DNA of 64,000 nt from an uncultured virus (IMG/VR IMGVR_UViG_3300021256_003716) (taxonomy: Duplodnaviria; Heunggongvirae; Uroviricota; Caudoviricetes). Below the pieces are notes generated by a model, which saw only the letters and a list, made by a program, of their open reading frames with translations, had not been told where the DNA came from and made no database searches. Location of the stretch: IMG/VR virus record IMGVR_UViG_3300021256_003716; one strand, written 5' to 3'. This document shows, piece by piece, positions 1-64,000 of this stretch. Positions within the stretch are counted from its first letter, which is position 1, and every line of letters starts with the position of its first letter. A program made the translations under genes and the position numbers.

Positions 1-1
1 A

Positions 2-529
2 AGCGTAAAAGCTACTTATATAGAAAATGGACATATTAGAAAAACTTGTAATATATGTGGAAAAATATTGAATTCTACAAATAAAACCGGTTTTTGTCAT
101 ATATGCTTGCATAGTGATCCTATTGCAAAAGGCCTTTTGACTAAAAGTTTATCTGCAACACATAAAGGTAAATGTGGTGGTTACCGTAAAGGAAGCGGAC
201 GAGGAAAGAAAGGAACCTATAAAGGATATTATTGTGACTCAAGTTGGGAATTAGCTTATGTAATTTATAATTTAGATCATAATATAAAATTTGAAAGAAA
301 TGAAAAACTTTTCCCTTATGAGTTTAAGGGTGAACAACATAATTATAAGCCTGATTTTATTGAGAATGGCATTTATGTTGAAATAAAAGGGTATTTTACT
401 GAGCAAGTAAAAGCAAAAGAATTTGCTTTTCCATATCAGTTAAAATATATAGATAAAAACACTATAAAGCCATATCTTGAATATGTTGAACAAACATATG
501 GAAAAGATTTTACAAGGCTTTATGAATAA
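2..529 (+). CDS. Free-standing PD-(D/E)XK-type endonuclease with zinc-binding motifs (5' partial)
   Basis: Frame is open from the window start. CxxC motifs, then DSSWE...YKPDF...YVEIKG, typical of phage homing-endonuclease-like nucleases. Confidence 0.65.
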   Translation, partial: SVKATYIENGHIRKTCNICGKILNSTNKTGFCHICLHSDPIAKGLLTKSLSATHKGKCGGYRKGSGRGKKGTYKGYYCDSSWELAYVIYNLDHNIKFERNEKLFPYEFKGEQHNYKPDFIENGIYVEIKGYFTEQVKAKEFAFPYQLKYIDKNTIKPYLEYVEQTYGKDFTRLYE

Positions 530-532
530 TTT

Positions 533-581
533 GGAGACGTGGTTAAGCTTGGCTTAAGGTGTTCGACTCCTCTCGGTCCTA
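533..581 (+). pseudogene. Degenerate tRNA remnant
   Basis: D-loop-like AAGCTTGGCTTAA joined directly to GTTCGACTCC. No anticodon arm and poor acceptor pairing. Confidence 0.4.
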
Positions 582-584
582 TTT

Positions 585-749
585 ATGAGTAAAGTTTATC
601 AAGTAAAAGTAATCTATGAATTTGAAATGGAAATAGATGAAGATACTCTTAGCAAAGAACAGCTTAAAGAAGCTGCAAAAGAGCAATTTGATGAAAAACT
701 CATGAATATTGATGTAGATTCTGAAAGCTTTGAGTACATAGTCAACTAA
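585..749 (+). CDS. Small acidic hypothetical protein (54 aa)
   Basis: ATG..TAA ORF below the track cut-off (MSKVYQVKVIYEFEMEIDED...). Confidence 0.55.
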   Translation: MSKVYQVKVIYEFEMEIDEDTLSKEQLKEAAKEQFDEKLMNIDVDSESFEYIVN

Positions 750-779
750 TTTAAACCCTTGCTAAGGTTAAATTATATT

Positions 780-1058
780 ATGACAGTACAAGAGATATTT
801 GAAATAAAATTAAATTATTTAATTCAACTAACGCGAAATTATAAATCTTTCAGAATTCCTCTTTCATGGTGGGAGTATGCAGCTCCTACAAATAAAGATG
901 TAAAAGTAGGCAAAAATGGTATGCATGAATATGGTACATCTTTTACATTAGTAAGGTTAGATAAAGAATTTAATGATATTTATACAAAAAAATTAAAAGA
1001 AGCTAATATAAAATTTAGTAAATTATCTAATGGTATTTTATATGAATATCTACCATAA
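780..1058 (+). CDS. Hypothetical protein
   Basis: ORF track; ATG at 780 preferred. Confidence 0.6.
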   Translation: MTVQEIFEIKLNYLIQLTRNYKSFRIPLSWWEYAAPTNKDVKVGKNGMHEYGTSFTLVRLDKEFNDIYTKKLKEANIKFSKLSNGILYEYLP

Positions 1059-1062
1059 ATTT

Positions 1063-1135
1063 GCTAACTTAGCTCCAGTGGTAGAGCACATCCATGGTAA
1101 GGATGGGGTCATTGGTTCAAATCCAATAGTTAGCT
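1063..1135 (+). tRNA. tRNA-Thr(GGT)
   Basis: Acceptor GCTAACT/AGTTAGC, anticodon arm CATCC-ATGGTAA-GGATG, T loop TTCAAAT. Confidence 0.9.
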
Positions 1136-1137
1136 CT

Positions 1138-1299
1138 AAAATTAAATGCTGTAGTAAAAGACTTACTTAGTTTCTATCCATTTTTTAGAAATATAGCTTA
1201 GGGGTCTAGAGCGCTGCTAGTAAATAGCAGAGACCTGGGTTCGAATCCCAGTTTAGTGCGTAAGCACTGTTAGTTTTTTGCGAATTTTGCTTTAATTTT
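1138..1299 (+). ncRNA. Y-RNA (YrlA)-like repeat, copy 1
   Basis: TGCTGTA..TACTTAG...TTTTGC closing stem enclosing tRNA-like D, anticodon and T arms. Confidence 0.65.
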
Positions 1300-1381
1300 T
1301 TTAAGGAGAACATCTTTGAAAAAACTTCACATAAGGAAAAATACAGTCTTTTAAGTGAATTAATTCACTAAGGAGATTGTA

Positions 1382-2320
1382 ATGAGTAGAAGTTACAAAA
1401 AACACGGCGGATTTGCAATCTGTTCTTCTAATTCTGATAAGGAAGACAGAACATTGTATCATCGCGCTTTTAGAAGAAAAATAAAAGCTCTTCTTCATGA
1501 AATTTCTCTTATGGATATTAAGAGAGATTTATCTGATTCTATTGGAATGTCAGACTCAGAATTTTCTGATATTTGTATTCTTTGTAAAGTAACAAATTCT
1601 GCAAATGAAGATTTTGATTATGATGATTCAAAAGATTACTGGGTAGAATCTGATGAGCCTTATGTATCTTATCACAAATGTGTAAATCATAAATGCTACT
1701 CAATTGAGCCAAATTCAGCAATAGATAAAATTATAACTAAAGGAATTGATTATAGTTTACCAATGGCTGATAAATGGTCTTGGGGATCAGATGGTGGAAC
1801 ACGCTGGAGAGAAGATCTTTTAACAATCAGAAAAGATTTCGATACTGAAGTTTTTGCAGTTACAAATAATCGTTTTAGGCATCATACAATCTGGGATGAT
1901 TATATTTATAATAAAGAAAGATATTCAAATAAAAATCATCCATCATGGATTGTTACTTTAGCATATAAGGTAGTAAAACCTGATTTTGTTCCTTGTTGGT
2001 CACCAACTGGGCATTTATACGGTATGGATTATAAATGGACTTATACTTGGGATGAAAAATGTATAAAGATTCCATATAAGAAATACATAAAAGTATCAGA
2101 TTTACCAAATGATGGATGGGATCATGTTGTTAGACTACGCCATGTAGATAATATCGAGAATAGTTATTATTGTCGCTATGGTGGTGGTTATATTTCTTTC
2201 TTATTTAAGAATGGCGTTATTCCTCAGAACTTTACAAATCCTGATGATTTGATAAGTTGGTTGAGAAAGAATGAAGAAAGAATTGTTCGCCTTTGGTATA
2301 AACGAACATTTGGAAAATAA
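1382..2320 (+). CDS. Hypothetical protein with basic N-terminus
   Basis: 312 aa ORF with AGGAG RBS. Confidence 0.75.
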   Translation: MSRSYKKHGGFAICSSNSDKEDRTLYHRAFRRKIKALLHEISLMDIKRDLSDSIGMSDSEFSDICILCKVTNSANEDFDYDDSKDYWVESDEPYVSYHKCVNHKCYSIEPNSAIDKIITKGIDYSLPMADKWSWGSDGGTRWREDLLTIRKDFDTEVFAVTNNRFRHHTIWDDYIYNKERYSNKNHPSWIVTLAYKVVKPDFVPCWSPTGHLYGMDYKWTYTWDEKCIKIPYKKYIKVSDLPNDGWDHVVRLRHVDNIENSYYCRYGGGYISFLFKNGVIPQNFTNPDDLISWLRKNEERIVRLWYKRTFGK

Positions 2321-2362
2321 AATTTGTACTTTTGAAAGATAAAGTACATATTATAAAAGTAA

Positions 2363-2440
2363 TAAGTGCTGTAATATAAGATTTACTTAGAAAATTGGGT
2401 TATTTTTATAAAAAGAGTCTTATATGATTTTTGCCTTAAG
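2363..2440 (+). ncRNA. Y-RNA-like repeat, copy 2 (minimal)
   Basis: TGCTGTA-ATATAAGATT-TACTTAG..AGTCTTATAT-GATTTTTGC. Confidence 0.6.
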
Positions 2441-2494
2441 TTTTTTAGGCTTTGAATGCCTAAAAAACATATTATAAATGTGAATATAAATTAT

Positions 2495-2619
2495 GCGGGG
2501 CGCTACCTAGAGAATTAAGTGGACGGCAATCTTCTTATAGTATCAAACAATGGCTGGTAGGGTAAAAAATCTGAGTTGCCGCTTGGAAAATGTGAGTGGG
2601 TTCGATTCCCACCCCCCGA
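2495..2619 (+). ncRNA. tRNA-like RNA with expanded anticodon region
   Basis: CGGGG/CCCCG ends, T arm GTGGG-TTCGATT-CCCAC, and a CGGCAA/TTGCCG stem enclosing about 45 nt. Confidence 0.45.
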
Positions 2620-2694
2620 ATATATTAAAAATGTTAATATATAAATATAACAGATTACAAAGGTTTTAGAGGTTCAATTCCTCAGTAATCTATT

Positions 2695-3570
2695 GAGCCT
2701 TCGGGTTCAAACGGCTGGTTTCTGGTCGTTAAGATAAACCACGAATTCATAAGTGGCGAAAGTCATATTCGTAAAGGTATGGCGGTGGTTTTCCACTCTA
2801 TAAGAAAACAATATGTTCAAGGCGTAGTCGGCGTAATTCGATGGTGGTAATCACTGAGAATATAGACGCGTCGCGCGGGAGACAGACGCGCTTAGGCCAA
2901 GCTCCAAAGGCAAGGTTGAAAAAGATTGTGAGTAGAAAGCTTACAAATGAACGTATTTATCATCTAGGAAGAACGTGCAAAATTCTGATGGAGATGATAA
3001 CGAACTGTGTTGACGCTTAAGTGAAAATAAGAGATGTCGACTTAAGTAGATCTAGTAGTTTAGCAGACGAATGAAGAGAGGCGATTCACCTAAAGTACTC
3101 AAAAGGTACCATGGTGTTAAGTTCAACCTCGTCCCTCAAGGGTATGTGACCGAAGCAAATATTAGAAAATTAGCTCATCTGGATAGAGCACTCGCCTATT
3201 AAGCAAGATGTAGCTGGTTCAAGTCCAGCATTTTCTGCCAATATAAAGATATTATATAGCAAAAGTGTTGCGCACAATGAGATGAAAATAGCGTTATTCA
3301 ACTGTAATATGTTGATTTGGTGAGTACCGCAAGGAAAGTCAAGAAGGAGGGCGAAAGCCCATATCAAAGTAATCAACTGGTAAGAGCCTGCAAGCTCTGT
3401 ACTCCGCAAGAGGCTAGGGATGAAACGAGAACTTATAAGTCTTATTGTAGTGGGTAGATAACACCCTTAAGTTATTCGCTATGTGTTTTACTCTTAGAAA
3501 TAAGAGTGTGGTTAAGTTGGGAAACTGATGAGGATAAACACATTATAGGTCAATAAATCTCAGCCTATAA
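2695..3570 (+). ncRNA. GOLLD-like large ornate RNA
   Basis: About 870 nt without a convincing ORF, GC-richer, many GNRA/UUCG hairpins, ends in AATCTCAGCCT and contains an embedded tRNA. Family call is from recalled motifs. Confidence 0.55.
3164..3240 (+). tRNA. tRNA-Asn(ATT) embedded in the GOLLD-like RNA
   Basis: AGAAAAT/ATTTTCT, loop CTATTAA, encoded CCA. Confidence 0.75.
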
Positions 3571-3578
3571 ACCTTTCA

Positions 3579-3634
3579 ATTGCAATAGTTTAACTGGAAA
3601 AACAAATTATGTAGGTTCAAATCCTACTTGCAAA
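3579..3634 (+). ncRNA. Anticodon-less tRNA-like RNA
   Basis: TTGCAA/TTGCAA acceptor, D arm, 7-nt linker, T arm GTAGG-TTCAAAT-CCTAC. Confidence 0.55.
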
Positions 3635-3789
3635 AAATTGTATTGCTTGATCGTTCGAGTTCGTTTAAGCTTAAATGTGAGGACCGACGGAGATAATATT
3701 TTAATTTGTAGCTGTAGTGAGGGACGGCCTCAACAGCATGGTATGTAAAAAAATATTTGAGACGCCCACAGATACAAGGTTTTAGTTAT

Positions 3790-3816
3790 AAGCTCTCTTT
3801 GGTCGAGAGCTTTTTT
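3790..3816 (+). terminator. Intrinsic terminator
   Basis: AAGCTCTC-loop-GAGAGCTT followed by a T tract. Confidence 0.7.
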
Positions 3817-3840
3817 ATTTTTAAAATTGGAGATATTATA

Positions 3841-4257
3841 TTGATTTATTTTATATCTGGAAGTAGCAAAATTAAAAAGTTAACAGCCCAAATGACAGAT
3901 TGCCTTGATAAAATTATAGAAGATGAGTCAGCTGAGGTAATTGTTGGTGATTGTTATGGCGTAGATATTCTAGCGCAAAAGTACCTAAAAGCTCATGGAT
4001 TTGAAAAAGTAACAGTATACTGCTCAACGCCAACTCCAAAAAGAACAGAATACACTAAGTTTGTTTCTACTTGGGATAAAGCTCAGGGTTTAGAAGGTGA
4101 GGATTTTTATCAAGTAAAAGATAAAGAAATGTGTAATTTATGTGATATAGCAATCGCATTTTGGAATGGTGTCAGCTATGGTGTAAAATGTAATATTGAC
4201 CGTATAAAAGCCATGAATAAACCAATACAAGTTATACTAAGTGATGCAAGTTTATAA
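3841..4257 (+). CDS. SLOG-superfamily protein
   Basis: FISGSS...VIVGDCYGVD...IAFWNGVSYG. TTG start after GGAG. Confidence 0.65.
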   Translation: MIYFISGSSKIKKLTAQMTDCLDKIIEDESAEVIVGDCYGVDILAQKYLKAHGFEKVTVYCSTPTPKRTEYTKFVSTWDKAQGLEGEDFYQVKDKEMCNLCDIAIAFWNGVSYGVKCNIDRIKAMNKPIQVILSDASL

Positions 4258-4338
4258 CTATATAGAGGATAATCTTAGGATTATCCTTTTTTATTTACAT
4301 ATAATAATAAACAAAATATTATAAGGAGCATATTTAAT

Positions 4339-5646
4339 ATGTGGGAAATTAATGGAAAGAGAACATCTGATGAAAAAGAAGTAATGAAGGCCTTTGGTTT
4401 GAAATATCCTCCAATGGTTAAATCTCTTTTAGATACTGATTTGTATAAATTTACAATGCTGCAGGTCTATGTGCATCAGTGGAGCTCTGATCACGCAACA
4501 TGGGACTTTAAAGCTCGTAATGTTGGTGAAGGTACAGCTCATGAAAAATATACTGCGGAAGACCGTGAAGAAATTCAGAGACAGGCTAACGCATATTGCG
4601 CGCTTCGTTTTGAAGGTGAAGAACTTGATTGGCTTTCAGACTCAGTAAAGCGTCCTTGGATTCACCATAATTTCTGTGAATATCTTGAAGATTGGACGCC
4701 AAAAGCTAAACATATTACAATTGGAGATGATCCAAAAACAGGTTTGTCAATTCATACTGCAGCAACACAGCCTAAGTGTTCTCCTTATGAAATTCCTGTT
4801 CTTGAAATTTCCGCTGAAGTTTACTATCGTAATCATTATGATTATGAAGAAATGGCAAGAATTTTTAAGGAAAAAACACTTGCAAAAATTGAAGCAATTA
4901 AGCAGGGCATTTACAGACCTGGTGTTTTTTCTGAATTTGGAGCACGTCGTCGTGTAAGCTATGAGCTTCAGGATTGGCTTGTTAAAGAACTTGCTAATGC
5001 AATGAAAGATGAAAACTTTAGAAAGAATTGTACATTTGTTGGAACTTCAAATGTTCATTTGGCAAAGAAATATGATTTGACAGCGGTGGGCACTATGGCT
5101 CATGAGTTCATTATGTCTGTTGGCCAGGGACATCAGTACTATAATCCCGCTTATTCTAACTGGTATGCGCTTGACAGTTGGATTAAAGAATATGGTACAA
5201 TGAATGGTATCGCTCTTACAGATACTATTGGTACTGACGTATTCCTTCGTGATTTTAAGACCACTTTTGCAACTGTATTTAAAGGCGTTCGTCACGATTC
5301 GGGTGATCCTTACGCTTGGGGTGAAAAGATGATTGCCCACTATAAGAGCCTTGGAATTAATCCTGCAGAAAAAACTCTTATGTTCAGTGATGGCCTTAAT
5401 CTTCAGAAAGCAACAGAGCTTAATGATTATTTTAAGGATAAGATTCACGTTGCATTTGGTATTGGTACTGATTGGTCAGGTCCACAGAATATTGAGCCAC
5501 TTAATATTGTATGTAAAGTTGCAATTGTAAATGGTCTTGATGTTGCAAAACTTTCTGATGCCCCTGGAAAAAATATGTGTCGTAACCCAGCTGCTATTGA
5601 TCATCTTAAGAATGAGATTAGTTGGCGTATGGCTACAGATAAGTAA
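4339..5646 (+). CDS. pncB: Nicotinate phosphoribosyltransferase
   Basis: SLLDTDLYKFTM, SEFGARRR, GTSNV, GTMAHE, GVRHDSGD, FGIGT, KLSDAPGK. Confidence 0.95.
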   Translation: MWEINGKRTSDEKEVMKAFGLKYPPMVKSLLDTDLYKFTMLQVYVHQWSSDHATWDFKARNVGEGTAHEKYTAEDREEIQRQANAYCALRFEGEELDWLSDSVKRPWIHHNFCEYLEDWTPKAKHITIGDDPKTGLSIHTAATQPKCSPYEIPVLEISAEVYYRNHYDYEEMARIFKEKTLAKIEAIKQGIYRPGVFSEFGARRRVSYELQDWLVKELANAMKDENFRKNCTFVGTSNVHLAKKYDLTAVGTMAHEFIMSVGQGHQYYNPAYSNWYALDSWIKEYGTMNGIALTDTIGTDVFLRDFKTTFATVFKGVRHDSGDPYAWGEKMIAHYKSLGINPAEKTLMFSDGLNLQKATELNDYFKDKIHVAFGIGTDWSGPQNIEPLNIVCKVAIVNGLDVAKLSDAPGKNMCRNPAAIDHLKNEISWRMATDK

Positions 5647-5736
5647 GATAAGTTTTAAGTAACTTAAAAGGCGTCCTATTTTTTGGACGCCTTTATTTTT
5701 TCTATACTTAGCTTTTATAAAAAACATATTATAAAT

Positions 5737-6366
5737 ATGAGTTGCTATATTTATCCAGCGTATCTTTATAAGGATAACGCTACAATTGAAGACGTATCTA
5801 ATCTCCTAAAGGAACTTTTTGATATTAAACAAAAGTTTTTAGGTTATATGGTTGAAGCTTTTAAGAAAGATTGTATCTTAAAGCATGAGCTAGATGATCT
5901 TTACCCTGATGTAAAAACAGCTTTTAATAAAATATGGGAATGCCATAACCATGAGTTGATTGAAAATATTAAAAAAGATACTGCTAGCTGCATGCGTGGT
6001 TGTATTTTTGATTTTCAATGTAATGTAACAGTTTATTTTGCAGATAATAAAATTGTACTTCAAGGATTTTGCAGCTCAAATACAAAAGATTTTTTTAAGA
6101 AAAATTTTAAGTATAAAGATTATTCTTATTATGATATTTACGCAGCAGGTGGTAGAGTAAGCAAAAAGAAAGCTGCCGATTTTGCAGAAAGACAGGAATT
6201 TTATTTTGATAAGGTTTTTGAAAAATCAGGTATTCCGGCAGATGCTGGATTTACCTATGATTTCTATAGTGATGACCTTTTATATGATCTTGAAGATGAA
6301 CTTTTAGATGAGAAGTTTGGTAAAGATTGGGATTTGGAATTGCGTAAAGCAAAATATAATAAATAA
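5737..6366 (+). CDS. Hypothetical protein
   Basis: ORF track; ATG directly after the ACATATTATA box. Confidence 0.7.
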   Translation: MSCYIYPAYLYKDNATIEDVSNLLKELFDIKQKFLGYMVEAFKKDCILKHELDDLYPDVKTAFNKIWECHNHELIENIKKDTASCMRGCIFDFQCNVTVYFADNKIVLQGFCSSNTKDFFKKNFKYKDYSYYDIYAAGGRVSKKKAADFAERQEFYFDKVFEKSGIPADAGFTYDFYSDDLLYDLEDELLDEKFGKDWDLELRKAKYNK

Positions 6367-6379
6367 GTGAGGTAAGTTT

Positions 6380-6874
6380 ATGGAAGACAAAGAAAAACTT
6401 AAAAAAATTATTGAAATGATTAGTGCTGCTAATAGCGGTAAGCAACTTGAACAGCGTTATAAGGGTGATAGAAAATTTTTTAAAAGAAAAGTTTACGAAA
6501 TGACTTTTGATAGCTTTTATAGAGACATCTATAAAGTTTCTGAATTTAAAGAAAATATTCCTAAGCTTACTGAAGCTGAATATTTTTTTGTAATTGATGT
6601 CTTAAATTGGGTTAAAAATCATAATTTAGGCTATGAAGCTGGCGGTCGTAGTGGTGATATCGATAGCATTGTAAAAAAACTTAGAAATAGAAATATCAGT
6701 GAAGAAAAAGGTAAATATTCAAAATTACTTAAAGTTCTTCGTGGTATGAAACAGGGTAAGCAGTATGAATATAAAGATTTGAGTGGCTGGTCACCTGTGA
6801 CATTGAGCATGAATATCTACCCATTAAATGAGTTAGTTAAAGAGGGTAAAGTTAGAGAGAAAAAAGGAAACTAA
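6380..6874 (+). CDS. Hypothetical protein
   Basis: ORF track, GAGG RBS. Confidence 0.7.
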   Translation: MEDKEKLKKIIEMISAANSGKQLEQRYKGDRKFFKRKVYEMTFDSFYRDIYKVSEFKENIPKLTEAEYFFVIDVLNWVKNHNLGYEAGGRSGDIDSIVKKLRNRNISEEKGKYSKLLKVLRGMKQGKQYEYKDLSGWSPVTLSMNIYPLNELVKEGKVREKKGN

Positions 6875-6875
6875 G

Positions 6876-7310
6876 ATGAATAGTAAAATGGATGATTTAG
6901 CTTGGGAAATCTCAAGAAAAAAAACAGAATTGGAAAAGCTAGAAAAAGAGCTCCATACTCTGCAACGAAATACAGTTTTTGATAATTTAAAAAAAGACCA
7001 TTATTACTCTCTTTCTACTGATAAATCTTGGTATTCCACTAATACTACGTATTATTTTAAGTATGATGGTAATAATGTTTCAATTGAAAATAATGTGGGA
7101 GAATATTTATATATTAATGGGCCTTATATTGAAAAGTATTCTTTTAGTAGAAAAGAATCTGAGGAATATTATAAAACTATAGAACAATATAAATTTTGTT
7201 CTGACCTAGAGCATTATTTGAGTGATAGAGAAGTTTATATTAATGAACTTTCTGATGAAGACCTTAAAGAACTTAAAAAAGCTCTTAGGGCATTAGTAAA
7301 TCATTTTTAG
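6876..7310 (+). CDS. Hypothetical protein
   Basis: ORF track, tightly packed. Confidence 0.7.
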   Translation: MNSKMDDLAWEISRKKTELEKLEKELHTLQRNTVFDNLKKDHYYSLSTDKSWYSTNTTYYFKYDGNNVSIENNVGEYLYINGPYIEKYSFSRKESEEYYKTIEQYKFCSDLEHYLSDREVYINELSDEDLKELKKALRALVNHF

Positions 7311-7320
7311 GAATTAAATT

Positions 7321-7854
7321 ATGCAAAAACTTTTTAAGAAAATATTTGACTTGGACTTAAATAAAGTTGAAGAGTTTATCAAGAAAGATGTATTAGATAG
7401 TTACACACAATATGAGTCGCCTCTTCCAAGAGAATGTTTTAATATAGATATCAATTGGTATCCAACTTGTAATGAAATTTATGTTCATCTTGAGCCTATT
7501 TTGGACCATAATAAAAAATGGACAAAATATTATTTTCAAGGAAAAGAAATTTCACTTAAAGAGTATTTTGAAATTCATTTTAGTCATTGGCATTACACTT
7601 TCCAGGAAATTTATGGTATGATGACCGGAGAAACTGTTTATGTTGAGCCAATTGGTCTAATAGACGATGAAGAAAAAGATAAAAAAGCTTACGACTTTAT
7701 GTATAAAGGTAAACATGTTGAAATCTATATTTATAATGATGGTCATGCTAAACTTGTAGAATATGATTATGAAAAAGATAGAGATATTCTTAAAGAAGTC
7801 CCTGAAGATTTAATGAGAGAAATTGTTAGTCTTAAGGACGAGTTAGGAGATTAA
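7321..7854 (+). CDS. Hypothetical protein
   Basis: ORF track. Confidence 0.7.
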   Translation: MQKLFKKIFDLDLNKVEEFIKKDVLDSYTQYESPLPRECFNIDINWYPTCNEIYVHLEPILDHNKKWTKYYFQGKEISLKEYFEIHFSHWHYTFQEIYGMMTGETVYVEPIGLIDDEEKDKKAYDFMYKGKHVEIYIYNDGHAKLVEYDYEKDRDILKEVPEDLMREIVSLKDELGD

Positions 7855-7858
7855 AATT

Positions 7859-8482
7859 ATGAATACTGTAAATAATTATAATGATAATATTCGGGTAAAG
7901 CTTTTAAAAAAATATAAAATTGATTGTAAAGACCTGGATACTATTGGGTCCTGGATTCCTGAATTAGAGCAAATATTTAATACTTATGAGTCTGCCATGA
8001 AAAAGATGCAGCATAAAGAGGCTCTTAATAAAAAATATATTGAATTGCATCATAAATGGTGGAAAAATCATGGATTTATGCATCTTTTATTTATAGCATT
8101 CTTCTTTGGTTTTGGTTTTTTTGGCTCTGGAATCGCTTTATGGAATTTGCCAATTTTTGCTTTAAGTATGATTTTCTTTATAGCAGATTATATTTTTTTA
8201 AAAATTAAAAATTATATTCCAAAAAAATATCAGTATACAGATCAAGATTTAGTTAAGTATTCAGATATAACAGATGAAGGTGCTTTTGTAGGGCATTTAT
8301 TAGTTTATTTTAAGGAAAAACTTAAAAGTGGTACTTACTTAAAGTATTATGAAAAAGCTTATGATGTTTTAAATGCTATTGCTAAGGAAAGAAATATAAC
8401 TATTGAAGAACTTGTTAAAAAATATTTAAAAAATAAAGAAGATTCAGTAGAATTAACTACAAAAGCTAAAGTTGAAAATTAA
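7859..8482 (+). CDS. Hypothetical membrane protein
   Basis: Two hydrophobic segments. Confidence 0.7.
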   Translation: MNTVNNYNDNIRVKLLKKYKIDCKDLDTIGSWIPELEQIFNTYESAMKKMQHKEALNKKYIELHHKWWKNHGFMHLLFIAFFFGFGFFGSGIALWNLPIFALSMIFFIADYIFLKIKNYIPKKYQYTDQDLVKYSDITDEGAFVGHLLVYFKEKLKSGTYLKYYEKAYDVLNAIAKERNITIEELVKKYLKNKEDSVELTTKAKVEN

Positions 8483-8494
8483 TGGAGAATTAAA

Positions 8495-9118
8495 ATGAAA
8501 CGTTATATCTCAGACCAGCATTTTGGTGGAGAAGAATGCATAACCAATTTTGATAAGCGACAATTTTCTGATGTATCAGAGATGAATAAGTACATGATTA
8601 AGCAATGGAATGATACTATCCAAAGTGGTGATTTAGTAATTGTTCTTGGTGATATGTTCTCTACAAAAGATGTTAAGAAAATAAATGGTATTCTAAATCG
8701 CTTAAATGGTAAGTTTGCTCTTATTGAGGGAAATCATGATTGTGAATGGCTTAAGCTTGAAGGTGTAAATCTTAGTCGTTTCGAATGGATTAAGCCTTAT
8801 GCAGAATTAAATGATGGTAAAAAAACAATTATTGCTAGCCATTATCCTATTTTCTGTTATAATCATCAGCATCAGAAGGATTCAAGTGGCCAGCCTAGAG
8901 CATATATGCTTTATGGGCATGTACATAATAGTGAAGAGTCATCTTTAGTAACAAAATTACAAGAGATTGTAAGAAATACCATTACTACAAATAAGCATGG
9001 AGAAACTATTCCAATTCCAAGTCAGATGATTAACTGTTTTTGTATGAGGAGCGATTATAAGCCGCTTACTCTTAATGAGTGGGTTGAAATAGAAAAACAG
9101 AATGACAGATGGTATTAA
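8495..9118 (+). CDS. Calcineurin-like metallophosphoesterase
   Basis: SDQH, LGD, GNHD, SHYP and GHVH motifs. Confidence 0.9.
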   Translation: MKRYISDQHFGGEECITNFDKRQFSDVSEMNKYMIKQWNDTIQSGDLVIVLGDMFSTKDVKKINGILNRLNGKFALIEGNHDCEWLKLEGVNLSRFEWIKPYAELNDGKKTIIASHYPIFCYNHQHQKDSSGQPRAYMLYGHVHNSEESSLVTKLQEIVRNTITTNKHGETIPIPSQMINCFCMRSDYKPLTLNEWVEIEKQNDRWY

Positions 9119-9187
9119 GTTTAATATAAAATTAAGAGTTCAGGTTTCTAACCTGAACTTTTTTATTTTTAAGTGCTAATTTTCATT

Positions 9188-10396
9188 ATGAAGATAGTCT
9201 TTTCGAAACTACATACCTATTCAGGTATGCTAACGTATAGTTTTAATAGAGGCATTCTTACTCATAGAATTAAAAATGAGATTGCATTAAGAGATGGAAT
9301 TCATATTAATGAAGATGAGTGTGAAGACCTTGATGACATCAGGTTATCTGGAACTGAATTAGGCGGAGTACAGCCAGACGCTGATGAGATTGTAGTTGGT
9401 TCTTACAAAGTTGAAAGGCGATTTAAGAAAGGTATTAACCTGTCTGAACTTGCTGAAGAACTTAGTAAAGTCTCTAATACTCCTGATAAGCCTCTCACAG
9501 TTAAAGTACTACCAGCCGGAAGCTTATGGACAAAGGCTGAATTAAGCGAATTAAATAGTATTATAAATAATGCTAAAGTATATATTGATTTAACACCAAC
9601 AAATCTTAATCATGAATTTGACCAAGAATTACTTGATGAACTTTGTGAGGAAGAACTTAATTTCTGGGGAGAACAAGACTGGGTATTATCCGAAACTAAT
9701 ACCTATGATGATATTGACCTTAGCGAATCATCTACTTATACTGAACTTTGCTTAATTGAAAATGATGAGGGTCTTACCGAAATAGATTCTAATAGTAGAA
9801 ACTTATTAAAGCCTTTTAGTGGTGTATTCTCAGGTAATAAATATATTACTGGTATTACTTTCCCTTCTAATGATAACTTCTCAGTAGGTGGAGTATTTGC
9901 AGGATGTACTAATCTAAAACATGTTCATTTTTCTGATGAAACCCTTTATAAAGTTACTGTTATAGGCGTTAATGATACCGCTAAATATTATCTCTACGAA
10001 GGTCAAGAAGGCTTCTTACGAAAGCAAGATGAATGGATTAATATTCTAGATTCTGAAGAAGAGTTTATTGATAAACTTGTTACTAAAGCTGCAGCAATAT
10101 CTTATTATTATTACTGGCCAGATTGTACTGACCATCCAATATTATTCTGGACTAAAGGACAAGGACCAGAAGGCGCATTAAATATGCCAGATGGTAATGA
10201 ATTTGATTTTGTTGGTACGAAAAATTTACAGGGTATGTCAGTAATGGCTTTACCAAAAAATACTATAGTTAATAATGTAATACTAACATCGCCTAATAAT
10301 GAAGAAGTTACACCAGCTGTTGCAGTAGACTATGATAGTGATATTGTAGAAGCTAAAGATGGCGTTATCTATTTAGACGGACTAGATGAGGAATAA
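9188..10396 (+). CDS. Acidic hypothetical protein with a BspA/LRR-like segment, possibly virion-associated
   Basis: ITFP...VFAGCTNLKHVHF. ATG follows the CTAATT motif. Confidence 0.55.
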   Translation: MKIVFSKLHTYSGMLTYSFNRGILTHRIKNEIALRDGIHINEDECEDLDDIRLSGTELGGVQPDADEIVVGSYKVERRFKKGINLSELAEELSKVSNTPDKPLTVKVLPAGSLWTKAELSELNSIINNAKVYIDLTPTNLNHEFDQELLDELCEEELNFWGEQDWVLSETNTYDDIDLSESSTYTELCLIENDEGLTEIDSNSRNLLKPFSGVFSGNKYITGITFPSNDNFSVGGVFAGCTNLKHVHFSDETLYKVTVIGVNDTAKYYLYEGQEGFLRKQDEWINILDSEEEFIDKLVTKAAAISYYYYWPDCTDHPILFWTKGQGPEGALNMPDGNEFDFVGTKNLQGMSVMALPKNTIVNNVILTSPNNEEVTPAVAVDYDSDIVEAKDGVIYLDGLDEE

Positions 10397-10398
10397 TT

Positions 10399-10626
10399 AT
10401 GGATAGCTTATATGAATTTTCTAAAAGTATATATGAGAGTATGATTCGCGAATTAGACGAATCACCAAAAGTACAGCCTCAATATTATACATCTATTGTA
10501 AAGAAAAAAGAATATTATGAAAATGTAGACGCGATTACTAGAGTCGGCATTATGAATAATCAGCAAAAAATATCTGATTTAATTGAAAGATTACAAGTAT
10601 TAGAATCTAAAATAGGAGATAAATAA
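10399..10626 (+). CDS. Hypothetical protein
   Basis: ORF track. Confidence 0.65.
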   Translation: MDSLYEFSKSIYESMIRELDESPKVQPQYYTSIVKKKEYYENVDAITRVGIMNNQQKISDLIERLQVLESKIGDK

Positions 10627-10628
10627 TA

Positions 10629-12149
10629 ATGAATAGCGATTATCTTAACAATTATAGTAAAACTGACCTTGAAGCATATATTACACACTTAAATGAGTTA
10701 AAGGCTACCTATGGTGATAAGTACCAGCCAAACTATATGACTGTAAAAAATAACTTAAATATGGAAACACTTGATGCCAGAGCGCGCTTAGGCACTGTAG
10801 AAACTAAGGAAGCATTAGATGAGCTAGAGGACCGAATTGCTGCATTAGAAGTAGCTGCATCAAATATTGGTTCAGGATCAGATACTCCTACTATTGTACC
10901 AACAAAAAGATTAGTTTCTGCTGGTAAGCAATTGGTAAGAACATCCGCTTCTGCATATGTATGTTGGGTACGCGAACCTGTTGGTGATGGTAATTTATAC
11001 GCTGTTTCCACTGGAACAGGATTTGGATTAAGCGTATCACGCGATGGTGGAAAAACCTTTAATTATGTTAGCTCAAGCGATGTTACATTTAATGGGCTTG
11101 ATGAAAGTATAGATACTGATTATCTTGAGCGTATATTTAGATACTGTGATATTGAAAAAGTTGGAAATGAATTTTTATTTATAACCTGCTTTGGAACAGA
11201 AGCTTTTATATTTAAGAGTGAAGACCTTAGGACATTTGATAGAGTATCAACACCAATATCTTTATCTACATATTCATTTATTTTATTAAATGGTAATGAT
11301 GTAATTATTATTGATAATAATAATAAACATGCATTAAAATATGTAAATAACACAGTTGAATTATTAGGCGATATATCTTATGAGTTTGATCCAAGCTATA
11401 GTTATAGAGAAAACAGATATAAGATATTTAAGAATAAAATTTATTTTAAAAATTATAAAACTCATAGTGTATGTACTCTTTCGGAGGACTACTTAAGTGC
11501 AACACCTGTAACTTTTAATAATTCATTGGGTCTTCTAGCCGCTTTCCAAATTGATATACAAAATAATATTTTAATTGTATCTGACCAACAGCATGCATTA
11601 TTTACTACAGATGGTGAGGACTGGCAGATGGTTGGACATCCTTATGCAGATGATTATTTTAGCGCAACTCTTTGTGAGGGTGGCATGATGATACTATATA
11701 ATGAAGCGGATGGCCTTTATTATAGCCGCATGGGTATGGGAGGCAGTAATAATATAGATGGTATATATTGTTGGGAAAATTTAGCAGAAGTTCCTACTTT
11801 AATTTCTGACCCTGAAGATAAGATGAAGTTTAGATCACAAGATGGTAAAGACTATATGCGAAAAGCAAATAATAAAATCTATTTTATACTTAATCGTGAG
11901 GTATATACAATAAATAATCGTAAAATAGAAAAAGTATTTGATTTAAGCAATAGCGCTGCAGACTTTTTTGAAACCGCATTTATTGGCTATAGTAGTGGTA
12001 GACAGTCATTAGTAGTATCAGATATTAATGGATATAGAACTTTTACTTGCCCTAGTGGTGGCTATTCCTATGTTGACCAAGAAGTATATACCTTAGAAAA
12101 TTATAATGCGTCTGGTGATGAAACAGATGTCATTTCTGTAGTTTTCTAA
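10629..12149 (+). CDS. Putative beta-propeller / tail-associated protein
   Basis: Asp-box-like SRDGGKTF, SEDLRTF and TTDGEDW after an N-terminal coiled coil. Confidence 0.55.
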   Translation: MNSDYLNNYSKTDLEAYITHLNELKATYGDKYQPNYMTVKNNLNMETLDARARLGTVETKEALDELEDRIAALEVAASNIGSGSDTPTIVPTKRLVSAGKQLVRTSASAYVCWVREPVGDGNLYAVSTGTGFGLSVSRDGGKTFNYVSSSDVTFNGLDESIDTDYLERIFRYCDIEKVGNEFLFITCFGTEAFIFKSEDLRTFDRVSTPISLSTYSFILLNGNDVIIIDNNNKHALKYVNNTVELLGDISYEFDPSYSYRENRYKIFKNKIYFKNYKTHSVCTLSEDYLSATPVTFNNSLGLLAAFQIDIQNNILIVSDQQHALFTTDGEDWQMVGHPYADDYFSATLCEGGMMILYNEADGLYYSRMGMGGSNNIDGIYCWENLAEVPTLISDPEDKMKFRSQDGKDYMRKANNKIYFILNREVYTINNRKIEKVFDLSNSAADFFETAFIGYSSGRQSLVVSDINGYRTFTCPSGGYSYVDQEVYTLENYNASGDETDVISVVF

Positions 12150-12223
12150 TTATTCTCTTGCTATTTTACAAAGGCCCTATTTATGGGCCTTTTTTATTTA
12201 TGTTATGAGCTAATATAATTATT

Positions 12224-12604
12224 ATGTATACAGGATATTTTGCAAGATTAAAAGCATATGAAGCTGCAGGCTTAATCCCACTTTCTATTTGTGGAAAAGC
12301 GCCCGATTGGTATCAAGGAATGCAATATAAAAAATATGCACCTAAGTGGTCATTTTTTAATGAATGGAAAAACGGCACTGAGCATAGAGGTGATAATAAT
12401 TATTATATTGAACATTTTAATTCTGAAGTTTTAGCAAACTTAAATTTTGAAACTGAAAAAGCTGAGTTAGAAAAGTTATCCAATAATCAGCTTGATAAAA
12501 TTATTCTGCTTTGTTATGAAAAGCCTCAGGATTTTTGTCATAGGCACCTTATGGCGGATTGGTTTAATCAAAACGGGCTGGAATGTAAAGAATATATACT
12601 ATAG
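12224..12604 (+). CDS. DUF488-family protein
   Basis: MYTGYFA...APKW...ILLCYEKPQDFCHRHL. Confidence 0.8.
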   Translation: MYTGYFARLKAYEAAGLIPLSICGKAPDWYQGMQYKKYAPKWSFFNEWKNGTEHRGDNNYYIEHFNSEVLANLNFETEKAELEKLSNNQLDKIILLCYEKPQDFCHRHLMADWFNQNGLECKEYIL

Positions 12605-12614
12605 GAGAATAAAA

Positions 12615-12803
12615 ATGGTAGCACAGCAGGTAGCAACAATTTTTCAGGATTATTGTTATCAGGGCCATGCGCAGGATACAGTTGAAGTATTAGATAGTGA
12701 TGGAAATGTAATTTGTGTTTTAGATAAAATTTCTATTGTCAGAGACCATGATAGAAATGTTGCACAGATTAAAGTACATCATAAAAATAATTCTGAATTT
12801 TAA
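12615..12803 (+). CDS. Hypothetical protein
   Basis: AGGAG RBS then ATG. Confidence 0.65.
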   Translation: MVAQQVATIFQDYCYQGHAQDTVEVLDSDGNVICVLDKISIVRDHDRNVAQIKVHHKNNSEF

Positions 12804-12942
12804 ACCTATATTTTATAGGCTAATTATTATACGATAAAACCCTTGGCGAAGGCTGTAATGGATCCCGCCGTTTTACGATACAGATTCATATGAGCTTGTG
12901 GGTCTTAAGTTAAGTTTCCCTAGGTAAAACTTAACATTAAGT

Positions 12943-13710
12943 TTAGGCCATTTTTTTAGACGTTTCTATTTTTTTATCTATCATATCCCAATCAGCGTTA
13001 TTAAAATTATCATGTAATATTTTATATACTTTACTAAAATATAAAGTAGGTATACCTATAGCAAAATTTTTATTATAAGAACTAAAAGGCCGATAGTTAT
13101 AGATAGTATCTATAATGCCCTCATTTATTTCTTCCTTTGATGGATTTTTATTCTTAAATTTTTCCATTTCAGAAAATAAAGCATCTAATGCTATATCATG
13201 AACTTTCTTATATTCTGGACGAGTTAGACATTCTTCTCTTGAATTATACTCAATAGTTTTTTCAAAGGCGGAATCTAATACTTCTACCCTAATACCTAAT
13301 CCACATGGAGTATTTTCTCTATATCTAATTTCCATTTCAGTATGGATAACTCCATCATAATCAGTTTTATTCCAAATAAAATCTATAAAATCTTTATTCC
13401 ATCGATCTAGATAATCTATATAAATATCTTCTACGTCTTCAAAACCATTTGCCTTAGCAAATGCCATATCATCGCTATTATTTATAGAGAATATCTTAAG
13501 TGGTCTTGTATTTTTATATACAAGGACTTTTCCAAAGAAATCGCCATCAATAAAAAAGTGTTTTACTGCATAGGTAAGAGCAGAATAAAGAAAGCTATCT
13601 GATAAAAAATATACTGTTTGGTTATAATCATGATATGTGCTTTTTTTCGGGTCATATTCGTCAAGATAGTTTTGACCATGAAACCAATATAAGTCTTTGG
13701 AATAAATCAT
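12943..13710 (-). CDS. Putative ADP-ribosyltransferase-like protein
   Basis: WFHG..YFLSD..A..YA..YDGVI pattern, similar to 48527-49717. Confidence 0.45.
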   Translation of the reverse strand: MIYSKDLYWFHGQNYLDEYDPKKSTYHDYNQTVYFLSDSFLYSALTYAVKHFFIDGDFFGKVLVYKNTRPLKIFSINNSDDMAFAKANGFEDVEDIYIDYLDRWNKDFIDFIWNKTDYDGVIHTEMEIRYRENTPCGLGIRVEVLDSAFEKTIEYNSREECLTRPEYKKVHDIALDALFSEMEKFKNKNPSKEEINEGIIDTIYNYRPFSSYNKNFAIGIPTLYFSKVYKILHDNFNNADWDMIDKKIETSKKMA

Positions 13711-14465
13711 AAATAATTAGTTTTTTGTACTTAGTCAAAGTAGGTTACATATTATAAAAGTTGATTAGATTTAGCAACTAATTAAAAATAAATATTTTAA
13801 TTACCTTTACATTTTTTGTAAATGCGCTAATTTAATAATATAAGATTTTTGATGATGTTTACATCATTAAAAATAAATCCTTTAAGGTTTTAAGGAGTCT
13901 GGTGAGCTTCTTATAGAAAACTTCCCACCAAGATATTTTTATATCGTTACCCTTCGGGGTAGGTAAAATGCCTGTGTCGCTTTTTTCCTATGATTGCAAA
14001 TTAAGGATAGTGACGTAGATGTAGGTTTACTTAGATAACTATAATACATTAATTCTTGAGTATTGATTGTCCTTCCGAGGATGATTCTCGTCTGAGTAAA
14101 CGATTTTTGTTGTAATGTTTAAGAAACTTTAATGAAAGCAATCTTTCTTAAAATAATCCAACAAGTCGGTTACCAGAAACTTTTTTGTTTATCAGGGAGT
14201 CAAATCTTTGATAAGCCATCGGATAAACTAGATTGTGGATAGTCGCTTGGGTTCACTACCTTAGCCCTTGTGGAAGGAGACTAGCAGTAAACTTTTCCTG
14301 ATAAGTGGTTTCAGTTTTGGGTTTACAATTTTTAACTAATTAAAATATTAAGTTTTATACTTAATAAAAATTGATTACATATTATAAATGTAAATCAATA
14401 AAAGATACTAATTAAAGTATCAATTGAATGGTTTTTAAGACCAAATTTTTTATAGGAGACAGAGC

Positions 14466-14594
14466 ATGAATACTTCTAAGAAGATTATTAAATCAGTTAC
14501 TCTTAGTGTAAAACCCGGCTGTGGGATTGTGCTACCATGTCTTAAAGGAATTTGGCAAAAGGAAGAGAGCTTAGAAACGAATTTAATTATCTAA
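14466..14594 (+). CDS. Attenuator leader peptide A (42 aa)
   Basis: AGGAG RBS; MNTSKKIIKSVTLSVKPGCGIVLPCLKGIWQKEESLETNLII. Confidence 0.75.
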   Translation: MNTSKKIIKSVTLSVKPGCGIVLPCLKGIWQKEESLETNLII

Positions 14595-14621
14595 AATAAG
14601 ATGTAATTAAAAAAGTTTTCT

Positions 14622-14651
14622 AGGCTCGGTTGAAAAAACTGAGCCTTTTTT
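14622..14651 (+). terminator. Attenuator A terminator
   Basis: AGGCTCGGTT-GAAAA-AACTGAGCCT plus T tract. The 5' arm can alternatively pair with 14567-14577. Confidence 0.8.
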
Positions 14652-14716
14652 ATTGGTAAAAGCTGCTAGACTTCCTTCCAGTCTTAGAAGTCGTTCACAA
14701 TGTTTTTGAAAATTAT

Positions 14717-14790
14717 GCATCATTAGCTCAGCTGGCTAGAGTGTCTGCCCTCCAAGCAGAATGTCGTCGGTTCGAATCCGACATGGTGCT
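14717..14790 (+). tRNA. tRNA-Gly(TCC)
   Basis: GCATCAT/ATGGTGC; TCTGC-CCTCCAA-GCAGA. Confidence 0.85.
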
Positions 14791-14792
14791 CT

Positions 14793-14908
14793 AAAAGAAT
14801 GCTGTAGAAGTGGTATACTTAGATTATAGGTTAATCATTTGAATGCTAATCAAACTTAAGCTGGTTCGAGTCCAGCAGTATAAAGCTGCTTCATTTTTTG
14901 CTTCTTTT
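14793..14908 (+). ncRNA. Y-RNA-like repeat, copy 3
   Basis: Conserved stem enclosing a canonical-order D / anticodon (GCT loop) / T cloverleaf. Confidence 0.65.
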
Positions 14909-14999
14909 GATTTTTATGAAAGATTCGACCAAAATCTTTCAAGACCTGTCAAGCTATTAAAGTAGGTTTGGTCGCTGAAAAGATAGCTTGATATTTTAT

Positions 15000-15071
15000 G
15001 TCACAGTCGTATAACGGTTATTACGTGGCCTTGCCAAGGCTGAAATGTGGTTTCGACTACCATCTGTGGCT
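15000..15071 (+). tRNA. tRNA-Gly(GCC)
   Basis: GTCACAG/CTGTGGC; loop TTGCCAA. Confidence 0.85.
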
Positions 15072-15168
15072 TATAGAGGAAAAACCGTCTGTAACCTCTT
15101 AAAAAACTTGTAGTCAATGGTAGTGGTGGACCTTAATCGAAACTGTTTAGCAGTTAAACCAACTCCAA

Positions 15169-15251
15169 CGGTTCGTGGCGTAATTGGCAGCCGCGTCAGA
15201 CTTAGGATCTGATGCTCTCCGAGCGTGTGGGTTCGACTCCCACCGAGCCGA
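15169..15251 (+). tRNA. tRNA-Leu(TAG)
   Basis: TCAGA-CTTAGGA-TCTGA, long variable arm. Confidence 0.9.
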
Positions 15252-15621
15252 CTAAAGGCGACTAATTGACGTGGTTTAAAAACCTACTCAGGTGGTCTTA
15301 ATGAAGCTTAAGTGTACTCCAGCCTGGATTAAAAGAAGGTGGCTGAAAGCCGGGAATAAACTCGTGTGGTTTTAGAATTCTTCCACATAAGGTAAATGCC
15401 TTAAGAGCAACAGCTCCCGTAGCTTGAGTGTGGATATATTGATTTAACACTCCCTGATAGGATGCTATAACTGAGTCCTAGGATAAGTAAACAGCAGGTT
15501 GTAATCTGTTTGAAGTATAGCAAATTTTTTAAGAATGCCAAAATTTATTTTACTGGCCTTCTTTAGTCTTTTCTTGGTATGTGGTAGTAAAAGGCACTTA
15601 TTTTAATATAGGAGAATGGAT

Positions 15622-15747
15622 ATGAGAAACGTAACTGTTAAAACAATTAAGATTACTCAGATTAAATACAACAAACCAGTTGTAATTAAACCCGTATGCC
15701 CATGGTGTCCTATTAAGGTATGGCCAGATTTGGAAGATTCTAAGTGA
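15622..15747 (+). CDS. Attenuator leader peptide B (41 aa)
   Basis: AGGAG RBS; MRNVTVKTIKITQIKYNKPVVIKPVCPWCPIKVWPDLEDSK. Confidence 0.8.
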   Translation: MRNVTVKTIKITQIKYNKPVVIKPVCPWCPIKVWPDLEDSK

Positions 15748-15783
15748 AATTTTTAATGATGCAAAATTAGAAGTTTGATTTAG

Positions 15784-15812
15784 AGTCTTTCAGGAAACTG
15801 AAAGACTTTTTT
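15784..15812 (+). terminator. Attenuator B terminator
   Basis: AGTCTTTCAG-GAAA-CTGAAAGACT plus T tract. Antiterminator 15730-15745/15778-15793. Confidence 0.85.
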
Positions 15813-15819
15813 ATTTTTA

Positions 15820-15891
15820 CGGCGACTGGGTCAGTAGTTGATCACTCGGCTTGGGACCGAGACCAGGGCGGAGCGTAACCGTCGTCGCCGA
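15820..15891 (+). tRNA. tRNA-Pro(TGG), atypical T loop
   Basis: CGGCGAC/GTCGCCG; CTCGG-CTTGGGA-CCGAG; T loop AGCGTAA. Confidence 0.75.
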
Positions 15892-16046
15892 TATAAAAGA
15901 AATGCTGTAAGATAAGAGTTACTTAGCTGTTGGAGCCGTGTGTCGTGGGTTCGAATCCTACTCTGCCGATTTTCGCCGGCAGATAGCTCAGTCTGGTAGA
16001 GCAACGAATAAAAAACTTTTATTTAGTTTTTGCTTTCTTTTTATAT
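15891..16046 (+). ncRNA. Y-RNA (YrlA)-like repeat, copy 4, with a circularly permuted tRNA domain
   Basis: T arm, then a closed acceptor stem TCTGCCG/CGGCAGA, then a D arm, all inside the conserved stem. Confidence 0.8.
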
Positions 16047-16132
16047 AGGTGTGTGGGTGAGTGGTCGAAACCAACAGTCTCCAAAACTGTCGTGATAAAT
16101 TCTCAACGCCTGTTCGAATCGGGCCGCACCTG
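16047..16132 (+). tRNA. tRNA-Trp(CCA), long variable region
   Basis: AGGTGTG/CGCACCT; ACAGT-CTCCAAA-ACTGT. Confidence 0.85.
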
Positions 16133-16137
16133 AAGCT

Positions 16138-16228
16138 AAGTAGTTGGACAAATTGGTAAAGTCGGCATTGTCCAAAGATGCTGTGTATGCGTACGATACA
16201 CTTATAGGTTCGAATCCTATACTACTTG
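16138..16228 (+). tRNA. tRNA-Trp(CCA), long variable arm
   Basis: AAGTAGT/ACTACTT; GCATT-GTCCAAA-GATGC; GTGTAT/ATACAC arm. Confidence 0.75.
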
Positions 16229-16236
16229 TAATATTT

Positions 16237-16308
16237 CGGAATGTGGGTCAAAGGTTGATCGCTGGTTTTGGGAACCAGATTATGTTAGTTCGAGTCTAAT
16301 CATTCCGA
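16237..16308 (+). tRNA. tRNA-Pro(TGG)
   Basis: CGGAATG/CATTCCG; CTGGT-TTTGGGA-ACCAG. Confidence 0.85.
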
Positions 16309-16484
16309 CTATTCCAAAAAGCGCTGGGAGAACATCCAGAAAAGTTTGGGCTAACACAAACCAAGTAAGGATGCCTAAGCGGAATGGTAACTTTGCTGTG
16401 ATTCTATGGCGTAGTTAGAGATGCTGTAGGCTGGTTAAGGAATAAGGCAACATAATAAGAGCCATGTTGATGAGGAATTTTTAT

Positions 16485-16561
16485 GCTAGTGTGGAAACAA
16501 ATTGGTAAAGTTACCACTCTGATAAAGTGGGAATGTGGTAGTTCAAGTCTATCCACTAGCA
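16485..16561 (+). tRNA. tRNA-Ile(GAT)
   Basis: GCTAGTG/CACTAGC; CCACT-CTGATAA-AGTGG. Confidence 0.85.
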
Positions 16562-16646
16562 CGTGCGTTATGAGTGGAAGGCCTCGCATGATAATGTGCT
16601 ATCTAGGGATTTTTCGGTAAACCTTAAAAATAACCGACCATTTTAC

Positions 16647-16720
16647 TGGACATGTTCTCGACGGTTTTTGGGAGCTGGTCTGATAAACCAGTACACGTAG
16701 TTCAACTCTACGGTGTCCAA
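16647..16720 (+). tRNA. tRNA-Ile(GAT)
   Basis: TGGACAT/GTGTCCA; CTGGT-CTGATAA-ACCAG. Confidence 0.75.
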
Positions 16721-16802
16721 GAGGAGCACGATTGAATAGGGGGCTTCTGAAACAAAAACCGCTATTTAGGGATTTTATGGTAAACCTTAAAAAAACCTAT
16801 TT

Positions 16803-16874
16803 GCTCCTTGTCCTCGACGGGTTGAGGAATAGTTTTACAAACTATCACACATTGTTCGACTCAATGAGGGAGTA
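16803..16874 (+). tRNA. tRNA-Val(TAC)
   Basis: ATAGT-TTTACAA-ACTAT; T arm CATTG/CAATG. Confidence 0.75.
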
Positions 16875-16882
16875 TATTATTT

Positions 16883-16953
16883 GTTCTATTCGTATAATGG
16901 TAGTACCTTAGCTTGACGTGCTAATGGCGGAAGTTCGATTCTTTCATAGAACA
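16883..16953 (+). tRNA. tRNA-Val(GAC)
   Basis: GTTCTAT/ATAGAAC; TTAGC-TTGACGT-GCTAA. Confidence 0.85.
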
Positions 16954-17114
16954 GCCTAAGGTTTCATCAGGTATCCAAAGATAGGCGGAAACTTGGTAGG
17001 TAGAAATACCTCTGAAAATATTGGGAGTTAACGTTACCCAATCTATGAGTAAGTTAAGTGAGTTTTCAGGTTTAGCACATTTTTGTGTTAAACTAGAAAT
17101 CTCAAAAATATTTT

Positions 17115-17186
17115 GGTCGGTTTGCCAAGTGGTAAGGCGGGTGGCTGCAACCCATCTATGCAGGTGTTCGATTCATCTACCGATCT
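17115..17186 (+). tRNA. tRNA-Cys(GCA)
   Basis: GGTCGGT/ACCGATC; loop CTGCAAC; U73. Confidence 0.9.
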
Positions 17187-17254
17187 TAATTTATGGCAGT
17201 TTAGCCAAGCGGCTCTTGCAGCGGTCTATACTTATTATTTTTACTAATTATTAT

Positions 17255-17926
17255 ATGAGTTTTAGTGAATATAACAAGAAAAGACAAAAAGACTGGTTTT
17301 GTGATGAATGTAATAAAACATTTAAAACACGTGTTGAATATCGTCAGCATCGTAAGGAAGTTAAGCATAAATCTGCTCATTCTAGGCCTTCTATAAATTG
17401 GACCTGTGAATATTGTGGATGTGAAAGGTTTTCTCCAAAGGGGTCTCAAACACTTCATATGAAATATTGCTTAGCTAATCCAAACCATATTCAGTGTATA
17501 GGACATAAAGTATTAGAAGAAACTAAAAATAAAATTTCTAAAGGTATGGTTCTAGTACATAAAGAAGGTCGTGCTAATGAATGGCAAGGTAGACGCGAGC
17601 GTAGCTATGCGGAACAAAGCTGGTATAATATTTTTACAAAGGATTTTGGTGAAGGCTCTTTTGCTAATAATTATTTTGTAAAGAAATATTGGCTTGATTT
17701 CGCTTGGCCTGAGAAAAAATTATATTTTGAAGTTGATGGCCGAACACACTTTACAGAAGAGGGACTTCTTCATGATAAAGAACGTACTGAGTTTCTTATT
17801 AGTGAGGGATGGACACTAATCGGTAGGTGTAATTGGTCAGAATACCAAAAATTATCTAAAGAAGATAAAGAGTCTTTTGTTAGGGCTATTGAAAATAAAA
17901 TTTTGGCCGTGAATCCGAATGGTTAG
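17255..17926 (+). CDS. Homing-endonuclease-like protein (zinc finger, NUMOD3-like, DUF559/Vsr-like nuclease)
   Basis: CDEC..H..H, EETKNKIS, YWLDFAW..YFEVDGRTH. Inserted inside a tRNA array. Confidence 0.8.
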   Translation: MSFSEYNKKRQKDWFCDECNKTFKTRVEYRQHRKEVKHKSAHSRPSINWTCEYCGCERFSPKGSQTLHMKYCLANPNHIQCIGHKVLEETKNKISKGMVLVHKEGRANEWQGRRERSYAEQSWYNIFTKDFGEGSFANNYFVKKYWLDFAWPEKKLYFEVDGRTHFTEEGLLHDKERTEFLISEGWTLIGRCNWSEYQKLSKEDKESFVRAIENKILAVNPNG

Positions 17927-17977
17927 GTAGCAAGTCTGCAAAACTTGTTGTTGAGGGTTCGAATCCCTCCGCGGTCT
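17905..17977 (+). tRNA. tRNA-Cys(GCA)
   Basis: CAAGT-CTGCAAA-ACTTG; overlaps the endonuclease stop codon. Confidence 0.85.
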
Positions 17978-18034
17978 TTATAAAATGACGGTGGTGGGTT
18001 CGAATCCCACCCCCGCCTCTTAAAGGAGACTTTT

Positions 18035-18190
18035 ATGGATTGTGGCATGGTAATAATAAATGGGCCTATGGCTGAAAGAATTTATAATGCTATGCTAGAA
18101 TCATCTGAAAAATCTAAATCTAATAAGGAAAAGCGTGAAAAGCGTTTAAGAGAGTTTGAAGAACGTATGAAGAAGAAACAGAGGGCTTAA
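18035..18190 (+). CDS. Small hypothetical protein (51 aa)
   Basis: AAGGAG RBS; below the track cut-off. Confidence 0.55.
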   Translation: MDCGMVIINGPMAERIYNAMLESSEKSKSNKEKREKRLREFEERMKKKQRA

Positions 18191-18259
18191 CCTTCTATTC
18201 AGTCCATTGGAATTGAAGGTGCCCAGTTAAATGGAACAAGACATTTTCAATTTTTTAAT

Positions 18260-18331
18260 GGGCTGTTAGGAAAGCGGATAATCCACTGGTCTTTTAAACC
18301 AAGTAGCCGGGTTCAACCCCCGGACAGCTCA
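18260..18331 (+). tRNA. tRNA-Lys(TTT)
   Basis: GGGCTGT/ACAGCTC; loop CTTTTAA. Confidence 0.8.
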
Positions 18332-18339
18332 TCTTTTAA

Positions 18340-18428
18340 GGGCACGTTCCGATAGTAGGTTTAATCGACCAGACTTTTAATCTGGAGAGGCTTGTTCCTC
18401 ATCGTGGGTCCGAATCCCACCGTGCTCA
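18340..18428 (+). tRNA. tRNA-Lys(TTT), long variable arm
   Basis: CCAGA-CTTTTAA-TCTGG; GAGG/CCTC arm. Confidence 0.8.
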
Positions 18429-18435
18429 TTTTTAC

Positions 18436-18527
18436 GGGCGTGTTAGTATAGCCAGGTCGAATACAGCAGACTCTTAATCTGCCGGAGCATTGTTTCTCCC
18501 ACGTGAGTTCAAATCTCACCACGCTCA
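18436..18527 (+). tRNA. tRNA-Lys(CTT), long variable arm
   Basis: GCAGA-CTCTTAA-TCTGC; GGAG/CTCC arm. Confidence 0.85.
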
Positions 18528-18531
18528 TTTT

Positions 18532-18606
18532 TAGCCCATAGCTCAAGTAGTTAGAGCAGCGCCCATTTAAGGCGTCAGGTTCTTAGTGCAAGTCTAAGTG
18601 GGCTAA
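18532..18606 (+). tRNA. tRNA-Lys(TTT)-like
   Basis: TAGCCCA/TGGGCTA; loop CATTTAA with A33. Confidence 0.65.
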
Positions 18607-18653
18607 ATCTTTATAAATGTGAAACAATATACCAGTATATTGCATATTTATTA

Positions 18654-18799
18654 GAATGTTCAGTGCAATAAGTGCCATATGGTTGGCTGCGTATTCAGTA
18701 GGTAAGCTGAGTTCACTGGAGACATTGGTTTAAATCCAATCCGGAAGGTTTCAACTGGTAGTTAGAGAAAGACATAGAACGCCAGTGAATTGAACATTC
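18654..18799 (+). ncRNA. RNA with a permuted tRNA-like domain
   Basis: GAATGTTCA/TGAACATTC and TTCACTGG/CCAGTGAA stems enclose a T arm, a closed stem and a D-like arm. Confidence 0.55.
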
Positions 18800-18836
18800 A
18801 ATTTTTGTTTATAAAAGCATATGTTATTATAAAATT

Positions 18837-19082
18837 ATGTCATCAAGTAATTATGAGGAAGTAGACGCCGTTGAAAAAAGTTCCGGTGGTACTTATAATC
18901 GGTATATTTGTCCATTTTGTAAACGAGTTTTGTATACTCAGAAATCAGGATTCTATCATGATGTACTTTTCGATAAAATAAAATCGCATAAGTTAGTATG
19001 TAAAAAATATCAAGCAGCTGTAGTTTGTGGAAAAGCAAATTCTAGATATTTTTATTATAAAATTATACATTATAAGATTTAA
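18837..19082 (+). CDS. Small CxxC..H..C zinc-finger protein
   Basis: RYICPFCKRVLY..HKLVC; paralog of the 21427-22697 cluster. Confidence 0.7.
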   Translation: MSSSNYEEVDAVEKSSGGTYNRYICPFCKRVLYTQKSGFYHDVLFDKIKSHKLVCKKYQAAVVCGKANSRYFYYKIIHYKI

Positions 19083-19107
19083 CAATATACTCGTTAATAT
19101 TTAATTT

Positions 19108-19407
19108 ATGAATGCTTTTTTATTTATATTATTATGTATGATTACGTACACTTTTATTGCTGTTGCTACTTATTGGATATCTGCTTATATTCTCTTTAAG
19201 AAAGAACGTGCAAAATTATCTAAAGAAACTTTTGCAGAGTGGCTAAAAGATATTGATCCTGATACTCATGATTGTAATGCTGAAGCGCCTGTATTACTTG
19301 GTGTATTTTGGGTGTTAACATTAGTAGTTGCTATAATATATGGTATTGGCTGGTGTTTAATTACAGTATTTTCATGGCCTTTTAAGAAAATTTTTAATGT
19401 AAAATAG
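19108..19407 (+). CDS. Hypothetical membrane protein
   Basis: Two hydrophobic segments. Confidence 0.65.
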   Translation: MNAFLFILLCMITYTFIAVATYWISAYILFKKERAKLSKETFAEWLKDIDPDTHDCNAEAPVLLGVFWVLTLVVAIIYGIGWCLITVFSWPFKKIFNVK

Positions 19408-19459
19408 ATAAGAGTTTACTTTATGTAGACTTTTTCTTTTTTGTAGACATATTATAAAT

Positions 19460-19666
19460 ATGGAAAGATATTACTATACTATTGAATTTGATACTACTTG
19501 TCAAGGTCGGTATTGGTATTTTAAGATTGATGAAAATGGCCAGCTTGCTAGAACAGATATACCAGCTGAAGCGATTCAGTTTGAGAATGCTGAAGATGCC
19601 GAACAGTATATGTCTGATCATGGTATGCAAGGGGTTCATGCTCAACGTATGTATACCAATTCCTAA
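19460..19666 (+). CDS. Hypothetical protein
   Basis: ATG directly after the promoter box. Confidence 0.65.
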   Translation: MERYYYTIEFDTTCQGRYWYFKIDENGQLARTDIPAEAIQFENAEDAEQYMSDHGMQGVHAQRMYTNS

Positions 19667-19743
19667 TTAAGCTTTAGAGTCCACATTATGTGGACTTTTT
19701 CTATTTTATATACATATTATAATAAATAAAGGAGTTATAAGAA

Positions 19744-21423
19744 ATGGCAACAACAACATCAATTGCGGCAGCAATAAAAAATAACTATAATGAAATGAGA
19801 AAATCAAATAAAATTATTTTAGCTGCTTCAAATAAGTCAGTTCAGCGCGTTATGTCTTGGGGAAAAATTCCCCGTGAAGAGGCTTGTTTATTTTCTTATT
19901 TTGCCGCTTTGGCAATAAATGGTGATCAATGGTTTAATTTAACTGATATCCAGAATTATATTGATTGTGAAGCAATTGATTATTGTGGTTATATTCCTGT
20001 AATGGATAATCTTCTTAAAAAAGGTTTTTTCTCTTTGCGATATGATTTTAAGTATCGTGCGGGCCTTTTTAATAAAGATACTCAATTTTATTTACATCCT
20101 CAGACTGAAGAGCTTATTGTATATAATAAGGCATTTAAGCCATATTTTGGGGATGTAAAGGTTCAGACAGATACATTATCATTCTTGTATCGTTGTAAAA
20201 AAGAAGGATTTAATTCAAGATTTATTTATTATAAAGAAACTATTAAGGGTCTTTATAATGATAATACTTTTTTAATGCAGTTTGTAAAAGACGAAATAAA
20301 GTTTCCAAAGGGCACTTTTTCAAATCAGTCTGCTCTTCTTTTCTTTATTCGTGCGGGTATGTATCTTATTGATGGCCAAGAATCTGTATCTGTTCGTGAT
20401 ACTATTGCAGAAAGTTATGAAATGTCATTAACTGATATTGCAAATACTGTAAATACTTTTAAAACTGGTACAAACTGGTTTATCAAGTCAAAAATTTTTG
20501 AGATTAATAAAGCCAACCTTGGTGATGATATTACAATTTCTTGGGGTGATAAAGCTAAGAAAGATTTCTATAAAGGAAATATTGGTTTATTCTTGAATAA
20601 GTCAGACACTCCAAAAGAAGTTGGAAAAATTTCTTATAAGAACATTGCTGAAAAAACTCTTTTTTATAATGAAAAAAATCAAGGTGATGTAGACCGCATT
20701 GAAAATCTTTTATCAGATAAAAGCTATAATGAAATTAGATCACGTCTTGAAGAAAAACATATGCCTAAGGGTGTTATAATTCTTATGCATGGAACTCCAG
20801 GCACTGGTAAAACAGAGACAGCTATGCAGCTAGCAAGAAAGACTGGACGTGATGTTCTCCATGTAAATATTTCAGAAATTCGTTCTTGTTGGGTTGGCGA
20901 GTCAGAAAAGAATATAAAGAAAATCTTTAAGTCTTATACTGAAGTTAAAGGTAAAAAACCAATTCTTTTGTTTAATGAGGCTGATGCTATTGTTTCAAAA
21001 CGAACTACTGATGTTAGTGGTGCAAACTCTTCTGTAAACAAAATGGAAAATGCAATGCAGAATATCATTTTGGAAGAGTTTGAAAACTTTGATGGTATTT
21101 GTATTCTTACAACAAACTTAGCGGATACCATTGATGAAGCTTTTGACCGTCGTATTCTTTTCAAAATGAAATTTGAAAATCCAACAAAAGATGTAAAGAA
21201 AAAGATTTGGAAAGATAAAATTGAGTCTTTGACTGATGAAGATTTGGAGGCATTATCAGAGTTTGATTTTAGTGGTGGTCAAATTGAAAATATCCGCCGT
21301 AAAATTACAATTGATGAAATTCTTTATGGTAATAAGCCTTCTTTATCTACTCTTATAGATTTCTGTAAAAAGGAAAGGCTACATGAAGATAGGTCATGCC
21401 ATATTGGTTTTGGTACTATTTAA
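19744..21423 (+). CDS. AAA+ ATPase
   Basis: Walker A GTPGTGKT, Walker B variant LLFNEAD, TTN, DEAFDRR, SGGQIEN. Confidence 0.9.
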   Translation: MATTTSIAAAIKNNYNEMRKSNKIILAASNKSVQRVMSWGKIPREEACLFSYFAALAINGDQWFNLTDIQNYIDCEAIDYCGYIPVMDNLLKKGFFSLRYDFKYRAGLFNKDTQFYLHPQTEELIVYNKAFKPYFGDVKVQTDTLSFLYRCKKEGFNSRFIYYKETIKGLYNDNTFLMQFVKDEIKFPKGTFSNQSALLFFIRAGMYLIDGQESVSVRDTIAESYEMSLTDIANTVNTFKTGTNWFIKSKIFEINKANLGDDITISWGDKAKKDFYKGNIGLFLNKSDTPKEVGKISYKNIAEKTLFYNEKNQGDVDRIENLLSDKSYNEIRSRLEEKHMPKGVIILMHGTPGTGKTETAMQLARKTGRDVLHVNISEIRSCWVGESEKNIKKIFKSYTEVKGKKPILLFNEADAIVSKRTTDVSGANSSVNKMENAMQNIILEEFENFDGICILTTNLADTIDEAFDRRILFKMKFENPTKDVKKKIWKDKIESLTDEDLEALSEFDFSGGQIENIRRKITIDEILYGNKPSLSTLIDFCKKERLHEDRSCHIGFGTI

Positions 21424-21426
21424 TGT

Positions 21427-21678
21427 ATGTATACCGTAAAAACTCTTATACACATACCTACTTCTAGTAGAGCAGCTTTATGGAGAATTTGTTGTAAATA
21501 TTGTAATAAAGTTCTTTATACTTCAACTTTCCATAAAGAAATTGATTCTCTTTCTGAAGAGATTAGTCAATGGAATTCAATTTCTTTTCAAAGAGATAGA
21601 TTTTTTGAACATGCTGAAGAATGTCCAAACTTTAGGCGAAATCCGCAAACTTATCCAAGGACAATATTTTTAGATTAG
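21427..21678 (+). CDS. Small zinc-finger paralog
   Basis: CKYCNKVLY..HAEEC. Confidence 0.7.
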   Translation: MYTVKTLIHIPTSSRAALWRICCKYCNKVLYTSTFHKEIDSLSEEISQWNSISFQRDRFFEHAEECPNFRRNPQTYPRTIFLD

Positions 21679-21687
21679 AAATATAAC

Positions 21688-21933
21688 ATGAAATATAAAA
21701 GATTGTATATAAGATATATTTGTAATTATTGTAAAAAAGTAGTATATCATGTATATACTGGAGGCCATACTTTAGGTCCAGATTATGATATTAGTGACAG
21801 GTATCATATAAAAAAGGTACGTAATTATTGTATTGAAAAAATAACCAGTCATATGGAAGTATGTGAACGCTTTAATAATGATGTTAAAAATTCTAATGGT
21901 GAATTTTTACCACTTTATAAACAAAGATATTAA
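21688..21933 (+). CDS. Small zinc-finger paralog
   Basis: RYICNYCKKVVY..HMEVC. Confidence 0.7.
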   Translation: MKYKRLYIRYICNYCKKVVYHVYTGGHTLGPDYDISDRYHIKKVRNYCIEKITSHMEVCERFNNDVKNSNGEFLPLYKQRY

Positions 21934-21935
21934 AA

Positions 21936-22178
21936 ATGGCTAGAAAAAATACTTATGTAAGATATACATGTAAATTTTGTGGTAGAGTAGTGTTTACTTG
22001 GGACTTATTTTCAGTAAATACTGCATTTAAGGCAAAAAGTTTTACAGAAAAAATATATTCGGACCAATCACACTCAGTTATCTATGATAAATTGGAAAGA
22101 CATAAAGATGTTTGCAATAAAGCTAAAAGAGATGATTATTCTGATTGGGATAAAGCATTTATAATACAAAAATTTTAG
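21936..22178 (+). CDS. Small zinc-finger paralog
   Basis: RYTCKFCGRVVF..HKDVC. Confidence 0.7.
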   Translation: MARKNTYVRYTCKFCGRVVFTWDLFSVNTAFKAKSFTEKIYSDQSHSVIYDKLERHKDVCNKAKRDDYSDWDKAFIIQKF

Positions 22179-22197
22179 TATTATTAAAGGTATTGTT

Positions 22198-22464
22198 ATG
22201 GCAAGATTTAGATGGGGATTATTTGCAGAAATATTTGGTACTAGCGATGGATCGTATAAGCGATATATTTGTATACATTGCCATAAAGTTATCTGTACCG
22301 TTAAAAGTGCTCATGACCCTAAAGATTCCTTATTTATTCAAGAAAAAATTTCGAGTCATCATCAAATTTGTAAGCCCTACCAACGAGCTATTTTAAAAAA
22401 TCCCCGACTTAAGGATTATCTTTCTGCTAGCTATACAATTATAAAATATAGAGTAAATAAATAA
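22198..22464 (+). CDS. Small zinc-finger paralog
   Basis: RYICIHCHKVIC..HHQIC. Confidence 0.7.
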   Translation: MARFRWGLFAEIFGTSDGSYKRYICIHCHKVICTVKSAHDPKDSLFIQEKISSHHQICKPYQRAILKNPRLKDYLSASYTIIKYRVNK

Positions 22465-22466
22465 TT

Positions 22467-22697
22467 ATGAAAAAATCAAATTTGAGAATTATTTGTCCTT
22501 TTTGTCATAAAACTATATATACATATTATTATATGATACATCCTAATCCTATTGGGTGTTCTCTTAATGAAGAATCTGCTTTTAAAAAGAAAGCTGACCT
22601 TATGTGGGAAAAGCATTTAAGACATATGGATATTTGTAAAGAATATAAAAAAGCAACATTAAATGACTGTGCTAAAATTATACAACAAGAGTTTTAG
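22467..22697 (+). CDS. Small zinc-finger paralog
   Basis: RIICPFCHKTIY..HMDIC. Confidence 0.7.
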   Translation: MKKSNLRIICPFCHKTIYTYYYMIHPNPIGCSLNEESAFKKKADLMWEKHLRHMDICKEYKKATLNDCAKIIQQEF

Positions 22698-23004
22698 GAT
22701 TAGTACAAGGGCAAAGAAAATATGACACTTACAAAAAAGAAATGGGAATTTTTTAGATAAAGTAGAAAGCAGCGTATATGACTGGAGAGTAAATTATTCT
22801 AGAGTGTTGGAGAAATAATTATGATTAAATTAATACTTGAATTAGCATGTTGTGTAATTTGTGGTGGTCCAGTTTTGGCAATGATAATTGTATTTTTCTG
22901 GGTTAACAGAGATTGCAATGATAGTGATGGTGTACCACAAGAATAAGCTTAAGGAGTGTAAACCTTGAAAAAGACTTATAGAGAATTTTTAGAAAGCTTT
23001 GATA

Positions 23005-23450
23005 TGTATGCAGTGTAGCAAGACTGATTGAAAACATTGCTAGCGTTTATGTTACGTATGGCCTTACGCTTTGAACGAAAAGGCTGCTTTCCAAGTGCAT
23101 TTGGACACAGATGCTATCTGTACAGGCTAACAATTTGGACGAGTTAGTATATAGCTATGAAACTGGAGTCTGGAAAGCTTAAGATACCATGCATGAAGTC
23201 CAATGAGGATGACCAAATCCGAAAGAAGCGCTTGATTTTGGTAGCTATTCGTAAGGGTAGCGCGCGTGAACCAGCACGATAATACCTTCTGGAGTGGAGA
23301 CAACATCTGGATATATAATATCGCCGTGGATGCAAAAATTCGCCAGATAAGCTCCCTGAAATTGAGGCACGGATGGGTGAGTACTACACCTAACGACTAC
23401 CTAATAGTACGCTATGATTAGTCCCTCTCTATTGAGAGGGAATTTTTTAT
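23005..23450 (+). ncRNA. Unidentified structured RNA candidate
   Basis: GC-richer stretch without a convincing ORF, ending in a TCCCTCTC/GAGAGGGA terminator-like hairpin. Confidence 0.4.
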
Positions 23451-23461
23451 AGGGGTTAAAA

Positions 23462-23656
23462 ATGGAACAATATATTCATAGTTTTGATATATTTGACGCA
23501 TGTGGGCATTATCAAGACCCCGTTCCAGATATTCAAGATTTTATTGATGATGGTTGGACTGTGAAGTTAATTACGCCAATTACTGGTAAAGAGGATAATT
23601 CTAGCCCAACAGTAGCAGTGCTTGTATTATTTGAAAGAGAAACTAAGAAAGACTAA
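23462..23656 (+). CDS. Hypothetical protein
   Basis: ORF track. Confidence 0.6.
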   Translation: MEQYIHSFDIFDACGHYQDPVPDIQDFIDDGWTVKLITPITGKEDNSSPTVAVLVLFERETKKD

Positions 23657-23871
23657 TTAGGAATTTCATTTTCTTCTATTTCAGCCCAGTCAAGTTGGTC
23701 ATGATAGATAGCACCAATACAATTACATAGTCCTTTTAAGAGACTGTTATCACTATTATTATAGCCTCTAGTTGCCTGAGCTTCATTTTCTATTATGCTT
23801 CGTAATAAATTATATTCATTTGGTTTTAGGCCAAGTATATTATAGGTTCTATTATTATTTAATTGTACCAT
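23653..23871 (-). CDS. Hypothetical protein
   Basis: ORF track. Confidence 0.55.
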   Translation of the reverse strand: MVQLNNNRTYNILGLKPNEYNLLRSIIENEAQATRGYNNSDNSLLKGLCNCIGAIYHDQLDWAEIEENEIPN

Positions 23872-23951
23872 ATTTTAATATTATCTATTTGGAGCTTTTT
23901 CTGATAGAAAACATATTATAATTATGTTAGTTTATTTATAGAGGTGTTTTT

Positions 23952-24710
23952 ATGGAAGTACGAAAATATTTTGATAGGTATAGCTATTTTAATCCTAATA
24001 AGTGGGTTTGGGGTCCAGCAACTACCTTTGGACGAATTGGTACTCTTCAAGAACAAGAAGAATGGAACCAGATCTATCAAAAAACCCGAATGCGTAGGTC
24101 AACTATGGAACATGGTATACCTAAAGATAATGACCTTAATCCTCCTGATTTTCATTCTCAGGAAAGAGACGCAGAACAGTTTGGGCTTTCTGAATATGAT
24201 GTAACCGATACTTTTGGTCTTAAATGGCATGGTAAGAAAGGCGCAAACGTAATTAAAGGTTCACCAGATTATGAAGGCCATCTTTATTATAATTCTGAAG
24301 AATATGATGATGACTATGAATGTGAAATAAGCGAATTTACCCCAGATAGTCCACCAGACCCAGATACTTTTGTTAAATTTAAGAAGGATTATCCATTTGA
24401 GAGAAATGAATGGATTGATATCAAAAATATTAAAGGTGTTGAATATAAATATCTTGTAGATAATCATCTTTTTAAGGATACCCATATTGATTTCTGGTAT
24501 GATGAAAAGGGCGAAGAAAAAGAGTCACTTTATAGTGGGGATAATTATAAAGATTTTATAGATGCACTTAAACAATTTGGAAAGAATAACTTTGTTGAGC
24601 AAATCTTCAAAAGTATGAATGAACATTTTGAAAAACTTAAGAATAGCGAACGTAAAGAAGAGCGGGATTTCTGGCCTGGAAAAACTGCTGAAGAATGGTT
24701 TAATGATTAA
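23952..24710 (+). CDS. Hypothetical protein
   Basis: GAGG RBS and a downstream terminator. Confidence 0.75.
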   Translation: MEVRKYFDRYSYFNPNKWVWGPATTFGRIGTLQEQEEWNQIYQKTRMRRSTMEHGIPKDNDLNPPDFHSQERDAEQFGLSEYDVTDTFGLKWHGKKGANVIKGSPDYEGHLYYNSEEYDDDYECEISEFTPDSPPDPDTFVKFKKDYPFERNEWIDIKNIKGVEYKYLVDNHLFKDTHIDFWYDEKGEEKESLYSGDNYKDFIDALKQFGKNNFVEQIFKSMNEHFEKLKNSERKEERDFWPGKTAEEWFND

Positions 24711-24782
24711 ATAAATAAAAGCTAGCACTAAAAATGCTAGCTTTTTTATTATCTATCTTTTGAAAAATTACTAATTGTAATT

Positions 24783-25283
24783 ATGACAGGACAAGAGTTT
24801 TTAGATATAACAGAAAATATTGAAATTATAGATTTTGATTCAGGTACAATAACTGATCATACTGAAGTGCATTATAAAGGAAATGTTAGCGCAGGTATTC
24901 ATCAGGTTTTTACAAAAGGTGGCGCAATAATATTTTCTGGCAGACTTAAAAATGATTCTGGCTCTTGGGAAAATTGGGATACTAGCTACTCAACTATTGA
25001 AGAAATGAGAGCTCCTTGTAAAGAACACCCTAACTATCCAATTTATTTTGAAATCAGTGATGGTGTTTTTAGTATTGAATCTGTTGAAAAAGTTCATTAT
25101 GACTATTCAGGAGATGGCGATGGCAATTATGAATCATTAGATATTACTTGCTCAGAAGAACCTGTTGCTAGTTCTCTTGATAGATTAGAAAAAATAGATG
25201 TTGACAGTTATGAGGATATGTTTGAATCAGTACATACTAATGCGCAGAATTCTCGTATGTTTGACAAGTTTGAAAGGCCTTAA
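24783..25283 (+). CDS. Acidic hypothetical protein
   Basis: ATG follows the CTAATT motif. Confidence 0.7.
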   Translation: MTGQEFLDITENIEIIDFDSGTITDHTEVHYKGNVSAGIHQVFTKGGAIIFSGRLKNDSGSWENWDTSYSTIEEMRAPCKEHPNYPIYFEISDGVFSIESVEKVHYDYSGDGDGNYESLDITCSEEPVASSLDRLEKIDVDSYEDMFESVHTNAQNSRMFDKFERP

Positions 25284-25417
25284 CTAAAAATAAATATATT
25301 TTTATTAAAAGTCTTTCAGTAATGAAAGACTTTTTTTATACTTGGTGAATAAAACCAACATATAATATAAGTAAAAAATTTTTAGTTAGGTTTTTTAGAA
25401 GAGGCTATTATTATAAT

Positions 25418-25609
25418 ATGGATTCTAAAAAAACTAAAAGTGGTTTTACTCCAGAACAATTACTGGATGAGAATGTATTAGCTTATTGTGGATATAGGTT
25501 AGAAGGAAATAAATTAGTTTCAACTTATTATGAGCCAAATCCTTATACGCCTATTGAAGTAGTTAAAGAGCGAATAAACAAATTTGAAAAAATAAAACAG
25601 TGTGTATAG
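25418..25609 (+). CDS. Hypothetical protein
   Basis: ORF track. Confidence 0.55.
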   Translation: MDSKKTKSGFTPEQLLDENVLAYCGYRLEGNKLVSTYYEPNPYTPIEVVKERINKFEKIKQCV

Positions 25610-25782
25610 ACACTAGTCTTCTGTACCACTTTTAGGGACTTGGTGAAAAAGGTAGTAAGCCTAAAAGTCCTGAAGACCTTCGACAAATTACAATCGGTTA
25701 AAGTTGTCAAAAGGAGAAAACCGTGCTAACTAATCACGGAGGCTGTTAGTCCTCAGCTATATCAAAAGGACATTATTTTTAT

Positions 25783-25940
25783 GTTTTGAGTAAGCAGAAC
25801 TGGTATATGCGCTCTGGTCCCTTGAAATAATAGGGGCGAATAATCATAATGGCAACATTATGGGGCCTCAGTGGCCGGAGGCGACATAAGCGACTCTAGT
25901 AGCCGAAATGTATTGTAGGTTCGAATCCTGCCTTGAAACC
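25783..25940 (+). ncRNA. tRNA-like RNA with a multi-hairpin insert in place of the anticodon loop
   Basis: GTTTTGAG/CTTGAAAC ends, D loop AACTGGTATA, CTCTGGTC/GGCCGGAG stem, T arm GTAGG-TTCGAAT-CCTGC. Confidence 0.55.
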
Positions 25941-26244
25941 TTTGCAATTATAAGTCTGAAAGGAAAGAAGAGTTGGCAACTCTCGTAATCTTGTGCAAGT
26001 GCGTAAAAAACACCCAGAGATTCAAGTGAGAAACGAAAAAACTTCCAAGTAGGAGAGGGAGAGTGGTGCTAGCCACGACCACACACTCAAGTAAGTTGCT
26101 GCTTATCTGGATGAAAGTTAATATCCTGTTGGGAATTTGCGAGCCCATAAAAAGACTGAAGTAACGAGGTCATACCGAAGGAAACAGACAACGATGCACG
26201 TGATACAATTGCGTAGCTAACACGTAAAATAAGACTGGGCACCA

Positions 26245-26318
26245 CGTCTTTCTAGCTTAACTGGTAGAGCCGCATCGATATAAGGTGCGAGGTGTAGGTT
26301 CAAATCCTGCGAGGACGA
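26245..26318 (+). tRNA. tRNA-like gene, TAT in a non-canonical loop
   Basis: Good D and T arms; GCATC-GATATAA-GGTGC. Confidence 0.55.
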
Positions 26319-26716
26319 TAAAATGGGATTCTAGCGTGCTTTGGCATGCATGTGAATAGCGACGTCTAGCACGTCTCCCAAGGTATGTTCCGACCTGGCT
26401 TATCTATCAGAATTTGGGGCGAAGATAAGAGATACGAACACCTAGGAAAATTTATGTAGGAGTTATTAAAAGTATGCCAGTTAAGTGGGTAACCCGCTTC
26501 TGGAGGACTACCAAGGCGTGGCCTGCATTTCGACGGAAATGTACCGACCGGTGAAGGTGCTAGTTAGAACCAGATAATTTCTAGCTGACTTGAATGTCAA
26601 CCATAGACCTTGCGAGCTGAGTGCGTGCATTACGAGCGCTCTTAAAGCAGCCAAATTGCATCGGGCATTCCTTTTTAATTATATGGAGATTTTCGCTTAT
26701 GACTTATCATTAGGTT

Positions 26717-26962
26717 ATGTATAGAGCACAACCTAAAAGACAAGACCATGGAACTCGTGGTTCTAAAAGAGAGTCATTACTCCACTGGGGTAACGTTAAG
26801 AAGGGTATGAAGCAATTTTTAAAAGCTGCATACAGAGAACAAAAACACAATTGGAAAATTGAATTAAACAAGCTAGGAATCGATTGTACTGATGAAGAAA
26901 TCGAGGAATATGAAACAAGAACTCAGTTTAATTCACAATGCATGTGGTATTGGTTTGACTAA
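26717..26962 (+). CDS. Hypothetical protein
   Basis: ORF track. Confidence 0.6.
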   Translation: MYRAQPKRQDHGTRGSKRESLLHWGNVKKGMKQFLKAAYREQKHNWKIELNKLGIDCTDEEIEEYETRTQFNSQCMWYWFD

Positions 26963-27061
26963 TCAATAAAATTATTAAAGAAACTGGCCAGGGATCTCTA
27001 ACGGATGCTGAGAGGCTTAATGATGCTACTGAATGGTGGTAGCCCAGTTTCTTTTTATTTT

Positions 27062-27136
27062 GGCCCTATAGCTCAACTGGATAGTAGCAATTGCCTTCTA
27101 AGCAATAGGTTCCCTGTTCGAGTCAGGGTAGGGTCA
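27062..27136 (+). tRNA. tRNA-Arg(TCT)
   Basis: ATTGC-CTTCTAA-GCAAT. Confidence 0.9.
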
Positions 27137-27332
27137 TAGTAAGTTTTTTGTAGATTTTTTGATATAATAGACTCGTACTGGGAACGAGGGAAGATGTTTA
27201 TTAGCGCTTATGGCATTTTCAATAATCCTACTTCCTGTGTATCTATTTTTGAGGACTATGCATAGCAATAGGTACTGAAAGTTGTATAATAGAGGGACAA
27301 CTTAAAACTTATTAAAAAAATCTACATTTTTT

Positions 27333-27407
27333 GGCCGCATCGTCTACGGTGGTTTAGGACATCGCCCTCTCAAGGCGAAAAACGGAGTTCGACTCTCCGT
27401 GCAGCTA
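27333..27407 (+). tRNA. tRNA-Glu(CTC)
   Basis: TCGCC-CTCTCAA-GGCGA. Confidence 0.85.
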
Positions 27408-27800
27408 AAACGCTCCATTGAATTACGCACTAGGATATGGAGACTAGACTAGACCGAAGCGTAGGGGACATGAGTCAGAAGTTGTGGTGTGCTCTAGTTT
27501 TCACTAGACTGTCCACTCAGGTCAAATACTTGCTATAAAAGGTGCGAGCTGAAATATTGCATAGATCACCCCAAAAGTTTGACCATTTTTAATTATTTTT
27601 ATTAAATATCTACTCATAAAAGCATTTAAAATTTAGATGCTTTTTTATTTTAAAAATTAATGTGAATTTTCTAAAAATGAAGTTATATTAATTAATGAGT
27701 ATTGAGAAGGTATATCTGAGCCTTGCGCTAGCGGCTTAATATATAGGCTTTTTAAAATTTTTATACATATTATAAATATTATAAAGATTTTGGGGTAGTT

Positions 27801-28715
27801 ATGAATAAGGATATAAAACCACTCTATAGAAAGCAGAATACAAGAGTATTAAATCCAGGTTATTGGATTTGGAGTAATGGTGGAGATTATAAATGGGAAC
27901 GCCATTCTCATAAAAATGATTTTGAAACTACAAAATTGTCAATGAAGAAAGATCGTGGCGCTTCTTATGACTATACTCCACTTTATTGGTATCTCCGTAA
28001 GCATGTAGGCGAAAATTGGAATGATATTTATAGCAGTATTTTGCCTAGGTTACCAAATACAAAAGATGGTAGAGAAGCTTGGACATATTTTGTTAATCAG
28101 CCATATGAAAAAAAGAAACCAGTAGTATGTTATGGACCAAGAGCATATTATTCAGCATTATATATTGATGAAAATAATTTGTTGCAAATTGTTGATCCAG
28201 CTCTTGGAGTAGAACATTTTAATGCAACGTATGGTCGAGATTTCCCAGAGACATATACCTTTAATGGTAAACGTATTATAAAAAATGATCCAAAGGTTGG
28301 TGATTTTAATTGTGAACATTATTGGGATATTCGGGATAATCAATGGAAGTATTTTGATTCTAAGTTACCTTGGGACCAGCGTCATCCTACACTAGAAAAA
28401 TACCTTATGGATCGTATGGATATGGATATTGTAAAAAATGGCCAATATACAGTTCATATAAAAGATATTGGTTCCGATGGTAGTTATTCTGTTAAAGTAG
28501 ATTATATACTCCAAAAATATGGAAAATGTCGTTTTTATAAAGTATCCGCTTTTAATAAGGATATTAAAATTGAAATAAGTGATAAAGAAATTATTCAGCC
28601 ATATTTGGATGCTAAAAAGAAAGCTGAAAAGTTGGCTAAAAAGAAGCTTAGAAAATCTATGCTTCATCCAAAACACAGAAAAGAAATTGAGGACCAGGAA
28701 AATAATGCGGAATAG
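27801..28715 (+). CDS. Hypothetical protein
   Basis: 304 aa ORF. Confidence 0.75.
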   Translation: MNKDIKPLYRKQNTRVLNPGYWIWSNGGDYKWERHSHKNDFETTKLSMKKDRGASYDYTPLYWYLRKHVGENWNDIYSSILPRLPNTKDGREAWTYFVNQPYEKKKPVVCYGPRAYYSALYIDENNLLQIVDPALGVEHFNATYGRDFPETYTFNGKRIIKNDPKVGDFNCEHYWDIRDNQWKYFDSKLPWDQRHPTLEKYLMDRMDMDIVKNGQYTVHIKDIGSDGSYSVKVDYILQKYGKCRFYKVSAFNKDIKIEISDKEIIQPYLDAKKKAEKLAKKKLRKSMLHPKHRKEIEDQENNAE

Positions 28716-29661
28716 TATATGTATAGATGGAAAGGATTTTTCTGAGGCAATTCAAAAGTTTTATACTGAAGAAGAATATAAAGATGTATCAAAAGACTTA
28801 AAATATTGTTTTATTGAGCTGCTTAAGCGAGATAAAGAGGGTAGATTCCATATTGGCGAAGATCATTTCTGGACTAAAGGCCCAATTAAAACTATAGGAT
28901 ACGCAGCTTTGAATTGGTATAAAATAATGCCAAGAAGTGTTCGTAAGGCAATAGATAATTTTGATAGTAATAGTAGTATTACTAATGCAAGTAAATTATT
29001 AGTAGCAATAAAAAAAGCTATGGAAAGCTCAAAAAATAATTTACCTATTTCAGCATATCCAGGTATTTTAATTGATGATTATCGTGATTGGGCACATAGC
29101 GTAGTTATTGAATTAAGCGAATATGATAATAAAATATCATTTTCATCATGGGGCGATTTTGATATTTCCTCAAGGCTACGAAAAGACCTTAACTTAGAAA
29201 ATAAAGATGAGTCTTTAGAAAGGATAATTGAAGGCGCAATTGAAAAAAATGTATCCGTTAAAAGGCTTACATTAAGACATGGTTCGCCATATTTAGATTT
29301 TTCAGTTAGCCGATATCAACCGAATAAAGATGCTTATGAAACATTTTGTAAGTCATATGCAGAAAATCATCCAATTGAGCTATTGAATACTTATAAATTT
29401 TATTCAAAAAAACTTCGATGTGGATATAATCCTTGGCATAATACGCATACAAGTACTGAGGAAACTGTTTCTTATGATGTAAGAGCAAAAAATAAAAAAG
29501 AAGCTTATAAGCAATTTAAGAAACTTGTTGAAGAAGAAAATGATAGGTATAGCAGAATGTGGTTTCCTGGAACAGAAGGACGCCCACATGAAAAAGCTTG
29601 TCCATTATCTGAAGGAAAATTGGTATTTAAGCCACGTAAAGGTGAAATTTATTATTACTAA
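28705..29661 (+). CDS. Hypothetical protein
   Basis: ORF track; ATG at 28705 preferred. Confidence 0.7.
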   Translation: MRNSICIDGKDFSEAIQKFYTEEEYKDVSKDLKYCFIELLKRDKEGRFHIGEDHFWTKGPIKTIGYAALNWYKIMPRSVRKAIDNFDSNSSITNASKLLVAIKKAMESSKNNLPISAYPGILIDDYRDWAHSVVIELSEYDNKISFSSWGDFDISSRLRKDLNLENKDESLERIIEGAIEKNVSVKRLTLRHGSPYLDFSVSRYQPNKDAYETFCKSYAENHPIELLNTYKFYSKKLRCGYNPWHNTHTSTEETVSYDVRAKNKKEAYKQFKKLVEEENDRYSRMWFPGTEGRPHEKACPLSEGKLVFKPRKGEIYYY

Positions 29662-29673
29662 TGGAGAAAATAT

Positions 29674-30465
29674 ATGAAGATTGAAGATGTTAAGAAAGTT
29701 CGTGAAATTACAGGCGCAGGCCTTTCTGATTGTAAAACTGCTTTGGAAAAAGCAAATGGCAATGTAGATGAAGCAGTTAAGGTTCTTCAGAAAGAAGGCC
29801 TTGCAGCATCAAATGCTCGTGCACAGCGAGCTACTTCAGAAGGTCGTATTTTTACTCATGTTGAAGATAATGTTGTTACAATGTATGCAGTTAAATGTGA
29901 AACTGACTTTGTAGCTAATAGTGAGGATTTTAAGAATATTGGAAAATGCGTTGATGATGGTGAAACTCTTGGAGCTGTAATTGATAGACTTAAAATTTCT
30001 ATGCGTGAAAATATTCAGCCAGGAAATTTTGTCAAAGTTCCTTTTGACTTAAATGATATTGGCTCAACCTATATTCACTCAGATGGTAAGTCAGGTGCGG
30101 TAGTTCTTATTGAAGGAGTAGATCCTGCTAAAGTAGAAAGTGCAAAGGTTTTTGCTCATGATGTTTGTTTGCATATGGTAGCATTTAATCCACTGTATAT
30201 TTCAGTAGATGATGTTTCCCCTTCTGTTGTTAGTGAAAAACGCGAAATTTTTGCAGCTCAGATGGATAACGATCCAAAAATGACAAATAAGCCAGAAAAT
30301 GTAAAAGCTGGAATTCTTCAGGGTAAACTTAAAAAAGCTATTTCAGAACTTTGTTTGCTTAGCCAGCCATTTGTAAAGGATGATAAAAATACAACATCTT
30401 ATGTACTAGCTCGTGAGTGTGGACCTAATGCAAAAATTAGAGAAGCTAAACTTATTCAGCTTTAA
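29674..30465 (+). CDS. tsf: Translation elongation factor Ts
   Basis: VKKVREITGAGLSDCKTAL, CETDFVA, YIH, LHMVAFNP, KPENV..GK. Confidence 0.95.
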   Translation: MKIEDVKKVREITGAGLSDCKTALEKANGNVDEAVKVLQKEGLAASNARAQRATSEGRIFTHVEDNVVTMYAVKCETDFVANSEDFKNIGKCVDDGETLGAVIDRLKISMRENIQPGNFVKVPFDLNDIGSTYIHSDGKSGAVVLIEGVDPAKVESAKVFAHDVCLHMVAFNPLYISVDDVSPSVVSEKREIFAAQMDNDPKMTNKPENVKAGILQGKLKKAISELCLLSQPFVKDDKNTTSYVLARECGPNAKIREAKLIQL

Positions 30466-30481
30466 TATTTAAGGAAATACT

Positions 30482-31552
30482 ATGGATAGCAGAGACGATT
30501 CAAAAAAGTGTTTGGAACTCTGGAGAAAACATCTAGAAGCTCAATATGATTATCCAAGCACTGAGTTTAGTAATGGATTTGAAAGTGGGCTTCGTCAAGC
30601 TAACGAAGAAATTGCTGCGTTACGTAAAGAAAATTATGAGTTACGTCAAAAAGGTACTTGTCAGCGATTGGAAAATGAAATTCTGCGTCTTAAAGATACT
30701 TTGCGTACATATAGAAATACTGAATACTTAGAAGACCATAATAAATGCTTAAAATGTAAAAATTTTAGAAATTGTTTTAAGGAAGACCCTTCTGAGAGAA
30801 GTGGCTGTCCTTATTATGATAATTATTGTGATGGTGACCATATCCATAGTATTTTTTCTCCGAAGTTTGAAGAAAATCCGGACTATACGCCTACGTTATA
30901 TAAGGGATATACTGGATGGAGTCAGGGTGAAGAAATTAACCTTAGCGGTGATAGGCCTATTATGTATAATGACATGTTAAAACGCTTTAATGAGTTTATA
31001 CATTATTTTTATTCACCAAATAGCTGTATTTCCATTATTGCTAGGGTTGATAATAATAAAACTTCTGTTACTGAACAGGAATTTTTATTTGTTGGAGATG
31101 ATTATAAATATAAAAACAAAGGCTTTGGTATTCTTAATGAGGATAGAAGTAAAGCAGTAGCAAATTTTAAGAGCCGTGAAAAACTTAAAAAAGAAAGTAC
31201 AAAGTATGACGCAAAGTATGCTTGCAAAGGAAGAGATAAACCTTGGTGGGAAGCTCGTGCGGAAGAACATACTGTTCATCCTATAAAAAATGCTATTGAA
31301 GCAAAGAAAAAAGAAAATAGGAAACTAATACCAGAAGGTACAGAAACTATATTTGCAGATATAAATTGTCATACACATACTGATCTTACTGAAGGTGTAG
31401 TATATTGTAATAGCTTTAATCCTTCAGACGAAGCTAAAGTAAAGTTTTTCTGGGACAATCCTATTGATTATGATTGTACAGCATTTAATAAAGATGGTGA
31501 TATTCTGGGAGACAATCAACCAGATACTGATGATATAAATAAAGGAGAATAA
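30482..31552 (+). CDS. Hypothetical protein
   Basis: 356 aa ORF. Confidence 0.75.
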   Translation: MDSRDDSKKCLELWRKHLEAQYDYPSTEFSNGFESGLRQANEEIAALRKENYELRQKGTCQRLENEILRLKDTLRTYRNTEYLEDHNKCLKCKNFRNCFKEDPSERSGCPYYDNYCDGDHIHSIFSPKFEENPDYTPTLYKGYTGWSQGEEINLSGDRPIMYNDMLKRFNEFIHYFYSPNSCISIIARVDNNKTSVTEQEFLFVGDDYKYKNKGFGILNEDRSKAVANFKSREKLKKESTKYDAKYACKGRDKPWWEARAEEHTVHPIKNAIEAKKKENRKLIPEGTETIFADINCHTHTDLTEGVVYCNSFNPSDEAKVKFFWDNPIDYDCTAFNKDGDILGDNQPDTDDINKGE

Positions 31553-31554
31553 TT

Positions 31555-32456
31555 GTGGAAAAATTTTATATTTATGAAACAGGTGCAACTGTTTTTGGTG
31601 TTAAAGATGGCGTTGTAACAGAGTATTCTAAACACGAAAGCCCAAAAGTATGTGATGAGCAAGATACAAAAGTTATTCTTGAAGATATTGATAAAGGTAT
31701 AATGAAGTCAGTTTCATCAGTTAAGGATGGCTTTGGTAGGCTTAATCAGATTGAAGTCTTAGATGATATTTTTTAGGGACTAATTTATATTATGAAGCAA
31801 ATTACAGCAGAGTTTAAAAAGAGACTGTCAGACCGTCTTAATACAATTATAAAGAATAATGAGCAACTTATACTTACACATAAAAATGGCGTAAAAGAAG
31901 AGCTTATTGTGGGACGCTCAAGAGATAGTATTTATATTTATAATAATGATGCAGATCTTATCACTGCTTTTGAAATTGAAGGTGGGAATGGCGCTTATGA
32001 GCTAAATCTCAAAAATGCTTCAATTTGGCTTTATAAAGCTGCATATTTAGATCAACTAGTTTCTGATAAATAGATTTAGTATGTATGAATAATAAAAAAG
32101 AACCAAAAATATTTAAAAAAGGTACAAAAATAGATTTTAATTTTACACATGTTCCAGAATGGGGGCGAGGCGTTCCAAGATGCTTATTAGGTAAAGGATA
32201 TTTTTGTATTGGAAATGAAGAATCTGTTAAAGGCTGGTATGAAATTAAAGGTAATATAGATTACTATTTTGATGATAAATGGAAAGGAAAGATACCATTT
32301 AAGGGTTCATTTCAGCTAATAGAAACTCAAGCAGATATTTTTATTGAGACATTTAGTGGGTATAGTTGGCATTTTATAGAACATCATAATTTTGACCAAT
32401 CAGAATACCCTTTTGAAATATGTACTTTTGATACGCATATTTCAGCTATTCAATAA
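31555..32456 (+). CDS. Three small hypothetical ORFs (31555-31776, 31792-32073, 32085-32456)
   Basis: ORF track, tandem. Confidence 0.6.
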
Positions 32457-32541
32457 TTTTAAGGATTTTATTAGTATTGTTAATTTAATATTAATTGAAT
32501 TAAGTAAAAATAACTAATTTAAATATGTAAGTTTAGTTTTT

Positions 32542-32572
32542 TATACTTATAACTAACTAATTACATATAATA
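32542..32572 (+). promoter_or_regulatory. Putative phage promoter (TATACT-N~15-ACATAT[A/T]AT class) upstream of leader C
   Basis: The motif recurs more than 12 times at the starts of transcription units. Confidence 0.65.
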
Positions 32573-32621
32573 AATGTAGCTTGTGTGGCTACTTAAGAAT
32601 TTTTAATAGGAGTCAAAGAAT

Positions 32622-32735
32622 ATGACTAGAAACGTTAGTTTATTACAGTTTAGTTTTCTCAGCCAGATGCACTTTAGCTTGCATCAGTTCTTTATGCTCT
32701 TATGTGAAGGGGCTAATCGGAATAGTATTAAGTGA
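32622..32735 (+). CDS. Attenuator leader peptide C (37 aa)
   Basis: AGGAG RBS; MTRNVSLLQFSFLSQMHFSLHQFFMLLCEGANRNSIK. Confidence 0.85.
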   Translation: MTRNVSLLQFSFLSQMHFSLHQFFMLLCEGANRNSIK

Positions 32736-32774
32736 TTTTTAGATTTATAAGAACAGTTAATAGATTTTGATTAA

Positions 32775-32809
32775 AGCCCTTTCAGGAAAGATTCTTGAAA
32801 GGGTTTTTT
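32775..32809 (+). terminator. Attenuator C terminator
   Basis: AGCCCTTTCAGGAA-AGA-TTCTTGAAAGGGTT plus T tract. Antiterminator strand at 32705-32723. Confidence 0.85.
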
Positions 32810-32815
32810 ATTTTT

Positions 32816-32889
32816 GCTGAGGTAGCAAAGTAGGTCAACTGCAGCGGACTGAAAATCCGCCGATGTGAGTTCGATTCTCACCCTCAGCA
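32816..32889 (+). tRNA. tRNA-Phe(GAA)
   Basis: GCGGA-CTGAAAA-TCCGC. Confidence 0.9.
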
Positions 32890-33009
32890 TAGCCTATATA
32901 CGAATGTGAAACACCGAGTAGGATATAGGTACAGATTGATGATAAATCGCGGTACAAGAACCATAGGAGCCGCTTAAAAAATGTCCCGAGGTAGGAGTGT
33001 TTCAATTAA

Positions 33010-33091
33010 GGGTTCGTGGCGGAACTGGTATACGCATCCGGCTTAAGACCGGACGCCGTAAGGATTGAGAGTTCGATTCTCTCCGGGCCCA
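33010..33091 (+). tRNA. tRNA-Leu(TAA)
   Basis: TCCGG-CTTAAGA-CCGGA. Confidence 0.9.
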
Positions 33092-33239
33092 AGAGGAAGA
33101 TAATGATGTTTGGTTCGACTCCAAATTTAAGTTGGTCAAGTCAGAGCTCTTTCATGATAAAGCTTATTTTAAGTTGAAGCTTTCAAAACTCTAAAGTCGT
33201 GTACAAGGCTGAGTTACTTTAGTAGATTTAAAAATTTAT

Positions 33240-33312
33240 CCAGACTTAGCGCAATTGGCAGCGCCGCTCGCTGAAGACGAGATGGTTCTAGGTTCGAGTC
33301 CTAGAGTCTGGG
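33240..33312 (+). tRNA. tRNA-Phe(GAA)
   Basis: CCAGACT/AGTCTGG; loop CTGAAGA. Confidence 0.85.
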
Positions 33313-33313
33313 C

Positions 33314-33388
33314 TAAAGAAATGCTGTAGTATAAGAGATACTTAGACTTAAAATCCAAAATACTCTTATTCAATTTTTGCTTTCTTTA
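33314..33388 (+). ncRNA. Y-RNA-like repeat, copy 5 (minimal)
   Basis: Conserved stem with an anticodon-loop-like insert GA-CTTAAAA-TC. Confidence 0.6.
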
Positions 33389-33393
33389 TTTAT

Positions 33394-33468
33394 GGTGACA
33401 TTAGCTCAGCTGGTAGTAGCGGAAGATTGTGGATCTTCAGGTCCTGGGTTCAAACCCCAGATGTTACC
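33394..33468 (+). tRNA. tRNA-His(GTG)
   Basis: G-1:C73; GAAGA-TTGTGGA-TCTTC. Confidence 0.9.
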
Positions 33469-33472
33469 CGTC

Positions 33473-33619
33473 CAAAAATATGCTGTAGAAGAAGACTTAC
33501 TTAGGTAATGATATCTTTTGAAACAGGAAAATCTAATTGGTTCAAATCCAATAAGGGTAAGTGGTTACTGATACCCTTAAAGTGACAAAATAAAGTTTTC
33601 TTCATTTTTGCTATTTTTG
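33473..33619 (+). ncRNA. Y-RNA-like repeat, copy 6
   Basis: Conserved stem; T arm followed by a closed 7-bp AAGGGTA/TACCCTT stem. Confidence 0.65.
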
Positions 33620-33624
33620 TTTTT

Positions 33625-33709
33625 CGGGATATAGCCGAATTGGTATAGGCGACAGGTTGAGGTCCTGTGGGCTGAAAAGCTCGTGGAGGTTCGAGTCCTC
33701 TTATCCCGA
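33625..33709 (+). tRNA. tRNA-Leu(GAG)
   Basis: ACAGG-TTGAGGT-CCTGT. Confidence 0.9.
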
Positions 33710-33710
33710 C

Positions 33711-33783
33711 TGTACAGGTAGAACAATGGCTAGTTCAGAGGTCTGTGGAACCTCCTATGCGGGTTCGATTCCCGTCCTGCACA
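33711..33783 (+). tRNA. tRNA-His(GTG)
   Basis: GAGGT-CTGTGGA-ACCTC. Confidence 0.8.
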
Positions 33784-33906
33784 TTAAAAGGAGCTTTACG
33801 AGTTTACGTGTGCGGAGCCAGAACCAGAAAAGCGGGCGACAGCATTGTGCTAACCTGCTGAATGACTAAGCCAGACTAGAAGGGCTCTGGGAAGCTTCTT
33901 ATTTAT

Positions 33907-33990
33907 GCGAGTGTGGCGAAATTGGTAAACGCAGCATCCTCAAAAGATGCCGTCCGAAAGGACTTGTCGGTTCGAGTCCGACCATTCGCA
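33907..33990 (+). tRNA. tRNA-Leu(CAA)
   Basis: GCATC-CTCAAAA-GATGC. Confidence 0.9.
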
Positions 33991-33998
33991 CTATTTAC

Positions 33999-34072
33999 TG
34001 CTCCATAGCTTAATCAGGTAAAGCAACGCGTTCTGACCGCGGAGAGTCTGGGTTCGAATCCTAGTGGAACAA
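33999..34072 (+). tRNA. tRNA-Gln(CTG)
   Basis: Loop TTCTGAC, canonical D and T arms. Confidence 0.8.
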
Positions 34073-34122
34073 TATAAGTTTTTTACTTATAAAAACTTAG
34101 ATACATATAATATATAATAATT

Positions 34123-34197
34123 TGCAGAGTTAGCTTAGTTGGTTAGAGCATCCGGCTCATATCCGGACGGTCACTGGTTCGAATCCAGTACTCTGCA
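34123..34197 (+). tRNA. tRNA-Met(CAT) (or lysidine-type Ile2)
   Basis: TCCGG-CTCATAT-CCGGA. Confidence 0.85.
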
Positions 34198-34437
34198 TAA
34201 AACTTAAGCTGAATAAGTAAGTTGTGATGAGTTAGTGACCGTGATTACATAGAAGGATGAGCTTTTTCAGAAAAGAAAACGAGTATCAGCGTTTCCGTTT
34301 GGAGCTTATGTACAGAGCTCTATATAAAGTATGATTTAGCAATAGTGTTCCTCGCGGAATCTTAAAAAGGGTAATGTGCAAGCAAAAGAAAATTCAGAAC
34401 GAAGTGGCTTTTAAAGAAGCTGAGTAGGCATGTTTAT

Positions 34438-34509
34438 TCCTCCGTGGTGTAATGGGTAGCACCAGGCACTCTGGATGCTTTAGTCTGGGTTCGAATCCTG
34501 GCGGAGGAA
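34438..34509 (+). tRNA. tRNA-Gln(CTG)
   Basis: TCCTCCG/CGGAGGA; loop CTCTGGA. Confidence 0.9.
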
Positions 34510-34688
34510 CTTTTTCGGGGAAGTTCCGAAGTGCAGAACGTTGTCTTACTTTATGGAAGGTTTGCGACCTGAAAAGATGATATGAAAGCAAGTATCACAT
34601 TCCAATAAAGGAAAAAACCGCGTGACAACAATACCAGTGACCATGCAGAATGATGTTGAGCTGGTAAACTTTTTAGAAAGGTATATGA

Positions 34689-34955
34689 ATGAGTAAAAAA
34701 CTAAAATTTACGGGTGGTGTAACACCCAGAGGTTTTGAAACAATTCATTTTGATGATCTTTATGGTCAGAAGTGTAGGATTCAAAAATCTTCATTAGCAA
34801 CAGAGGAAGCTTGGTGGATTGGAATAGAAAATTCTGGTCCTAATATTAAAGGTCCTAAAGGTGATTATAATGAAGAAGTAAATGATTTAATGCATCTTTC
34901 TAAAAAACAAATTAGAAATTTAATTGATAAGCTAGAAGAAATTATAGCTGATTAA
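34689..34955 (+). CDS. Hypothetical phage protein
   Basis: TPRGF..F.DLYG..C.IQKSSLATE..WIG..MHLS. Confidence 0.7.
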   Translation: MSKKLKFTGGVTPRGFETIHFDDLYGQKCRIQKSSLATEEAWWIGIENSGPNIKGPKGDYNEEVNDLMHLSKKQIRNLIDKLEEIIAD

Positions 34956-34964
34956 GTTATATAA

Positions 34965-35052
34965 GGAGGTGTGGCCCAGAGGCTACGGCAGGGGATTGCT
35001 AATCCCCCGGTTGGGGTAACCCGCCACGCGAGTTCGAATCTCGCCGCCTCCG
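34965..35052 (+). tRNA. tRNA-Ser(GCT)
   Basis: GGGGA-TTGCTAA-TCCCC, long variable arm, G73. Confidence 0.9.
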
Positions 35053-35367
35053 TACTTTTGCCAGTTTCTTAAAACTGGTGGGAATCCCAGGTATTAGATA
35101 AAATCTATACTAAGTCGTCTACCTCCAGCGACAATAAATAATTGGGGGTAGCATTTTTAGGGGTGAATTTATGTCTAGCTGTGATAATTGTAACCATAAC
35201 TGGCTTTGTGCAAGTGATGCTTGGACAGGACATATTTGTAATATATATGGCTATGAAATAGAAAAAATACCTTTAGAAAAGAGAAAGGCTGTATTTAAGA
35301 ATTGTAAATATGCAAAGCTAAAAGTAAATAAAGGTGATAAAAAATAGCCTTTTGGAGGTTCTCAGAT

Positions 35368-35622
35368 ATGGGAAAGAAAACTAAATGGGTTCTGTGTTTA
35401 ACACGCACAGATGTCGTAGTTGGAACAATTGGAGCGGTTATTAGCTCATTTTTTTATGTATTGGGTCTTTTATTTTATTTCTGTAACAGTACTGTAATAA
35501 GTTTTATTTCATTTATGTCAGCTTTGTCTGTATTAGTTTTACTTTTGGTATATTTTATAATTGGAGAAATAAATCTTAGAATTGCGGACAAGAAAAATAA
35601 ACCCAAAGAAAAGATTGTGTAG
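35368..35622 (+). CDS. Hypothetical membrane protein
   Basis: GGAGG RBS; two hydrophobic segments. Confidence 0.65.
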   Translation: MGKKTKWVLCLTRTDVVVGTIGAVISSFFYVLGLLFYFCNSTVISFISFMSALSVLVLLLVYFIIGEINLRIADKKNKPKEKIV

Positions 35623-36375
35623 TTAATATAAAATTACGAATTGGTTTTAATAATATTGTCTAGTTTGGTATTTTAGGAAGGTATCGATATTCCCGTAAGT
35701 TATCGTTTAAATGGGTGAAATGCTGTGGAGCTATAGCCTTCCTTTACTTGTGACCGTGCCAAGTATAAAAGTACGTACGGCGGCACTAAGCAGTCTGCCA
35801 TAGAAGTGACTGTGAGACCTTCGGCAGTTAAGTCGGAAAAGTCCATAGTAATATGGTTAAGCTGCCAATTTTATTGGAGAAATATTTTGGTAGACTTAAC
35901 AACGCTTCCAAATCAGATTGGATGTTATACAAGACGAAGCCCAAAATCTAATGCTTGGATAAATGGTAATATGATTGTTCTAATTACGGATCATAGTGTT
36001 AGCTTTGGAACAGCAATCCCAGTCGGAGCTTGTTTTAGAAAAGCGGAAGTTTCTTCAAATGAAGAAGCTATCGCTGAAGTTAAAAAAGGCTGGAAAAAGA
36101 AAAAGTAATTTTATACTTGCTTTGAATTAAAAACATATAATATATGTAAGTCTTTTCGAAGATAACAGACTAAGAACCAGGTTAAAAACCTGGCATCTCG
36201 CTGGTCGGGGTGGTGAGTGCTACGCTTAGAGGTCAACTGCGAAAATAGAAAAGCCGCTTTAAGTAGAAGCGCCCTAATATAGGGGTCTTTAATGGAATAC
36301 CAGAAATCCTACTTCGTGCTTATATAGGAAGATGATTAAGCTTCGTTAAGGTTGACAGCCATAAAACTTCCATTT

Positions 36376-36476
36376 GGGAAATCAAGCAACATCGGCGATT
36401 GTTATCTATCCGTTAAGGATAGAGGAGTAAGTCCCCGCAAGGGCGTCTATGTTGGTTCGACTCCAATATTTCCCTC
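36376..36476 (+). ncRNA. tRNA-like RNA (7-bp anticodon stem, GTTAA loop)
   Basis: GGGAAAT/ATTTCCC; TCTATCC/GGATAGA; T arm. Confidence 0.5.
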
Positions 36477-36623
36477 TGGGTGCAGCAGCGTCTTGGATAG
36501 CACGTTATTAGGACTAACCTAATTGCACAAAGGAGTTAGCCAGGGGACATAGTAATATGCCTCGTTCTAAGACTAGTGTACTGGGCGGGTTTGGGCTGAT
36601 GGAAGGTACACATTTTAATACGT

Positions 36624-36698
36624 AGCGGGCGAGTGAAACGGAATTATCATGCCGGGCTCATATCCCGGTGATACTAGGTTCGACTCCTAGGTCCGCCA
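36624..36698 (+). tRNA. Initiator-type tRNA-fMet(CAT)
   Basis: 1:72 mismatch and GGG/CCC in the anticodon stem. Confidence 0.8.
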
Positions 36699-36759
36699 AA
36701 TCAGAGAGTTGCAAATTTCTGAGAGTAGATTTAGTATTCTAGATGCTAAGTTGAAAGTT

Positions 36760-36833
36760 TATTCCGTATGCCAATGGTAGAGCAGCGGCCCGTTTGTGCC
36801 GTGGATATGTGAGGTCAAGACTCATCGGAATAA
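36760..36833 (+). ncRNA. tRNA-like RNA with an 8-nt loop
   Basis: TATTCCG/CGGAATA; GCGGC-CCGTTTGT-GCCGT. Confidence 0.45.
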
Positions 36834-37148
36834 TTACTAGTGGGTATTGTGGAACCTTAAATCCACCGGGACGAAAGTCTGAAAGTACCTTAAGTTAGAA
36901 ACAATGTAGTACTTAAGTTGTTTTTAGCGAGCCTTAAGTGGCAGCCGGAAGGTGGTACATGGCCTAAAGTAACTTGGATAGGATCATATCTGAAAATGAT
37001 ATGACAGGTTCTCCAAGGTAGGAAGGGCGCGCGGGTAACCAGTGTCATCAGGGAGGTTACAGGGAGCGGGACGCTGACTAAACGATGAATATGAGAGACC
37101 GCCCAGGCAGTAGGCCTAACCGGCTAAAGTCAGCATTTTTTATTTTAC

Positions 37149-37292
37149 GGGGAGTCTGGTAACTAATCGGTAAGTTACGGCTAGATGTAAACTAGCTGCT
37201 CGTTTCATGCATAATGATGGCCTAAAAGCATGTTGAAGTTTAGTTACGCGTATTAAACAAGAGCTTTGCGTGTTCGACTCCGTGGCTCCCCA
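37149..37292 (+). ncRNA. tRNA-like RNA with a GTA loop and very long variable arm
   Basis: GGGGAGT/GCTCCCC; 6-bp D stem; GCTAG-ATGTAAA-CTAGC. Confidence 0.55.
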
Positions 37293-37389
37293 CTATTAAC
37301 GTTTTAGTTATTATCGTAAAATAATTTGGCGGTGGGGAAGTGCTTTGCACCCCTCTGTTCGGCTTAAAGAACTGAAACTTAAGCAATTG

Positions 37390-37975
37390 AACAAGAAAAA
37401 GTTCTAAAAATCCGTCGGAAATTTTAAGGTGGCGTGAATACCTTAGATCAAGTCTATCGCGTTAAAATTATTAGTAAAAAGTAGAGGTGCGAATCCTCGG
37501 TCGCTCTGTAAAGGGCCACCAAGTCTAAGTCATAACTTAATGTAAAAGACTTTCTAATGTTAGTTACCAGTGGAAAGCTGGCTGCGAGCGAGTTTGATGA
37601 TTTTTGTGGCAACGAGTTTATGGATAAATAAGCGAAAGCTGAATAAAATAGTTCATAGTACCAGCGATGCCAGATATAGCTCAGATAACATACCATATAA
37701 ATCGACTTCGTGTGCGTGTTGGTAATAAAGTTAAGAGCAGCACACTCTTAATGTGCGTGTCGGTGCAAGTTGTTAAGCATCTAACTGGAATCGGTAAAAG
37801 CTCAGAGTCTGTAGCACTAGAAACAATGAGCATGAATGCCAAATAACGGTTCGAAACTAATCCACAATTTTTAGTTTCATTGATAGTTTTACCAATATGC
37901 TACTAGGAAGCTTAAAAGTGCCGATGTGGAGTCAGGCGTTGATATTTAAGCAAAAGAAAAACTACAGGAAAGGTT
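37390..37975 (+). ncRNA. ROOL-like large RNA
   Basis: About 580 nt with GAGGTGCGAATCCTC, TATAGCTCAGATAAC and AAAGCTCAGA..GTAGCAC segments recalled from ROOL. tRNA-island context. Boundaries approximate. Confidence 0.55.
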
Positions 37976-38596
37976 AAATTTATATAGGGACGATAAAGTC
38001 CCTTATTTTGGAATAAGTCGTAACGAGTATTTCTTGTGCAAATAAGACCTCCATTGTGAAAAAAGACTGCTGTATTATATGAGTCATTTGGCCGTAATAC
38101 GGAGTTGGTTAGCCGAGCTGAAATTGATGCATCGAGTAAGCTCAGAGAAAGGATAAGACAAAGTGCATAGTCGTCTAAATGGGAGGGCGCACTCTGAAAG
38201 AGGAGTGAATATGGGTTCGAATCCCATTTATGCTTTGAAGCGCCAGAAAATAACGGACCAAGTGTTAAGTATAGGTCTGGTAGACCGTATAAAGTGCCCG
38301 CTTGGATAGCGGCCGTGACGAGAAGGCTGGGACCTATAACGCCTCATTAGCTTGTTAAACTAAAAGACGCTATACGAGTTGTATATTAGGGTGATTGCAA
38401 CACGAGAGGGTGAAGCTTAAGCCACAAAAATCCCTAATTTTTAAAAGCTGTGTGAGACGAGGAAGTTCCTCTCAATAGCCACAGTAGCTAGCTCGGCTAG
38501 TGGAGCCCCAATTTTTGGGGCGTTATTGTTAATATAAAATTATTAGAATTTTTGAGAAAATACTAATTAAATATAAATTTTAATAAGGAGACGAAA

Positions 38597-38689
38597 ATGG
38601 TAATACGTAGCAGACAAATTCAACAAATAATACGTCAAAATTGTACATATACTAGTTCGTCTTTAATTTTTAAAGTGGTTAAGAAGTAA
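38597..38689 (+). CDS. Attenuator leader peptide D (30 aa)
   Basis: AAGGAG RBS; MVIRSRQIQQIIRQNCTYTSSSLIFKVVKK, with ATA x3 and CAA x4. Confidence 0.75.
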   Translation: MVIRSRQIQQIIRQNCTYTSSSLIFKVVKK

Positions 38690-38721
38690 TCAATTAAAAA
38701 TAATAAAAATATTTTATCATA

Positions 38722-38752
38722 GGCGAACTAGAAATAGTTCGCCATTTTTTTT
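38722..38752 (+). terminator. Attenuator D terminator
   Basis: GGCGAACTA-GAAA-TAGTTCGCC-A-T8. Antiterminator strand at 38652-38662. Confidence 0.8.
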
Positions 38753-38765
38753 GGAAAATTTAATT

Positions 38766-39056
38766 ATGAAATATGATAGATATGCAAAACCTACAAAACC
38801 TTTTATGGTAATACATTATGGAACATCAACTTATAAGGTATTCAAAAGTCTAGAAAGGGCAACAGATTTTGCTATAAAATATTCCAAAAAAGTGCGAGAC
38901 TTTGTTTATTTAACAGAGCCAGTTTTGAAAAGTGATGGTTATAGGTGTGTAATTAAGGAAACCTATAAAGACGGAATATTTATTGATGCAAGTAAAGGTG
39001 CAATTTTATTACATTATATCTTTTATTATTTTGCATCAAAAAAGGGAAAGGAATAA
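38766..39056 (+). CDS. Hypothetical protein
   Basis: ORF track. Confidence 0.6.
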   Translation: MKYDRYAKPTKPFMVIHYGTSTYKVFKSLERATDFAIKYSKKVRDFVYLTEPVLKSDGYRCVIKETYKDGIFIDASKGAILLHYIFYYFASKKGKE

Positions 39057-39059
39057 TAT

Positions 39060-40235
39060 ATGTTTGATATAAATGGAAAATATGGCTCAGCAAAAGTTTA
39101 TGCGGAAACAATTGATGATGCTTGTATTTCACAGATTTATGGATTTTTAAATAATCCTATTACAGAAAATGTAAAAGTAGCAGTAATGCCAGATGCTAAT
39201 GTTGGCAAAGGCAGTACAGTTGGTTTTACACAAGAAATTAAAGATAAAGTAAATCCAAGTATGGTCAGTGTTGATATTGGATGTGGCATGTTGGTATGCA
39301 AAGTATCTAAAGAATATCATATGGATTTACCAAAGTTAGATAAAGTAATTCACCAGCAAATTCCTAGTGGCTTAAAGCACTGTGATAAGGTAAGCCTTTT
39401 TGCTAAGAATATCGACTTAAAAGGTCTTATTGCGGATGTAAATTACAATAAGGAAATTTTAGGTCTTTCATCACTCGGAGGTGGTAACCACTTCATTGAG
39501 GTAGATAAAGATCAAGAAGGTGATTACTATATTGTAATCCATTCTGGATCAAGACACTTAGGTGTTGCAGTTTGTGAGTATTGGGAAAAAGTAGCTAATA
39601 ATTTTCATAAGAAGCTAGCGGTAAAGAAATCAGAGTTGATTAATGCTAAAAATGAAAAAGCGTTAGCAGAATTGCCACCAGTAGTAACTTCTTATGGATT
39701 ATCTTATTTAATGGGAGAAGACCTAAAAGGTTATCTACATGATATGAAGATTACACAGGAGTTTGCAAGGCTTAACCGTGAAGCAATGCTTGATGTAATT
39801 CTTACTGAAATGGGAATTAAGAAGCGATATATTTTGGATAAGTTTTGTACTATCCATAATTATATCGACTTAAATAAAATGGTTTTAAGAAAGGGCGCAA
39901 TTTCTCTTGAAAAAGGTGAAAGAGCAATAATTCCAATTTCTATGGCATATGGCTCTTTAATTGTAGAAGGCAAAGGAAACCCTGATTGGAACTTTTCTGG
40001 ACCACATGGGGCAGGAAGACTTTTATCAAGGTCAGACGCTAAAAATTCTATTTCTATGGAAGACTATAAGAAATCTATGGAAGGAATTTATACAACTTGC
40101 GTAAAAGCTTCAACAGTAGATGAGTCACCAATGGCTTATAAAAATCCTGATGAGATTATTAGAGCTATTGATGGTACAGCAACAATTATAAAGACAATAC
40201 ACCCTATTTATAACTTTAAGGCCGGTAGTGATTAA
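39060..40235 (+). CDS. rtcB: RtcB RNA ligase (2',3'-cyclic phosphate / 5'-OH)
   Basis: MPD, DIGCG, GGGNHF, HSGSR, HNY, RKGA, HGAGR, DESPMAYK. Confidence 0.95.
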   Translation: MFDINGKYGSAKVYAETIDDACISQIYGFLNNPITENVKVAVMPDANVGKGSTVGFTQEIKDKVNPSMVSVDIGCGMLVCKVSKEYHMDLPKLDKVIHQQIPSGLKHCDKVSLFAKNIDLKGLIADVNYNKEILGLSSLGGGNHFIEVDKDQEGDYYIVIHSGSRHLGVAVCEYWEKVANNFHKKLAVKKSELINAKNEKALAELPPVVTSYGLSYLMGEDLKGYLHDMKITQEFARLNREAMLDVILTEMGIKKRYILDKFCTIHNYIDLNKMVLRKGAISLEKGERAIIPISMAYGSLIVEGKGNPDWNFSGPHGAGRLLSRSDAKNSISMEDYKKSMEGIYTTCVKASTVDESPMAYKNPDEIIRAIDGTATIIKTIHPIYNFKAGSD

Positions 40236-40527
40236 AATGGAAAGACCTAGAATTAAGTTTAAGAACTTTTGGTTATGGTTTAGCGATCAGGTATTACGTA
40301 AGAAAGCTTTTTATAACTTTTTTATAAGTAAAAATGCCTGGGGTGCTTTTAGTATCAACTCACATATTAGGGGTGATAATCAGCAACCAAAAGTTACATA
40401 TAATACTAAAAAATCTGCGCTTAAAGCGGCAGAAAGTATGGGTAAAAAGTATAATAAACATTTTTCAGTGTATAAATGTTTATTCTGTGATGGATATCAT
40501 ATTGGAAAAAATATGAATAATAAATAA
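40228..40527 (+). CDS. Hypothetical zinc-binding protein
   Basis: YKCLFCDGYHIG. Confidence 0.65.
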   Translation: MIKMERPRIKFKNFWLWFSDQVLRKKAFYNFFISKNAWGAFSINSHIRGDNQQPKVTYNTKKSALKAAESMGKKYNKHFSVYKCLFCDGYHIGKNMNNK

Positions 40528-40583
40528 CGTTTATAAATATAAACAAAATATAGCATAACGTTTGTTTTTACAAACGTTATCAC

Positions 40584-40657
40584 ACTCCAGTAGCTCAGCA
40601 GTCAGTAGCAGCATCCTTATAAGTTGTTGGTCGGTGGTGCAATTCCATCCTGGAGTA
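40584..40657 (+). tRNA. tRNA-Ile(TAT)
   Basis: ACTCCAG/CTGGAGT; loop CTTATAA. Confidence 0.75.
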
Positions 40658-40747
40658 TCTGAGGTAAACGGTAATTGGTACCCGCCCTGGCTTTGAACCA
40701 GTAGCGACCCAAAAGTTGCTCTGCAGGTCCGAATCCTGCCCTCAGAA
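40658..40747 (+). tRNA. tRNA-Gln(TTG), long variable arm
   Basis: TCTGAGG/CCTCAGA; loop CTTTGAA; AGCGAC/GTTGCT arm. Confidence 0.8.
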
Positions 40748-40759
40748 TATAAAACTTTT

Positions 40760-40788
40760 GAACCATAGCATAAGCTATGGTTCTTTTT
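40760..40788 (+). terminator. Intrinsic terminator ending the rtcB-tRNA unit
   Basis: GAACCATAGC-ATAA-GCTATGGTTC plus T tract. Confidence 0.8.
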
Positions 40789-40941
40789 AGCTACTGCTTA
40801 TTACTATAGTAATTTATATTACTGGTAATTAAATTGCTTTATAATCTGGAACTAAGCCAGATTTAGAAAAATCTGAAGAAAAACAGTTTAATTTTGGCAT
40901 TCTTAAAAATAGCTTACATATTATATATAATAGAGACGTTA

Positions 40942-41766
40942 ATGTATAAACCATTTATAGAATATAATAATAAGACAATAGCATTTTATCGTACTGTAGA
41001 AGACTGGAATTATGATAAAGAGCGTGAAGCAGCTTCGTATGACGGGCCTGTTGATGCAGGTGTAGTGCCTTCTATATGTCTTATAAGTAATTGGCTAGCG
41101 CCAAATACTTGGGCAGTTATTCCAGAATATGAAAAACTTAAAATTCAGCTAGTAGATGATAAATATATTAAAGTTTATGGTGCAGAAGAATATGACTTAG
41201 ATGAGTCTTTATTTAAGTATTTTTATGATGTAGATATTCCTAGTTCTGAAAGACTTGACTATAAAAGTAAAATGGAATATGTAATAACACATTTTCCAAA
41301 TTTACTTGAAGGTGAAATTAAATTTTTACCATTAAGTGAATGGGATACTAATCATAGTAAAGCTAAACCCAAGTCAAAAAAAGAAATGGTTGTACGACCG
41401 TTTTCAAATGTGCCCTATGCACCAAATCTTTTATATACTGTAATTAGAAATGATAGTCAACTTTGTAGCTGTGTTAAGCCTGGTTATAAAATAAGATTGC
41501 CTAATGTTCCTGGAAGTTGTACACTTTGCTATTGGAAAGATGATGATTTGTATACAGAATGTTATCAAATAGCAAAAAGTATGCGTCCTGAAAATTGGCA
41601 AGATAAAATTTTGGTTGAGTTTGATGATGCGGAAGTAAGAAGATTATTAATTGCAAATGCTGAAGATGCAATTAAGCATTATGAAAATGAAAAAAAGGAA
41701 GCTGAAAAAATTATTAGTGAAAATAAAAATCGTATAGCAGAACTTAAAAAAGGTGCTGCGATATAA
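40942..41766 (+). CDS. Hypothetical protein
   Basis: ORF track. Confidence 0.7.
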   Translation: MYKPFIEYNNKTIAFYRTVEDWNYDKEREAASYDGPVDAGVVPSICLISNWLAPNTWAVIPEYEKLKIQLVDDKYIKVYGAEEYDLDESLFKYFYDVDIPSSERLDYKSKMEYVITHFPNLLEGEIKFLPLSEWDTNHSKAKPKSKKEMVVRPFSNVPYAPNLLYTVIRNDSQLCSCVKPGYKIRLPNVPGSCTLCYWKDDDLYTECYQIAKSMRPENWQDKILVEFDDAEVRRLLIANAEDAIKHYENEKKEAEKIISENKNRIAELKKGAAI

Positions 41767-41831
41767 TAGTGGTTCGAATTCTATTTCTAGAATAATCTTA
41801 AAAATTTTTTTAAGTTTACAAATATATAAAT

Positions 41832-42434
41832 ATGATTGAACTTAGAGAAAATAAAGAAAAAGATGACTTTGCTAAAGGTCGCGTTTTAATTTGGGATAAG
41901 CTACCTCGCATTCATAAACTTTGGAAAAATGAATCGGAACGCCTTAAATTAGAATGTGCAATAATGCTGGATAATCAAACTTCATTTTTAGCTAGATTAT
42001 CTGATGATCAGCTTGATGATTTATTAGAAAAGCATCATTTTGAATCAGCTGAAGAATGTTTAGAAAATGTAATTCAGCTTTATAAAGATTTTTCTAAAAA
42101 AGAAAATCTTGATGTAGTTGCATTACAAACTGGAAGGGATGCTATACCATATAGAAATGCTGTTAGAGATGCTGATTATATGGTTTCATGTCGTGAAACG
42201 TCCTATGAAGCTATAGATGTAGTACTTAAAGCTGCCAAGCATGCAGTTTTAGGTATATTGGTTCCATTTATGACCTCTAGGCAAAATAAACCTTGTATGT
42301 TTGCAGACTGGTTTTTGAGCGATATAAAAAAAGATGCGGATGCATCAGCGTTAATTGAGCCATTACCAGAAGGTGCCCAAGCAGCTATTTATGAGAGTGA
42401 TGAACCTTACAAAAGTGAAGAAAGCTTTAAGTAA
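41832..42434 (+). CDS. Hypothetical protein
   Basis: ORF track. Confidence 0.7.
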   Translation: MIELRENKEKDDFAKGRVLIWDKLPRIHKLWKNESERLKLECAIMLDNQTSFLARLSDDQLDDLLEKHHFESAEECLENVIQLYKDFSKKENLDVVALQTGRDAIPYRNAVRDADYMVSCRETSYEAIDVVLKAAKHAVLGILVPFMTSRQNKPCMFADWFLSDIKKDADASALIEPLPEGAQAAIYESDEPYKSEESFK

Positions 42435-42470
42435 CTAATTATTTTAATATTAAATATGGAGAATGTTGAT

Positions 42471-42563
42471 ATGACAATGGTAAGAACAAACAGAACAATT
42501 ACTCGTCGTAGACGTATCACACGTCGTAGATATGTCATGTCTTTATGCGAACTCCAGATTTAA
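42471..42563 (+). CDS. Attenuator leader peptide E (30 aa)
   Basis: GGAG RBS; MTMVRTNRTITRRRRITRRRYVMSLCELQI. Confidence 0.8.
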   Translation: MTMVRTNRTITRRRRITRRRYVMSLCELQI

Positions 42564-42587
42564 ATTTTTGATAATTTGAATTTTAGC

Positions 42588-42614
42588 AGGCAGTTCGCAA
42601 GAACTGCCTTTTTT
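42588..42614 (+). terminator. Attenuator E terminator
   Basis: AGGCAGTTC-GCAA-GAACTGCCT plus T tract. Antiterminator strand at 42546-42553. Confidence 0.85.
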
Positions 42615-42619
42615 ATTTT

Positions 42620-42692
42620 GTGGGTATAGCCTAGCGAATGAGGCACTGGTTTGCGGAGCCAGTCAAGGTAGGTTTGACTCCTATTACCCACA
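42620..42692 (+). tRNA. tRNA-Arg(GCG)
   Basis: CTGGT-TTGCGGA-GCCAG. Confidence 0.8.
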
Positions 42693-42699
42693 CTTTTTT

Positions 42700-42779
42700 C
42701 GGGGTGGTGAGCGGCTGGACGCTCGGTAGTCTTCTAAACTACAGCGAAAGCATTGCAGGTTCGACTCCTGTCACCCTGA
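42700..42779 (+). tRNA. tRNA-Arg(TCT)
   Basis: GTAGT-CTTCTAA-ACTAC. Confidence 0.8.
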
Positions 42780-42785
42780 TATTTT

Positions 42786-42859
42786 GCAAGTATAGAGCAA
42801 CTGGATAACTCACGAAGCTACGAACTTCGGAATTGCGGGTTCGAATCCTGCTACTTGCA
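42786..42859 (+). tRNA. tRNA-Arg(ACG)
   Basis: CGAAG-CTACGAA-CTTCG. Confidence 0.9.
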
Positions 42860-42864
42860 TTTTT

Positions 42865-42944
42865 CGGAATGTAGCCGAGTCAGTTTCCTAAACTGGTAAT
42901 CGTAACTGGAGCTGCAAATGCGTGTTCGATCCACGTCGTTCCGA
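42865..42944 (+). tRNA. D-armless tRNA-Arg(CCT)-like
   Basis: CGGAATG/CGTTCCG; TCAGT-TTCCTAA-ACTGG; only 8 nt where the D arm should be. Confidence 0.6.
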
Positions 42945-42951
42945 TATAATT

Positions 42952-43022
42952 GCTGACTTGTCTTAGTGGTTGAGGCCAAGATTCGTAATCTTGAGAGATT
43001 GGTTCGATTCCAATAGTCAGCT
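42952..43022 (+). tRNA. tRNA-Thr(CGT)
   Basis: CAAGA-TTCGTAA-TCTTG. Confidence 0.85.
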
Positions 43023-43033
43023 CTTAAATATTT

Positions 43034-43106
43034 GTGTCTATGGTCTAGTGGATTGGGCGCTGGTCTTCGAAACCAGTTGAGGCAAGTTCGATTCTTGCTA
43101 GACACA
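43034..43106 (+). tRNA. tRNA-Arg(TCG)
   Basis: CTGGT-CTTCGAA-ACCAG. Confidence 0.9.
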
Positions 43107-43229
43107 TAAAAAATTATTTTATAGGAAAATGTGAAAATGAAAGGAAAACCTAAACGAAAAATTAAATTAAAATTTTAAGGGCTCTGTTAGGCAATCCTAT
43201 GTCCTGACAATCCCTGAGGAGAAACTAGA

Positions 43230-43457
43230 ATGTCAGGACATTCACACGCAAAAAATGTTGGTGCGTCTAAATCTAAGAATGACGCAAAGAAATCGGCTCT
43301 TTATTCAAAATTGAGTAAAGAAATCACACAAGCAGTAATTGAAAATGGCGATAATCCACAATACAATTACAAACTTCGTTCCTTATTAGAAAAAGCTAGA
43401 AAAGAAGGAATGAAAAAGGATACTATAGAAAAAGCAATTAAAAACGGTAAAAAATAA
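43230..43457 (+). CDS. yebC: YebC/PmpR-family N-terminal domain only (75 aa)
   Basis: MSGHS..K..NDAKK..SKL.KEI..NPQYN.KLR..KAR..M.KDTIEKAI. Confidence 0.8.
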   Translation: MSGHSHAKNVGASKSKNDAKKSALYSKLSKEITQAVIENGDNPQYNYKLRSLLEKARKEGMKKDTIEKAIKNGKK

Positions 43458-43461
43458 AATT

Positions 43462-43490
43462 AAAAGCCACCGTAAAAGGTGGCTTTATTT
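43462..43490. terminator. Bidirectional terminator
   Basis: AAAGCCACC/GGTGGCTTT between convergent genes. Confidence 0.75.
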
Positions 43491-45449
43491 TTATTCTTCA
43501 GGAGTTTCTTCTTCTGGCTCAATTATTGTATCATTTTCGTCATACTCTACTTGAATATCTGTAGTGATATCCTCATCTACTTCAAATGTTAAAGTACCAA
43601 AAATATGGGCATTAAATTGGCCAGTAAATGGATACCCATCAATTTTTGCTTTATAAGTAATAGTATTATAGCTACGAGGTAGATCTATATCAACTGAAGC
43701 ATTATCACTTATATTTTTTAAGTCAAAAGATATATAAAATTTATCAGAATCTTCCTTAAAAGAAGCTACTCTTGCTGATATATTACTTATATCAGATGAT
43801 GCAAATCCATTAAAATTCTTAAAAGTAACATTTGGAGAACTAGAGCTAATTTGAACATCTTCTAATTCAAAAGTATGTTCATAATTAGGATTTACCCTGA
43901 TTAAATCATCTATATAAAAGTTTATATTTGTATTTCTATCTTCTACCACTATAGTTTGACTTATATCTATCTCTGGAATAGTTATTAGTTTTACATAAGG
44001 CGTATCTTTTCTAAGGTTTGTCTGTCCATCTATCCAAAGTTCAAATCCAGTAGAAGTAGGCAGTGTTGTGGATTCATCTCTAATAGGCAATGCAATAGAT
44101 TTATGTACACCTCTACAGTCTATAATAAGTTTACTTTGCTCTATATTTATTACACCAACTTCTTCAGCAGAAAGCGAAAATTTATTTATGTGTCCAGCTG
44201 AAAGGTCCGGCGCAATAATGGTAGCATTACCTAATTTTTTAAGGCTTAAAGTAGCATTATAAAAGGTTCCCTCTTTTATTTCTAGATTATCTATAATTAA
44301 ATTCGAGTCATGGAATGGATATTTAGAAGTGCTACCCGTAACATATGCATCTAATTTATCTATTATACAATTTTTTAAGCGGGTATTATATGGTTGATTA
44401 TATATACAGACGCTACTAGTACTAGTAGGTGCATAATAATTTTTTATATACAAATTATCAATTGTAATGTCACCAACATTATATAGGAGCCTAACATTAT
44501 TAATATTGCCCACTTTTATAGTATTTATTTTATCTATTCTAATATTTGAAAATATATAATTTTGAATAGTACAGTCATCCGGTAAAATAATACTCTCTAT
44601 AGATATTGGAGTATCATTAGTTGATATACCATAACCAGATATAAAACTAGTTAATGATTTTAAATTTAAAAGATTATCTAATTTTGGTAATTTTTTAATA
44701 GGCTTACATGCATTACTTCTCGTAATAAAATATCTAATTTCTGTTGCATTACTAAGATCAACCGTACTGAAGTCTATTAAATTTCTATTATCTCCGAAAG
44801 TAGATGTGAAACTCATAATATTTGAAAAATCTAAATTACTAATATCTTCTAAAGATAGCCAATTGTTAAATAATTCATTAGTTTTTATTAAATTTTTTGG
44901 AAGTTGTGGTAATTTAGTAATACTCTCATATCTATTAAGCCATGCATATCCACTTTGATAGTAAATTTTTCCGTTATATGTACAATAAAGAGTACCAGAT
45001 TCATCGGATGTATCAAAAATATCTTTTAGTTTTAAGTTGGATGCGTCTATTTTATAACCAGTGGGTATTTTACTAAAAATCATTGTGAGCTCACCAAGAT
45101 TTGTAACTGTATCCCTATTATAGAGCTCAATTGGTCGATCTTTGTCTACTTCTGACATTCTTGTTGTATTGGCTAGAAAGTCATCTCTTATTTTATTTCT
45201 AGCAAAATAATACCAATTTACTTTATCCTTATAAGAATAATTTGTACCATGCGCCTCATTACCATATAGGTCAAGCTTACTTATATCTGCAACTACACAT
45301 GGGTCTAATTCATATTTCTTATCTATAACATTTTGCCAGTCGTTATCAAAATCGCTTTTATGAAATTCAAAGACATTTTGACCATAACCTCTAACATATA
45401 CATCTTCTGCAGTTGATCTAATACTTTTAATAGAATAAAATAACTTCAT
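43491..45449 (-). CDS. Hypothetical LRR/beta-solenoid protein, possibly virion-associated
   Basis: 652 aa with BspA-like repeats (LFNNWLSLEDISNLDFSNI). Confidence 0.6.
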   Translation of the reverse strand: MKLFYSIKSIRSTAEDVYVRGYGQNVFEFHKSDFDNDWQNVIDKKYELDPCVVADISKLDLYGNEAHGTNYSYKDKVNWYYFARNKIRDDFLANTTRMSEVDKDRPIELYNRDTVTNLGELTMIFSKIPTGYKIDASNLKLKDIFDTSDESGTLYCTYNGKIYYQSGYAWLNRYESITKLPQLPKNLIKTNELFNNWLSLEDISNLDFSNIMSFTSTFGDNRNLIDFSTVDLSNATEIRYFITRSNACKPIKKLPKLDNLLNLKSLTSFISGYGISTNDTPISIESIILPDDCTIQNYIFSNIRIDKINTIKVGNINNVRLLYNVGDITIDNLYIKNYYAPTSTSSVCIYNQPYNTRLKNCIIDKLDAYVTGSTSKYPFHDSNLIIDNLEIKEGTFYNATLSLKKLGNATIIAPDLSAGHINKFSLSAEEVGVINIEQSKLIIDCRGVHKSIALPIRDESTTLPTSTGFELWIDGQTNLRKDTPYVKLITIPEIDISQTIVVEDRNTNINFYIDDLIRVNPNYEHTFELEDVQISSSSPNVTFKNFNGFASSDISNISARVASFKEDSDKFYISFDLKNISDNASVDIDLPRSYNTITYKAKIDGYPFTGQFNAHIFGTLTFEVDEDITTDIQVEYDENDTIIEPEEETPEE

Positions 45450-45509
45450 ATTTAAAGTTAGTATTCAGAAAAAAAATAGGCTGTATATTTACAGCCTATT
45501 TTAATAATT

Positions 45510-45827
45510 CTAATTTGTTTTTTCCATTGTTGGCTCAGTTGAATCTATATCTACAATATCCAAGTTTGGTCGTTCTTCAAAAGTATTTGGAACAATAAAG
45601 ATATGCTCATCGCCCTCCAAGAATGATTTACCAATCAATTGTTTAATAGAACAAATAATTTTTCCTTCTCCAACTAGCACAGTCGGGGTATCTTGATCAA
45701 AAGCATTGTCTATAATAACTTCATCATATTCACAAAGTGGAATGAAATATTGCCATTTATGAGTAAGATTATTCTTAAATAAATAAGCTTTACTATTAAA
45801 TTTTTTAACATATTCTGTAACCGTCAT
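45510..45827 (-). CDS. Hypothetical protein
   Basis: ORF track. Confidence 0.65.
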   Translation of the reverse strand: MTVTEYVKKFNSKAYLFKNNLTHKWQYFIPLCEYDEVIIDNAFDQDTPTVLVGEGKIICSIKQLIGKSFLEGDEHIFIVPNTFEERPNLDIVDIDSTEPTMEKTN

Positions 45828-45839
45828 TTAAGTATTCCT

Positions 45840-48224
45840 TTAATCTGTATAATCAATTTCAAATTCGGGATTTTCGAGAACATCGTAATTTTCCCAAAGT
45901 TTAACATTATTTCTTAATAAATCATTAGATTGTATATAAACATCAATACCAGCATTTTTGTTAGCATATTGTCCATAAATTGCAGTCACTTGAGACCTTG
46001 TAGTATAATCAGGCGTTGGAAAATAGAAAGTATGCTTTCTTGTATGTGCCCATTCAGCCCAAGAATCTTGTATACAATAATTTGAGGTTAAGGAACTACC
46101 TCTTTCACAATAAATATTTATAATATTACTTTCTGAAAAAGTATAGCCCGCAAAAGCTCTAATGGATTTAGGTAAGAAAATAGTTTTAATACGTGAACCA
46201 GCAAAGACGCCAATATAGTCCGTATTCCATGTTGTCTGTCCTAATACTTCCATTTCTGGATTAAAATGTACTTCTCGTAAGAATGAACAATGCATAAAAG
46301 TTCGTGCTCCAGAAGTGGTAACATTATGCGGATAATAAAAAGCGCGAAGTCCTACGCAATAAATGAATAACTGTGTTAAGTCCGCATCTGCAGTCCAGTC
46401 TGTATATCCAGATTCCATAGTACAACTACTTAAATCAACTACTATCTGTGTATTAGAATTTTCACGTATATTTGCAGCAATAGTTAGTAAGGTGGCTTTA
46501 GTAACTGTACCATTAAGTCTTAATATATGCGGCGAGCCATCCTCACCAGTAGGATCAAGCCCTTGAATTACATCTCCAACTATGCCTGCTTCTTCACTAC
46601 CACCAAGTGTAGGATAGTCAACTTTTACATAGTACCAATCGATAGAACCAGTTTCATTTATAAAATAAATATCTTTTGCAGCGCCAGTATAAGAGTATTT
46701 AACTTCCGTTATACCAGTTCTACTAAGTTGTGCAGAAACAGATTTATTCCATAAACTATCAGAAGTATTTAATGTCTCCGTAATCCTAAGATTTGAAGCG
46801 GTACTACCCGGTCTTGATGCGCCAACTGTAATTGTACAAGCGCCCTGAACCCTAAGGGATGCAAGAGGCTCGCTTGTATATGTTCTACCATTTACACGAA
46901 TAATACCATAATTATTGTAAGTTGGGCCTGCAGACCAAGTTGTTCTATTTGTGGTAATTAATTTTAATCCATCACCAAAGTCAAATCCTGAGTTATCCGC
47001 ATTATTTGTCCAATTACCCTTATCAGTAATAGCTTCTTGTTCAACAGTTACAGGATAGTATTCAATTCTGGTAACATAGTTACCAGAACCCTGGCGAATC
47101 CAGTAAATACCTTTGGAAAGCCCATCCCAGCGATATTCTTTAGTAACATGCGCAATATTTGGGTTTGCGGCTATATAACCACCACCGGGAATACGTTTAG
47201 AAAAGTCTGTGTTTCCATCATTATCAGAGCCATATAATACGATATTTGTATCAACATCATTCCAGTTTTTACAAGTAAACACGATAGAAGCATTATCCTG
47301 GTCGACTTCTACACGCCAAGGGGTAATATCACGTCCTTCTACAAGAACAGAGTTCCATTCTGGATGCTGGGTAATTGTTGCATTATTATTATTTGAAGGA
47401 TAAATACGAACAATGCCATAGTCGTAATAGCCATCACTATTAAGATTTGGCGCCTGACTGTTATCTACTGTAATGTCACTAGCAAATTCCCAAGTAACAT
47501 CTTTATAAGTTAAGAACTGGTAATCTATTACTTGCGTCCCTGTGTCTGAATCATCATCGAGTTCGATGATTTCAGACAAATCAGAGTCCTCATACTCTGT
47601 ATATGCGGGAGCAACAATAGAGTCGTCAACATGCTGCCACCCCGCAAAATAAATGCTGGCAGGTATGCCCGACTTAAATTTAATACCATAGTAGTATTCA
47701 TCATTATATTTGGCTAAAACTAATCTGGCTTTTTTATCAAAGGTTGTTGCGCCCTTCAAAAGTCTAGAGCCAGTAGAAGTTAATGAAATTTGGTAGTGTC
47801 CTAGAATTCCATTACCTACTTCTAAAATTTCTCCACCAACAACGGCTGGTGTGTCAGACACCATTGCGCTACTTGTTGTGTCGCCCTCTGCTTTAGTTTG
47901 CTTAAAAAGTAGGAATACAGTATTATTTTCAGAAGTTTCGCCTACTTTAGACTGGGACTTCCAATCAATACCTTCATGGTCAGCGCGAGTTGTTACTGAG
48001 TCAACAACAATGTCACTTTTTAATGCAATTTGATTTTTTTCATTTTTGATTATGTTATTGTGATCTACCGCTGTAAGAGGTAAGGCCTTACGATTTAATA
48101 CAATATTAAGGTCTTTTTTATCCCTATTGTATAATAGAGCGCGGTCCAATAACTGTTCTGCAGCTGTCTCTTCATACTCATCAGTACAAGTGGCAGTTAG
48201 AACTTGGTTAATGCCATTTCCCAT
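45840..48224 (-). CDS. Putative virion/adhesin protein with C-terminal BspA-type LRR
   Basis: TFMHCSFLREVHF, IKTIFLPKSIRAFAGYTF. Confidence 0.6.
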   Translation of the reverse strand: MGNGINQVLTATCTDEYEETAAEQLLDRALLYNRDKKDLNIVLNRKALPLTAVDHNNIIKNEKNQIALKSDIVVDSVTTRADHEGIDWKSQSKVGETSENNTVFLLFKQTKAEGDTTSSAMVSDTPAVVGGEILEVGNGILGHYQISLTSTGSRLLKGATTFDKKARLVLAKYNDEYYYGIKFKSGIPASIYFAGWQHVDDSIVAPAYTEYEDSDLSEIIELDDDSDTGTQVIDYQFLTYKDVTWEFASDITVDNSQAPNLNSDGYYDYGIVRIYPSNNNNATITQHPEWNSVLVEGRDITPWRVEVDQDNASIVFTCKNWNDVDTNIVLYGSDNDGNTDFSKRIPGGGYIAANPNIAHVTKEYRWDGLSKGIYWIRQGSGNYVTRIEYYPVTVEQEAITDKGNWTNNADNSGFDFGDGLKLITTNRTTWSAGPTYNNYGIIRVNGRTYTSEPLASLRVQGACTITVGASRPGSTASNLRITETLNTSDSLWNKSVSAQLSRTGITEVKYSYTGAAKDIYFINETGSIDWYYVKVDYPTLGGSEEAGIVGDVIQGLDPTGEDGSPHILRLNGTVTKATLLTIAANIRENSNTQIVVDLSSCTMESGYTDWTADADLTQLFIYCVGLRAFYYPHNVTTSGARTFMHCSFLREVHFNPEMEVLGQTTWNTDYIGVFAGSRIKTIFLPKSIRAFAGYTFSESNIINIYCERGSSLTSNYCIQDSWAEWAHTRKHTFYFPTPDYTTRSQVTAIYGQYANKNAGIDVYIQSNDLLRNNVKLWENYDVLENPEFEIDYTD

Positions 48225-48320
48225 AATTTTTCCATATCCGTAAGCTTATTATTCTTACGGTCTCCATACTAAAATTAGTAAAGCATTATTATACCTAAAA
48301 TGATTTGCTAATTTAATAAT

Positions 48321-48530
48321 ATGATATTATATTGTCGATTAAAGAGGCTTATTAAAGGAAGAGTATTTTTTGATAGATGGATTGGTAGTATGCTTGTACA
48401 TTATAACTATTATGAAGATACTATCGAAATTAAAAATTCTAAATTTGAAATTCTTGAGTCTTTACCATTAAAATTTTTTAAGTTTAAGCCTTCTCAGAAA
48501 GCAAAACAATATTTGAAACAAATGTTTTAG
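48321..48530 (+). CDS. Hypothetical protein
   Basis: ORF track. Confidence 0.5.
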   Translation: MILYCRLKRLIKGRVFFDRWIGSMLVHYNYYEDTIEIKNSKFEILESLPLKFFKFKPSQKAKQYLKQMF

Positions 48531-49717
48531 TAATTTAATAATTCTAAAACACGTTCTAAGAATTCTTTCTGTGAATCATTTGATTTAGGATCTGACCAAA
48601 TACCTGGAATACTACAAAGAGCGATTTCAATACAATCTTTATCTTTCCAATTATGTGTCATAGATTTTGGCGCTTGACCTGTAAATAATGTCCAAGCCTG
48701 CTCCGCATCAGTTTTTAATGATGAGAGTTTTTTATCTGAGTCTAATAAGTCAATAAAGTTTAGAAGATTTTTATTTAGCGGAAAATACCCTACAGTTTTC
48801 GGGATAGTGATACTGATATAAGTACCATCACCTTTTTTATCACAGGTTAGCTCAAACTCAGCAGCATTATGACCTTCTTTTTCAGATTTATTTATTTGTT
48901 TATCTTTTGACCAGTCATGTAATGCTTTATTTACTCTTTTAATAAGGTTTTCCAATTCTTTAGAAGATGCTTCTCTTAAGCTTGCAGAGTTTTTATATAT
49001 AGACTCAAAAAAGTCTTCAAAATCTTCATCATCCTCATCTTCATAGAGCTCATCAATTTCTAGAGTTGGGCATCTTTGAAATACCCATTCATAAATTGCG
49101 TCAGGGCTCATTGTGCTAGTCATAAGAAGTTCATCTAATTCTTCCTGTGCATATTTTTTTTCTTTTTCATGGACCTCTTTATAGGTTTCACTTTCTGATT
49201 CAAAATCATCATGTTTTAAAATACCAATTTGTGTTAGAACAGACTTATCGAAAAGACCAATAGAGGGAGCTTTAGTATAGTACTCATTAAATTGATAAGT
49301 TCTGTCAGTCTCATCAGCGTCCTCATAATTAAAGAAACCATCATACTTAAGCTCTTTAATAGCATTAGCAATTTTAGTACGCTCAGCTTCACCAAGTTTT
49401 GTCCAATCCTTATTTAATAAGATATCTTGTAATTTTAACCATTCAGCTTCCGGTAATTTAAGATAATTTTTTAAGTTATTTAAGTCGGAATCATTTTCTG
49501 CCATAAATATATTTATGTCGCGATTAATATTGAACTTTCTTATTTGTCCAAAAGTTTCTTCAAATTTTCTAGCATACCTAAGCGCATACATGAAATTTGG
49601 AGTAATAAAGTACCAAGGAAAATTTGCTTTTGAGATATCAGAAGATTCCGATTTAGCTAGAGTTCCATGATAAAAAACTTGATTTTTGTCTATATAAAGC
49701 TGTTCTGCGAGTACCAT
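48527..49717 (-). CDS. Putative ADP-ribosyltransferase-like protein
   Basis: FYHGT..YFITPN..YA..YA..YDGF in the N-terminal domain. Confidence 0.5.
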   Translation of the reverse strand: MVLAEQLYIDKNQVFYHGTLAKSESSDISKANFPWYFITPNFMYALRYARKFEETFGQIRKFNINRDINIFMAENDSDLNNLKNYLKLPEAEWLKLQDILLNKDWTKLGEAERTKIANAIKELKYDGFFNYEDADETDRTYQFNEYYTKAPSIGLFDKSVLTQIGILKHDDFESESETYKEVHEKEKKYAQEELDELLMTSTMSPDAIYEWVFQRCPTLEIDELYEDEDDEDFEDFFESIYKNSASLREASSKELENLIKRVNKALHDWSKDKQINKSEKEGHNAAEFELTCDKKGDGTYISITIPKTVGYFPLNKNLLNFIDLLDSDKKLSSLKTDAEQAWTLFTGQAPKSMTHNWKDKDCIEIALCSIPGIWSDPKSNDSQKEFLERVLELLNY

Positions 49718-49787
49718 AAAAAAATTAGTAATACTCAATTTTGTTCTTTTATCTGATAATTTATATATTATAAAAAGGTATACTTTT

Positions 49788-50879
49788 ATGAAAAAGATAA
49801 AAAATATTTATGGTGTTTATTTAAGTAAAGATTATTTTAGCTTCTATATTATTCATAGAAGTCCAAAATTGGATACTGTCGTTAAAGAAGAAGATGGTAA
49901 AGAGCTTATTATTCAAACATCTAAAATAAATAAAGGTAAAAATTCTCGATTAAGTGTACATTGTTGGTATGGCGAAAAAGGACATGCAACTTTAGTTGGT
50001 AATATCATAGATTCCGATGATTTAGTATATGATTCAGGTTGCGGAGAAAATGGTTCAGTACCTTGGACAAAAGGTAGGTCATATAGATATACTTATCGAT
50101 TTGATGAAAATAAAATGAAAGTTGAGCCTCTTCTTACAAAAGAAGAAGGATTTGAAATTTTAAGAACAGTTCCCCATAGGTTAGGTGGATGGGACCCAAC
50201 TATTGATAACTATGATATTCAGTGTGCTTGTGGCGAATATATGTCTAATCCAATGGATGGTAGAGTAGTAGAATACGTGGGTAATGATCCAAAATTATTT
50301 GAGCCTAGAATAGAAATTGGAAGAAAAAATCACTTCTTAAAAGAAAAACCAGTATTTAAGTATAATGATAAGCTTTATAAGCGTATAGATTGGCGAGATT
50401 GGCATGTTAAAGAATTTTATAATCGTAATGAATATGAGGAATTTCGCCAGTATTATAAAAATGATAGTAACTTTGAAGAAGAATATCCAGATTTTGATAT
50501 TATCTGGGAAAAATATTATAAGGATTCTTCCCAAGAAGCTGTAGATAAAGCAAATATGCCTGCCGCTGGATGGAGAGACCCTACTAGGAAAGTAACGTAT
50601 TTTTCTAAATCACCAATAATTGGGTCTTATGAAAGAGTGTTTTCTAAAGGATATATGTCTGAGCCTGCTCCTGGAACAGTAGACTGTCCATGTTGTAATC
50701 TGCTTCATAGAGTTTATTCTGAAACAGATTGCTATATTCCTTGGTATGGAAAAATTAGACGATGGATTGTTTTTGAAACTTGGCCAATTCAGAAGCTCTA
50801 TAATGACACAAAATATAGACTACAAAAGCGCATATCAAAAATAAAAAATCGTAAAGTGCGAAAGGGTAATAAAGCATGA
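49788..50879 (+). CDS. Hypothetical protein
   Basis: 363 aa ORF. Confidence 0.75.
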   Translation: MKKIKNIYGVYLSKDYFSFYIIHRSPKLDTVVKEEDGKELIIQTSKINKGKNSRLSVHCWYGEKGHATLVGNIIDSDDLVYDSGCGENGSVPWTKGRSYRYTYRFDENKMKVEPLLTKEEGFEILRTVPHRLGGWDPTIDNYDIQCACGEYMSNPMDGRVVEYVGNDPKLFEPRIEIGRKNHFLKEKPVFKYNDKLYKRIDWRDWHVKEFYNRNEYEEFRQYYKNDSNFEEEYPDFDIIWEKYYKDSSQEAVDKANMPAAGWRDPTRKVTYFSKSPIIGSYERVFSKGYMSEPAPGTVDCPCCNLLHRVYSETDCYIPWYGKIRRWIVFETWPIQKLYNDTKYRLQKRISKIKNRKVRKGNKA

Positions 50880-51381
50880 TTGAAAAACATGAATATAAAG
50901 AGGAAGACTTTTCAGAAAATTATACAGTTTGGAAAGGTGAAAAAAGGAATATTCCTTTAGACGGTTGGGTATTTGACAGATTTAATAATGCCTTTTATAA
51001 AGAATGTATAAATAAAGATGAAGTTTTATGTGTATCCTATACAGAAGAGTATCAATGGCATGCAGCTTTTGGTTCTGATGCAAATCTTCTATGGAAATAT
51101 TCAAGTTCAGATGCAGCAGATGTATTCTTAGAAGCGGATAAATTTTTTAAAAAGTGGTATGGAATTGAATAATATACCGCAAATATATAATAAAGCTTAT
51201 GACTAAAAAGTATGTTATTAAGGCAGATAATTTGTACTGGCGAACATGCTATAATGGTACAAAGTCTCTAACATCAATAGAAAATGCTGATGTGTTTTCT
51301 TCATATGTTAGCGCATTATTAAAATATTTTTTTATTATTCTTAATAAAAAAGGTGAAATTATAAAATGGGAAGAGCATTAA
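50876..51381 (+). CDS. Two small hypothetical ORFs (50876-51172, 51199-51381)
   Basis: ORF track. Confidence 0.55.
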
Positions 51382-52172
51382 TTTTTCCAGGTCAGGGATC
51401 AAAACTATTCACTGACACAGATTTGGCTAGAAGCCAATTAAATATTGTTGAAAATGAATTGGAGCTTTTAGATGCTCTAAAAGATTCTAATATTAAAATA
51501 GATAGTGTTGCAGGTTTAAGTTTAGGCGCATTTACTGCAATGTATGCTTGTGGTGCATTAGATAAAACTACTATGCTTTTCTTAGTAAAAGAGCGTAGCC
51601 GAGTAATGAATCTTTATCATAATAAAAATTGTGGTATGGCCGCAGTTATTGGTTTGGATGCTGATAAAATCTTAAAAGTTTGTAATGAGTATTCTAATAC
51701 TACCGGTAATAGAGTTAGATTATCTAATCATAATGCGCCAAAGCATTTTGTAATTTCAGGTTATCTTGCTGATATTGAAAAAGCAAAAGAAAAATTAGAA
51801 AAAATAGGCGGATTTATAGTACCATTAAATGTTACAGATGCTTTTCATACTGACTTAATGGGAATGGCAAATAGAGAGTTTGCTAGGGTACTTGATAATA
51901 TTGAGTTTAATAATATTAAAATTCCTTATGTATCTAATGTGCTTGGTGAATATATTTTAATGCCAAATATTTTGAAATCGTTATTATATCGTCATATGGA
52001 ATGTCCAGTTGCTTGGGAAAAGTCTATTAGAACTATGATTAGTAATGGTATTACGGAGTTTATTGAAGTTGGGCCAGGACATGCGCTTTCTAAGTTTGTT
52101 AAGGAAATTGATCCAACTGTAAAAACTTATGTAATAAATAATATTTCTGATATAGAAAAACTAAAGGACTAA
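51366..52172 (+). CDS. fabD: Malonyl-CoA:ACP transacylase
   Basis: FPGQGS, AGLSLG, AFH, PV.W, EVGPG. Confidence 0.9.
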   Translation: MGRALIFPGQGSKLFTDTDLARSQLNIVENELELLDALKDSNIKIDSVAGLSLGAFTAMYACGALDKTTMLFLVKERSRVMNLYHNKNCGMAAVIGLDADKILKVCNEYSNTTGNRVRLSNHNAPKHFVISGYLADIEKAKEKLEKIGGFIVPLNVTDAFHTDLMGMANREFARVLDNIEFNNIKIPYVSNVLGEYILMPNILKSLLYRHMECPVAWEKSIRTMISNGITEFIEVGPGHALSKFVKEIDPTVKTYVINNISDIEKLKD

Positions 52173-52174
52173 AA

Positions 52175-52456
52175 ATGAAATTAAGAGAAGTATTAAATCA
52201 GCTACCGATTGTTTATATAGATAAAGAACATTTGAAGAGAGATGAAGAAGGTAAAATTGTAAATTGGCCTACTTTCCCTTGTTGGATTCAATGTAAGTAT
52301 TATACTTGGGACATTGATGTAAAAGTTATGGATTTTGTAGAAAAGGAAGCACCTTTCTGGTTTGATGGTAAAGACTTTCATCAGACAACAGATTTATACA
52401 ACGCAGATGGAGCAGACTGGATTTTTGAATTAGGTAAACCAGCAAAGTTGCTATGA
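52175..52456 (+). CDS. Hypothetical protein
   Basis: ORF track. Confidence 0.6.
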   Translation: MKLREVLNQLPIVYIDKEHLKRDEEGKIVNWPTFPCWIQCKYYTWDIDVKVMDFVEKEAPFWFDGKDFHQTTDLYNADGADWIFELGKPAKLL

Positions 52457-52457
52457 A

Positions 52458-53978
52458 GTGATGGATGAAAATTTAGAAAAGTTAACTGCATGGGACAGAA
52501 TTTTATCAGTTATTGATGAGGATGATGAGTTTAATCCTATTTATGATGGATTATCTCCGAAAAATTTATTAGATATCCCAGATTATGACAAAAAGTTAGA
52601 AAATGCTCAAAAATTAACCAAATTAGAGGATAGTATCCTAACCGGTATTGGTATTGTAGGCGGAGTTACTTGTGCTATAGGCGCAATGGACTATAGATTT
52701 CTTTGTGGGAGTCTAGGAAGTGTCTCTGGCGAAAAAATTGCCAATCTTATTGAAATTGCTGGTAGAGGTGGCTATCCTCTTATTATATTTTGCTGTTCTG
52801 GCGGCGCTCGTATGCAAGAGGGAATTTACTCTCTAATGCAAATGAGCAAAATTGTTACAACCCTTGCAAAATATAAAGAACAAATACCAATTTATATTTC
52901 TATTTTAACTAATCCTACAATGGGCGGCGTAACTGCTAGTTTTGGTATGCTAGGCGATATTATTCTAGCAGAGCCTGACGCTACAATAGGTTTTGCAGGC
53001 CCTAAAGTTATTGAGCCACTTATAAAAGAAAAAATTCCAAAAGATTTTCAGAGTGCGGAAAATCAGCTTAAAAATGGATTTATTGATGCAGTAGTACCAA
53101 GAGACCAGTTAAAAAATACATTAGATTTACTTATCAAGAGTACAAAATATCAAGTATTAGACAAAGATACATCTACAGTTGAATTTGATTTAGTAAACTA
53201 CCAAGAAGACGTTTGGCAAAAAATAAAAGGTATTAGGTCTTTCGAGAGGCTTGATAATAAGGATTACATTTCAAAATTATTTAATAACTTTATCGAATTA
53301 CATGGTGATCGAGTATCTGGTGATGACCCTACAATTTATGGTGGAATTGCATATTTTAGGGATATTCCAGTAACTGTAATCAGTATCACAAAAGGACATA
53401 ATACTGATGAAATTATTAAAAATAAATTTGGTATGGTTTCCCCTGAAGGGTATAGAAAAGCTATTAGATTATTAAAATTGCATCCTTCAAGGCCAGTTAT
53501 TATTTTTGTAAATACTCCGGGTGCATATCCAGGTATACTTGCTGAAGAAAAAGGCCAAGGAACAGCTATTGCGAATTGTTTACTTGCTATGGCTGATGTA
53601 ACCGCCCCAACATTATCATTTATTACAGGTGAGGGCGGCTCAGGTGGCGCTTTAGCGTTAGCTACTAGCAATTGTGTCTGGATGCTAGAAAATTCTGTTT
53701 ATTCAGTTATATCTCCAGAAGGATTTGCTTCAATTTTATTTAAGGATGTAAATAGAGCACCTGAAGCTGCAAAACTTATGAGAATGACATCTAAAGACTT
53801 ATTAGAAGCTGAAGTAATTGATGGTATAATTCCTGAGCATGGCGGCGCAACAATGGAGCATTTAGATGAAATTGTTAAAGATATGGCAACTGTAATTGGC
53901 AATTTTATTAGAAAGTCTCATGACAAAAGTGGTAAGACTATCGTAGATGCAAAACATCAAAAGTTTAGTAAGTTTTAA
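52458..53978 (+). CDS. accDA: Acetyl-CoA carboxylase carboxyltransferase beta-alpha fusion
   Basis: SGGARMQEG, PTMGGV, GFAGP (AccD) followed by ELHGDR, PEGYRKA, GEGGSGGALA, YSVISPEG (AccA). Confidence 0.92.
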   Translation: MMDENLEKLTAWDRILSVIDEDDEFNPIYDGLSPKNLLDIPDYDKKLENAQKLTKLEDSILTGIGIVGGVTCAIGAMDYRFLCGSLGSVSGEKIANLIEIAGRGGYPLIIFCCSGGARMQEGIYSLMQMSKIVTTLAKYKEQIPIYISILTNPTMGGVTASFGMLGDIILAEPDATIGFAGPKVIEPLIKEKIPKDFQSAENQLKNGFIDAVVPRDQLKNTLDLLIKSTKYQVLDKDTSTVEFDLVNYQEDVWQKIKGIRSFERLDNKDYISKLFNNFIELHGDRVSGDDPTIYGGIAYFRDIPVTVISITKGHNTDEIIKNKFGMVSPEGYRKAIRLLKLHPSRPVIIFVNTPGAYPGILAEEKGQGTAIANCLLAMADVTAPTLSFITGEGGSGGALALATSNCVWMLENSVYSVISPEGFASILFKDVNRAPEAAKLMRMTSKDLLEAEVIDGIIPEHGGATMEHLDEIVKDMATVIGNFIRKSHDKSGKTIVDAKHQKFSKF

Positions 53979-54030
53979 AAGTCTATACTTAAGCTTTCCT
54001 ATATACATATTATAATATATAGGAGAAATT

Positions 54031-55711
54031 ATGTTAGACTATGGTCATGAAGCTGAAGCTATAGAAAATATCAACCGTGCAGTTAAGCTTACAGAAGAAA
54101 TGTCTGAGATGGCTATAAAATATAAAAAGTTGGCAGAGTTAGCTTATCTTGATGAAATAAATACTATTCAGCATAGCGTTTCATACTGGATGCTTGAAGC
54201 TACTTTAGAAAAAAGTGAAAAGTGGCTTTCAATAATAAAAGAGAAGTATGATAAGCGTAGAAAGTATGAAGAGAAAGGTTCTTTTGAAGTTCTTACTTCA
54301 CATATAATGTCTGAAATAACTGGTACACCTATAGAAATAACAGATATTAGCACTCTGCATTATGCTGGTATGAGTCATGCTGTTAGGTTTAAGTGTGTGG
54401 ATCAGGATTTTGCATTATTTATTCCGCATCTTGCAGGTCTTAATAAAGAGACATATGGGTATTGCCATAAAGGTAAACTTGCATTATCTTATGTAAAAGA
54501 CTCAGACCATGGCTTAATAGCGAGAAGCTATAGGGAAGAGGATTTAAAAGAGCCATTTCAAAAATATATTAAGTCACATCAAGTACATAATGAATATTTT
54601 GAATAAATATTTAGCAGAGGTTTATACTCTGCTTTTTCTTTTTACATATTATAAAATAAGGGGATTATTATGCTTACGCTACTTAAAATAAGTTTAATGT
54701 TAATAGTTATTGGCTTTATGATTGTGGCCATCTGTTTATTAGCTAACCATATAACAAAATTTTTAGAAGTATCTTCTATACCTATGATAGATTCTATTTT
54801 ATTTATTGGGTCTATGCTTTTTTGTATTGGTTTATTACTTGTGACAATATTTTTTGCATTATATATTGTTAAATATCTTATTGCGCTTATACTTGCATTA
54901 TAATTTTAGGTAGATTAACGGAATGAATACTTTAGCTGGAATAATAGAAGATATAAATAAAAGCGAATTAGTTTCTGATAATGTTATTAAAGAAATTATA
55001 AAGCTTATTGGTCAAGACAAGTGGAATGAACTCCAAAATACTGTTAGCGATATTTGCACAACGCCTGGAGAACTTTTAATTACTCTAAAAGAAGCTCAGC
55101 AAATTGAAGAAAATGCTTTAGAAGGATGGTATATCGCTTATCGAGATGAGAATAATAAATTACATTATTATAGCGGTTGTAAGATGGGCTCCGGGTTTGT
55201 AAATGGTGTTTATTCTGCTAAAATCTATAAATCTAAAGATAACGCAATAAAAACAATTGTAGATAAGAATAAAAGTGGTAAACCTGAATGGTTAGAGGCT
55301 TTTCCTCTTTATGTTCAGATTTTATTTCCATAGGAGAAATATATGTCGGATGTAATAACAGTAGAAAATATAGAAGATATTGTACGGGTTTTTAGAAAAA
55401 GTACTGGAAAAAGTATTGATGAAGTTTTACCAGAGATTAAAAATCTAGCCAAACCAAAAGAAACTTATATTAATAATTTAATGAAAGGATATATTGATCT
55501 TTTTATTGATTTAGCAGAAAAACAAGCACCAAATAGTGAAAATTTCAAAAAGTCAGCAAGAATGATTTTATATTCTTTTGTTAAAGAATACTCAGATAAG
55601 CTTTCAGAAGAAATATATTTTGGCGCCTATGATGACCACTGTTTGATAAGTGTGGACGCTGTAGAAAAAATTATTAAGAAAATAGGTATAAATCCTGAGG
55701 TAATCTCATGA
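54031..55711 (+). CDS. Four hypothetical ORFs (54031-54606, 54670-54903, 54923-55333, 55343-55711)
   Basis: ORF track, tandem. Confidence 0.65.
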
Positions 55712-56232
55712 CAGAGTTTAAGATAATGGTTTGTGGTTCTAGAACTATTACTGATAGAGAACTAGTATTTAAGTGGATTGAAAAAGATATTTCTATTCAT
55801 CCAGATGATAAAATAATTATTATCGAGGGTGAAGCAAAAGGAGTAGACTCTATTGCTAAAGATTATGCTTTGATTAACCACTTGGATATTATGTCTTTCC
55901 CCGCTGATTGGAATAAATATGGAAAAGCGGCGGGTATAATCAGAAATGAAGAAATGGTTAAAGCTTGCGACCACTGTCTAATAATTTGGGATGGACAGAG
56001 TAAAGGTACAAAAAATGATATTGATCTTTGTAGGAAATATCATAAAACTTATAGAATAATTGTACCAGGAAAAGTAAATTGTAATTATTGTGATGAAAAA
56101 ATAACTTTTGTAGATAAAACAAATGAAGACAATTTCTGTAATGAATGTCATATGAATACTTATACTTCTTGTAAATGTGAAAATTACAGTTGTTTTAGCT
56201 ATGCTCTTGAAGAGAATATTGTAAAGCTTTAG
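55708..56232 (+). CDS. SLOG (DUF2493/YspA-like) protein with a C-terminal Cys cluster
   Basis: VCGSR, GEAKGVD, PADWNKYGKAAG.IRN, WDGQSKGT. Confidence 0.85.
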   Translation: MTEFKIMVCGSRTITDRELVFKWIEKDISIHPDDKIIIIEGEAKGVDSIAKDYALINHLDIMSFPADWNKYGKAAGIIRNEEMVKACDHCLIIWDGQSKGTKNDIDLCRKYHKTYRIIVPGKVNCNYCDEKITFVDKTNEDNFCNECHMNTYTSCKCENYSCFSYALEENIVKL

Positions 56233-56240
56233 GAGGTATT

Positions 56241-57701
56241 ATGCCACCAAAATATGATATATCTAAAAGTGTAACTTATAAGCATGCGCCAACTTGGAAA
56301 AAGTTTATAAATACTTTTGATAAAACCTTTAAGGATGTATTTAAGGATAGCTTTGAACTCGCAGAAATTATAAAAAAAGCTTTTGAAGATGGGTATTCTT
56401 CTACCTTAAAAGATTATGAAGGTGATTTTATTTGTAGCTATCAAAGAAATAATGCAGAGCCAACAGAAATAGAAGCGAGGGCTTATTTTAATGAATAATG
56501 CTATTGTTTATAATGATAATCTTAAAGGCTCCATAAGTCCTTCAGTCAAAAAGCTAATAGAAGACTGGCGTGTTCTTCTAGAAAATGCGAAGGAAGTACC
56601 AAATGAGTTTACATTTTATCCTGGGGAAATAATTAAAAATCCTAAAAAAATAATTAAAAAAGGTGAGCTCTCCGAGGAAGATGTAAGCCTGTACTTTGAT
56701 GATTATCCAGCTATTAGTTATGAGCATATTGGTCTAGGTTTTCGTCTAGAAAGCTTATCGGAGATATATGTATGCCATTAAGTTCAGATATTATTGAAAA
56801 ATTACCAGATAATATAAAGGCGCTTGTAAATGATGGCTTTATTGATCTTGAAGTAATACAAGTTCAAGATTCTTTTAATGTAACTATTAAATTTCCAAAA
56901 GGTGAACCTGATTTAGAAGTAGACTTTGAGGCGGATTTGGCGGGTATGTACTTTAATGAAGTGTCAGAGTATTCTAAAAAAGCGTATATAGAAGAGGAAG
57001 TTTATAATGCTATAGCAGCAGTATATTTTGAAAATTTTAAGAAAGGAGAAAATTTTGTCAAACTCTACGATTAAAGCAAATATTAAAGGTGATATTACTG
57101 AAGGTAAGCAGACATTGGTTATAAAGTGTTCTAACCCAGAATATTTTTATGATATTATAAAAGCTGTAAATAAGGTTTTACCTGTAAGTAAGGTAAAAGC
57201 TGACAGTTTATTTTGTAACCAGTATCTTAAAGAGAAATTGGCCACTAAAGGAATAAAGCTAAAATATGAGCGTCGTCCTAAAATTGTCGAAGAAAAGCAC
57301 GTTTAATGAATCTGATGTTTTATCAGAAGAGGATATTAAGCAACATATTGGCGAAGATAGATTTCATGCATTAGAAAATGCAATTGCGGCAGATGGCGCA
57401 AGTAAGTCTGAAATTATGTATTTAATCTCCTGCGCAATTAAAAACGACGATGAAGAGGCATCATTATACTTTGATTGAAATAAATGAACATTTATATACA
57501 AAACAATGGCAAACAGATGTTGATGAGCTAGATGAAATTTTTTTGCCAAAGTCAGATGTTGATAAAAAAATTGAGTATAATGATAAGCATTCTCCATTAG
57601 GATTAGAAAACTTTTGGCTTTTTTGTCGAAGTACAAAAGATTGGGTAGAATATAGAAGTAATTTTAAGTTTTGTCCATTTTGTGGTAAAAAGTTAGATTA
57701 G
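56241..57701 (+). CDS. Six small overlapping hypothetical ORFs (starts 56241, 56491, 56772, 57028, 57266, 57450)
   Basis: ORF track; several share a YF[D/N] motif. Confidence 0.6.
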
Positions 57702-57712
57702 AGGAAAATTAC

Positions 57713-58573
57713 ATGATTAATAGTATTAAATTAATTCAAGAGCCAGAGCGAGAATTTAATTATATTCGTGAGCTTACTCGAAAAACACAAATTAGAAAAC
57801 TCTATGAAATGCTTGAAAAAGGTATTGAATTTAAGTCTGGATTGAATTATATTATTGGTGAAAATGGTAGCGGTAAAACTACAATATTGAATATTATCCG
57901 CTCAGCTACAGGTTGTGAGCATTCTTTTATTCCACAGCCAGATTATTTACCTATAACTACTATTACTAGAATGAATGACCTTTTTGAAAGTTTTGAAGTA
58001 AAGGGTGATTACTCTTATGCAATTTTTAATCTTTATAGACTTTTTGAAGATAAAGAAAAAGTTGGTAGCTCATCAGCTATGGACAGAACAGAAGACCTTA
58101 AGCTTTATCTTGCTGGAAAAGAAGAATCTAAAGGCCAAAATGTAATGGGTGACATAAATCAGCTGTTTAACTGGATGTTTGCACGACAAGATGAATGTTA
58201 TCCTATTTTAAAATATATTAAAGATTGGCATGATCAGGGCCATTTTATTGAAATATCCTCTATAAATGATGAAAATGGCACAACCACTAAGCTGCTTAAA
58301 AATATTAATAAAAATCAGGTAAATACTGAAAAAGTTTATACTATTCTTATGGACGAGCCAGATCAAGGCTTAGATATAGAAAACTTAAAAGAGATTTATG
58401 GTGTTGTCAGCTATGATAAGCCAAGCACTCAACTTATTGCAGTTTTACATAATCCTATTTTGATTTATAAACTTTCAAAATTAGAAAATGTAAATTGGAT
58501 TGAAACCACTCCCGGCTATCTTAACTCTGTTAAAAAAGATGTTGAAGAGTTTTATGATTGGATAAAGAAATAA
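57713..58573 (+). CDS. ABC/AAA-type ATPase
   Basis: GENGSGKT, SKGQ, ILMDEPDQGLD, H-loop VLHN. Confidence 0.85.
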   Translation: MINSIKLIQEPEREFNYIRELTRKTQIRKLYEMLEKGIEFKSGLNYIIGENGSGKTTILNIIRSATGCEHSFIPQPDYLPITTITRMNDLFESFEVKGDYSYAIFNLYRLFEDKEKVGSSSAMDRTEDLKLYLAGKEESKGQNVMGDINQLFNWMFARQDECYPILKYIKDWHDQGHFIEISSINDENGTTTKLLKNINKNQVNTEKVYTILMDEPDQGLDIENLKEIYGVVSYDKPSTQLIAVLHNPILIYKLSKLENVNWIETTPGYLNSVKKDVEEFYDWIKK

Positions 58574-58600
58574 GTTAAATAGGATTAGTAGGAAACTATA

Positions 58601-60681
58601 ATGGAACCTTATGTAAAAGATGGCGCAGCGGTTTTATCTAGTATGTATCCCTATAGGTATTCTAAGGACGCTGCTAGAATACTTAAAGAATCTTATGAAA
58701 AAGCCAATGAAGCAATTAAGGATATAGAGAAAAATAATGAGTTTGTTAGGCTTTATAAAGAATTAAGTAAATTTTCTAAGTTGGCAGATATTAAAGATTA
58801 TACACAAAGTAATGTTGAAGATGTATTAAATATTTACAGGTCTCTTGAACAAGAGGAAGAGAATAAACGAATTGCTGAAATATATTTTGATTAGGCTTTT
58901 TTAATATTATCTATATATTATAAATATATGGAAGAAAAGGTTAAAGATTGTACATCCTCTGAAATTAAAACTTATGATGAGTTTTTGCTTTATCTTGATC
59001 GTGACCTCTCAACAAATAAAGGGTCTTTTATTAAAGATTCTAAAAGTCTATGTGCTAGAGCAATTAAGTTTCTTAATAAAGCAGTTGAAGATAAGTATAT
59101 AAGACAAACTACGATGGAGGCATATCTTTGGCTTATTTCTAGAAAAAATTCTATCCCAGTTAGGGATATATTAGATAAGTTTGTATGTATTGAAGAAGAA
59201 TCAATTTCATATTTTAACTAAAGGAATATGCTATGAAACAAGATATAGTTTTGGATAAAGAAGAAAAAATTCCAGATTTTGAAGAATTGAAAAAGCTTGT
59301 AGCAGAAAAAAAGGATGCATGTACTAAACTTCAAGATTTTACAAATTATGAAAGAAAGGTTGCAGAAAACAACCTTAAAGTAATTTGCTCATTTATGAAA
59401 TCTTTGCATAATGCACTTGGCGACCTTGATGCATTTGAAGTTATGGAAGATTATTCTGTAACGCTTTATGACCATTTTTTTAAGATTAATAATCTACATC
59501 CAAATTATGATGACCCTCATATGGGCTATGATGACATAAAATATATTAAAGACCTTAGTTCAAAATGGTCAAAGTTTAAAAAGGCTCTTATGAAAGACCT
59601 TAAAAAATACTTAAAAGAAAAAGTTGATGGATATACAAAAGAGCTTAATGAAAAAGACCCAATTGTAGAATTAGAGGTATAAATATGAGATGTGAACATT
59701 GCAGCCACTGTCTTGGTGGCCAGCTCCCCGAAAGTTATGATGAAGAGTGGTACTGTGAATATGGCTTTGCAGACCCATGGGACGGCGGTGGATGTTTATA
59801 TATTTTAAGTCATATTAGGCGATTCTTTTATCGTATTTATGGCTTTTTATTTAAGCCAAATTATTATTATATATTTTCTGCAACAGAATATAATCCCGAT
59901 ACTTTTGAAACGCCTGTTTTACAGAAAAATAAACTTTTTGCGTATCAGTATGGTAAAACTGCTAAGCGATTTAGAACAAGAAAATGGGCCAATCGGTTTG
60001 CTGATAAAGTTATAGGTAGCCATTCTCATGTTTCACAAAGAGGAATAATTTAAAATGTTAAGCAAAGAAGAAATAAATAAGTTTATATCTGAAAATTTTT
60101 CTGAAGAAAGTATGCCAGAGCTTAATGTGAAGGTATCTATAAAGGGTGAAGAAGTTTCTGTAAAAAACTTATTGAAAGCCGCATATGAAAAAGGCTTAAG
60201 TCGCTCATATGATGAGGAATTAAAAAAGAGATTTAGTTTTTCTAGAGACGTAGAGTTTAAATCAAATGGACTTTTCCCGGGGTATTATGTAGTAGCGCAC
60301 CTCTACTCAGAAATGCCAGAGCTTTGTTATTTTAATGGTCAATGTCTTAGAACTGTTGGTGAAAATATTTATATATCAGAAGATGATATTATAGGTGCAG
60401 TAGAGATAAATATACCATCGGATATACTTGAAGAAGTTAAAAAATGGCGGGAAATGAATACAGCTAAAGTTGTCTGTCATGACATAGCTGACTCAATTGT
60501 ATATCATAAAAATGATAGAGAAGAACAAGAATATAATCTTTATTTGAGACTTAAACAAAAATTTGAAGAGCCAGATGAGTTTTCTTGTTTTCCAAAAATT
60601 ACACTTCCAAAGGGAAGTGAAGAAAAAATTGATAAAATTGTAGATAATATTTATAAGAAAATAAAGGAGGAGACATATTAG
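58601..60681 (+). CDS. Five hypothetical ORFs (starts 58601, 58928, 59233, 59685, 60055)
   Basis: ORF track, tandem. Confidence 0.65.
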
Positions 60682-60682
60682 T

Positions 60683-61020
60683 ATGAAAAAGATTTTGTGG
60701 TTAGACGATTTTAGAGACCCAAAATATTTTTGTACTCTCGCTCCCTGAATAATCAATATAAAATTATTTGGGTAAAAAGCTATAAAGAATTTTGTGATAA
60801 TATAATTGAATGTGGCTTGCCCGATATTATATGTTTTGACCATGATTTAGGTGAAGAAAAAACGGGTTATGATTGTGCAAAGTTTGTTGTTAGCTATTGC
60901 CAAGAGCATAATTTAGATATTCCAAAATTTGATATTCAAAGTTCAAATATTGTTGGAAAAGAAAATATAAGAAGTGTGCTGTTTAGTTGGCATAAGTTTT
61001 TTATGGAGAATATAGTATGA
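60683..61020 (+). CDS. Cyclic-phosphate-processing receiver-domain protein split by a -1 frameshift
   Basis: MKKILWLDDFRDP in one frame; WVKSY..IICFDHDLGEEKTGYD..IQSSN..G in the -1 frame. Confidence 0.7.
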
Positions 61021-63795
61021 ATGTAGGCGCATTGATTGGTCTTGAATCTTATAGAGAGAGCCAGTTTGAATCTATAGCTGCTAAAATTTTCAGATGTGAT
61101 GAAGAGGACGCAATTACATACGAATCAGAAGGTACTGTAATTCTTGACTTAGGATATACACCCTTCTTAAAAGGTGATATTAAACCTGTTATCGGTACAA
61201 ATCTGGAAAAGCCATTTTTTGATTATATAAAAGATAAATATCATTGTATGGTGTCTATTTGTGGTAAGTCTAGCAGGTATTCAGACTATGTTAAACTTAA
61301 AATTCAAAAGTTTGATCCAAATAAAATAAATCTTGTTAAGGGGTAGCTTTATGAAGATAAGAATAAAACGTAAATTATGCGCAAGAAAACGTGCACGGTA
61401 TACAGTAATAACTTTACTCGCATATTTTTTTGAAAATGTACCATATAAAACTGATATAAATAGACCAAATCATAGAATATATACACCACGAGATATGTCG
61501 GACATTGCTGATTTTGAAAAAATAGAATCAAAACATGTTTTAGACGAATGTAAAAGATTATATGGTCATAAAATGAGAGACTTTTTGAAAGCTATTATTA
61601 AAGCGAGTACATAAGAGGTAGCAAATGTCAACCCCAATGCAAGAATTGCCACAAAGAATAAAATGTGCTATGAAGTATATGGAAAATCCTATGGATTTAG
61701 CATATCAGCAATGGTTACTTGCTTACAAGTTTTCTGTATTAGAAGAAACTTTAGGAAATAATAATTTTGATATTAGAGTTCTTTTTGATAAAGATGCTGG
61801 ACAATATACTTTTGATATGTATTATAAGTATTTTCCATATCCGATGACAAATTTTATTAAAACATTTAACTGTACTGAAAAAGGCGTTAGAGAAGCGATT
61901 AAATATTGTAAAAAATTGGATGAAGATAATAATATAAGGCCTAAAACACAGAATGTTGATAATATATTAGATATACTTACAAAAGTATGCGATGAGCTAG
62001 CAGAGCAGAATAGGGCTATAAATTATTTCAATTAAGGAGAAAATAATGTCTGAAGAAAATGTAAAATATGCCGAGGAAAACTTTAATACTGAATTGGTAC
62101 CATGGACAAGAGACTATGATTGGAAAAAGATTAAGTCTTTATATGGAAATCCTAAATATAAAATCAGAATTTATAAAAGTTCATCTTTTAAGCAGCATGT
62201 AATTGATTTTATTTTTGATTATAGTGATGCTGATCTTGAACGCTTAAAAGATAAACTGACAATTAATGGTAAGTACTTTGAATGTACCGAAGAAGGTGTT
62301 AAGGACGCAGTTACTTATTGCGCTGGTTTAGACAGAAATGCTGTAAAAAATAAAAAGAAAAAAGTTTATGTTTTGGGCAGAAAGCATAAACAGTTTTATA
62401 TTACTTTTAATGGTAATAAATTTGAAATAAAGCCTTATGATGAAAATCTTGAATCTATGGAAATGCTTAAAATAATGATTGGTGAACATTATTTGTATAG
62501 TGGTACTTATGCAGAATGTGCTGCTTTTAAGAGGGGATATGAGCATGGTTATAGTATTATGAAAATGTATCTAAAAAGCGTTTTTGAAAAGAACATAAGT
62601 ATGGACTTTACGGAGTAATAAATGTTAGAAGGCATTTGTGACGAAAAAACTTGGAAAAGAGCTATAAATAATAGTGGTTTTGGAAAGCCTAAAGAAGGTT
62701 GTCCAGATTTAGAAGTTGAAAAGCTTCATATGAGGCCTCTTGTAGAGGTCCCATTTAGTTTTAAACACCCTGTTTGCTCTATTATAATAAATACTCAGAT
62801 AAGAGAGATAAATAATAATATCTATAACTTAAAGTCAAAATACTTGGAGAAAGATGTAAATCTTATGTCTGAGGTATATTATGGCAAAACTGACATTAGT
62901 AATATAAGTTATTGTTCTGATATTGCATTTGATTATATGCATAAATTTAATTCTGATGTAGCAAAAATAGAAGTATCAAAAGAAAAACTACGGGTATATA
63001 TTCTATCGAAGTTAGGAGAGGATTGGCTACCGAAAGAAGCTTAAGTGGGCTTGTTAGTATATTTAATATGAAAAGAAAGTATTATATTTTAAGAACCTGG
63101 ACGTATGATTCTAAAGAGCCAGAAACGCCGGTAGAACAAAAAATTGTACATCCAACCAATTTGAGTGTTTATGTAGCAAAACCTATGTTTAAGGACAATC
63201 CAATTCCTTATATTACTACATCCCGCTTAAGTGCTTGGAAATTTTCTTCAAAAAAAGAAGCTAAAAAATGGGCTCGTTTTTATGGAAGTTGTCAAATAGA
63301 CTGCTATTGGGAAATGTCAGAGAGTAGATTATTGGAAATGGGTAAATGGAATATAGTATAGAAAAACCCTGGCAAGTAATGAATAAAGGTCCAGATCATA
63401 TGGTAGAAAATATAATAGAAATATTTTATTATACTCATAAATTTGAGCCTGTAGTTGAATTAGATACAAAGTATTTTAATGGACTACAAATTTATATGCC
63501 AAGATTTTTTGAAGGAAGAACTCTAATAGGTATTGGTGATAAAATTTATGCATTGAGGAAAGTATAAATGGATAAATTAGAACCTGATTATAAAACTGAA
63601 GAAAATAAAAAAGTAATAGAAACTATTATGAAGATTTTACCACTTGATGATATTAGTATTATCCCAGGCCCAAATGATATTATATCAACAGAAGAACAAA
63701 TAAAGGGTCTAAGAGAATTATATAAAATTCAAACGTGTCTTAACGAATCGAGGAGACAAAAATGTTTGGAAAAACAAGAAGAATCAAAGAATTAG
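61017..63795 (+). CDS. Run of small hypothetical ORFs (starts 61017, 61351, 61625, 62046, 62622, 63068, 63346, 63568)
   Basis: ORF track, tandem and co-oriented. Confidence 0.6.
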
Positions 63796-64000
63796 AAAAA
63801 GAAGTAGAAAAACTTAAGTTTTGGGAAGATCAAGGACAAAAGCTCGCTAGAAAAAATTGTGAGCTTGATGATGAAATTGAATATAGAGATATACAAATAA
63901 ATAAGCTTCATGATACTTTAATGAAAGTGTATAGAATGCCAGGAATTAAAAAAGAAATTCTTAGTGAAATAGAAGAAGTTTTGAATTTAAATCCAGAAGG

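Follow-up and report, generated by a model that had tools for sequence, protein, structure and literature searches.

The question raised by this locus is what decides when its tRNA genes are transcribed. The 64,000-nt stretch of DNA analysed here (the window) comes from an uncultured gut phage-like genome, and five candidate attenuator copies (L1-L5) lie within it. The window holds 41 tRNAs, 7 of which have no recognisable leader ahead of them. Our preferred reading, to which we give a probability of about 0.75, is that each unit would act as a ribosome-mediated (leader-peptide) transcription attenuator ahead of a tRNA operon, with the tRNA-repair ligase RtcB added to the operon behind L4. The tRNAs would probably be made when ribosomes read the codons of the leader's regulatory block slowly.

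On this model, transcription would start upstream and a short leader ORF would be translated, its middle holding codons for the amino acids that the downstream tRNAs carry. Slow decoding would stall the ribosome in this block and leave the next segment free to pair with the 5' arm of the terminator, and the resulting antiterminator would let RNA polymerase proceed into the tRNA genes. With fast decoding, the ribosome would move on over the segment and reach the stop codon, and the hairpin of the terminator would then form and end transcription. Each block of tRNAs, sorted by isotype, would in this way be regulated by supply and demand, i.e., by negative feedback. We infer leader translation, ribosome stalling and the switch itself from the arrangement of the sequence elements described below. 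Some Firmicutes uncouple transcription from translation, and if the host is one of these, the kinetics of attenuation would be strained.

All features described here lie on the + strand. The leader ORFs are L1 (14466-14594, 42 aa), L2 (15622-15747, 41 aa), L3 (32622-32735, 37 aa), L4 (38597-38689, 30 aa) and L5 (42471-42563, 30 aa), exactly where the original prediction had placed five short ORFs of 30-42 aa, each with a Shine-Dalgarno (SD) sequence. All five have an (A)GGAG motif (AGGAG, AAGGAG or GGAG) 6-9 nt 5' of the ATG, e.g., AGGAG at 7 nt in L1 and L2, AAGGAG at 6 nt in L4 and GGAG at 9 nt in L5. The block that best matches the downstream tRNAs spans codons 5-30 in L1 and 6-35 in L2, and the regulatory blocks of the other three span codons 6-27 (L3), 3-14 (L4; ATA three times and CAA four times) and 5-20 (L5; nine Arg codons). 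The leaders are multivalent, each covering 5-10 amino acids. Further upstream, TTATACTTA and ATAAATGTA, about 20 nt apart, co-occur only ahead of L1 (at 14355 and 14384) and L3 (at 32541 and 32570), within blocks of common motif at 14350-14392 and 32537-32578 that look promoter-like and may be promoters.

Past the stop codon, at a distance of 25-38 nt, all five units have a hairpin of 9-16 bp followed by a T-run. These intrinsic terminators lie at 14622-14652 (L1, 10-bp stem), 15782-15818 (L2, 12 bp), 32773-32815 (L3, 16 bp), 38722-38752 (L4, 9 bp) and 42588-42619 (L5, 9 bp). From the stem to the first tRNA gene the spacing is 8-71 nt for L1, L2, L3 and L5. A terminator followed by tRNA genes had been predicted for every unit, and this holds for these four but not for L4, where three protein genes intervene.

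The tRNA genes were identified by ARAGORN and, in arrays 1, 2, 3 and 5, by the Rfam tRNA model as well. Array 1, behind L1 (14717-15252), encodes Gly-TCC, Ser-GCT, Gly-GCC and Leu-TAG. Array 2, behind L2 (15820-18607), encodes Pro, two Trp, Pro, Ile-GAT, Val-GAC, two Cys and four Lys tRNAs, with a DUF559/zinc-finger ORF (17255-17926) between the two Cys genes. Array 3, behind L3 (32815-35052), encodes Phe, Leu-TAA, Phe, His, Leu-GAG, His, Leu-CAA, Gln-CTG, Met, Gln-CTG and Ser-GCT, and array 5, behind L5 (42620-43107), encodes Arg-GCG, Arg-TCT, Arg-ACG, Thr-CGT and Arg-TCG. The operon gated by L4 (38766-40781) consists of a 96-aa ORF, RtcB (39060-40235; Pfam RtcB match, E = 1.2e-56), a 99-aa ORF, tRNA-Ile(TAT) and tRNA-Gln(TTG) (40584-40747), and a closing terminator (40762-40781). 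A family search with the 96-aa and 99-aa ORFs gave no match.

Each leader can be compared with the tRNAs behind it by counting the codons that its own array reads. The match is closest in L3, where 23 of 36 codons are read, including 22 of 22 consecutive codons at positions 6-27. In L2 the array reads 21 of 40 codons (20 of 30 in the best window), and 27 of 40 residues match. L5 has 9 of 29 codons read by its array, all within the 16-codon block, and Arg or Thr makes up 14 of its 29 residues. For L4, the tRNAs of its own operon read 7 of 29 codons (ATA and CAA), and Ile-TAT or Gln-TTG reads 6 of the 8 codons at positions 7-14. L1 matches its own four tRNAs at only 6 of 41 codons, but arrays 1 and 2 combined at 23 of 41, and we found no terminator between array 1 and L2. 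L1 probably governs both arrays jointly, with L2 as an inner gate.

Leader codons had been predicted to correspond to the downstream tRNAs, with the set differing from unit to unit, and the statistics bear this out, L1 being weak against its own array. When the five leaders were permuted exactly against the five arrays, the true pairing ranked first of 120. When 650 small ORFs were scored against nine tRNA sets, the best three scores came from pairing L3, L4 and L5 each with its own set, while L2 came 10th and L1 fell outside the top 30. Out-of-frame small ORFs can attain a binomial P of about 7e-9 from composition alone. To describe all the leaders as codon-matched is too strong. The description stands for L3, where synonymous resampling reached the observed codon match in 4 of 20,000 trials. 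Among the five leaders, synonymous-codon specificity beyond amino-acid identity was significant in L3 only, and elsewhere the match is one of amino acid (isotype). For example, GTA, a codon that strict wobble puts out of reach of Val-GAC, accounts for three of the four Val codons in the L2 block, and L5 has five Thr codons without a single ACG, the one that tRNA-Thr(CGT) reads. The leader-array match is mainly at the amino-acid level.

Co-variation of leaders and arrays in related phages had been proposed as a check, and we found it. RtcB led us to three huge phages (77%, 61% and 53-56% identity; contigs of 219-416 kb). The module recurs in them, and their leaders differ in composition, each fitting the array of its own unit. 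For a wider permutation test, 16 units from the window and these relatives were defined by structure alone. Their summed own-array codon fraction was 7.78, against a permuted mean of 3.22 (sd 0.56, maximum 5.89), and none of 200,000 permutations reached it. For all 20 amino acids, leader frequency was higher when the isotype was present in the array (pooled, 0.109 vs 0.029). One relative, G002, has a leader homologous to L3 in which the reading frame is kept, and between its terminator and that of L3 there are two compensatory double changes. The fine-scale fit in G002 is imperfect: two Met codons persist in this leader with no tRNA-Met in its array, and the tRNA-Cys of the array has no Cys codon to match it in the leader.

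An attenuator also needs alternative pairing, and the 3' part of each leader had been predicted to pair with the 5' arm of its terminator. We compared the energy of this duplex with that of 500 shuffles per unit. The pairing segments and best duplexes are 15729-15744 in L2 (ending at the stop codon; -16.3 kcal/mol, 2/500 shuffles as good), 32698-32715 in L3 (-18.5 kcal/mol, 3/500), 38651-38663 in L4 (11 bp, -16.5 kcal/mol, 0/500) and 42545-42556 in L5 (-14.6 kcal/mol, 1/500). L1 (14566-14575) is the weakest of the five, with -12.4 kcal/mol and 78/500 shuffles as good. Over 12 units, the summed energy was -171.7 kcal/mol against a shuffled mean of -105.8 (sd 6.6), reached by 0/500 shuffles, and the pairing segment lay within the last 45% of the ORF in 12/12.

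Folding of the alternative structures agreed with one half of the proposed switch in every unit and with the other half in some. With a stalled ribosome, the antiterminator stayed formed in all five window units. With a ribosome at the stop codon, it was broken in L2, L4 and L5. L1 and L3 kept it, as their segments lie more than 15 nt 5' of the stop codon and would not be masked by a ribosome parked there. Without any ribosome, the antiterminator formed in four of the five. No trp-style 1:2 protector hairpin was evident in the folds of the five window units, which is a departure from the trp attenuator and no bar to attenuation. Taken together, the SD-led ORF, the matching block, the antiterminator segment that directly follows it and the terminator, along with the window statistics and the co-variation in three relatives, support the trp/his/ilv-type architecture that had been proposed.

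Other explanations must be weighed against this evidence. The short ORFs could be there by chance, or make micro-proteins that serve some other purpose, with the terminators insulating or ending upstream units and the tRNAs using promoters of their own. Intrinsic terminators are indeed common at gene ends (22 strict ones on the + strand of the window), and, as noted, composition alone can give out-of-frame ORFs an impressive P value. Against this, no permutation over the 16 units reached the observed leader-array match, which ranked first of 120 in the window, no shuffle equalled the antiterminator complementarity summed over 12 units, and the module recurs in relatives with compositions that differ. 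Moreover, only 8-11 nt separate the L2, L3 and L5 terminators from the first tRNA, too little for another promoter to fit in. We regard this explanation as very unlikely. We consider it extremely unlikely that the ORF is uninvolved and that the switch works through RNA alone, binding tRNA as a T-box does, or through an antiterminator protein of the phage. The terminator/antiterminator alternatives would suit such a switch, and T-box leaders are known to sense tRNA directly, but one specifier could not read 5-10 isotypes, an SD and ATG are present in 5/5 leaders, and the frame is kept between homologues. Furthermore, tRNA is the only Rfam family to reach its gathering score in the window (all 37 matches are RF00005, with no leader family and no T-box), and the only leader match at E <= 1 in 35000-38800 was L20_leader, whose score of 22.3 bits falls short of the 58.7 cut-off.

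The remaining alternative accepts the device and changes its signal: the leaders would report amino-acid starvation or translation stress (uncharged tRNA), not tRNA abundance or damage, and tRNA output would be a by-product. Attenuators of the trp/his type respond to charged tRNA at the A site, so that a missing tRNA and an uncharged one look alike to them, and the multivalence of the leaders (5-10 amino acids each) would also suit a general stress sensor. Against this, extra tRNA gives no relief of amino-acid starvation, and leader composition tracks array isotypes in 20/20 amino acids, the hallmark of a loop that runs back through the tRNAs themselves. We judge starvation sensing improbable. 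Returning to attenuation keyed to tRNA supply, a more specific version is possible, though the odds are against it: the five leaders may form a tRNA-damage-responsive counter-defence regulon that senses the loss of host tRNA isotypes (to anticodon nucleases such as PrrC, other tRNA-targeting immunity or phage host shut-off) and switches on the matching tRNAs and, via L4, RtcB. The presence of RtcB inside the leader-gated L4 operon fits a tRNA-damage theme without proving it. If such a regulon exists, the cost of tRNA synthesis would be paid only when and where the phage is attacked.

The role of phage tRNAs has long been in question, with codon compensation and escape from tRNA-cleaving defences as the candidate answers (PMC10264068, PMC11555353). 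Leader-peptide attenuation would make their purpose testable, because the leader sequence would state which shortages the phage expects. If true, it would also bring tRNA supply itself, and not just amino-acid supply, under attenuation logic, give the first regulatory explanation for the sorting of tRNA genes into isotype blocks in large phages, and make the leaders natural sensors of decoding speed that are both compact and programmable. A search of open-access papers and bioRxiv found no description of leader-peptide attenuation of phage tRNA arrays, in agreement with the original prediction, which had presented such control as undescribed.

In general architecture, the phage-like units resemble several known systems. 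T-box riboswitches also use terminator/antiterminator control keyed to tRNA state, but they bind one uncharged tRNA directly and without translation, whereas in the phage-like units the ORF is SD-led and each leader covers many isotypes. In E. coli, the pheM leader controls pheS-pheT (phenylalanyl-tRNA synthetase) and responds to cognate charged tRNA. It is thus a precedent for leader-peptide attenuation of a component of the translation apparatus, although pheM is chromosomal, monovalent (Phe) and controls a synthetase, while the phage-like units would control tRNA itself. We looked for a Phe-rich leader ORF upstream of the E. coli tRNA-Phe gene pheV and did not find one. The enterobacterial leader-peptide attenuators include ilvGMEDA, thr, trp, his, leu and pheA, of which ilvGMEDA and thr are multivalent. 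With these two the phage-like units share a short SD-led ORF, a multi-amino-acid regulatory block, an antiterminator that competes with a terminator, and ribosome position as the putative signal. Unlike them, the phage-like units would control tRNA genes and RtcB instead of biosynthetic enzymes, and their leaders, present in five copies, list up to about ten amino acids.

The window is AT-rich (GC 28-42%). Its 41 tRNA genes (ARAGORN) all lie on the + strand, and 34 of them sit behind a short leader ORF. The original prediction placed five such ORFs here, and all were found on the + strand: L1 (14466-14594, MNTSKKIIKSVTLSVKPGCGIVLPCLKGIWQKEESLETNLII), L2 (15622-15747, MRNVTVKTIKITQIKYNKPVVIKPVCPWCPIKVWPDLEDSK), L3 (32622-32735, MTRNVSLLQFSFLSQMHFSLHQFFMLLCEGANRNSIK), L4 (38597-38689, MVIRSRQIQQIIRQNCTYTSSSLIFKVVKK) and L5 (42471-42563, MTMVRTNRTITRRRRITRRRYVMSLCELQI). 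As predicted, each has a Shine-Dalgarno sequence (AGGAG, AAGGAG or GGAG, 6-9 nt 5' of the ATG) and a T-tailed terminator (a 9-16 bp hairpin plus T-run, 25-38 nt past the stop codon). Four of the terminators lead directly into tRNA genes: Gly-TCC, Ser-GCT, Gly-GCC and Leu-TAG behind L1 (array 1); Pro, Trp, Trp, Pro, Ile-GAT, Val-GAC, Cys, Cys and four Lys behind L2 (array 2); Phe, Leu-TAA, Phe, His, Leu-GAG, His, Leu-CAA, Gln-CTG, Met, Gln-CTG and Ser-GCT behind L3 (array 3); and Arg-GCG, Arg-TCT, Arg-ACG, Thr-CGT and Arg-TCG behind L5 (array 5). L4 departs from the predicted order, since a 96-aa ORF, RtcB (39060-40235; Pfam E = 1.2e-56) and a 99-aa ORF come between its terminator and the two tRNA genes, tRNA-Ile(TAT) and tRNA-Gln(TTG); a further terminator at 40762-40781 closes the unit.

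A structure-only scan of the window (SD plus an ATG ORF of 12-70 codons, with a T-tailed hairpin at most 110 nt beyond the ORF end) gave 10 ORF-terminator pairs, five of which are L1-L5. Of the others, the pair at 3111 has its terminator within tRNA-Asn, the pair at 5575 starts at an internal ATG of the NAPRTase gene, and the pair at 42139 lies within gene 41832-42434; those at 26892 and 37924 are weak candidates. No convincing leader was found for the tRNAs at 1063, 3164, 26245, 27061, 27332, 36623 and 38163 (7/41). For example, the 25300-27800 stretch offers none for Ile-TAT, Arg-TCT or Glu-CTC, and ORF 26892 matches only 1 of its 24 codons.

Several other features accompany the arrays. A promoter-like block (14350-14392 and 32537-32578) is common to the upstream regions of L1 and L3 only, and array 1 is separated from L2 by a ~350-nt spacer (15253-15600) that lacks tRNAs and any convincing ORF. 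Between the two tRNA-Cys genes lies a DUF559/C2H2 zinc-finger ORF (17255-17926), resembling the homing-endonuclease genes scattered in the T5 tRNA region. Long, class II-like variable arms, unusual for their isotypes, occur in tRNAs with Trp (88 and 93 nt; 16046-16229), Lys (89 and 92 nt; 18340-18527) and Gln-TTG (90 nt; 40658-40747) anticodons.

Leader codons were scored against downstream tRNAs under strict wobble rules, with codon usage taken from 30 long ORFs (9,683 codons). Array 3 reads 22 of 22 consecutive L3 codons (6-27). In their best windows, L2 and L5 have 20/30 and 9/16 codons read by their own arrays, and L4 has 6/8 read by Ile-TAT plus Gln-TTG. L1 is the exception: its own four tRNAs read just 6 of 41 codons, and arrays 1 and 2 together read 23/41. 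There is no terminator between array 1 and L2, so a nested arrangement in which L1 serves both arrays is plausible. A nested reading of L4 (arrays 4 and 5) scored 10/12 codons, but we do not rely on it because the L4 operon ends with the terminator at 40762-40781. Binomial P-values for these matches are uncalibrated (an unrelated out-of-frame background ORF attains 6.9e-9), and we therefore used ranks and permutations. When 650 small ORFs were each compared with 9 tRNA sets, the top three scores were L3, L4 and L5 with their own sets; L2 came 10th and L1 fell outside the top 30. Across all assignments of five leaders to five arrays, the true pairing ranked 1/120.

The leaders had been called codon-matched, a label which is right for L3; the remaining leaders match by isotype. 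We held each peptide fixed and resampled its codons from window usage 20,000 times. L3 exceeded expectation (its value was attained in 4/20,000 resamples), L1, L2, L4 and L5 did not, and the five-leader total (60/20,000) was driven by L3. The choice of synonyms in L3 follows its array: Gln is encoded only by CAG (Gln-CTG), Ser by AGT/AGC (Ser-GCT) and Leu by TTA/TTG/CTC (Leu-TAA, CAA, GAG). Elsewhere there are clear misses, with three of four Val codons in the L2 block (the run of codons for amino acids of the downstream tRNAs) being GTA though the array tRNA is Val-GAC, and none of the five Thr codons in L5 being ACG though the array tRNA is Thr-CGT.

GenBank phages include no close relative by blastn: a search with 14300-16400 returned 197 records, all of them matching only over tRNA-sized pieces (at most 4% of the query). 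The proteins of ORFs 41832-42434 and 30482-31552 had no IMG/VR relatives. RtcB was more productive, giving 157 related stretches, from which we retained 80 loci. The closest belong to three huge-phage genomes, whose further array regions we also examined: G001 (RtcB 77% identity; 219,523 bp; 40 tRNA matches), G002 (61%; 385,934 bp; 44 tRNA matches) and G003 (53-56%; 415,750 bp with direct terminal repeats; 55 tRNA matches). A detector blind to composition and using structure only found the same module in all three, with quite different leaders. In G001, MKKTFVTLNNTSPLYQPTSNWLNSSMLTPNGGSW precedes Thr, Leu, Leu, Ser, Asn, Trp, Leu, Pro, Thr, RtcB, Gln, Met, Gln, Asn and Tyr (27/33 residues match). 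G002 has MFTMNYDYNNNFSYENVTYDYGTEETTLYKRES before Asn, Tyr, Asp, Asp, Met, Thr, Glu, Glu, Asn, Gly and Met (24/32) and MVENGIIGRSIICASSIASAKAVAPRIVPCSSKWVIAGKKEKDFK before Pro, Pro, Ser, Ala, Ala, Gly, Ile, Val, Cys, three Lys, Trp and Arg (39/44). In G003, MKSLSLQCQLLSNSLLSWCLLSNTPVGTK precedes Trp, three Leu, Gln, Cys, Ser and two Leu (19/28), and a Tyr/Ser/Met-rich leader precedes Tyr, Tyr, Met, Met, Ser and Ser. More distant RtcB phages (L014-L020, 48-49% GC) had no obvious unit in the L014 and L016 upstream regions, viewed by eye.

Leaders and arrays therefore vary together between genomes, as the original prediction expected, but at a fine scale the co-variation is imperfect: the L3 homologue in G002 retains two Met codons though its array has no tRNA-Met, and it has no Cys codon though its array has tRNA-Cys. 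When these two homologues are aligned (81% identity), the terminator stem shows two compensatory double changes, and a run of 21 nt in the codon block is unchanged. RtcB lies within a leader-gated operon in the window (L4) and within a leader-gated array in G001, which would fit a tRNA-damage theme. An upstream motif, TACTAATTAAATATA, which differs from the promoter-like block of L1 and L3, is common to L4 and the G001 leader at L001:8083 (position 8083 of a relative locus), suggesting that these are orthologous positions with unrelated leader compositions.

We extended the permutation to 16 non-redundant, structure-defined units with a tRNA at most 250 nt from the terminator. This excluded all units lacking such a tRNA (hence L4), L006, L009 and L010 (loci nearly duplicating L003), one unit with its 'terminator' inside a tRNA, window unit 37924 (followed by a single tRNA, with a four-letter anticodon), a duplicate of the G001 unit and the shorter of two ORFs on one terminator; weak units such as window 26892 were retained. 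The summed own-array codon fraction was 7.78, compared with a permutation mean of 3.22 (sd 0.56, max 5.89), and the amino-acid-level sum was 9.06, compared with a mean of 4.39; in each case 0/200,000 permutations attained the observed value. Homology between some units (e.g., between L3 and one of those in G002) brings the effective sample below 16. At codon level, the own array was the best column for 10/16 leaders. Mean leader frequency was higher when the isotype was in the array for 20/20 amino acids, and the pooled frequency was 0.109 with the isotype in the array (n = 83) and 0.029 without (n = 237). The leader/array association is thus real and far beyond chance.

The prediction also held that the 3' part of each leader can pair with the 5' arm of its terminator, which would form an antiterminator. 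We compared the best such pairing in 12 units with 500 dinucleotide shuffles. Few shuffles paired equally well for L2 (2), L3 (3), L4 (0) and L5 (1); L1 is weak (78), and the relatives' units ranged from 1 to 176. The summed duplex energy of the 12 units was -171.7 kcal/mol (shuffle mean -105.8, sd 6.6), which 0/500 shuffles attained. In 12/12 units the pairing segment begins past 55% of the ORF, directly behind the matching block and before the stop. Next we masked a 30-nt ribosome footprint and folded the nascent RNA as far as the terminator loop. When the ribosome stalls in the block's first third or its middle, the leader segment is predicted to hold the 5' arm in 5/5 window units. With the ribosome on the stop codon, pairing is predicted to be lost in L2, L4 and L5 but kept in L1 and L3, where the segment is over 15 nt 5' of the stop. 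The antiterminator also forms in 4/5 folded window units when no ribosome is present, so an untranslated leader would read through, unlike that of the trp attenuator.

Ribosome-mediated attenuation is well supported by these computations as a reading of the units. Slow decoding of the block would leave the antiterminator free and allow readthrough into the tRNA genes, and fast decoding would bring the ribosome over the antiterminator segment, resulting in termination. Readthrough would yield the very tRNAs that speed decoding of the block, which would place each isotype block under negative-feedback, supply-and-demand control. Leader translation, stalling, the switch itself and its physiological trigger (loss of host tRNAs in the original prediction) are what we infer from sequence.

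The window stretch is present in gut and bovine-gut metagenome runs; every sampled sequence word occurs in one of these, which may be where this DNA came from. Data from four RNA libraries were available as contigs, in which uncovered parts are uninformative. In three runs, variant contigs extend across the L3 leader, with changes at 32621, 32745 and 32773-32774 and none inside the ORF, and all end at 32815/32816, the boundary between the terminator T-tract and tRNA-Phe. An internal repeat of the genome does not explain this break, as the two tRNA-Phe genes of array 3 share only 74% of their sequence. Since contigs give neither RNA ends nor strand, and the libraries possibly contain DNA, the break is only a weak hint of an RNA end at the L3 terminator.

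By far the deepest coverage in these contigs (up to ~1,845 in one run) falls at 36150-38520, a ~2.4-kb region that lacks long ORFs and has the window's highest GC. In two RNA runs, contigs link 38235 to the upstream position 37976 through CC or CCA, which suggests a ~260-nt RNA, joined head-to-tail with CCA added, ending in a tRNA-like element (38163-38236; ARAGORN tRNA-??? with a four-letter anticodon). The fold of 37976-38236 is not significant (z = -1.46), and Rfam at E <= 1 over 35000-38800 gave nothing beyond tRNA-like matches. RNA-library contigs also omit 64-137 nt at 34274-34340, 36890-37028 (in three runs) and 37347-37412; these gaps could be strain deletions or excised segments.

Pfam and PHROGs searches of the window ORFs tested found no phage hallmark gene, and most ORFs had no family. 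The named genes are NAPRTase, EF-Ts, RtcB, AAA ATPase, acetyl-CoA carboxylase carboxyltransferase and acyltransferase. Some are of cellular type: the nicotinate phosphoribosyltransferase (4339-5646), an EF-Ts homologue with an L7/L12-like N-terminus (29674-30465) and the acyltransferase/carboxyltransferase pair (51366-53978). The element is probably a phage, as its IMG/VR relatives have RtcB and the leader module in common with it.

The prediction's claim of novelty agrees with our literature search: in open-access papers and bioRxiv we found none that describes tRNA genes controlled by leader-peptide attenuation, and PMC10264068 makes no mention of a leader, attenuation, terminator or promoter. 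Rfam at gathering scores found tRNA alone in the window, with no leader or T-box family. Two possible precedents were rejected. One was a Phe leader for E. coli tRNA-Phe genes, as the K-12 pheV upstream region has no Phe-rich leader ORF or terminator. The other was phage T5, for which we translated the 12 small annotated CDSs in the tRNA region: 0/12 have a terminator between stop and tRNA, and the tRNAs begin within ~25 nt, so the leader module is not universal. The closest known kinds, by general likeness rather than by sequence, are the multivalent leader-peptide attenuators of the ilv and thr operons, the pheM leader of pheST and T-box riboswitches. Compared with these, the window and its relatives would have attenuation shifted onto tRNA operons and a tRNA ligase, with several isotype-specific copies per genome.

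Follow-up and report, generated by a model that had tools for sequence, protein, structure and literature searches.

Leader peptides that couple the termination of transcription to translation are known from the enterobacterial trp, his, leu and pheA systems, and multivalent leaders occur at ilvGMEDA (Ile/Val/Leu) and thr (Thr/Ile). T-box riboswitches, on the other hand, work without translation, through direct binding of uncharged tRNA, and also occur as tandem copies in series. The tRNA genes of phages have usually been seen as constitutively co-expressed cargo, either adapted to codon usage or compensating for tRNAs that host defences have removed.

Two short leader ORFs, A and B, each ahead of a block of tRNA genes in the window (the whole 64,000-nucleotide stretch of DNA of an uncultured virus, a large gut phage, that was analysed), share with the enterobacterial attenuators a Shine-Dalgarno sequence, a short ORF with test codons, and a terminator that overlaps an antiterminator, an arrangement in which the position of the ribosome would decide, and equally the naming of several amino acids in one leader (Table 1). 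Unlike in the enterobacterial attenuators, phage tRNA genes and not biosynthetic enzymes would be regulated, the lists are far longer (6–10 amino acids, 16–36 codons), the codons correspond to anticodons of the tRNA genes that follow the gate, and two gates, possibly three, appear to be arranged in series, the list of the downstream gate being included in that of the upstream gate. With T-boxes the locus would have in common that tRNA status is sensed and terminator readthrough controlled, whereas the signal is here carried by an ORF with a Shine-Dalgarno sequence. Neither a T-box nor any other Rfam leader family has a match at gathering level in the window, where 37 of 37 matches at that level are tRNAs, and the only leader-type Rfam match at E<=1 in 13700–19000 is PyrG_leader on terminator B (28.8 bits versus a cut-off of 65, E=0.81). 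A literature search retrieved no published account of such leader-peptide gates for phage tRNAs. A possible precedent, a leader of E. coli tRNA-Phe genes, was discarded, as the K-12 pheV promoter runs directly into the tRNA without a leader ORF.

The anatomy of A and B, the matching of their codons to the tRNA arrays, the asymmetry of this matching and its recurrence in related phages argue that they are probably ribosome-mediated (leader-peptide) attenuators of transcription, arranged one behind the other within a single tRNA operon of the phage, for which we infer a single transcript, ribosome stalling and a response to shortage.

Table 1. Positions in the window of leaders, tRNA blocks and associated elements
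Feature	Position	Strand	Details
Promoter motif, copy 1	13728-13758	+	ahead of ORF-less 0.6 kb running into promoter A
Promoter motif before leader A	14358-14388	+	TACTTA-N11-TTACATATTATAAA
Shine-Dalgarno GGAG, leader A	14455-14458	+	
Leader ORF A	14466-14594	+	42 codons, ATG at 14466
Leader A regulatory run	14502-14555	+	codons 13-30 (LSVKPGCGIVLPCLKGIW)
Antiterminator A, 5' arm	14567-14577	+	GAGCTTAGAAA, inside codons 34-38
Antiterminator A, 3' arm	14617-14627	+	TTTCTAGGCTC, overlaps terminator A 5' arm
Intrinsic terminator A	14622-14646	+	T tract to 14652; 10-bp stem, dG -15.3
tRNA block A	14717-15252	+	Gly(tcc) from 14717, 72-nt GCT-anticodon tRNA ('Ser') from 14813, Gly(gcc) from 15000, Leu(tag) from 15169
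Spacer, block A to leader B	15253-15610	+	ORF-less
Shine-Dalgarno GGAG, leader B	15611-15614	+	
Leader ORF B	15622-15747	+	41 codons; 43 if in-frame ATG at 15616 used
Leader B regulatory run	15673-15726	+	codons 18-35 (KPVVIKPVCPWCPIKVWP)
Antiterminator B, 5' arm	15730-15745	+	last ORF codons; pairs with 15778-15793
Intrinsic terminator B	15783-15808	+	T tract to 15815; 11-bp stem, dG -14.9
tRNA block B, first part	15820-17977	+	Pro, Y-RNA-like element, Trp x2, Pro, Ile x2, Val(tac), Val(gac), Cys x2
Candidate third gate	18035-18252	+	SD, 51-codon ORF (18035-18190), K-rich tail
Candidate third gate, antiterminator	18182-18201	+	
Candidate third gate, weak hairpin with T run	18211-18252	+	
tRNA-Lys x4, end of block B	18259-18607	+	ttt, ttt, ctt, ttt
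Unit C	32544-32813	+	promoter motif, leader 32622-32735, terminator 32776-32805; behind leader Phe, Leu, His, Gln, Met, Ser tRNAs
Unit D	42471-42618	+	leader (RTNRTITRRRRITRRR), terminator 42588-42610; then Arg x4 and Thr tRNAs

The 18-codon core of leader B consists only of K, P, V, I, C and W, the exact amino-acid set of array B (P=5.5e-10 against its own array at the codon level and 2.4e-9 at the amino-acid level). No longer run of this set exists in the window, the next one among 74,997 six-frame residues having a length of 9, and 0 of the 40 codons of leader B are cognate to array A. Leader A has a wider content. Its codons 15–30 (VKPGCGIVLPCLKGIW) include Gly as GGC/GGG/GGA and Leu as CTA/CTT, which, as the initial annotation had pointed out, match the Gly(tcc), Gly(gcc) and Leu(tag) genes of the block behind it; equally confirmed is that V, K, P, C, I and W of array B are named, with 20 of 41 codons cognate to block B and all six block-B amino acids covered. 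The leader further names G, L and S, which belong to array A, and the union of the two arrays spans 8–9 amino acids. Against this union, leader A shows 18 cognate codons in a row (P=3.7e-7 at the codon level, within ORF A; P=2.4e-5 at the amino-acid level), while the longest cognate run is 2 against array A alone and 5 against array B alone. The codon-level test takes U34 to read whole family boxes, which is required for CCC, CCT and CTT and under which every codon of the leader A run is cognate; with strict wobble the longest cognate run drops to 8 in leader A (P=3.6e-3) and is 6 in leader B. The union set is large (45–54% of residues), and when all six frames of the window are scanned, the leader A run ranks only second to third; what gives it weight is therefore that it lies in a leader, and not just how rare it is. 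Thr residues stand on both sides of the run, and adding the set {R,T} of array D improves the score of leader A (run 28, P=1e-6); blocks A and B contain no credible tRNA-Thr gene.

According to the mechanism proposed, transcription would proceed from the promoter at 14358 through leader A and its terminator, block A, the spacer and leader B with its terminator into block B, and a ribosome would translate each leader while RNA polymerase transcribes this same leader. A ribosome that reaches the stop codon would occupy or enclose the 5' arm of the antiterminator, upon which the terminator hairpin would form and transcription end. If a charged tRNA is scarce, the ribosome would stall in the test codons, and the free arm could pair with the 5' arm of the terminator, with readthrough into the tRNA genes. 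Short decoding of Gly or Leu(CUN) would lead to the expression of block A alone, short decoding of Pro, Trp, Ile, Val, Cys or Lys would open both gates, and the new tRNAs would speed up leader translation and shut the gates in a negative feedback. Since gate B would be reachable only via gate A, gate A would have to open upon a shortage of block-B tRNAs too; this order would explain why A uses codons for both blocks and B codons for its own block only, and the asymmetry observed between the two leaders is just what gates in series predict. That A lies nested upstream of B and might sense the union of both arrays had been proposed in the initial annotation, and the predictions of this proposal that bear on the sequence agree with what was found in anatomy, asymmetry, promoter, natural variant and relatives alike.

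The pairing of 14567–14577 with 14617–14627, suggested at the outset as the antiterminator of A, forms a helix of 11 bp with one G-U and a duplex dG of -15.5 versus a shuffle mean of -7.1, matched by 0 of 500 shuffles; the antiterminator of B (dG -18.2) is equally matched by 0 of 500. Folds of leaders A and B before the terminator adopt the antiterminator helices. A distinct anti-antiterminator (1:2) hairpin is not evident in either leader, and the minimum free energy folds contain small hairpins in the coding part, with no clear competitor for the 5' arm of the antiterminator. These features are what can be put forward for the view that the gates sense general translation capacity (ribosome availability, global shut-off or a late uncoupling of transcription and translation), with codon matching as feedback tuning only: a ribosome-free leader favours the antiterminator before the 3' arm of the terminator is made, so that the gates would open whenever translation of the leader is lost, and no clear 1:2 hairpin prevents such opening. 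We regard this view as distinctly improbable, since codon lists specific to a block would be superfluous in a general sensor, while four of four leaders in the window and those of relatives track their own arrays. Leader C follows its array even down to synonymous choices. Its 22-codon run SLLQFSFLSQMHFSLHQFFMLL (P=9e-16; the next-best run in the window is 12) is cognate in 22 of 22 codons by strict wobble, with only CAG used for Gln(ctg) and only AGY for Ser(gct). Three further candidate leaders flagged computationally (W 3738–3785, W 26892–26969 and G003a 2285–2374) were dropped, as they do not match their arrays.

In related huge phages, at least nine further matched leaders were identified, and across at least 13 leaders in five phages the composition of the leader follows the content of the array. 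All 13 leaders tested, from the window and from relatives, have the layout with an antiterminator, with a shuffle p<=0.012 in 11 of them, 0.036 in leader D and 0.08 in one leader of L005; three further leaders from relatives gave p<=0.006. Leaders in relatives name all tRNAs of their unit, the distal ones included. For example, leader 1 of L005 has a 24-residue run drawn from {T,L,N,S,P,Y,Q,W,M}; this set is precisely that of the tRNA genes lying before the next leader and takes in tRNAs beyond an embedded RtcB gene. In G002, a single leader with a 36-residue run names all 10 amino acids of an array (P,S,A,G,I,V,C,K,W,R) that is not divided. Peptides A and B have a loose K-P-x-C ... C ... K-x-W pattern in common, which could fit ORFs that encode small functional peptides containing Cys and Trp, in which case the hairpins would be ordinary gene-end terminators and the likeness to the tRNA sets a coincidence. 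Such an explanation is hardly credible in view of the run probabilities of leaders B and C, of a composition that varies with array content throughout the leaders and phages compared, of an antiterminator pairing that recurs without sequence conservation and of the lack of BLASTP similarity between A and B. A degenerate CPWCPIKVW-core pattern had 0 stretches in metagenome contigs. Among viral contigs, a search for orthologues of the A–B region through the flanking 255-aa ORF and AAA ATPase retrieved no relatives, and the GenBank phage collection contained no close phage record, the matches being of tRNA length only.

The promoter box that the initial annotation had recognized before A, and before A but not B, holds in both respects. 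A 31-nt motif TACTTA-N8-12-TTACATATWATAAA occurs in exactly three copies in the window (13728, 14358 and 32544; 0 in 100 shuffles) and stands before leaders A and C; the first two copies lie in a 64-nt repeat (13723–13786 versus 14353–14416, 73% identity). Before leader B the motif is not found, and a scan for sigma-70-type promoters lists no site on the + strand between 14723 and 18072. From array A to leader B, equally, no terminator-like site was detected except a weak hairpin inside a tRNA (14874–14890). A conserved upstream element of their own is present at four of four leaders in L005 and at both leaders in L007/L010, and leader 1 of L005 and leader 1 of L007/L010, compared with neighbouring units, name their own unit alone. 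In the variant X4, the only change listed inside the motif of promoter A is 14383 T>A, with which the motif still fits. A seeming loss of CTA in the diverged leader A piece of the same variant was not used, as the piece has 34 other and 35 gap letters and an unreadable frame. In the variant contigs of runs X2 and X4, a replacement of Gly(gcc)/Leu(tag) was seen. Occurrences of the promoter motif in four viral contigs were rejected as chance matches, as none is accompanied by tRNAs.

A and B could on the other hand be independent attenuators, B having a promoter of its own that escaped recognition and the block-B codons of A being a leftover without present role, derived from the leader of an undivided array or from a duplication of B. 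In G002, one leader indeed serves a combined array with G, S, P, W, I, V, C and K, and if such an undivided array had recently been split, codons of this kind would remain in A. Furthermore, ACTAATTG at 15263 in the spacer resembles the ACTAATTA element found near and upstream of other leaders, and contigs from RNA libraries, for which DNA carry-over is possible, cover the spacer at 15225–15479. Against independence stand the empty motif and sigma-70-type scans before B and a natural DNA variant in which 73 nt (15525–15597) directly upstream of the Shine-Dalgarno sequence of leader B are deleted with leader B itself almost unchanged; the same variant contig shows three other letters and one gap over 15598–15817 and 15 other letters over 15291–15524. 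Equally, the runs of A and B are unalike in codon choice and order, unlike a recent copy, and all seven residues of the 18-residue run of A that fall outside the block-B set are G, L or S, which suggests that the run is maintained as a list. Smith-Waterman scores of A/B, A/G002 and B/G002 do not exceed those of composition-preserving shuffles (p=0.18, 0.37 and 0.94); as these leaders share nothing beyond composition, common descent is not claimed, and an origin of A from a whole-array leader would be conjecture. Overall, independent units seem rather unlikely, and we prefer two gates in series on one transcript. RNA-library contigs also span leader A, terminator A and the first tRNAs (14433–14860), with DNA carry-over again possible and without information on condition or strand. 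In the RNA runs X11 and X12, no contig lies on 15531–15896 (leader B); missing contig cover is not evidence.

More tentatively, the gates in series may extend to a cascade of three tiers, in which A names all, B names block B including Lys and the candidate third gate ahead of the final tRNA genes, which the first reading had not noticed, names Lys alone. Such a cascade might sense the loss of host tRNAs codon by codon, for example upon cleavage by an anticodon nuclease, and only the failing tRNA classes would be replaced, in operon order. A reading as sensor of host tRNA loss fits with an RtcB tRNA ligase gene, which is encoded nearby. If true, the cascade would represent a viral OR-logic circuit made purely of nested leader peptides.

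The sequence suggests that decoding speed might be measured codon by codon, with a tRNA block made only on need, and that attenuators may be stackable, the upstream gate representing the union of the downstream demands. If true, the logic of trp, his and ilv attenuation would be extended to a new regulated class, the tRNAs, and a rule for operon structure in uncultured huge phages would be gained, in that the list of a leader equals the transcription unit. Equally, timing and cause of phage tRNA expression might become testable with short reporter constructs.

Of the ORF-less stretches at 13790–14330, 15253–15615 and 16310–16480, none has an Rfam match or similarity to any fetched locus; fold z-scores of ORF-less stretches were -0.46 and -1.95. 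Block B also contains a likely Val(tac) and a second Ile(gat), both overlooked in the first reading, and long tRNAs annotated as 'Trp' and 'Lys'. Val(tac) (16801–16873) was reported by relaxed ARAGORN only and is absent from the Rfam matches at E<=1, and if it is discounted, GTA and GTG in leaders A and B match at the amino-acid level only. A DUF559/zinc-finger ORF sits between the two Cys tRNA genes of block B.

The two short open reading frames ahead of tRNA blocks A and B, termed leaders A and B, are very likely leader-peptide attenuators of these blocks, each equipped with its own terminator and antiterminator, and all elements described in the initial annotation were found present in the window. 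The antiterminator claimed for A was recovered as an 11-bp helix including one G-U pair, with a dG of -15.5 versus a shuffle mean of -7.1 and reached by none of 500 shuffles. In B, 15730-15745 pairs with 15778-15793 (dG -18.2; 0/500 shuffles as low). When both leaders are folded only to the terminator loop, as in transcription, these helices constitute the minimum-energy structure and enclose a small hairpin spanning or adjoining the stop codon.

Leader units, tRNA arrays and selected genes with their positions in the window
Feature	Position	Description
Promoter motif	13728
Promoter motif	14358	before A
Promoter motif	32544	before C
Leader A	14466-14594	42-codon ORF behind GGAG
Terminator A	14622-14652	10-bp G+C-rich hairpin and T tract
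Block A (ARAGORN)		Gly(tcc), tRNA with anticodon GCT, Gly(gcc), Leu(tag)
Leader B	15622-15747	GGAG at 15611
Terminator B	15783-15815	after leader B
Block B (ARAGORN)		Pro, Trp x2, Pro, Ile, Val, Cys x2, Lys x4
Candidate third-gate ORF	18035-18190	51 codons, SD-preceded, K/E/R-rich tail, just upstream of four tRNA-Lys
Leader C	32622-32735 (unit 32544-32813)	22-residue run SLLQFSFLSQMHFSLHQFFMLL
Array after C		Phe, Leu(taa), Phe, His, Leu(gag), His, Leu(caa), Gln(ctg), Met, Gln(ctg), Ser(gct)
Leader D	42471-42563 (unit 42433-42618)	RTNRTITRRRRITRRR; before Arg x4 and Thr
Nicotinate phosphoribosyltransferase	4339-5646
EF-Ts	29674-30465
RtcB tRNA ligase	39060-40235
Acetyl-CoA carboxyltransferase-like	52458-53978

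Leader A had been proposed to sense the union of both arrays, and the sequence part of this proposal holds, as each of codons 13-30 (LSVKPGCGIVLPCLKGIW) falls within {G,S,L}+{P,W,I,V,C,K}, an 18-codon run with P=2.4e-5 at the amino-acid level and P=3.7e-7 at the codon level if U34 is assumed to read whole family boxes; under strict wobble the cognate codons number 15 of 18, with CTT (twice) and CCC left unmatched. The own array {G,S,L} is a misfit with a longest run of just 2 residues, and no own-array set is found among the five best-scoring sets for A. The codons are spread across isoacceptors, with GGC, GGG and GGA for Gly and CTT, CTA and CTT for Leu in the run, while the two Leu codons beyond the run are TTA and Ser14 is AGT; several run codons are scarce in phage genes (GGG 4%, GTG 3%, CCC 4%, CTA 9%). 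Leader B, on the other hand, is restricted to its own array: the residues from codons 18-35 (KPVVIKPVCPWCPIKVWP) are K, P, V, I, C and W and no others, a set identical to that of the tRNAs in block B. Among the 74,997 residues of 1,758 open segments obtained by translating the window in all six frames, no run from this set is longer, and the runner-up has 9. The relation between the leaders is thus one-sided, with 20 of 41 codons in A cognate to block B, representing all six of its amino acids, and 0 of 40 codons in B cognate to block A. A one-sided list is exactly what gates in series require: any shortage curable by the inner block has to open the outer gate too, whereas the inner gate can ignore shortages cured by the outer block. 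The best-supported reading, and one we consider reasonably probable, is a two-tier gate in which the units are nested and A lists the union.

The arrangement of the run and the pairing arms is compatible with control by stalled ribosomes. The footprint of a ribosome extends ~12-15 nt downstream of its A site, the usual value, on which the distances given here are based. With 11 nt between the end of the run in A (14555) and the antiterminator arm, a stall at any codon of the run would leave the arm free; a ribosome at the stop codon (14592) would sit within the 39-nt loop that the antiterminator must close. In B, the arm reaches from 4 nt past the run as far as the stop codon; a stall in the first two thirds of the run would free the arm, and a terminating ribosome would cover it. 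A clear 1:2 hairpin was not seen in the leader folds, so that loss of all leader translation would probably open the gates as well, which keeps alive the reading, in our estimation very unlikely, that the gates are sensors of general translation.

The nested gate might even extend to a third tier, as a weak hairpin and T run (18211-18252, dG -9.2) lie behind the ORF just upstream of the four tRNA-Lys genes, and the 5' arm of this hairpin can engage in a strong alternative pairing with the stop-codon region 18182-18201 (dG -19.2, reached by 0/1000 shuffles). With Lys codons in both A and B, the nesting rule would hold across three tiers. As the ORF carries no clean Lys list and its terminator is weak, a third gate is proposed only tentatively.

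The main rival to the nested gate is an unrecognised promoter before B combined with relic codons in A. A promoter box before A and none before B had been noted at the outset, and indeed a search for the motif TACTTA-N8-12-TTACATATWATAAA gives exactly three matches in the window and none in 100 shuffles, one of the three lying before A and nothing comparable preceding B. The closest resemblance to these elements ahead of B, ACTAATTG at 15263, is located ~360 nt upstream of it, and a sigma-70-type scan listed no + strand site for 14723-18072. Equally, between terminators A and B the only terminator-like site, at 14874-14890, is a 6-bp hairpin belonging to a tRNA. A shorter element, AACTAATTA, is found near A, C and D, its ACTAATT core recurs 59-75 nt upstream of each of four leaders in the related huge-phage contig L005, and the leaders of two other relatives (L007, L010) have a different upstream element in common.

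Natural variants in a public sequencing run (X4) bear on the same question. A DNA contig of 1,246 nt contains 15291-15524 with 15 other letters and lacks 15525-15597, the 73 nt directly upstream of the ribosome site of B, and keeps leader B and its terminator (15598-15817) with only 3 other letters and 1 gap. In this variant Gly(gcc) and Leu(tag) (15008-15290) are replaced with 96 other letters and the first tRNA-Pro (15818-15888) with 85; tRNA cassettes seem to be swapped inside a conserved regulatory frame. In a second contig the motif before A has one listed change and is still fitted, with 8 changes in the preceding 46 nt. As far as sequence can tell, this variation agrees with the apparent lack of a promoter before B and with one transcription unit, and we regard the rival promoter as unlikely. 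RNA-library contigs run from leader A through its terminator into the first tRNAs (14433-14860; also ~13826-14717), with possible DNA carry-over and giving neither ends nor strand. Such contigs also cover the stretch without ORFs that separates leader B from block A (15253-15479), and two runs of a single study have them ending at 15479; this spacer has a fold z-score of only -0.46 and no family match. The motif copy farthest upstream is followed by ~0.6 kb (to 14330) without ORF or Rfam match.

Two further units built like A and B, designated C and D, were found upstream of other arrays in the window. The run of leader C comprises 22 residues versus 12 for the next-best run from the same set, and none of its 22 codons needs more than strict wobble to be read by the array (P=9e-16 within the ORF). 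The match extends down to synonymous choice, with CAG for 3/3 Gln and AGY for 4/4 Ser codons compared to 46% and 36%, respectively, in phage genes. Leader D matches less cleanly (9/29 codons cognate), with Thr codons ACA/ACT versus anticodon CGT and additional Asn and Ile residues unexplained.

SD-preceded leaders followed by a terminator and an array that they match also recur among related huge-phage contigs, with four in L005, three in G002/L006 and three in G003/L007/L010/L014. In L005, the 24-residue run of leader MKKTFVTLNNTSPLYQPTSNWLNSSMLTPNGGSW corresponds exactly to the nine amino acids of the tRNAs before the next leader, including those past an RtcB gene embedded within this leader-controlled unit; leader 2 of L005 is weaker, with K, D, E and C making up 20/46 residues ahead of K,K,K,D,D,E,C. 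In the third group, MKSLSLQCQLLSNSLLSWCLLS... precedes W,L,L,L,Q,C,S,L and ...SSNSMFGYSYYMMGYS... precedes Y,Y,M,M,S,S. Antiterminator pairing with the terminator reappears from leader to leader although the sequence is not conserved, with p<=0.012 in 11 of 13 leaders tested (0.036 and 0.08 in the other two) against shuffles preserving mononucleotide content only, the number of independent leaders being lower because L007 and L010 are near-duplicates; three additional leaders from relatives gave p<=0.006. In support of whole-unit listing, the tRNAs P,P,S,P,A,A,G,I,V,C,K,K,K,W,R of G002 form one undivided array behind one leader, MVENGIIGRSIICASSIASAKAVAPRIVPCSSKWVIAGKKEKDFK (antiterminator dG -20.0; 0/1000 shuffles as low), the 36-residue run of which comprises exactly the array's ten amino acids. 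One leader is therefore able to list a 3-kb, 15-gene unit, and by its codons A has a comparable list, though a second gate now splits the unit. Descent of A from such a leader could not be demonstrated, since alignments with the G002 leader are no better than composition-preserving shuffles.

A nested gate on tRNA blocks is a variant form of an established type of control. Rfam detected neither a matching leader family nor a T-box in the window, and the full-text literature within coverage, mostly outside subscription journals, yielded no description of tRNA genes controlled by leader peptides, be it in phage or bacteria. For attenuation at E. coli pheU nothing relevant came up in the literature, and a supposed precedent in the same bacterium, a leader at a tRNA-Phe gene, was dropped, pheV being without a leader.

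The window is AT-rich, phage-like DNA (33% G+C) with 41 tRNA genes at default ARAGORN settings, and all 37 Rfam gathering-score matches are tRNA. Pfam matches among the 23 large ORFs include EF-Ts, tRNA ligase RtcB, NAPRTase, an acetyl-CoA carboxyltransferase-like protein and an AAA ATPase, and 12 of the 23 are without a Pfam family. A search of the GenBank phage collection found no close relative; relatives were found via RtcB (51-77% identical) as IMG/VR contigs of 219-419 kb, and three of the five records scanned for tRNAs are rated complete, two of these with terminal repeats. Public runs containing part of the stretch are metagenomes and metatranscriptomes from animal gut.

The tRNA blocks themselves contain unusual elements. 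In block A, the GCT-anticodon tRNA (14813-14884), which reads AGY (Ser), has only 72 nt without a long variable arm, unlike bacterial tRNA-Ser, and its amino-acid identity is uncertain. Slightly relaxed ARAGORN settings add to block B Ile(gat) at 16485, matched by Rfam too, and Val(tac) at 16801, without Rfam match. The 'Trp' tRNAs of 88 and 93 nt (16046-16229) and the 'Lys' tRNAs of 89 and 92 nt (18340-18527) are unusually long for their isotype and may possess extra arms or inserts. Between both tRNA-Cys genes, an ORF with DUF559 and C2H2 zinc-finger matches (17021-17926) is probably a homing-type endonuclease inserted into the array. A Y-RNA-like element (YrlA, RF02553; 15923-16029; 46.4 bits, cut-off 69, E=2.9e-8) within block B resembles a tRNA with its 3' half ahead of its 5' half, and a similar stretch is located at ~13150-13215 in L005, immediately upstream of a leader. 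Elsewhere in the window, a tRNA-like gene at 38163-38236 received a four-base anticodon call (aaag), and relaxed ARAGORN settings give more odd calls, including two with anticodon tta (32102, 35998).

What the first reader, a model, noticed from the sequence alone, without database searches (positions are those of the whole stretch)
15610..18606. Attenuator B: Pro/Trp/Ile/Val/Cys/Lys leader ahead of a matching tRNA array
The stretch KPVVIKPVCPWCPIKVWP is 18 consecutive codons from {K,P,V,I,C,W}. The array is Pro x2, Trp x2, Ile(GAT) x2, Val(TAC, GAC), Cys x2 and Lys x4. All Ile codons are ATT. A 16-bp antiterminator (15730-15745 with 15778-15793) sequesters the whole 5' arm of the terminator and overlaps the stop codon, so a ribosome reaching the stop would block it.
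Basis: partly seen in the sequence, partly recalled or inferred. Interest (0 to 1): 0.9.

Follow-up and report, generated by a model that had tools for sequence, protein, structure and literature searches.

The report
Leader-peptide attenuator gating phage tRNA genes
A tiny translated test gene, spelled almost entirely in the codons read by the tRNA genes behind it, sits in a switchable transcription stop signal of an uncultured jumbo phage. The phage probably makes these tRNAs only when ribosomes run short of them, a control known for amino-acid genes but not found in print for tRNA genes.

Summary
A Shine-Dalgarno-led 41-codon ORF (15622-15747) holds an 18-codon run made only of K, P, V, I, C and W. 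This is the longest such run in all six frames of the window; the next is 9. An intrinsic terminator (15783-15808 plus T-tract) follows, then an array Pro, Trp x2, Pro, Ile(GAT) x2, Val(TAC), Val(GAC), Cys x2, Lys x4.

The 16-bp antiterminator is real: -18.1 kcal/mol against -7.8 +/- 1.9 for shuffles. It is nearly isoenergetic with the terminator state. Masking a ribosome footprint at the stop codon abolishes it.

It is not alone. The window has four more such units (A, C, E, D), and related jumbo-phage contigs have others, each leader matching its own array. Across 16 units, permuting arrays among leaders never reached the observed match (0 of 100,000). Codon choice also fits the anticodons. 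In 8 orthologues of unit B the reading frame, stop position and helix are kept, and leader composition follows array content.

Best reading: ribosome-mediated attenuation that feeds decoding speed back onto tRNA supply. No experiment exists. Seven literature searches found no description. Earlier AI notes of this scan report the same kind of element on other phage DNA. I class it as a new variant of a known kind.

The parts
14358..14385 (+). Phage promoter motif TACTT-N14-ACATATTAT that probably drives units A and B. B has no such motif of its own.
   Evidence: 27 matches with up to 2 mismatches against 5.0 +/- 2.1 in shuffles. The listed exact (0-mismatch) copies are all on the + strand and include 14358 and 32544.
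14466..14594 (+). Leader A ORF (42 codons). Its run LSVKPGCGIVLPCLKGIW covers both array A's and array B's amino acids.
14622..14646 (+). Terminator A hairpin, followed by tRNA Gly, a Y-RNA-like module, Gly and Leu (14717-15252).
15610..15615 (+). Shine-Dalgarno AGGAGA of leader B, 6 nt before the ATG.
15622..15747 (+). Leader B ORF, 41 codons plus TGA.
   Evidence: The frame and stop column are kept in 8 of 8 orthologues.
15673..15726 (+). Regulatory run KPVVIKPVCPWCPIKVWP (18 codons).
15730..15745 (+). Antiterminator 5' arm. It lies in the last codons of the ORF and overlaps the stop codon.
15747..15776 (+). Inner A/U-rich hairpin (11 bp) that extends the antiterminator to a 27-bp two-part stem.
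   Evidence: -34.9 kcal/mol, z = -5.95.
15778..15793 (+). Antiterminator 3' arm. It contains the whole terminator 5' arm.
15783..15818 (+). Intrinsic terminator B: 11-bp stem, GAAA loop, T-tract TTTTTTATTTTT. It ends 1-2 nt before tRNA-Pro.
15820..18607 (+). Regulated array: Pro, YrlA-like RNA, Trp, Trp, Pro, Ile(GAT)-like, Ile(GAT), Val(TAC), Val(GAC), Cys, DUF559 endonuclease ORF, Cys, small ORF, Lys x4.
32622..32735 (+). Leader C with the run SLLQFSFLSQMHFSLHQFFMLL. Terminator at 32775-32805. Array Phe, Leu, Phe, His, Leu, His, Leu, Gln(CTG), Met, Gln(CTG), Ser(GCT).
38597..38689 (+). Leader E (IRSRQIQQIIRQ; Ile ATA x3, Gln CAA x4). Terminator at 38722-38744. Then ORF, RtcB, ORF, tRNA-Ile(TAT) and tRNA-Gln(TTG).
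42471..42563 (+). Leader D (RTNRTITRRRRITRRR). Terminator at 42588-42609. Array Arg, Arg, Arg, Thr, Arg.

Best explanation
Unit B is a ribosome-mediated (leader-peptide) transcription attenuator that gates a block of phage tRNA genes.

Transcription, most likely from the promoter at 14358 after read-through of attenuator A, enters leader B and a ribosome translates it. If aminoacyl-tRNAs for Lys, Pro, Val, Ile, Cys and Trp are plentiful, the ribosome reaches the TGA at 15745. Its footprint then covers 15730-15760, so the antiterminator cannot form. The terminator (15783-15808 plus T-tract) forms and the array stays silent.

If any of these tRNAs is scarce or damaged, the ribosome stalls inside 15673-15715. 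The 16-bp helix 15730-15745 x 15778-15793, extended by an inner hairpin, then sequesters the terminator's 5' arm, and RNA polymerase runs on into Pro...Lys. The tRNAs made relieve the stall, so the loop is self-limiting.

Shown: the sequence elements, the energetics, the statistics and the conservation. Inferred: that the ORF is translated, that termination occurs and depends on ribosome position, and the physiological trigger.
For: (1) Anatomy. SD, ORF, codon run and a terminator ending 1-2 nt before tRNA-Pro.

(2) Switch. The RNA made before the terminator's 3' arm (15700-15797) folds into a 27-bp two-part hairpin of -34.9 kcal/mol, z = -5.95, with 0 of 200 shuffles as good. The forced antiterminator state is -35.5 kcal/mol and the terminator state -34.7 to -36.6, so the switch is bistable. 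Masking 15730-15760 gives a full 12-bp terminator. A-site stalls at 15673-15712 leave the full 16-bp helix; a stall at 15724 leaves only 8 bp.

(3) Recurrence. I took 16 non-redundant units of longest ATG ORF, terminator of -11 kcal/mol or stronger, and array of 3 or more tRNAs. They come from the window and the contigs G001-G003. In 15 of 16, leader residues are enriched in the array's amino acids at binomial P < 5e-3; B scores 27 of 42 at p0 = 0.28, P = 1.3e-6. The own array ranks first for 13 of 16. The diagonal sum of Z is 76.4 against 6.8 +/- 8.3 in permutations, reached in 0 of 100,000.

(4) Codon level. 256 of 306 in-set codons are cognate to an array anticodon under strict wobble, against 227.7 +/- 5.8 expected from codon usage (0 of 200,000 simulations). 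Ile is ATT x7 with Ile(GAT) in B but ATA x3 with Ile(TAT) in E. Gln is CAG x3 with Gln(CTG) in C but CAA x4 with Gln(TTG) in E.

(5) Antiterminators. 14 of 17 units have one better than shuffles (z <= -2.2). In 12 of 17 the 5' arm overlaps the stop codon or ends within 4 nt of it.

(6) Orthologues of B. Eight sequences sharing the terminator stem were compared. All 8 keep an SD-led open frame with the stop in the same alignment column. Within the run of the G002-type leaders, changes are synonymous or stay within the set. Out-of-set changes fall in the first four codons, plus one in the C-terminal tail (F to L, inside the helix). The 14 inner helix pairs are paired in 8 of 8. Leaders gain S, A, G and R where the array gains Ser, Ala, Gly and Arg (G002, L088, L111). 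They gain H and F where it gains His and Phe (L131).

(7) Weak. Contigs from RNA libraries of two studies bridge terminator A (X13 14521-14695, X8 14433-14860), but DNA carry-over is not excluded. Variants in DNA runs across leader B fall in the 5' UTR, the N-terminal codons, a synonymous Pro position and the hairpin loop. None falls in the helices.
Against: There is no direct evidence of leader translation, of 3' ends at the T-tract, or of any response to tRNA supply.

Covariation in the helix is weak: 1 compensatory and 4 one-sided changes, with 61 of 500 shuffles as good.

B has no promoter motif of its own. Its leader would therefore be translated from a long precursor that already carries tRNAs.

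Stalls at the last codons of the run (A site at 15724) would mask the antiterminator rather than free it.

No protector (1:2-type) helix was seen, so an untranslated leader should read through, unlike trp.

The codon match is imperfect. Pro CCC and CCT are not cognate to Pro(TGG) under strict wobble. In unit D all 5 Thr codons (ACA x4, ACT) are non-cognate to the only Thr tRNA there, CGT.

One of 16 units matches poorly (G001 9295, P = 0.045). Three of 17 antiterminators are no better than shuffles.

Some array members are atypical or rest on one program only.

A related jumbo phage, G004, has a 36-tRNA array with no such leader.
Confidence: 0.8

Rival explanations
1. The leader does sense decoding, but the output is not set by the antiterminator/terminator switch. 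Stalling or uncoupling would instead change Rho access, RNase cleavage or precursor stability. The hairpin plus T-tract would be a leaky constitutive terminator that merely lowers array expression.
For: No termination data exist. Helix covariation is weak. B lacks its own promoter. In 5 of 17 units the antiterminator arm lies 11-24 nt upstream of the stop, where a ribosome at the stop would cover it poorly.
Against: 14 of 17 units carry an antiterminator stronger than shuffles, and it is aimed exactly at the terminator's 5' arm. The two states are isoenergetic and are toggled by ribosome masks. The stop column and helix are kept in 8 of 8 orthologues.
Confidence: 0.1
2. Reverse logic: a stalled ribosome favours termination, so the phage shuts the array off when translation is poor, or the leader serves only to couple transcription with translation.
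For: Stalls at the last codons of the run (A site near 15724) leave the terminator arm free.
Against: Stalls with the A site at 15673, 15688, 15700 or 15712, all four positions modelled in that part of the run, leave the full antiterminator intact. A codon-matched leader makes no sense for a shut-off, and the geometry repeats in other units.
Confidence: 0.05
3. Coincidence or an ordinary micro-protein gene: the ORF is an unrelated small gene, or is untranslated, ahead of a terminator that ends the upstream unit.
For: Short ORFs are common in AT-rich DNA. The peptide has no family match because it is too short to search.
Against: The 18-run is unique in six frames. No permutation reached the observed match (0 of 100,000). 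Codon-level enrichment was reached in 0 of 200,000 simulations. Composition tracks array content among orthologues.
Confidence: 0.02

Closest known systems
Multivalent leader-peptide attenuators of enterobacterial amino-acid operons (ilvGMEDA with Ile/Leu/Val codons, thr with Thr/Ile; also trpL, hisL, leuL, pheL). Named from recall; pheL is seen only in the listing and abstract of PMC3082878.
   Same: A short SD-led ORF with a run of regulatory codons for several amino acids, an intrinsic terminator, a competing antiterminator, and ribosome position as the signal.
   Different: The regulated genes are tRNA genes, not biosynthetic enzymes, so the product relieves the stall directly. Six amino acids are sensed in one 18-codon run. 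No 1:2 protector helix was found. The antiterminator arm sits in the last codons and overlaps the stop. Units are chained (A then B). The host is a phage.
pheM leader of the E. coli pheST (Phe-tRNA synthetase) operon (recall, not checked in a paper here).
   Same: Attenuation by a codon-rich leader controls a component of the decoding machinery.
   Different: It controls a synthetase for one amino acid, not the tRNAs themselves, and it is chromosomal.
T-box riboswitches
   Same: They gate downstream genes through a terminator/antiterminator choice in response to tRNA status.
   Different: A T-box binds uncharged tRNA directly and needs no translation. No T-box model matched here. T-boxes control synthetase, biosynthesis and transporter genes.
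Leader attenuators before phage tRNA arrays noted earlier by this scan on other genomes (e1-2978539, e1-5886956, e1-5943215 and others; AI notes).
   Same: The same architecture and reading: a codon-matched leader, a terminator and a tRNA array in phages.
   Different: They lie on other DNA. No look-alike stretch of this window is on record. Here there are five units in one window, one nested in another and one gating RtcB.

Membership tests
Leader-peptide (ribosome-mediated) transcription attenuators | Short ORF with a ribosome-binding site directly upstream of the regulated genes | tested here: met
   AGGAGA at 15610-15615 and ATG at 15622, 41 codons. The frame is kept in 8 of 8 orthologues.
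Leader-peptide (ribosome-mediated) transcription attenuators | Run of codons for the amino acid(s) tied to the regulated product | tested here: met
   18 of 18 codons come from the array's six amino acids, the longest such run in six frames. Permutation test reached in 0 of 100,000.
Leader-peptide (ribosome-mediated) transcription attenuators | Intrinsic terminator between the leader and the first regulated gene | tested here: met
   11-12 bp stem at 15783-15808 plus T-tract, -14.9 kcal/mol.
Leader-peptide (ribosome-mediated) transcription attenuators | Antiterminator structure mutually exclusive with the terminator | tested here: met
   15730-15745 x 15778-15793, -18.1 against -7.8 +/- 1.9 kcal/mol, 0 of 300 shuffles as good. 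The states are isoenergetic.
Leader-peptide (ribosome-mediated) transcription attenuators | Geometry such that a stalled ribosome and a terminating ribosome select different structures | tested here: met
   Footprint masks. A ribosome at the stop gives the terminator. A-site stalls at 15673-15712 give the antiterminator. This is in silico only.
Leader-peptide (ribosome-mediated) transcription attenuators | Protector/pause helix (1:2 of trp) that enforces termination without translation | tested here: not met
   No stable partner for 15730-15745 was found upstream in the folds. This helix is a feature of trp-type members, not of all members.
Leader-peptide (ribosome-mediated) transcription attenuators | Regulated genes encode amino-acid biosynthesis enzymes or synthetases | tested here: not met
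   tRNA genes and non-coding RNAs lie downstream. This is why I call it a new variant.
Leader-peptide (ribosome-mediated) transcription attenuators | Termination shown to depend on leader translation and aminoacyl-tRNA supply | not testable with these tools
   This needs in vitro or in vivo assays.
T-box riboswitch | Match to the T-box model (specifier loop and T-box sequence) | tested here: not met
   No T-box hit in the Rfam scans at E <= 1 or E <= 0.1.
PyrG leader (RF02371) | Score at or above the Rfam gathering threshold | tested here: not met
   28.8 bits against a threshold of 65, E = 0.84, at 15746-15817. This is a chance likeness of a hairpin plus terminator.

The most novel reading that the evidence does not exclude
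The phage carries a multi-channel sensor of tRNA-pool integrity, and unit B is one channel. Each channel tests a defined subset of codons and, when decoding of that subset fails, switches on replacement tRNAs. The failure could arise from host anticodon nucleases or other tRNA-targeting defences. In channel E the output also includes the RNA repair ligase RtcB. Channels are wired in series: leader A also tests B's codons, so both terminators must be passed for B's array to be made from the promoter at 14358. Because no protector helix exists, any collapse of translation would also open the gates. The system would thus be a general 'translation is failing' alarm and a counter-defence device.
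Probability: 0.35. Interest if true: 0.95.

Novelty: new variant of a known kind. Interest (0 to 1): 0.87.

Why it matters
If it works as read, tRNA genes can be put under direct feedback from decoding speed, codon by codon. Seven full-text searches found no description of this. A term search in one key paper on phage tRNAs (PMC10264068) also found nothing.

It would change how phage tRNA arrays are seen. They would be on-demand sets rather than constitutive codon supplements. That bears on the current debate on phage tRNAs as a counter to tRNA-cleaving defences (PMC10264068, PMC11555353, PMC12409363; listings and abstract starts only).

There are practical gains too:
- The leader predicts which tRNAs belong to one transcription unit, and so the identity of odd tRNAs.
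- These units are natural, compact, codon-specific sensors of translation speed for synthetic biology.
- The leader-array rule gives a simple computational screen for more cases.

Tried and rejected
- Phage records: only 54-nt tRNA-Pro matches.
- The window's whole genome is not held.
- The search for related loci with the AAA ATPase and with ORF 41832-42434 found no relatives. RtcB worked.
- Loci L011-L080 gave no terminator-plus-array unit, so they say nothing either way.
- G004 (RtcB 51% identical) has a 36-tRNA array behind a sigma-70-like promoter and no leader. The design is therefore not universal.
- The metagenome pattern scan gave 105 stretches. Of the 80 loci read, only 6 have a tRNA behind the hairpin; the rest are unrelated terminators. 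The records of L131 and L111 are not held, so L131's array could not be extended.
- Helix covariation tests are not significant: 153 of 500 and 61 of 500 shuffles as good.
- The RNA-library contigs laid (X8, X13) do not cover leader B or terminator B. I draw no conclusion from that. All runs were contigs, so no RNA ends or levels could be read.
- Unit D's antiterminator is no better than shuffles with my standard arm definition (z = -0.3). With the loop included, a -15.1 kcal/mol helix appears, but I ran no shuffle control for it.
- The weak PyrG-leader hit is rejected.
- My first promoter pattern used the wrong spacing and gave chance-level hits. It was corrected.
- The ARAGORN 'tRNA-Ser(GCT)' at 14813-14884 overlaps a Y-RNA-like module and may not be a real tRNA. 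This weakens the Ser part of leader A's match.


Full report
**What the window is.** The 64-kb window looks like part of an uncultured AT-rich jumbo phage.
- It has 41 ARAGORN tRNA calls, all on the + strand.
- It encodes RtcB (phrog_1075, E = 1e-119), an EF-Ts homologue, an NAPRTase and an acetyl-CoA carboxylase carboxyltransferase.
- It has a GOLLD-like RNA and YrlA-like RNAs.
- A promoter motif, TACTT-N14-ACATATWAT, occurs 27 times with up to 2 mismatches, against 5.0 +/- 2.1 in shuffles.
- No whole genome is held and no close phage record exists.
- Runs that hold parts of the stretch are mostly labelled as gut metagenomes of animals.

**The observation.** It stands as written.
- AGGAGA lies at 15610-15615 and the ATG at 15622. 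The 41-codon ORF ends at TGA 15745-15747.
- Codons 18-35 (15673-15726) read KPVVIKPVCPWCPIKVWP. All 18 are from {K,P,V,I,C,W}, a set with background frequency 0.282.
- This is the longest such run in all six frames of the window; the next is 9.
- All 7 Ile codons are ATT.
- The terminator (stem 15783-15808, GAAA loop, T-tract to 15818) ends 1-2 nt before tRNA-Pro at 15820.

**The array.** It is Pro, Trp, Trp, Pro, Ile(GAT), Val(GAC), Cys, Cys and Lys x4 by default ARAGORN.
- Val(TAC) at 16803-16874 appears only at a relaxed threshold.
- A second Ile(GAT) at 16491-16556 is seen only by the Rfam tRNA model.
- The array also holds a YrlA-like RNA (15923-16029), a DUF559/zinc-finger endonuclease ORF (17255-17926) and a small ORF.

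**The switch.**
- The 16-bp helix 15730-15745 x 15778-15793 has a duplex energy of -18.1 kcal/mol, against -7.8 +/- 1.9 for 300 dinucleotide shuffles of the upstream RNA; 0 of 300 are as good.
- Before the terminator's 3' arm exists, 15700-15797 folds into this helix stacked on an 11-bp inner hairpin: -34.9 kcal/mol, z = -5.95.
- With the terminator's 3' arm present, the forced antiterminator state (-35.5) and terminator state (-34.7; free MFE -36.6) are nearly equal. The choice must therefore be kinetic and ribosome-dependent.
- Masking 15730-15760, a ribosome at the stop, gives a full 12-bp terminator.
- Removing the RNA covered by a ribosome whose A site is at 15673, 15688, 15700 or 15712 leaves the full antiterminator. 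At 15724 only 8 bp remain.
- I found no protector helix, so an untranslated leader should read through.

**Four more units in the window**.

| Unit | Leader ORF | Key run | Array behind the terminator |
|---|---|---|---|
| A | 14466-14594 | LSVKPGCGIVLPCLKGIW | Gly, a Y-RNA-like module, Gly, Leu, then unit B |
| C | 32622-32735 | SLLQFSFLSQMHFSLHQFFMLL (22 codons, next-longest run 12) | Phe, Leu, Phe, His, Leu, His, Leu, Gln, Met, Gln, Ser |
| E | 38597-38689 | IRSRQIQQIIRQ | an ORF, RtcB, an ORF, tRNA-Ile(TAT), tRNA-Gln(TTG) |
| D | 42471-42563 | RTNRTITRRRRITRRR | Arg, Arg, Arg, Thr, Arg |

- A and C have the promoter motif; B, D and E do not.
- Leader A also contains B's amino acids, as expected if B is fed by read-through of A.
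- 34 of the 41 ARAGORN tRNAs lie behind these five leaders.

**Relatives.** RtcB brought in IMG/VR loci, and I fetched the tRNA regions of four large contigs. A fixed pipeline was run on them. It combined ARAGORN, a hairpin-plus-T-run finder, and the longest ATG ORF ending within 130 nt upstream. I kept terminators of -11 kcal/mol or stronger with arrays of 3 or more tRNAs, and dropped L003 as a near-duplicate. This gave 16 units in the window, G001, G002 and G003.
- In 15 of 16, leader residues are enriched for the array's amino acids at P < 5e-3. The exception is G001 9295, at P = 0.045.
- Examples: MKSLSLQCQLLSSSLLSWCLLSS... before Trp, Leu x3, Gln, Cys, Ser, Leu; ...NTTTNPTNNNP... before Asn x2, Pro x3, Thr x2; ...GYSYYMMGYS... 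before Tyr x2, Met x2, Ser x2.
- Permuting arrays among leaders: the diagonal sum of Z is 76.4 against 6.8 +/- 8.3, reached in 0 of 100,000. The own array ranks first in 13 of 16.
- At codon level, 256 of 306 in-set codons are cognate under strict wobble, against 227.7 +/- 5.8 expected (0 of 200,000).
- Ile is ATT with Ile(GAT) in B and ATA with Ile(TAT) in E. Gln is CAG with Gln(CTG) in C and CAA with Gln(TTG) in E.
- 14 of 17 units (the 16 plus E) have an antiterminator better than shuffles. In 12 of 17 its 5' arm overlaps the stop or ends within 4 nt of it.

**Orthologues of B.** Pattern scans for the terminator stem found L088 in IMG/VR. In metagenomes, 6 of the 80 loci read have tRNAs behind the hairpin.
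- In the alignment of 8 sequences, every one has an SD-led open frame whose stop sits in the same column.
- The 14 inner pairs of the helix are paired in 8 of 8. There is 1 compensatory and 4 one-sided changes, too few for a significant covariation score (61 of 500).
- Within the run of the G002-type leaders, changes are synonymous or stay inside the set. Out-of-set changes lie in the first four codons, with one more in the tail.
- Composition follows content. G002-type leaders add S, A, G and R, and their arrays add Ser, Ala, Gly and Arg. The L131-type leader adds H and F, and its array has His and Phe.

**Points against.**
- No functional data exist.
- B has no promoter of its own.
- Stalls at the last regulatory codons would be counter-productive.
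- The codon match fails for Thr in D and for Pro CCC/CCT under strict wobble.
- Three antiterminators are unconvincing.
- Some tRNAs are atypical.
- G004 has a long array without any leader.
- RNA-library contigs bridge terminator A but cannot show transcript ends, and may include DNA.

**Comparison and novelty.** The element works like a multivalent leader-peptide attenuator. It differs in what it controls (tRNA genes, and in unit E an RNA ligase), in the direct feedback this creates, in lacking a protector helix, in the chaining of units, and in being viral.
- T-box and PyrG-leader models do not fit.
- Seven full-text searches, plus a term search in PMC10264068, found no description of attenuation of tRNA genes. 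Subscription-only papers are outside that library.
- This scan's earlier AI notes report the same kind of unit in at least 66 other genomes, none on DNA like this window. I treat them as leads, not support.

**Verdict.** I put the probability that unit B is a functional ribosome-mediated attenuator of the tRNA array at about 0.8. It is a new variant of a known kind, of high interest.

Noticed in passing
window 1146-1170, 14799-14822, 15902-15926, 33321-33345, 33480-33504: Five copies of a module ATGCTGTA-N9/10-TACTTAG (0 expected by chance). Each starts about 10 nt after a tRNA. The one at 15923-16029 matches Rfam YrlA (Y RNA-like) at 46.4 bits, below the threshold of 69. No Ro/TROVE protein was seen among the ORFs scanned. 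The ARAGORN 'tRNA-Ser' at 14813-14884 is probably the tRNA-like domain of one of these modules.
   Followed up: partly
window 3076-3566: GOLLD-like large RNA (78.8 bits, E = 1e-18, below the gathering score of 150) that encloses tRNA-Asn(ATT) at 3164-3240. L088 has a 73%-identical stretch.
   Followed up: no
window 38597-40760: Leader E and its terminator gate an operon holding the RNA ligase RtcB (39060-40235), two small ORFs, tRNA-Ile(TAT) and tRNA-Gln(TTG). An RNA-repair enzyme may thus be induced by poor decoding of ATA and CAA.
   Followed up: partly
window 29674-30465: Phage-encoded elongation factor Ts homologue (PF00889, E = 5e-36) with a short N-terminal piece like the L7/L12 C-terminal domain.
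   Followed up: no
window 17190-18020: A DUF559 and C2H2 zinc-finger endonuclease ORF (17255-17926) sits between two tRNA-Cys copies. Its 3' end overlaps the second copy. tRNA-half-like fragments lie at about 17190-17230 and 17985-18015. This looks like a homing-endonuclease insertion that duplicated its target.
   Followed up: no
window 38163-38236: ARAGORN calls a tRNA with a four-base anticodon (AAAG), i.e. an 8-nt loop. Its function is unknown.
   Followed up: no
window 16046-16229 and 18340-18527: Two tRNA-Trp and two tRNA-Lys calls are 88-93 nt long, with extra arms or inserts. Trp 16137-16229 is not seen by the Rfam model.
   Followed up: no
window 25309-25335: A terminator with nearly the same stem as terminator B (GTCTTTCA...TGAAAGAC) ends an ordinary 166-aa ORF and is followed at once by a promoter motif at 25339. 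The hairpin sequence is therefore reused outside attenuators.
   Followed up: no
window 15253-15600, 16310-16480, 25610-26240, 26320-26700, 37900-38560: Long GC-richer stretches between tRNAs have no ORFs and look like structured RNAs. RNA-library contigs cover 15295-15523. None matched an Rfam family.
   Followed up: no
L086 (G004) 800-1240: A related jumbo phage heads its 36-tRNA array with a sigma-70-like promoter (TTGACA...TATAAT) and a GC-rich structured leader, but no codon-matched ORF.
   Followed up: partly

Follow-up and report, generated by a model that had tools for sequence, protein, structure and literature searches.

Growth rate, acting through stringent control, is usually regarded as setting the transcription of tRNA genes, without specificity for individual tRNAs. 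A 64,000-nucleotide stretch of DNA from an uncultured giant tailed gut phage (Caudoviricetes; IMG/VR record IMGVR_UViG_3300021256_003716), termed here the window, contains an array of 11 tRNA genes with a short ORF and a hairpin directly upstream. This layout, termed element C, raises the question of whether transcription of the array can be governed by the translation of codons for the same tRNAs. A preliminary description of this DNA proposed such an attenuator. The analysis presented here suggests that a phage tRNA operon is controlled by element C, acting as a ribosome-mediated transcription attenuator of the leader-peptide type, a reading to which we assign a probability of roughly 0.8 on the basis of the sequence.

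The tRNA array and its leader ORF

Array C consists of 11 tRNA genes for 8 tRNA species at 32815-35052 on the + strand, all found by both ARAGORN and the Rfam tRNA model (51-72 bits):

32815..32890, + strand, tRNA-Phe (GAA), 68.3 bits
33010..33091, + strand, tRNA-Leu (UAA)
33240..33313, + strand, tRNA-Phe (GAA), second copy
33395..33469, + strand, tRNA-His (GUG)
33625..33710, + strand, tRNA-Leu (GAG)
33711..33784, + strand, tRNA-His (GUG), second copy
33907..33991, + strand, tRNA-Leu (CAA)
33999..34072, + strand, tRNA-Gln (CUG)
34123..34198, + strand, tRNA with anticodon CAU, taken as elongator Met, 72 bits
34438..34510, + strand, tRNA-Gln (CUG), second copy
34689..34955, + strand, 88-aa ORF from the ORF list, without a Pfam family in the Pfam search
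34965..35052, + strand, tRNA-Ser (GCU), class II

The list of downstream tRNAs given previously is identical to the ARAGORN output in all eleven genes, and a permissive Rfam scan of 32500-36800 revealed no extra tRNA inside the array. The CAU tRNA is presumably the elongator Met species by identity rules judged by eye: it has a G-C pair between positions 1 and 72, and its anticodon stem is devoid of the initiator GGG/CCC.

Upstream of the array, the following elements are present:

32546..32572, + strand, promoter-like box CTTATAA-N9-TACATATAATA with TATAAT at 32566-32571, a putative promoter of leader C
32608..32612, + strand, AGGAG Shine-Dalgarno sequence, 9 nt 5' of the leader ATG (32622)
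32622..32735, + strand, leader ORF C, 37 codons and TGA, peptide MTRNVSLLQFSFLSQMHFSLHQFFMLLCEGANRNSIK
32637..32702, + strand, regulatory block, leader codons 6-27
32705..32723, + strand, antiterminator 5' arm, within leader codons 28-34
32764..32784, + strand, antiterminator 3' arm, overlapping the terminator 5' arm
32773..32813, + strand, intrinsic terminator, a 16-pair stem (32773-32807) with a 3-nt loop, followed by a T-run

The Shine-Dalgarno sequence is read directly from the DNA, and leader C is presumably translated. Codons 6-27 are AGT TTA TTA CAG TTT AGT TTT CTC AGC CAG ATG CAC TTT AGC TTG CAT CAG TTC TTT ATG CTC TTA, a set limited to AGT/AGC, TTA, TTG, CTC, CAG, TTT/TTC, ATG and CAC/CAT. 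Under strict wobble rules, all 22 codons have a cognate tRNA downstream and all eight tRNA species have a codon; the block covers eight tRNA species and six amino acids, in agreement with the isoacceptor-level match over 22 consecutive codons noted previously. The reported absence of TCN, CAA and CTA codons likewise holds, and extends to the whole leader ORF (32622-32735).

The preliminary description called for a chance calculation from codon usage. Among 11,548 background codons, the 12 cognate codons have a combined frequency of 0.185 (0.185^22 = 7.6e-17). Over all six frames of the window, this corresponds to 8e-12 expected cognate runs of 22 codons, or 2e-9 with the six-frame frequency of 0.24; the second-longest cognate run in these frames is 9 codons. 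Even with the amino acids of leader C held fixed, every one of the 14 codons at which a synonymous choice exists is cognate (product of background probabilities, 2.6e-4).

The promoter-like box pattern has 8 matches with three or fewer mismatches, compared with 0.79 expected. Exact copies are located only at 32546 and 34086, and a copy with three mismatches is located at 14360, upstream of another leader (leader A; see below). A further weak sigma-70-like site (9/12) lies upstream of leader C at 32518-32547. The second exact copy lies inside the array:

34086..34112, + strand, internal promoter-like box, 0 mismatches to the box upstream of leader C, 11 nt before tRNA-Met

This internal box, which also scores 10/12 as TTTACT-18-TATAAT, may provide an independent entry for the Met, second Gln and Ser tRNAs that bypasses the attenuator. 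The concern that a box near 34103 might drive the whole array is thus justified as to the existence of the box, but not as to its reach: given its position, it could feed only these last three tRNAs and not the first eight.

Predicted alternative RNA structures at the end of the leader

The terminator ends 8 nt before the first tRNA gene (Phe), and its stem is stable (-20 kcal/mol, z -5.36). In the RNA preceding completion of the terminator, an antiterminator is predicted in which 32705-32714 pair with 32775-32784 and 32715-32723 with 32764-32772. For 32700-32790, the minimum-energy and centroid predictions both give this antiterminator (-31.4 kcal/mol, z -6.42; matched by none of 200 shuffles), which contains exactly the pairing proposed before. 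The two hairpins are mutually exclusive in these predictions, as the antiterminator 3' arm is the terminator 5' arm. No protector (1:2) helix is predicted for element C. For untranslated leader RNA, folding predicts the antiterminator (0.64), which argues against default termination of the trp type.

The influence of ribosome position was modeled by folding the transcript up to the terminator loop while a 30-nt ribosome footprint was shifted codon by codon, for leader C and the 17 similar leaders described below. The terminator 5' arm is sequestered when the A-site is on the regulatory codons and freed in the final 5-10 codons. In 14 of the 18 leaders, cognate codons give more sequestration than the stop codon does (Wilcoxon P 3e-4); the remaining four (A, C, 2a and 3b) show no such excess. 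In leader C, sequestration falls from 0.6-0.75 (codons 1-24) to 0.3-0.4 (codons 25-35) and returns to 0.66 at the stop codon, where a ribosome leaves all but about 6 of the 19 bases in the antiterminator 5' arm uncovered. When the full terminator is included, equilibrium folding of most leaders yields the terminator almost regardless of where the ribosome is placed (P at least 0.8 throughout in C). As equilibrium folding is blind to ribosome position, the switch would have to be kinetic, and a kinetic competition between the two predicted folds is thus the form in which the mechanism is proposed.

Sister elements in the window

Four further leaders in the window have the anatomy of element C, and this anatomy heads five of the six window clusters with at least two tRNAs:

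14466..14655, + strand, sister element A, leader MNTSKKIIKSVTLSVKPGCGIVLPCLKGIWQKEESLETNLII, terminator 14622-14646
15622..15818, + strand, sister element B, leader MRNVTVKTIKITQIKYNKPVVIKPVCPWCPIKVWPDLEDSK, nested in array A, terminator 15782-15809
38597..38751, + strand, sister element E, leader MVIRSRQIQQIIRQNCTYTSSSLIFKVVKK, terminator 38721-38744
42471..42619, + strand, sister element D, leader MTMVRTNRTITRRRRITRRRYVMSLCELQI, terminator 42588-42609

Element A precedes Gly, Ser, Gly and Leu tRNAs, followed by Pro, Trp, Ile, Val, Cys and Lys tRNAs (14717-18607), and element B precedes Pro, Trp (two), Pro, Ile, Val, Cys (two) and Lys (four) tRNAs. Element D is followed by Arg gcg, Arg tct, Arg acg, Thr cgt and Arg tcg (42620-43107). 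The leader of element E includes three ATA and four CAA codons; its operon consists of a small ORF, the RNA-repair ligase gene RtcB (39060-40235), a 99-aa ORF, tRNA-Ile(UAU) and tRNA-Gln(UUG), in this order (tRNAs at 40584-40747).

Codon matching across related phages

Three huge phages found in IMG/VR via RtcB (G001, G002 and G003) contain 13 more leaders of the same anatomy, giving 18 with the five of the window; the RtcB-linked relatives have 40-55 tRNA matches per record. Fourteen of the leaders came from an automatic screen and four were chosen by eye, and the array boundaries and wobble rules used in the comparisons are analyst-defined. In all 18 leaders, codons cognate to the leader's own array are over-represented (binomial P 2e-2 to 3e-12). 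When leaders and arrays were permuted, none of 100,000 permutations reached the observed match, either for all 18 leaders or for the automatic 14. Under strict wobble, the leader's own array ranks first for 10 of the 18 leaders and third or better for all of them. A GC-rich stem with a T-run is located 24-47 nt after every leader, in each case with an overlapping alternative helix (18/18).

The choice among synonymous codons follows the anticodons of the array. With strict wobble, the array has a cognate tRNA for 118 of the 171 codons that offer a synonymous choice vs. 87.8 expected (P 2e-7), and when superwobble is allowed the figure is 102 of 126 informative codons vs. 68.8 expected. The ratio of AGY to TCN serine codons is 21:4 where tRNA-Ser(GCU) is the only serine tRNA of the array and 3:20 where the array has only TCN readers (Fisher P 1.4e-6). 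Likewise, CAG:CAA is 5:0 with CUG-only arrays and 0:9 with UUG-only arrays (P 5e-4), and the Ile codon ATA is confined, among the 18 leaders, to leader E, the one with tRNA-Ile(UAU). The match is not universal: it fails for Thr in leader D, where 0 of 5 Thr codons are cognate to the CGU anticodon, and Val shows no enrichment, with 8 of 18 codons cognate and no strict reader for the GTA codons of leaders A and B. Because the Ser-box and Gln-codon choices switch with the array anticodons and 118 of 171 codons are cognate, the sequences support sensing of tRNA species, not of amino acids, as had been supposed from leader C.

The ortholog of element C in G002 (L002:2198-2305) precedes Phe, Phe, Leu, His, Leu, Leu, Cys, Leu, Gln, Ser and Gln tRNAs, shares a 21-nt identical run of leader codons with leader C, and has a predicted antiterminator of -31.3 kcal/mol (z -5.5). 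Comparison by eye reveals a three-way compensatory change: U32781 is replaced by C, its terminator partner A32799 by G, and its antiterminator partner A32708 by G. Contigs about 98% identical to 32506-32815 are present in three rumen metatranscriptome libraries from two studies; these are possibly DNA-derived, and show the presence of leader-like sequence only, as transcript ends are not readable from contigs. Their differences inside the leader ORF are synonymous and still cognate (AAC to AAT, CAC to CAT), and those 3' of the ORF fall in the predicted antiterminator loop (32745-47) or a predicted bulge (32773-74). In a more distant huge phage, G004 (36 tRNAs on L086), no leader is found at the one terminator-to-tRNA junction.

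Alternative explanations

An ordinary gene layout could in principle produce the features of element C, with the terminator ending the upstream gene (32085-32456) and the short ORF being a meaningless frame. The DNA is AT-rich, with 71 ORFs of 20 aa or more within 5.5 kb, and terminators are common at gene ends. However, the terminator is separated from the stop codon of the upstream gene by 317 nt and from a tRNA by 8 nt, a Shine-Dalgarno sequence precedes the ORF, runs of 22 cognate codons are expected 8e-12 to 2e-9 times where the next-longest is 9, and the arrangement is repeated 17 more times with codons matched to the respective array each time. On sequence grounds this explanation is effectively refuted, with a negligible probability. 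The short ORFs might instead encode functional micropeptides, e.g., hydrophobic membrane peptides, with a composition selected for peptide function; the hydrophobic character of leader C and its ortholog (rich in L, F and S) and their conservation at the peptide level would fit this idea. Yet the composition differs completely by leader (Arg/Thr in D, Asn/Thr/Pro in 3a, Tyr/Met/Ser in 3e) in a manner that tracks the adjacent tRNAs, and peptide function cannot explain why synonymous codon choice tracks anticodons, which leaves micropeptides as a very improbable explanation.

The remaining alternatives accept a sensor but place its input or output elsewhere. The leader RNA might bind uncharged tRNA directly, as a T-box does, with the ORF being incidental: terminator/antiterminator logic and tRNA specificity resemble T-box control, and T-boxes are common in hosts of the AT-rich gut setting from which the phage comes. 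However, a T-box reads one specifier codon, whereas 22 in-frame codons for eight tRNA species follow a Shine-Dalgarno sequence and ATG here, variation within the ORF is synonymous in relatives, and neither a T-box nor any other cis-regulatory Rfam family matches at gathering score in the window; a sensor made of RNA only thus seems hardly credible. Alternatively, the leader could sense decoding speed while its output is Rho access, RNase processing or precursor stability instead of intrinsic termination. This would be consistent with the equilibrium folding, which favors the terminator at any ribosome position, with the heavy processing of tRNA precursors, and with RNA-library contigs in relatives that span the leader, the terminator and the next tRNA (X16, 306 nt beyond 32815). 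Against it, all 18 leaders have a GC-stem/T-run hairpin with an overlapping alternative helix, and the three-way change between element C and its G002 ortholog keeps both helices. An output other than termination is therefore considered unlikely.

Comparison with known attenuators

In enterobacteria, leader-peptide attenuators such as trpL, hisL, leuL and pheL, and the multivalent thrL and ilvL (ilvGMEDA), read charged tRNA, not the amino acid. Element C shares with them an ORF with a Shine-Dalgarno sequence, a cluster of regulatory codons, and a terminator and antiterminator that share the terminator 5' arm, as well as, in the proposed mechanism, the choice of fold by ribosome position. Like thrL and ilvL, it combines several amino acids in one leader. 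Unlike the enterobacterial systems, which regulate biosynthetic enzymes, the elements described here precede tRNAs (and RtcB in element E), so that the sensed molecule would be the direct gene product. Further differences are that synonymous codons of element C fit the array anticodons, with eight tRNA species sampled; that it has no predicted protector helix, unlike trp-type leaders, so that untranslated RNA should read through; and that it is phage-borne, in a genome with several differently programmed copies.

The pheM leader, which contains Phe codons only as regulatory codons, is the attenuator of the E. coli pheST (phenylalanyl-tRNA synthetase) operon. It resembles element C in that leader-peptide attenuation controls a component of the translation apparatus acting on the sensed tRNA, but it is cellular, targets a synthetase and reads one amino acid, whereas the targets here are the tRNA genes themselves. 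T-boxes (RF00230) similarly choose between terminator and antiterminator by an isoacceptor-specific codon-anticodon match and control tRNA-charging genes, but they bind uncharged tRNA directly, without a ribosome, through one specifier codon, whereas element C has a translated ORF in the proposed mechanism. No Rfam leader family (Trp, His, Leu, Thr, etc.) matches the window, in which all 37 matches at gathering score are tRNAs, and no T-box is found at gathering score in the window or at E ≤5 in 32500-36800 and 14300-18800. At E ≤5, Rfam gives sub-threshold chance matches only (trpB motif, 25.7 vs. 59, at C; PyrG leader, 28.8 vs. 65, at B). In the literature, we found no description of leader-peptide attenuation controlling tRNA genes.

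A model for attenuation of the tRNA array

The features that had been proposed, i.e., an ORF with a Shine-Dalgarno sequence, a regulatory codon block, an antiterminator sharing a terminator arm, and a terminator before the tRNA genes, are borne out at the level of sequence and are consistent with the following model. Transcription would begin upstream of leader C, probably at the promoter-like box, and the 37-codon leader would be translated, with codons 6-27 sampling the eight downstream-encoded tRNA species in turn. If any of the eight is scarce in its charged form, the ribosome would stall within 32637-32702, leaving 32705-32723 free to pair with 32764-32784 and to tie up the terminator 5' arm. 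RNA polymerase would then continue into the tRNA genes. If all eight are ample, the ribosome would enter codons 25-35 and cover the antiterminator 5' arm, allowing the terminator (32773-32807) to form and transcription to end 8 nt before tRNA-Phe. The outcome would be negative feedback in which the products of an array stop their own synthesis, for each array and each isoacceptor.

For this model, we infer the direction of the response and ribosome-polymerase coupling in the host. In Bacillus subtilis, transcription and translation are reportedly uncoupled, and uncoupling of this type in the phage host would make the attenuation mechanism harder.

More tentatively, and with considerable doubt, the leaders might be sentinels for attack on the tRNA pool, in which case they would constitute a per-isoacceptor circuit of damage sensing and repair instead of simply keeping supply constant. 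If an isoacceptor were cut by a host anticodon nuclease or another tRNA-depleting defense, the ribosome would stall at that codon in the matching leader, and the phage would turn on replacement copies of that tRNA set. RtcB is located inside the attenuator-controlled unit of element E and of the first leader of G001, and these leaders would turn on the RNA-repair ligase as well.

Overall, a known switch, leader-peptide attenuation, has apparently been turned onto tRNA genes themselves, such that slow decoding of the codons of a given tRNA set would trigger synthesis of that set, with isoacceptor resolution. The five differently coded copies in one genome provide a built-in comparison set for experiments. 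If the model is correct, it would offer synthetic biology a compact, codon-programmable sensor of individual tRNA species, and would open to direct testing the connection of phage tRNAs, RtcB repair and host tRNA-targeting defense. It would also explain how giant phages that carry 40-55 tRNA genes control their dosage, and the leaders would be a natural, readable list of the tRNAs that the phage treats as limiting in its host.

Codon matching and alternative folds in element C

Element C is an eleven-tRNA array preceded by a leader ORF and two predicted, mutually exclusive hairpins, with the following components.

32608-32612, AGGAG
32622-32735, + strand, leader ORF
32637-32702, regulatory block of the leader (codons 6-27)
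32705-32714 with 32775-32784, and 32715-32723 with 32764-32772, pairs of the antiterminator
32773-32807, terminator, followed by a T-run
32815-35052, eleven tRNA genes, + strand

The leader ORF and the AGGAG before it are present as in the preliminary description, and codons 6-27 are identical to those listed there (AGT/AGC, TTA, TTG, CTC, CAG, TTT/TTC, ATG and CAC/CAT). All eleven tRNAs claimed, with their anticodons, were recovered by ARAGORN and score 51-72 bits each against the Rfam tRNA model; a permissive Rfam scan found no hidden tRNA within the array. Under strict wobble rules, 22 of 22 codons are read by array C and all eight of its tRNA species have a codon, so that the proposed mutual match holds. 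The chance probability of such a run, which had been left to be computed from codon usage, is 7.6e-17 per position. The 12 codons cognate to array C make up 0.185 of 11,548 long-ORF codons, about 8e-12 cognate runs of 22 codons are expected across six frames of the window, and the longest other cognate run in the window is 9 codons. When the peptide is held fixed, each of the 14 codons for which a synonymous alternative exists is cognate (background probability product, 2.6e-4), namely five Ser codons (AGY), three Gln codons (CAG) and six Leu codons, with neither CTA nor CTG among them.

The antiterminator proposed previously is both the MFE and the centroid fold of 32700-32790 (-31.4 kcal/mol, z -6.42). 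The terminator (-20 kcal/mol, z -5.36) ends 8 nt before tRNA-Phe. The interpretation of element C as an attenuator is supported on sequence evidence.

Sister elements and their genomic setting

Four sister elements and two protein genes of interest are located in the window as follows.

14466-14594, element A, before Gly, Ser, Gly, Leu and the tRNAs beyond
15622-15747, element B, nested in array A, before Pro, Trp, Trp, Pro, Ile, Val, Cys, Cys and four Lys
29674-30465, EF-Ts (Pfam EF_TS, E 5e-36), 2.2 kb upstream of leader C
38597-38689, element E, with ATA x3 and CAA x4, before a small ORF, RtcB, a 99-aa ORF, tRNA-Ile(UAU) and tRNA-Gln(UUG)
39060-40235, RtcB RNA ligase
42471-42563, element D, Arg/Thr-rich, before four Arg tRNAs and one Thr tRNA

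A leader of this build heads five of the six window clusters containing at least two tRNAs. The Arg/Glu tRNA pair at 27061-27408 is not headed by such a leader, and none was seen upstream of the single tRNAs (1063, 3164, 26245, 36623 and 38163) where their flanks were inspected. A 51-aa ORF with a Shine-Dalgarno motif and a Lys/Glu/Arg-rich tail (18035-18190), located 69 nt before four Lys tRNAs, was left out of the leader count because no terminator hairpin was seen.

Elements A and B form a nested design at 14466-18607. Leader A holds codons for all 16 tRNAs (G, S and L as well as K, I, V, P, C and W). Leader B, whose regulatory block is KPVVIKPVCPWCPIKVWP, holds only the codons of its own downstream tRNAs (K, I, V, P, C and W), and this block has no Gly, Ser or Leu.

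RtcB belongs to units under putative attenuator control. The window copy stands between leader E and the tRNA-Ile(UAU)/Gln(UUG) genes, the next terminator being at 40760-40783; in G001, a related huge phage, it lies between tRNAs governed by the leader at L001:8083 (L001 8083-13100), where a terminator scan found none at 8262-13468. Between tRNA-Pro and tRNA-Trp of array B, 15923-16029 gives a sub-threshold match to the Y RNA-like YrlA (46.4 bits for a gathering score of 69; E 2.5e-8 within the searched region). In some bacteria, Y RNA and RtcB genes share an operon.

The window has a G+C content of 32.9% and 41 tRNA genes, all on the + strand. Its other genes include those for nicotinate phosphoribosyltransferase, acetyl-CoA carboxylase carboxyltransferase and many proteins without a family. 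A megablast search of 30000-37000 against INPHARED phages gave no match. As relatives of the window RtcB are carried by IMG/VR viral contigs of 219-419 kb with 39-55 tRNA matches per record, the window is interpreted as a piece of an uncultured huge phage. Parts of the stretch occur in public runs labeled as gut and bovine gut metagenomes. Two long stretches without convincing ORFs, 25300-27800 and 35700-38500, have by eye a higher G+C content than their surroundings, and contain single tRNAs and tRNA-like fragments (e.g., GGTTCGAATCC at about 25918). ARAGORN also calls an Asn(att) at 3164 and, at 38163-38236, a tRNA whose anticodon has four bases (aaag).

Leaders in related phages

In the window and in the tRNA regions of three related IMG/VR records (G001, G002 and G003), an automatic screen required a tRNA with a terminator no more than 200 nt away and, ahead of that terminator, an ORF of 12-70 codons that starts at ATG and has a Shine-Dalgarno-like motif. 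This screen yielded 18 terminator-to-tRNA junctions in ten stretches, 14 of which have a qualifying ORF. Of the other four, two have a leader whose Shine-Dalgarno motif is weak or missing (L084rc 1432 and L085 1288), and two have no leader (L002 13371, and L086 11183 in the more distant phage G004). With window element E and L084rc 3953 added by eye, the leader set comprises 18 members, 14 found automatically and four by eye. Examples are shown below.

Example leaders and the arrays that they precede
Leader MKSLSLQCQLLSSSLLSWCLLSSVPVGTK, array Trp, Leu, Leu, Leu, Gln, Cys, Ser, Leu
Leader MQNVHYTSFVISSNSMFGYSYYMMGYSGK, array Tyr, Tyr, Met, Met, Ser, Ser
Leader MLFMNTTTNPTNNNPEVLQD, array Asn, Asn, Pro, Pro, Pro, Thr, Thr
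Leader MFTMNYDYNNNFSYENVTYDYGTEETTLYKRES, array Asn, Tyr, Asp, Asp, Met, Thr, Glu, Glu, Asn, Gly, Met

A stricter screen of all 80 RtcB loci gave 16 junctions, 14 with a Shine-Dalgarno-bearing ORF, all in the ten closest loci (L001-L010); the 70 more distant loci (L011-L080) have zero terminator-to-tRNA junctions. In G004 (L086, 36 tRNAs), the sole such junction comes after a protein gene and has no leader. The G003 leaders are preceded by a common A-rich, TATATAAT-like stretch (AAAACAGGAAAAAA...TTTTTATATATAAT), seen by eye at L084 1380-1431 and 3903-3952 (reverse strand) and at L085 1260-1287, which is probably the promoter of that phage's leader units.

Conservation of element C

Searches of IMG/VR for orthologs of leader C found none via the neighboring 356-aa protein, and only that of G002 via EF-Ts, the G002 EF-Ts (53% identical) being the sole viral relative found. 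When an EF-Ts alignment was used to scan metagenomes, the matches were cellular EF-Ts (28-38% identity) and L150 (46% identity), which was rejected as it has two scattered tRNAs and no array. A degenerate leader 21-mer retrieved G002 and L087 from IMG/VR, the latter a false match to an unrelated repeat in a stretch with no tRNAs.

The tRNAs behind the G002 ortholog (L002:2198-2305) are Phe, Phe, Leu, His, Leu, Leu, Cys, Leu, Gln, Ser and Gln. This ortholog has 21 identical leader-codon bases in common with leader C, whereas the EF-Ts and RtcB proteins are just 53-61% identical, and it folds its own antiterminator (-31.3 kcal/mol, z -5.5). By eye, a three-way change distinguishes the two elements: in G002, U32781 of the shared arm is replaced by C, and both of its partners, A32799 in the terminator and A32708 in the antiterminator, are replaced by G, so that both alternative helices are kept.

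Three bovine-gut metatranscriptome libraries from two studies (X13, X16 and X6) contain contigs with about 98% identity to 32506-32815. The differences of these contigs within the ORF (AAC to AAT, CAC to CAT) are synonymous and still cognate, and those 3' of it fall in the loop at 32745-47 and the bulge at 32773-74 of the predicted antiterminator. Similarity stops at 32815, and at least one contig continues into an apparently different tRNA. These contigs demonstrate conservation of the element in relatives, not its transcription; that those of X13 and X16 both stop at 32506, where the DNA contig X9 runs on, is a weak hint.

Codon choice across 18 leaders

Codons cognate to a leader's own array are enriched in all 18 leaders (binomial P 2e-2 to 3e-12). 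When arrays were permuted among the leaders, the observed summed enrichment was reached in 0 of 100,000 trials, and likewise in 0 of 100,000 when permutation was limited to the 14 automatic leaders. The own array ranks first for 10 of the 18 and never below third, its rivals being nested or orthologous arrays.

The match extends to the synonymous level, at which 118 of 171 informative codons are cognate for 87.8 expected (z 5.1, P 2e-7), or 102 of 126 for 68.8 expected if U34 may read entire family boxes. Three comparisons are independent of wobble rules. The Ser AGY:TCN ratio is 21:4 before arrays with only tRNA-Ser(GCU) and 3:20 before arrays with only TCN readers (Fisher P 1.4e-6); Gln is encoded by CAG in 5/5 cases with Gln(CUG) only and by CAA in 9/9 with Gln(UUG) only (P 5e-4); and ATA is confined to the leader of the Ile(UAU) operon. 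There are exceptions: the five Thr codons of leader D (ACA, ACT) are not read by the Thr(CGU) of its array, and GTA occurs in leaders A and B without a strict reader, Val codons being cognate in 8 of 18 cases.

Ribosome position and the predicted switch

Equilibrium folding with the complete terminator favors the terminator almost everywhere and does not separate ribosome positions. For this reason, each leader transcript was folded only up to the terminator loop, i.e., before the terminator 3' arm exists, and a 30-nt ribosome footprint was stepped codon by codon along this fold. In most leaders, the pre-terminator fold contains a helix joining the distal ORF end to the terminator 5' arm. In the model, this arm remains sequestered as long as the A-site holds a regulatory codon and is freed once the ribosome reaches the last 5-10 codons. 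In 14 of 18 leaders, cognate codons give higher sequestration than the stop codon does (Wilcoxon P 3e-4), and by eye the decrease in most leaders comes close to where the regulatory block ends. In leader C, codons 1-24 give 0.6-0.75 and codons 25-35 give 0.3-0.4; with the ribosome on the stop codon, most of the antiterminator arm is unmasked and sequestration is 0.66.

The anatomy and codon statistics of the leaders are seen in the sequence and their geometry in the footprint model, and classical leader-peptide attenuation logic most likely governs these arrays. Against this reading stand the equilibrium preference for the complete terminator, the value of 0.66 at the stop codon of C, and the predicted antitermination of untranslated C RNA. 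When a charged tRNA is scarce, the ribosome would stall, leading to antitermination and transcription of the array, and smooth translation of the leader would lead to termination. Promoter use, leader translation, kinetic competition and ribosome-polymerase coupling are steps that we infer.

Promoters and other RNA signals

Exact matches to the motif CTTATAA-N9-TACATATAATA are located at 32546-32572, upstream of leader C, and at 34086-34112, ending 11 nt before tRNA-Met. Leader A and several protein genes have copies with three mismatches upstream of them (8 matches for 0.79 expected), and a sigma-70-like scan also lists 34082-34111 (10/12). ACTAATTW was noticed by eye ahead of leaders A, C, D and E and rejected as a promoter since it is not enriched (15 matches in the window for 18.9 expected).

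The preliminary description would count the attenuator as refuted if internal promoters, such as a box near 34103, drove the whole array independently. The box is present, but it could serve the last three tRNAs only. Because of this promoter-like box at 34086-34112, Met, Gln and Ser may have a separate entry point; for the first eight tRNAs of array C, no entry point of their own was found. The box weakens whole-array gating for these three tRNAs, not the attenuator itself.

Further signals were observed around the arrays. A motif, ATGCTGTAG-N(6-14)-CTTAG, recurs 8-10 nt past the 3' end of four tRNAs (1146-1170, 14799-14822, 33321-33345 and 33480-33504; 4 matches for 0.02 expected). A 72-nt 'tRNA-Ser(gct)' called at 14813-14884 by ARAGORN and Rfam starts inside this motif, and T-arm-like hairpins are seen further on at 33108-33128 and about 33540. 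These sites could represent processing signals or non-canonical tRNA-like genes. Should they prove to be tRNAs, array C has more members than listed here.

The spacer from tRNA-Met to an 88-aa ORF (34223-34690) is covered by RNA contigs at depths of 108-419 (X13), 14-49 (X16) and 21 (X6) and by DNA contigs at 1.6-8 (X9), all depths being per contig and no basis for ranking expression. The RNA contigs leave some stretches of 32000-35500 uncovered, and no meaning is attached to these gaps. RNA contigs from two studies (X6, depth 47; X13, depth 288) skip 34275-34339 (64-65 nt), and an X9 DNA contig over 34138-34381 is collinear with the window. This region may give rise to an abundant non-coding RNA from which a segment is excised, or relatives may have a shorter variant.

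Relation to known attenuators

thrL and ilvL are multivalent leader-peptide attenuators, and element C would be alike in working as one. The nearest case with a translation component as target is the pheM-pheST attenuator, and the nearest case of isoacceptor-specific sensing is the T-box riboswitches. Unlike trp, untranslated C RNA is predicted to antiterminate (0.64). Rfam scans gave no sequence membership in known leader or T-box families. No report of attenuation control of tRNA genes was found in the non-subscription articles covered by full-text search.

Sequence analysis supports the view that these elements are a known kind of switch, here applied to tRNA genes. As the products of each array are the very molecules that its leader would sense, each array would be under negative feedback.
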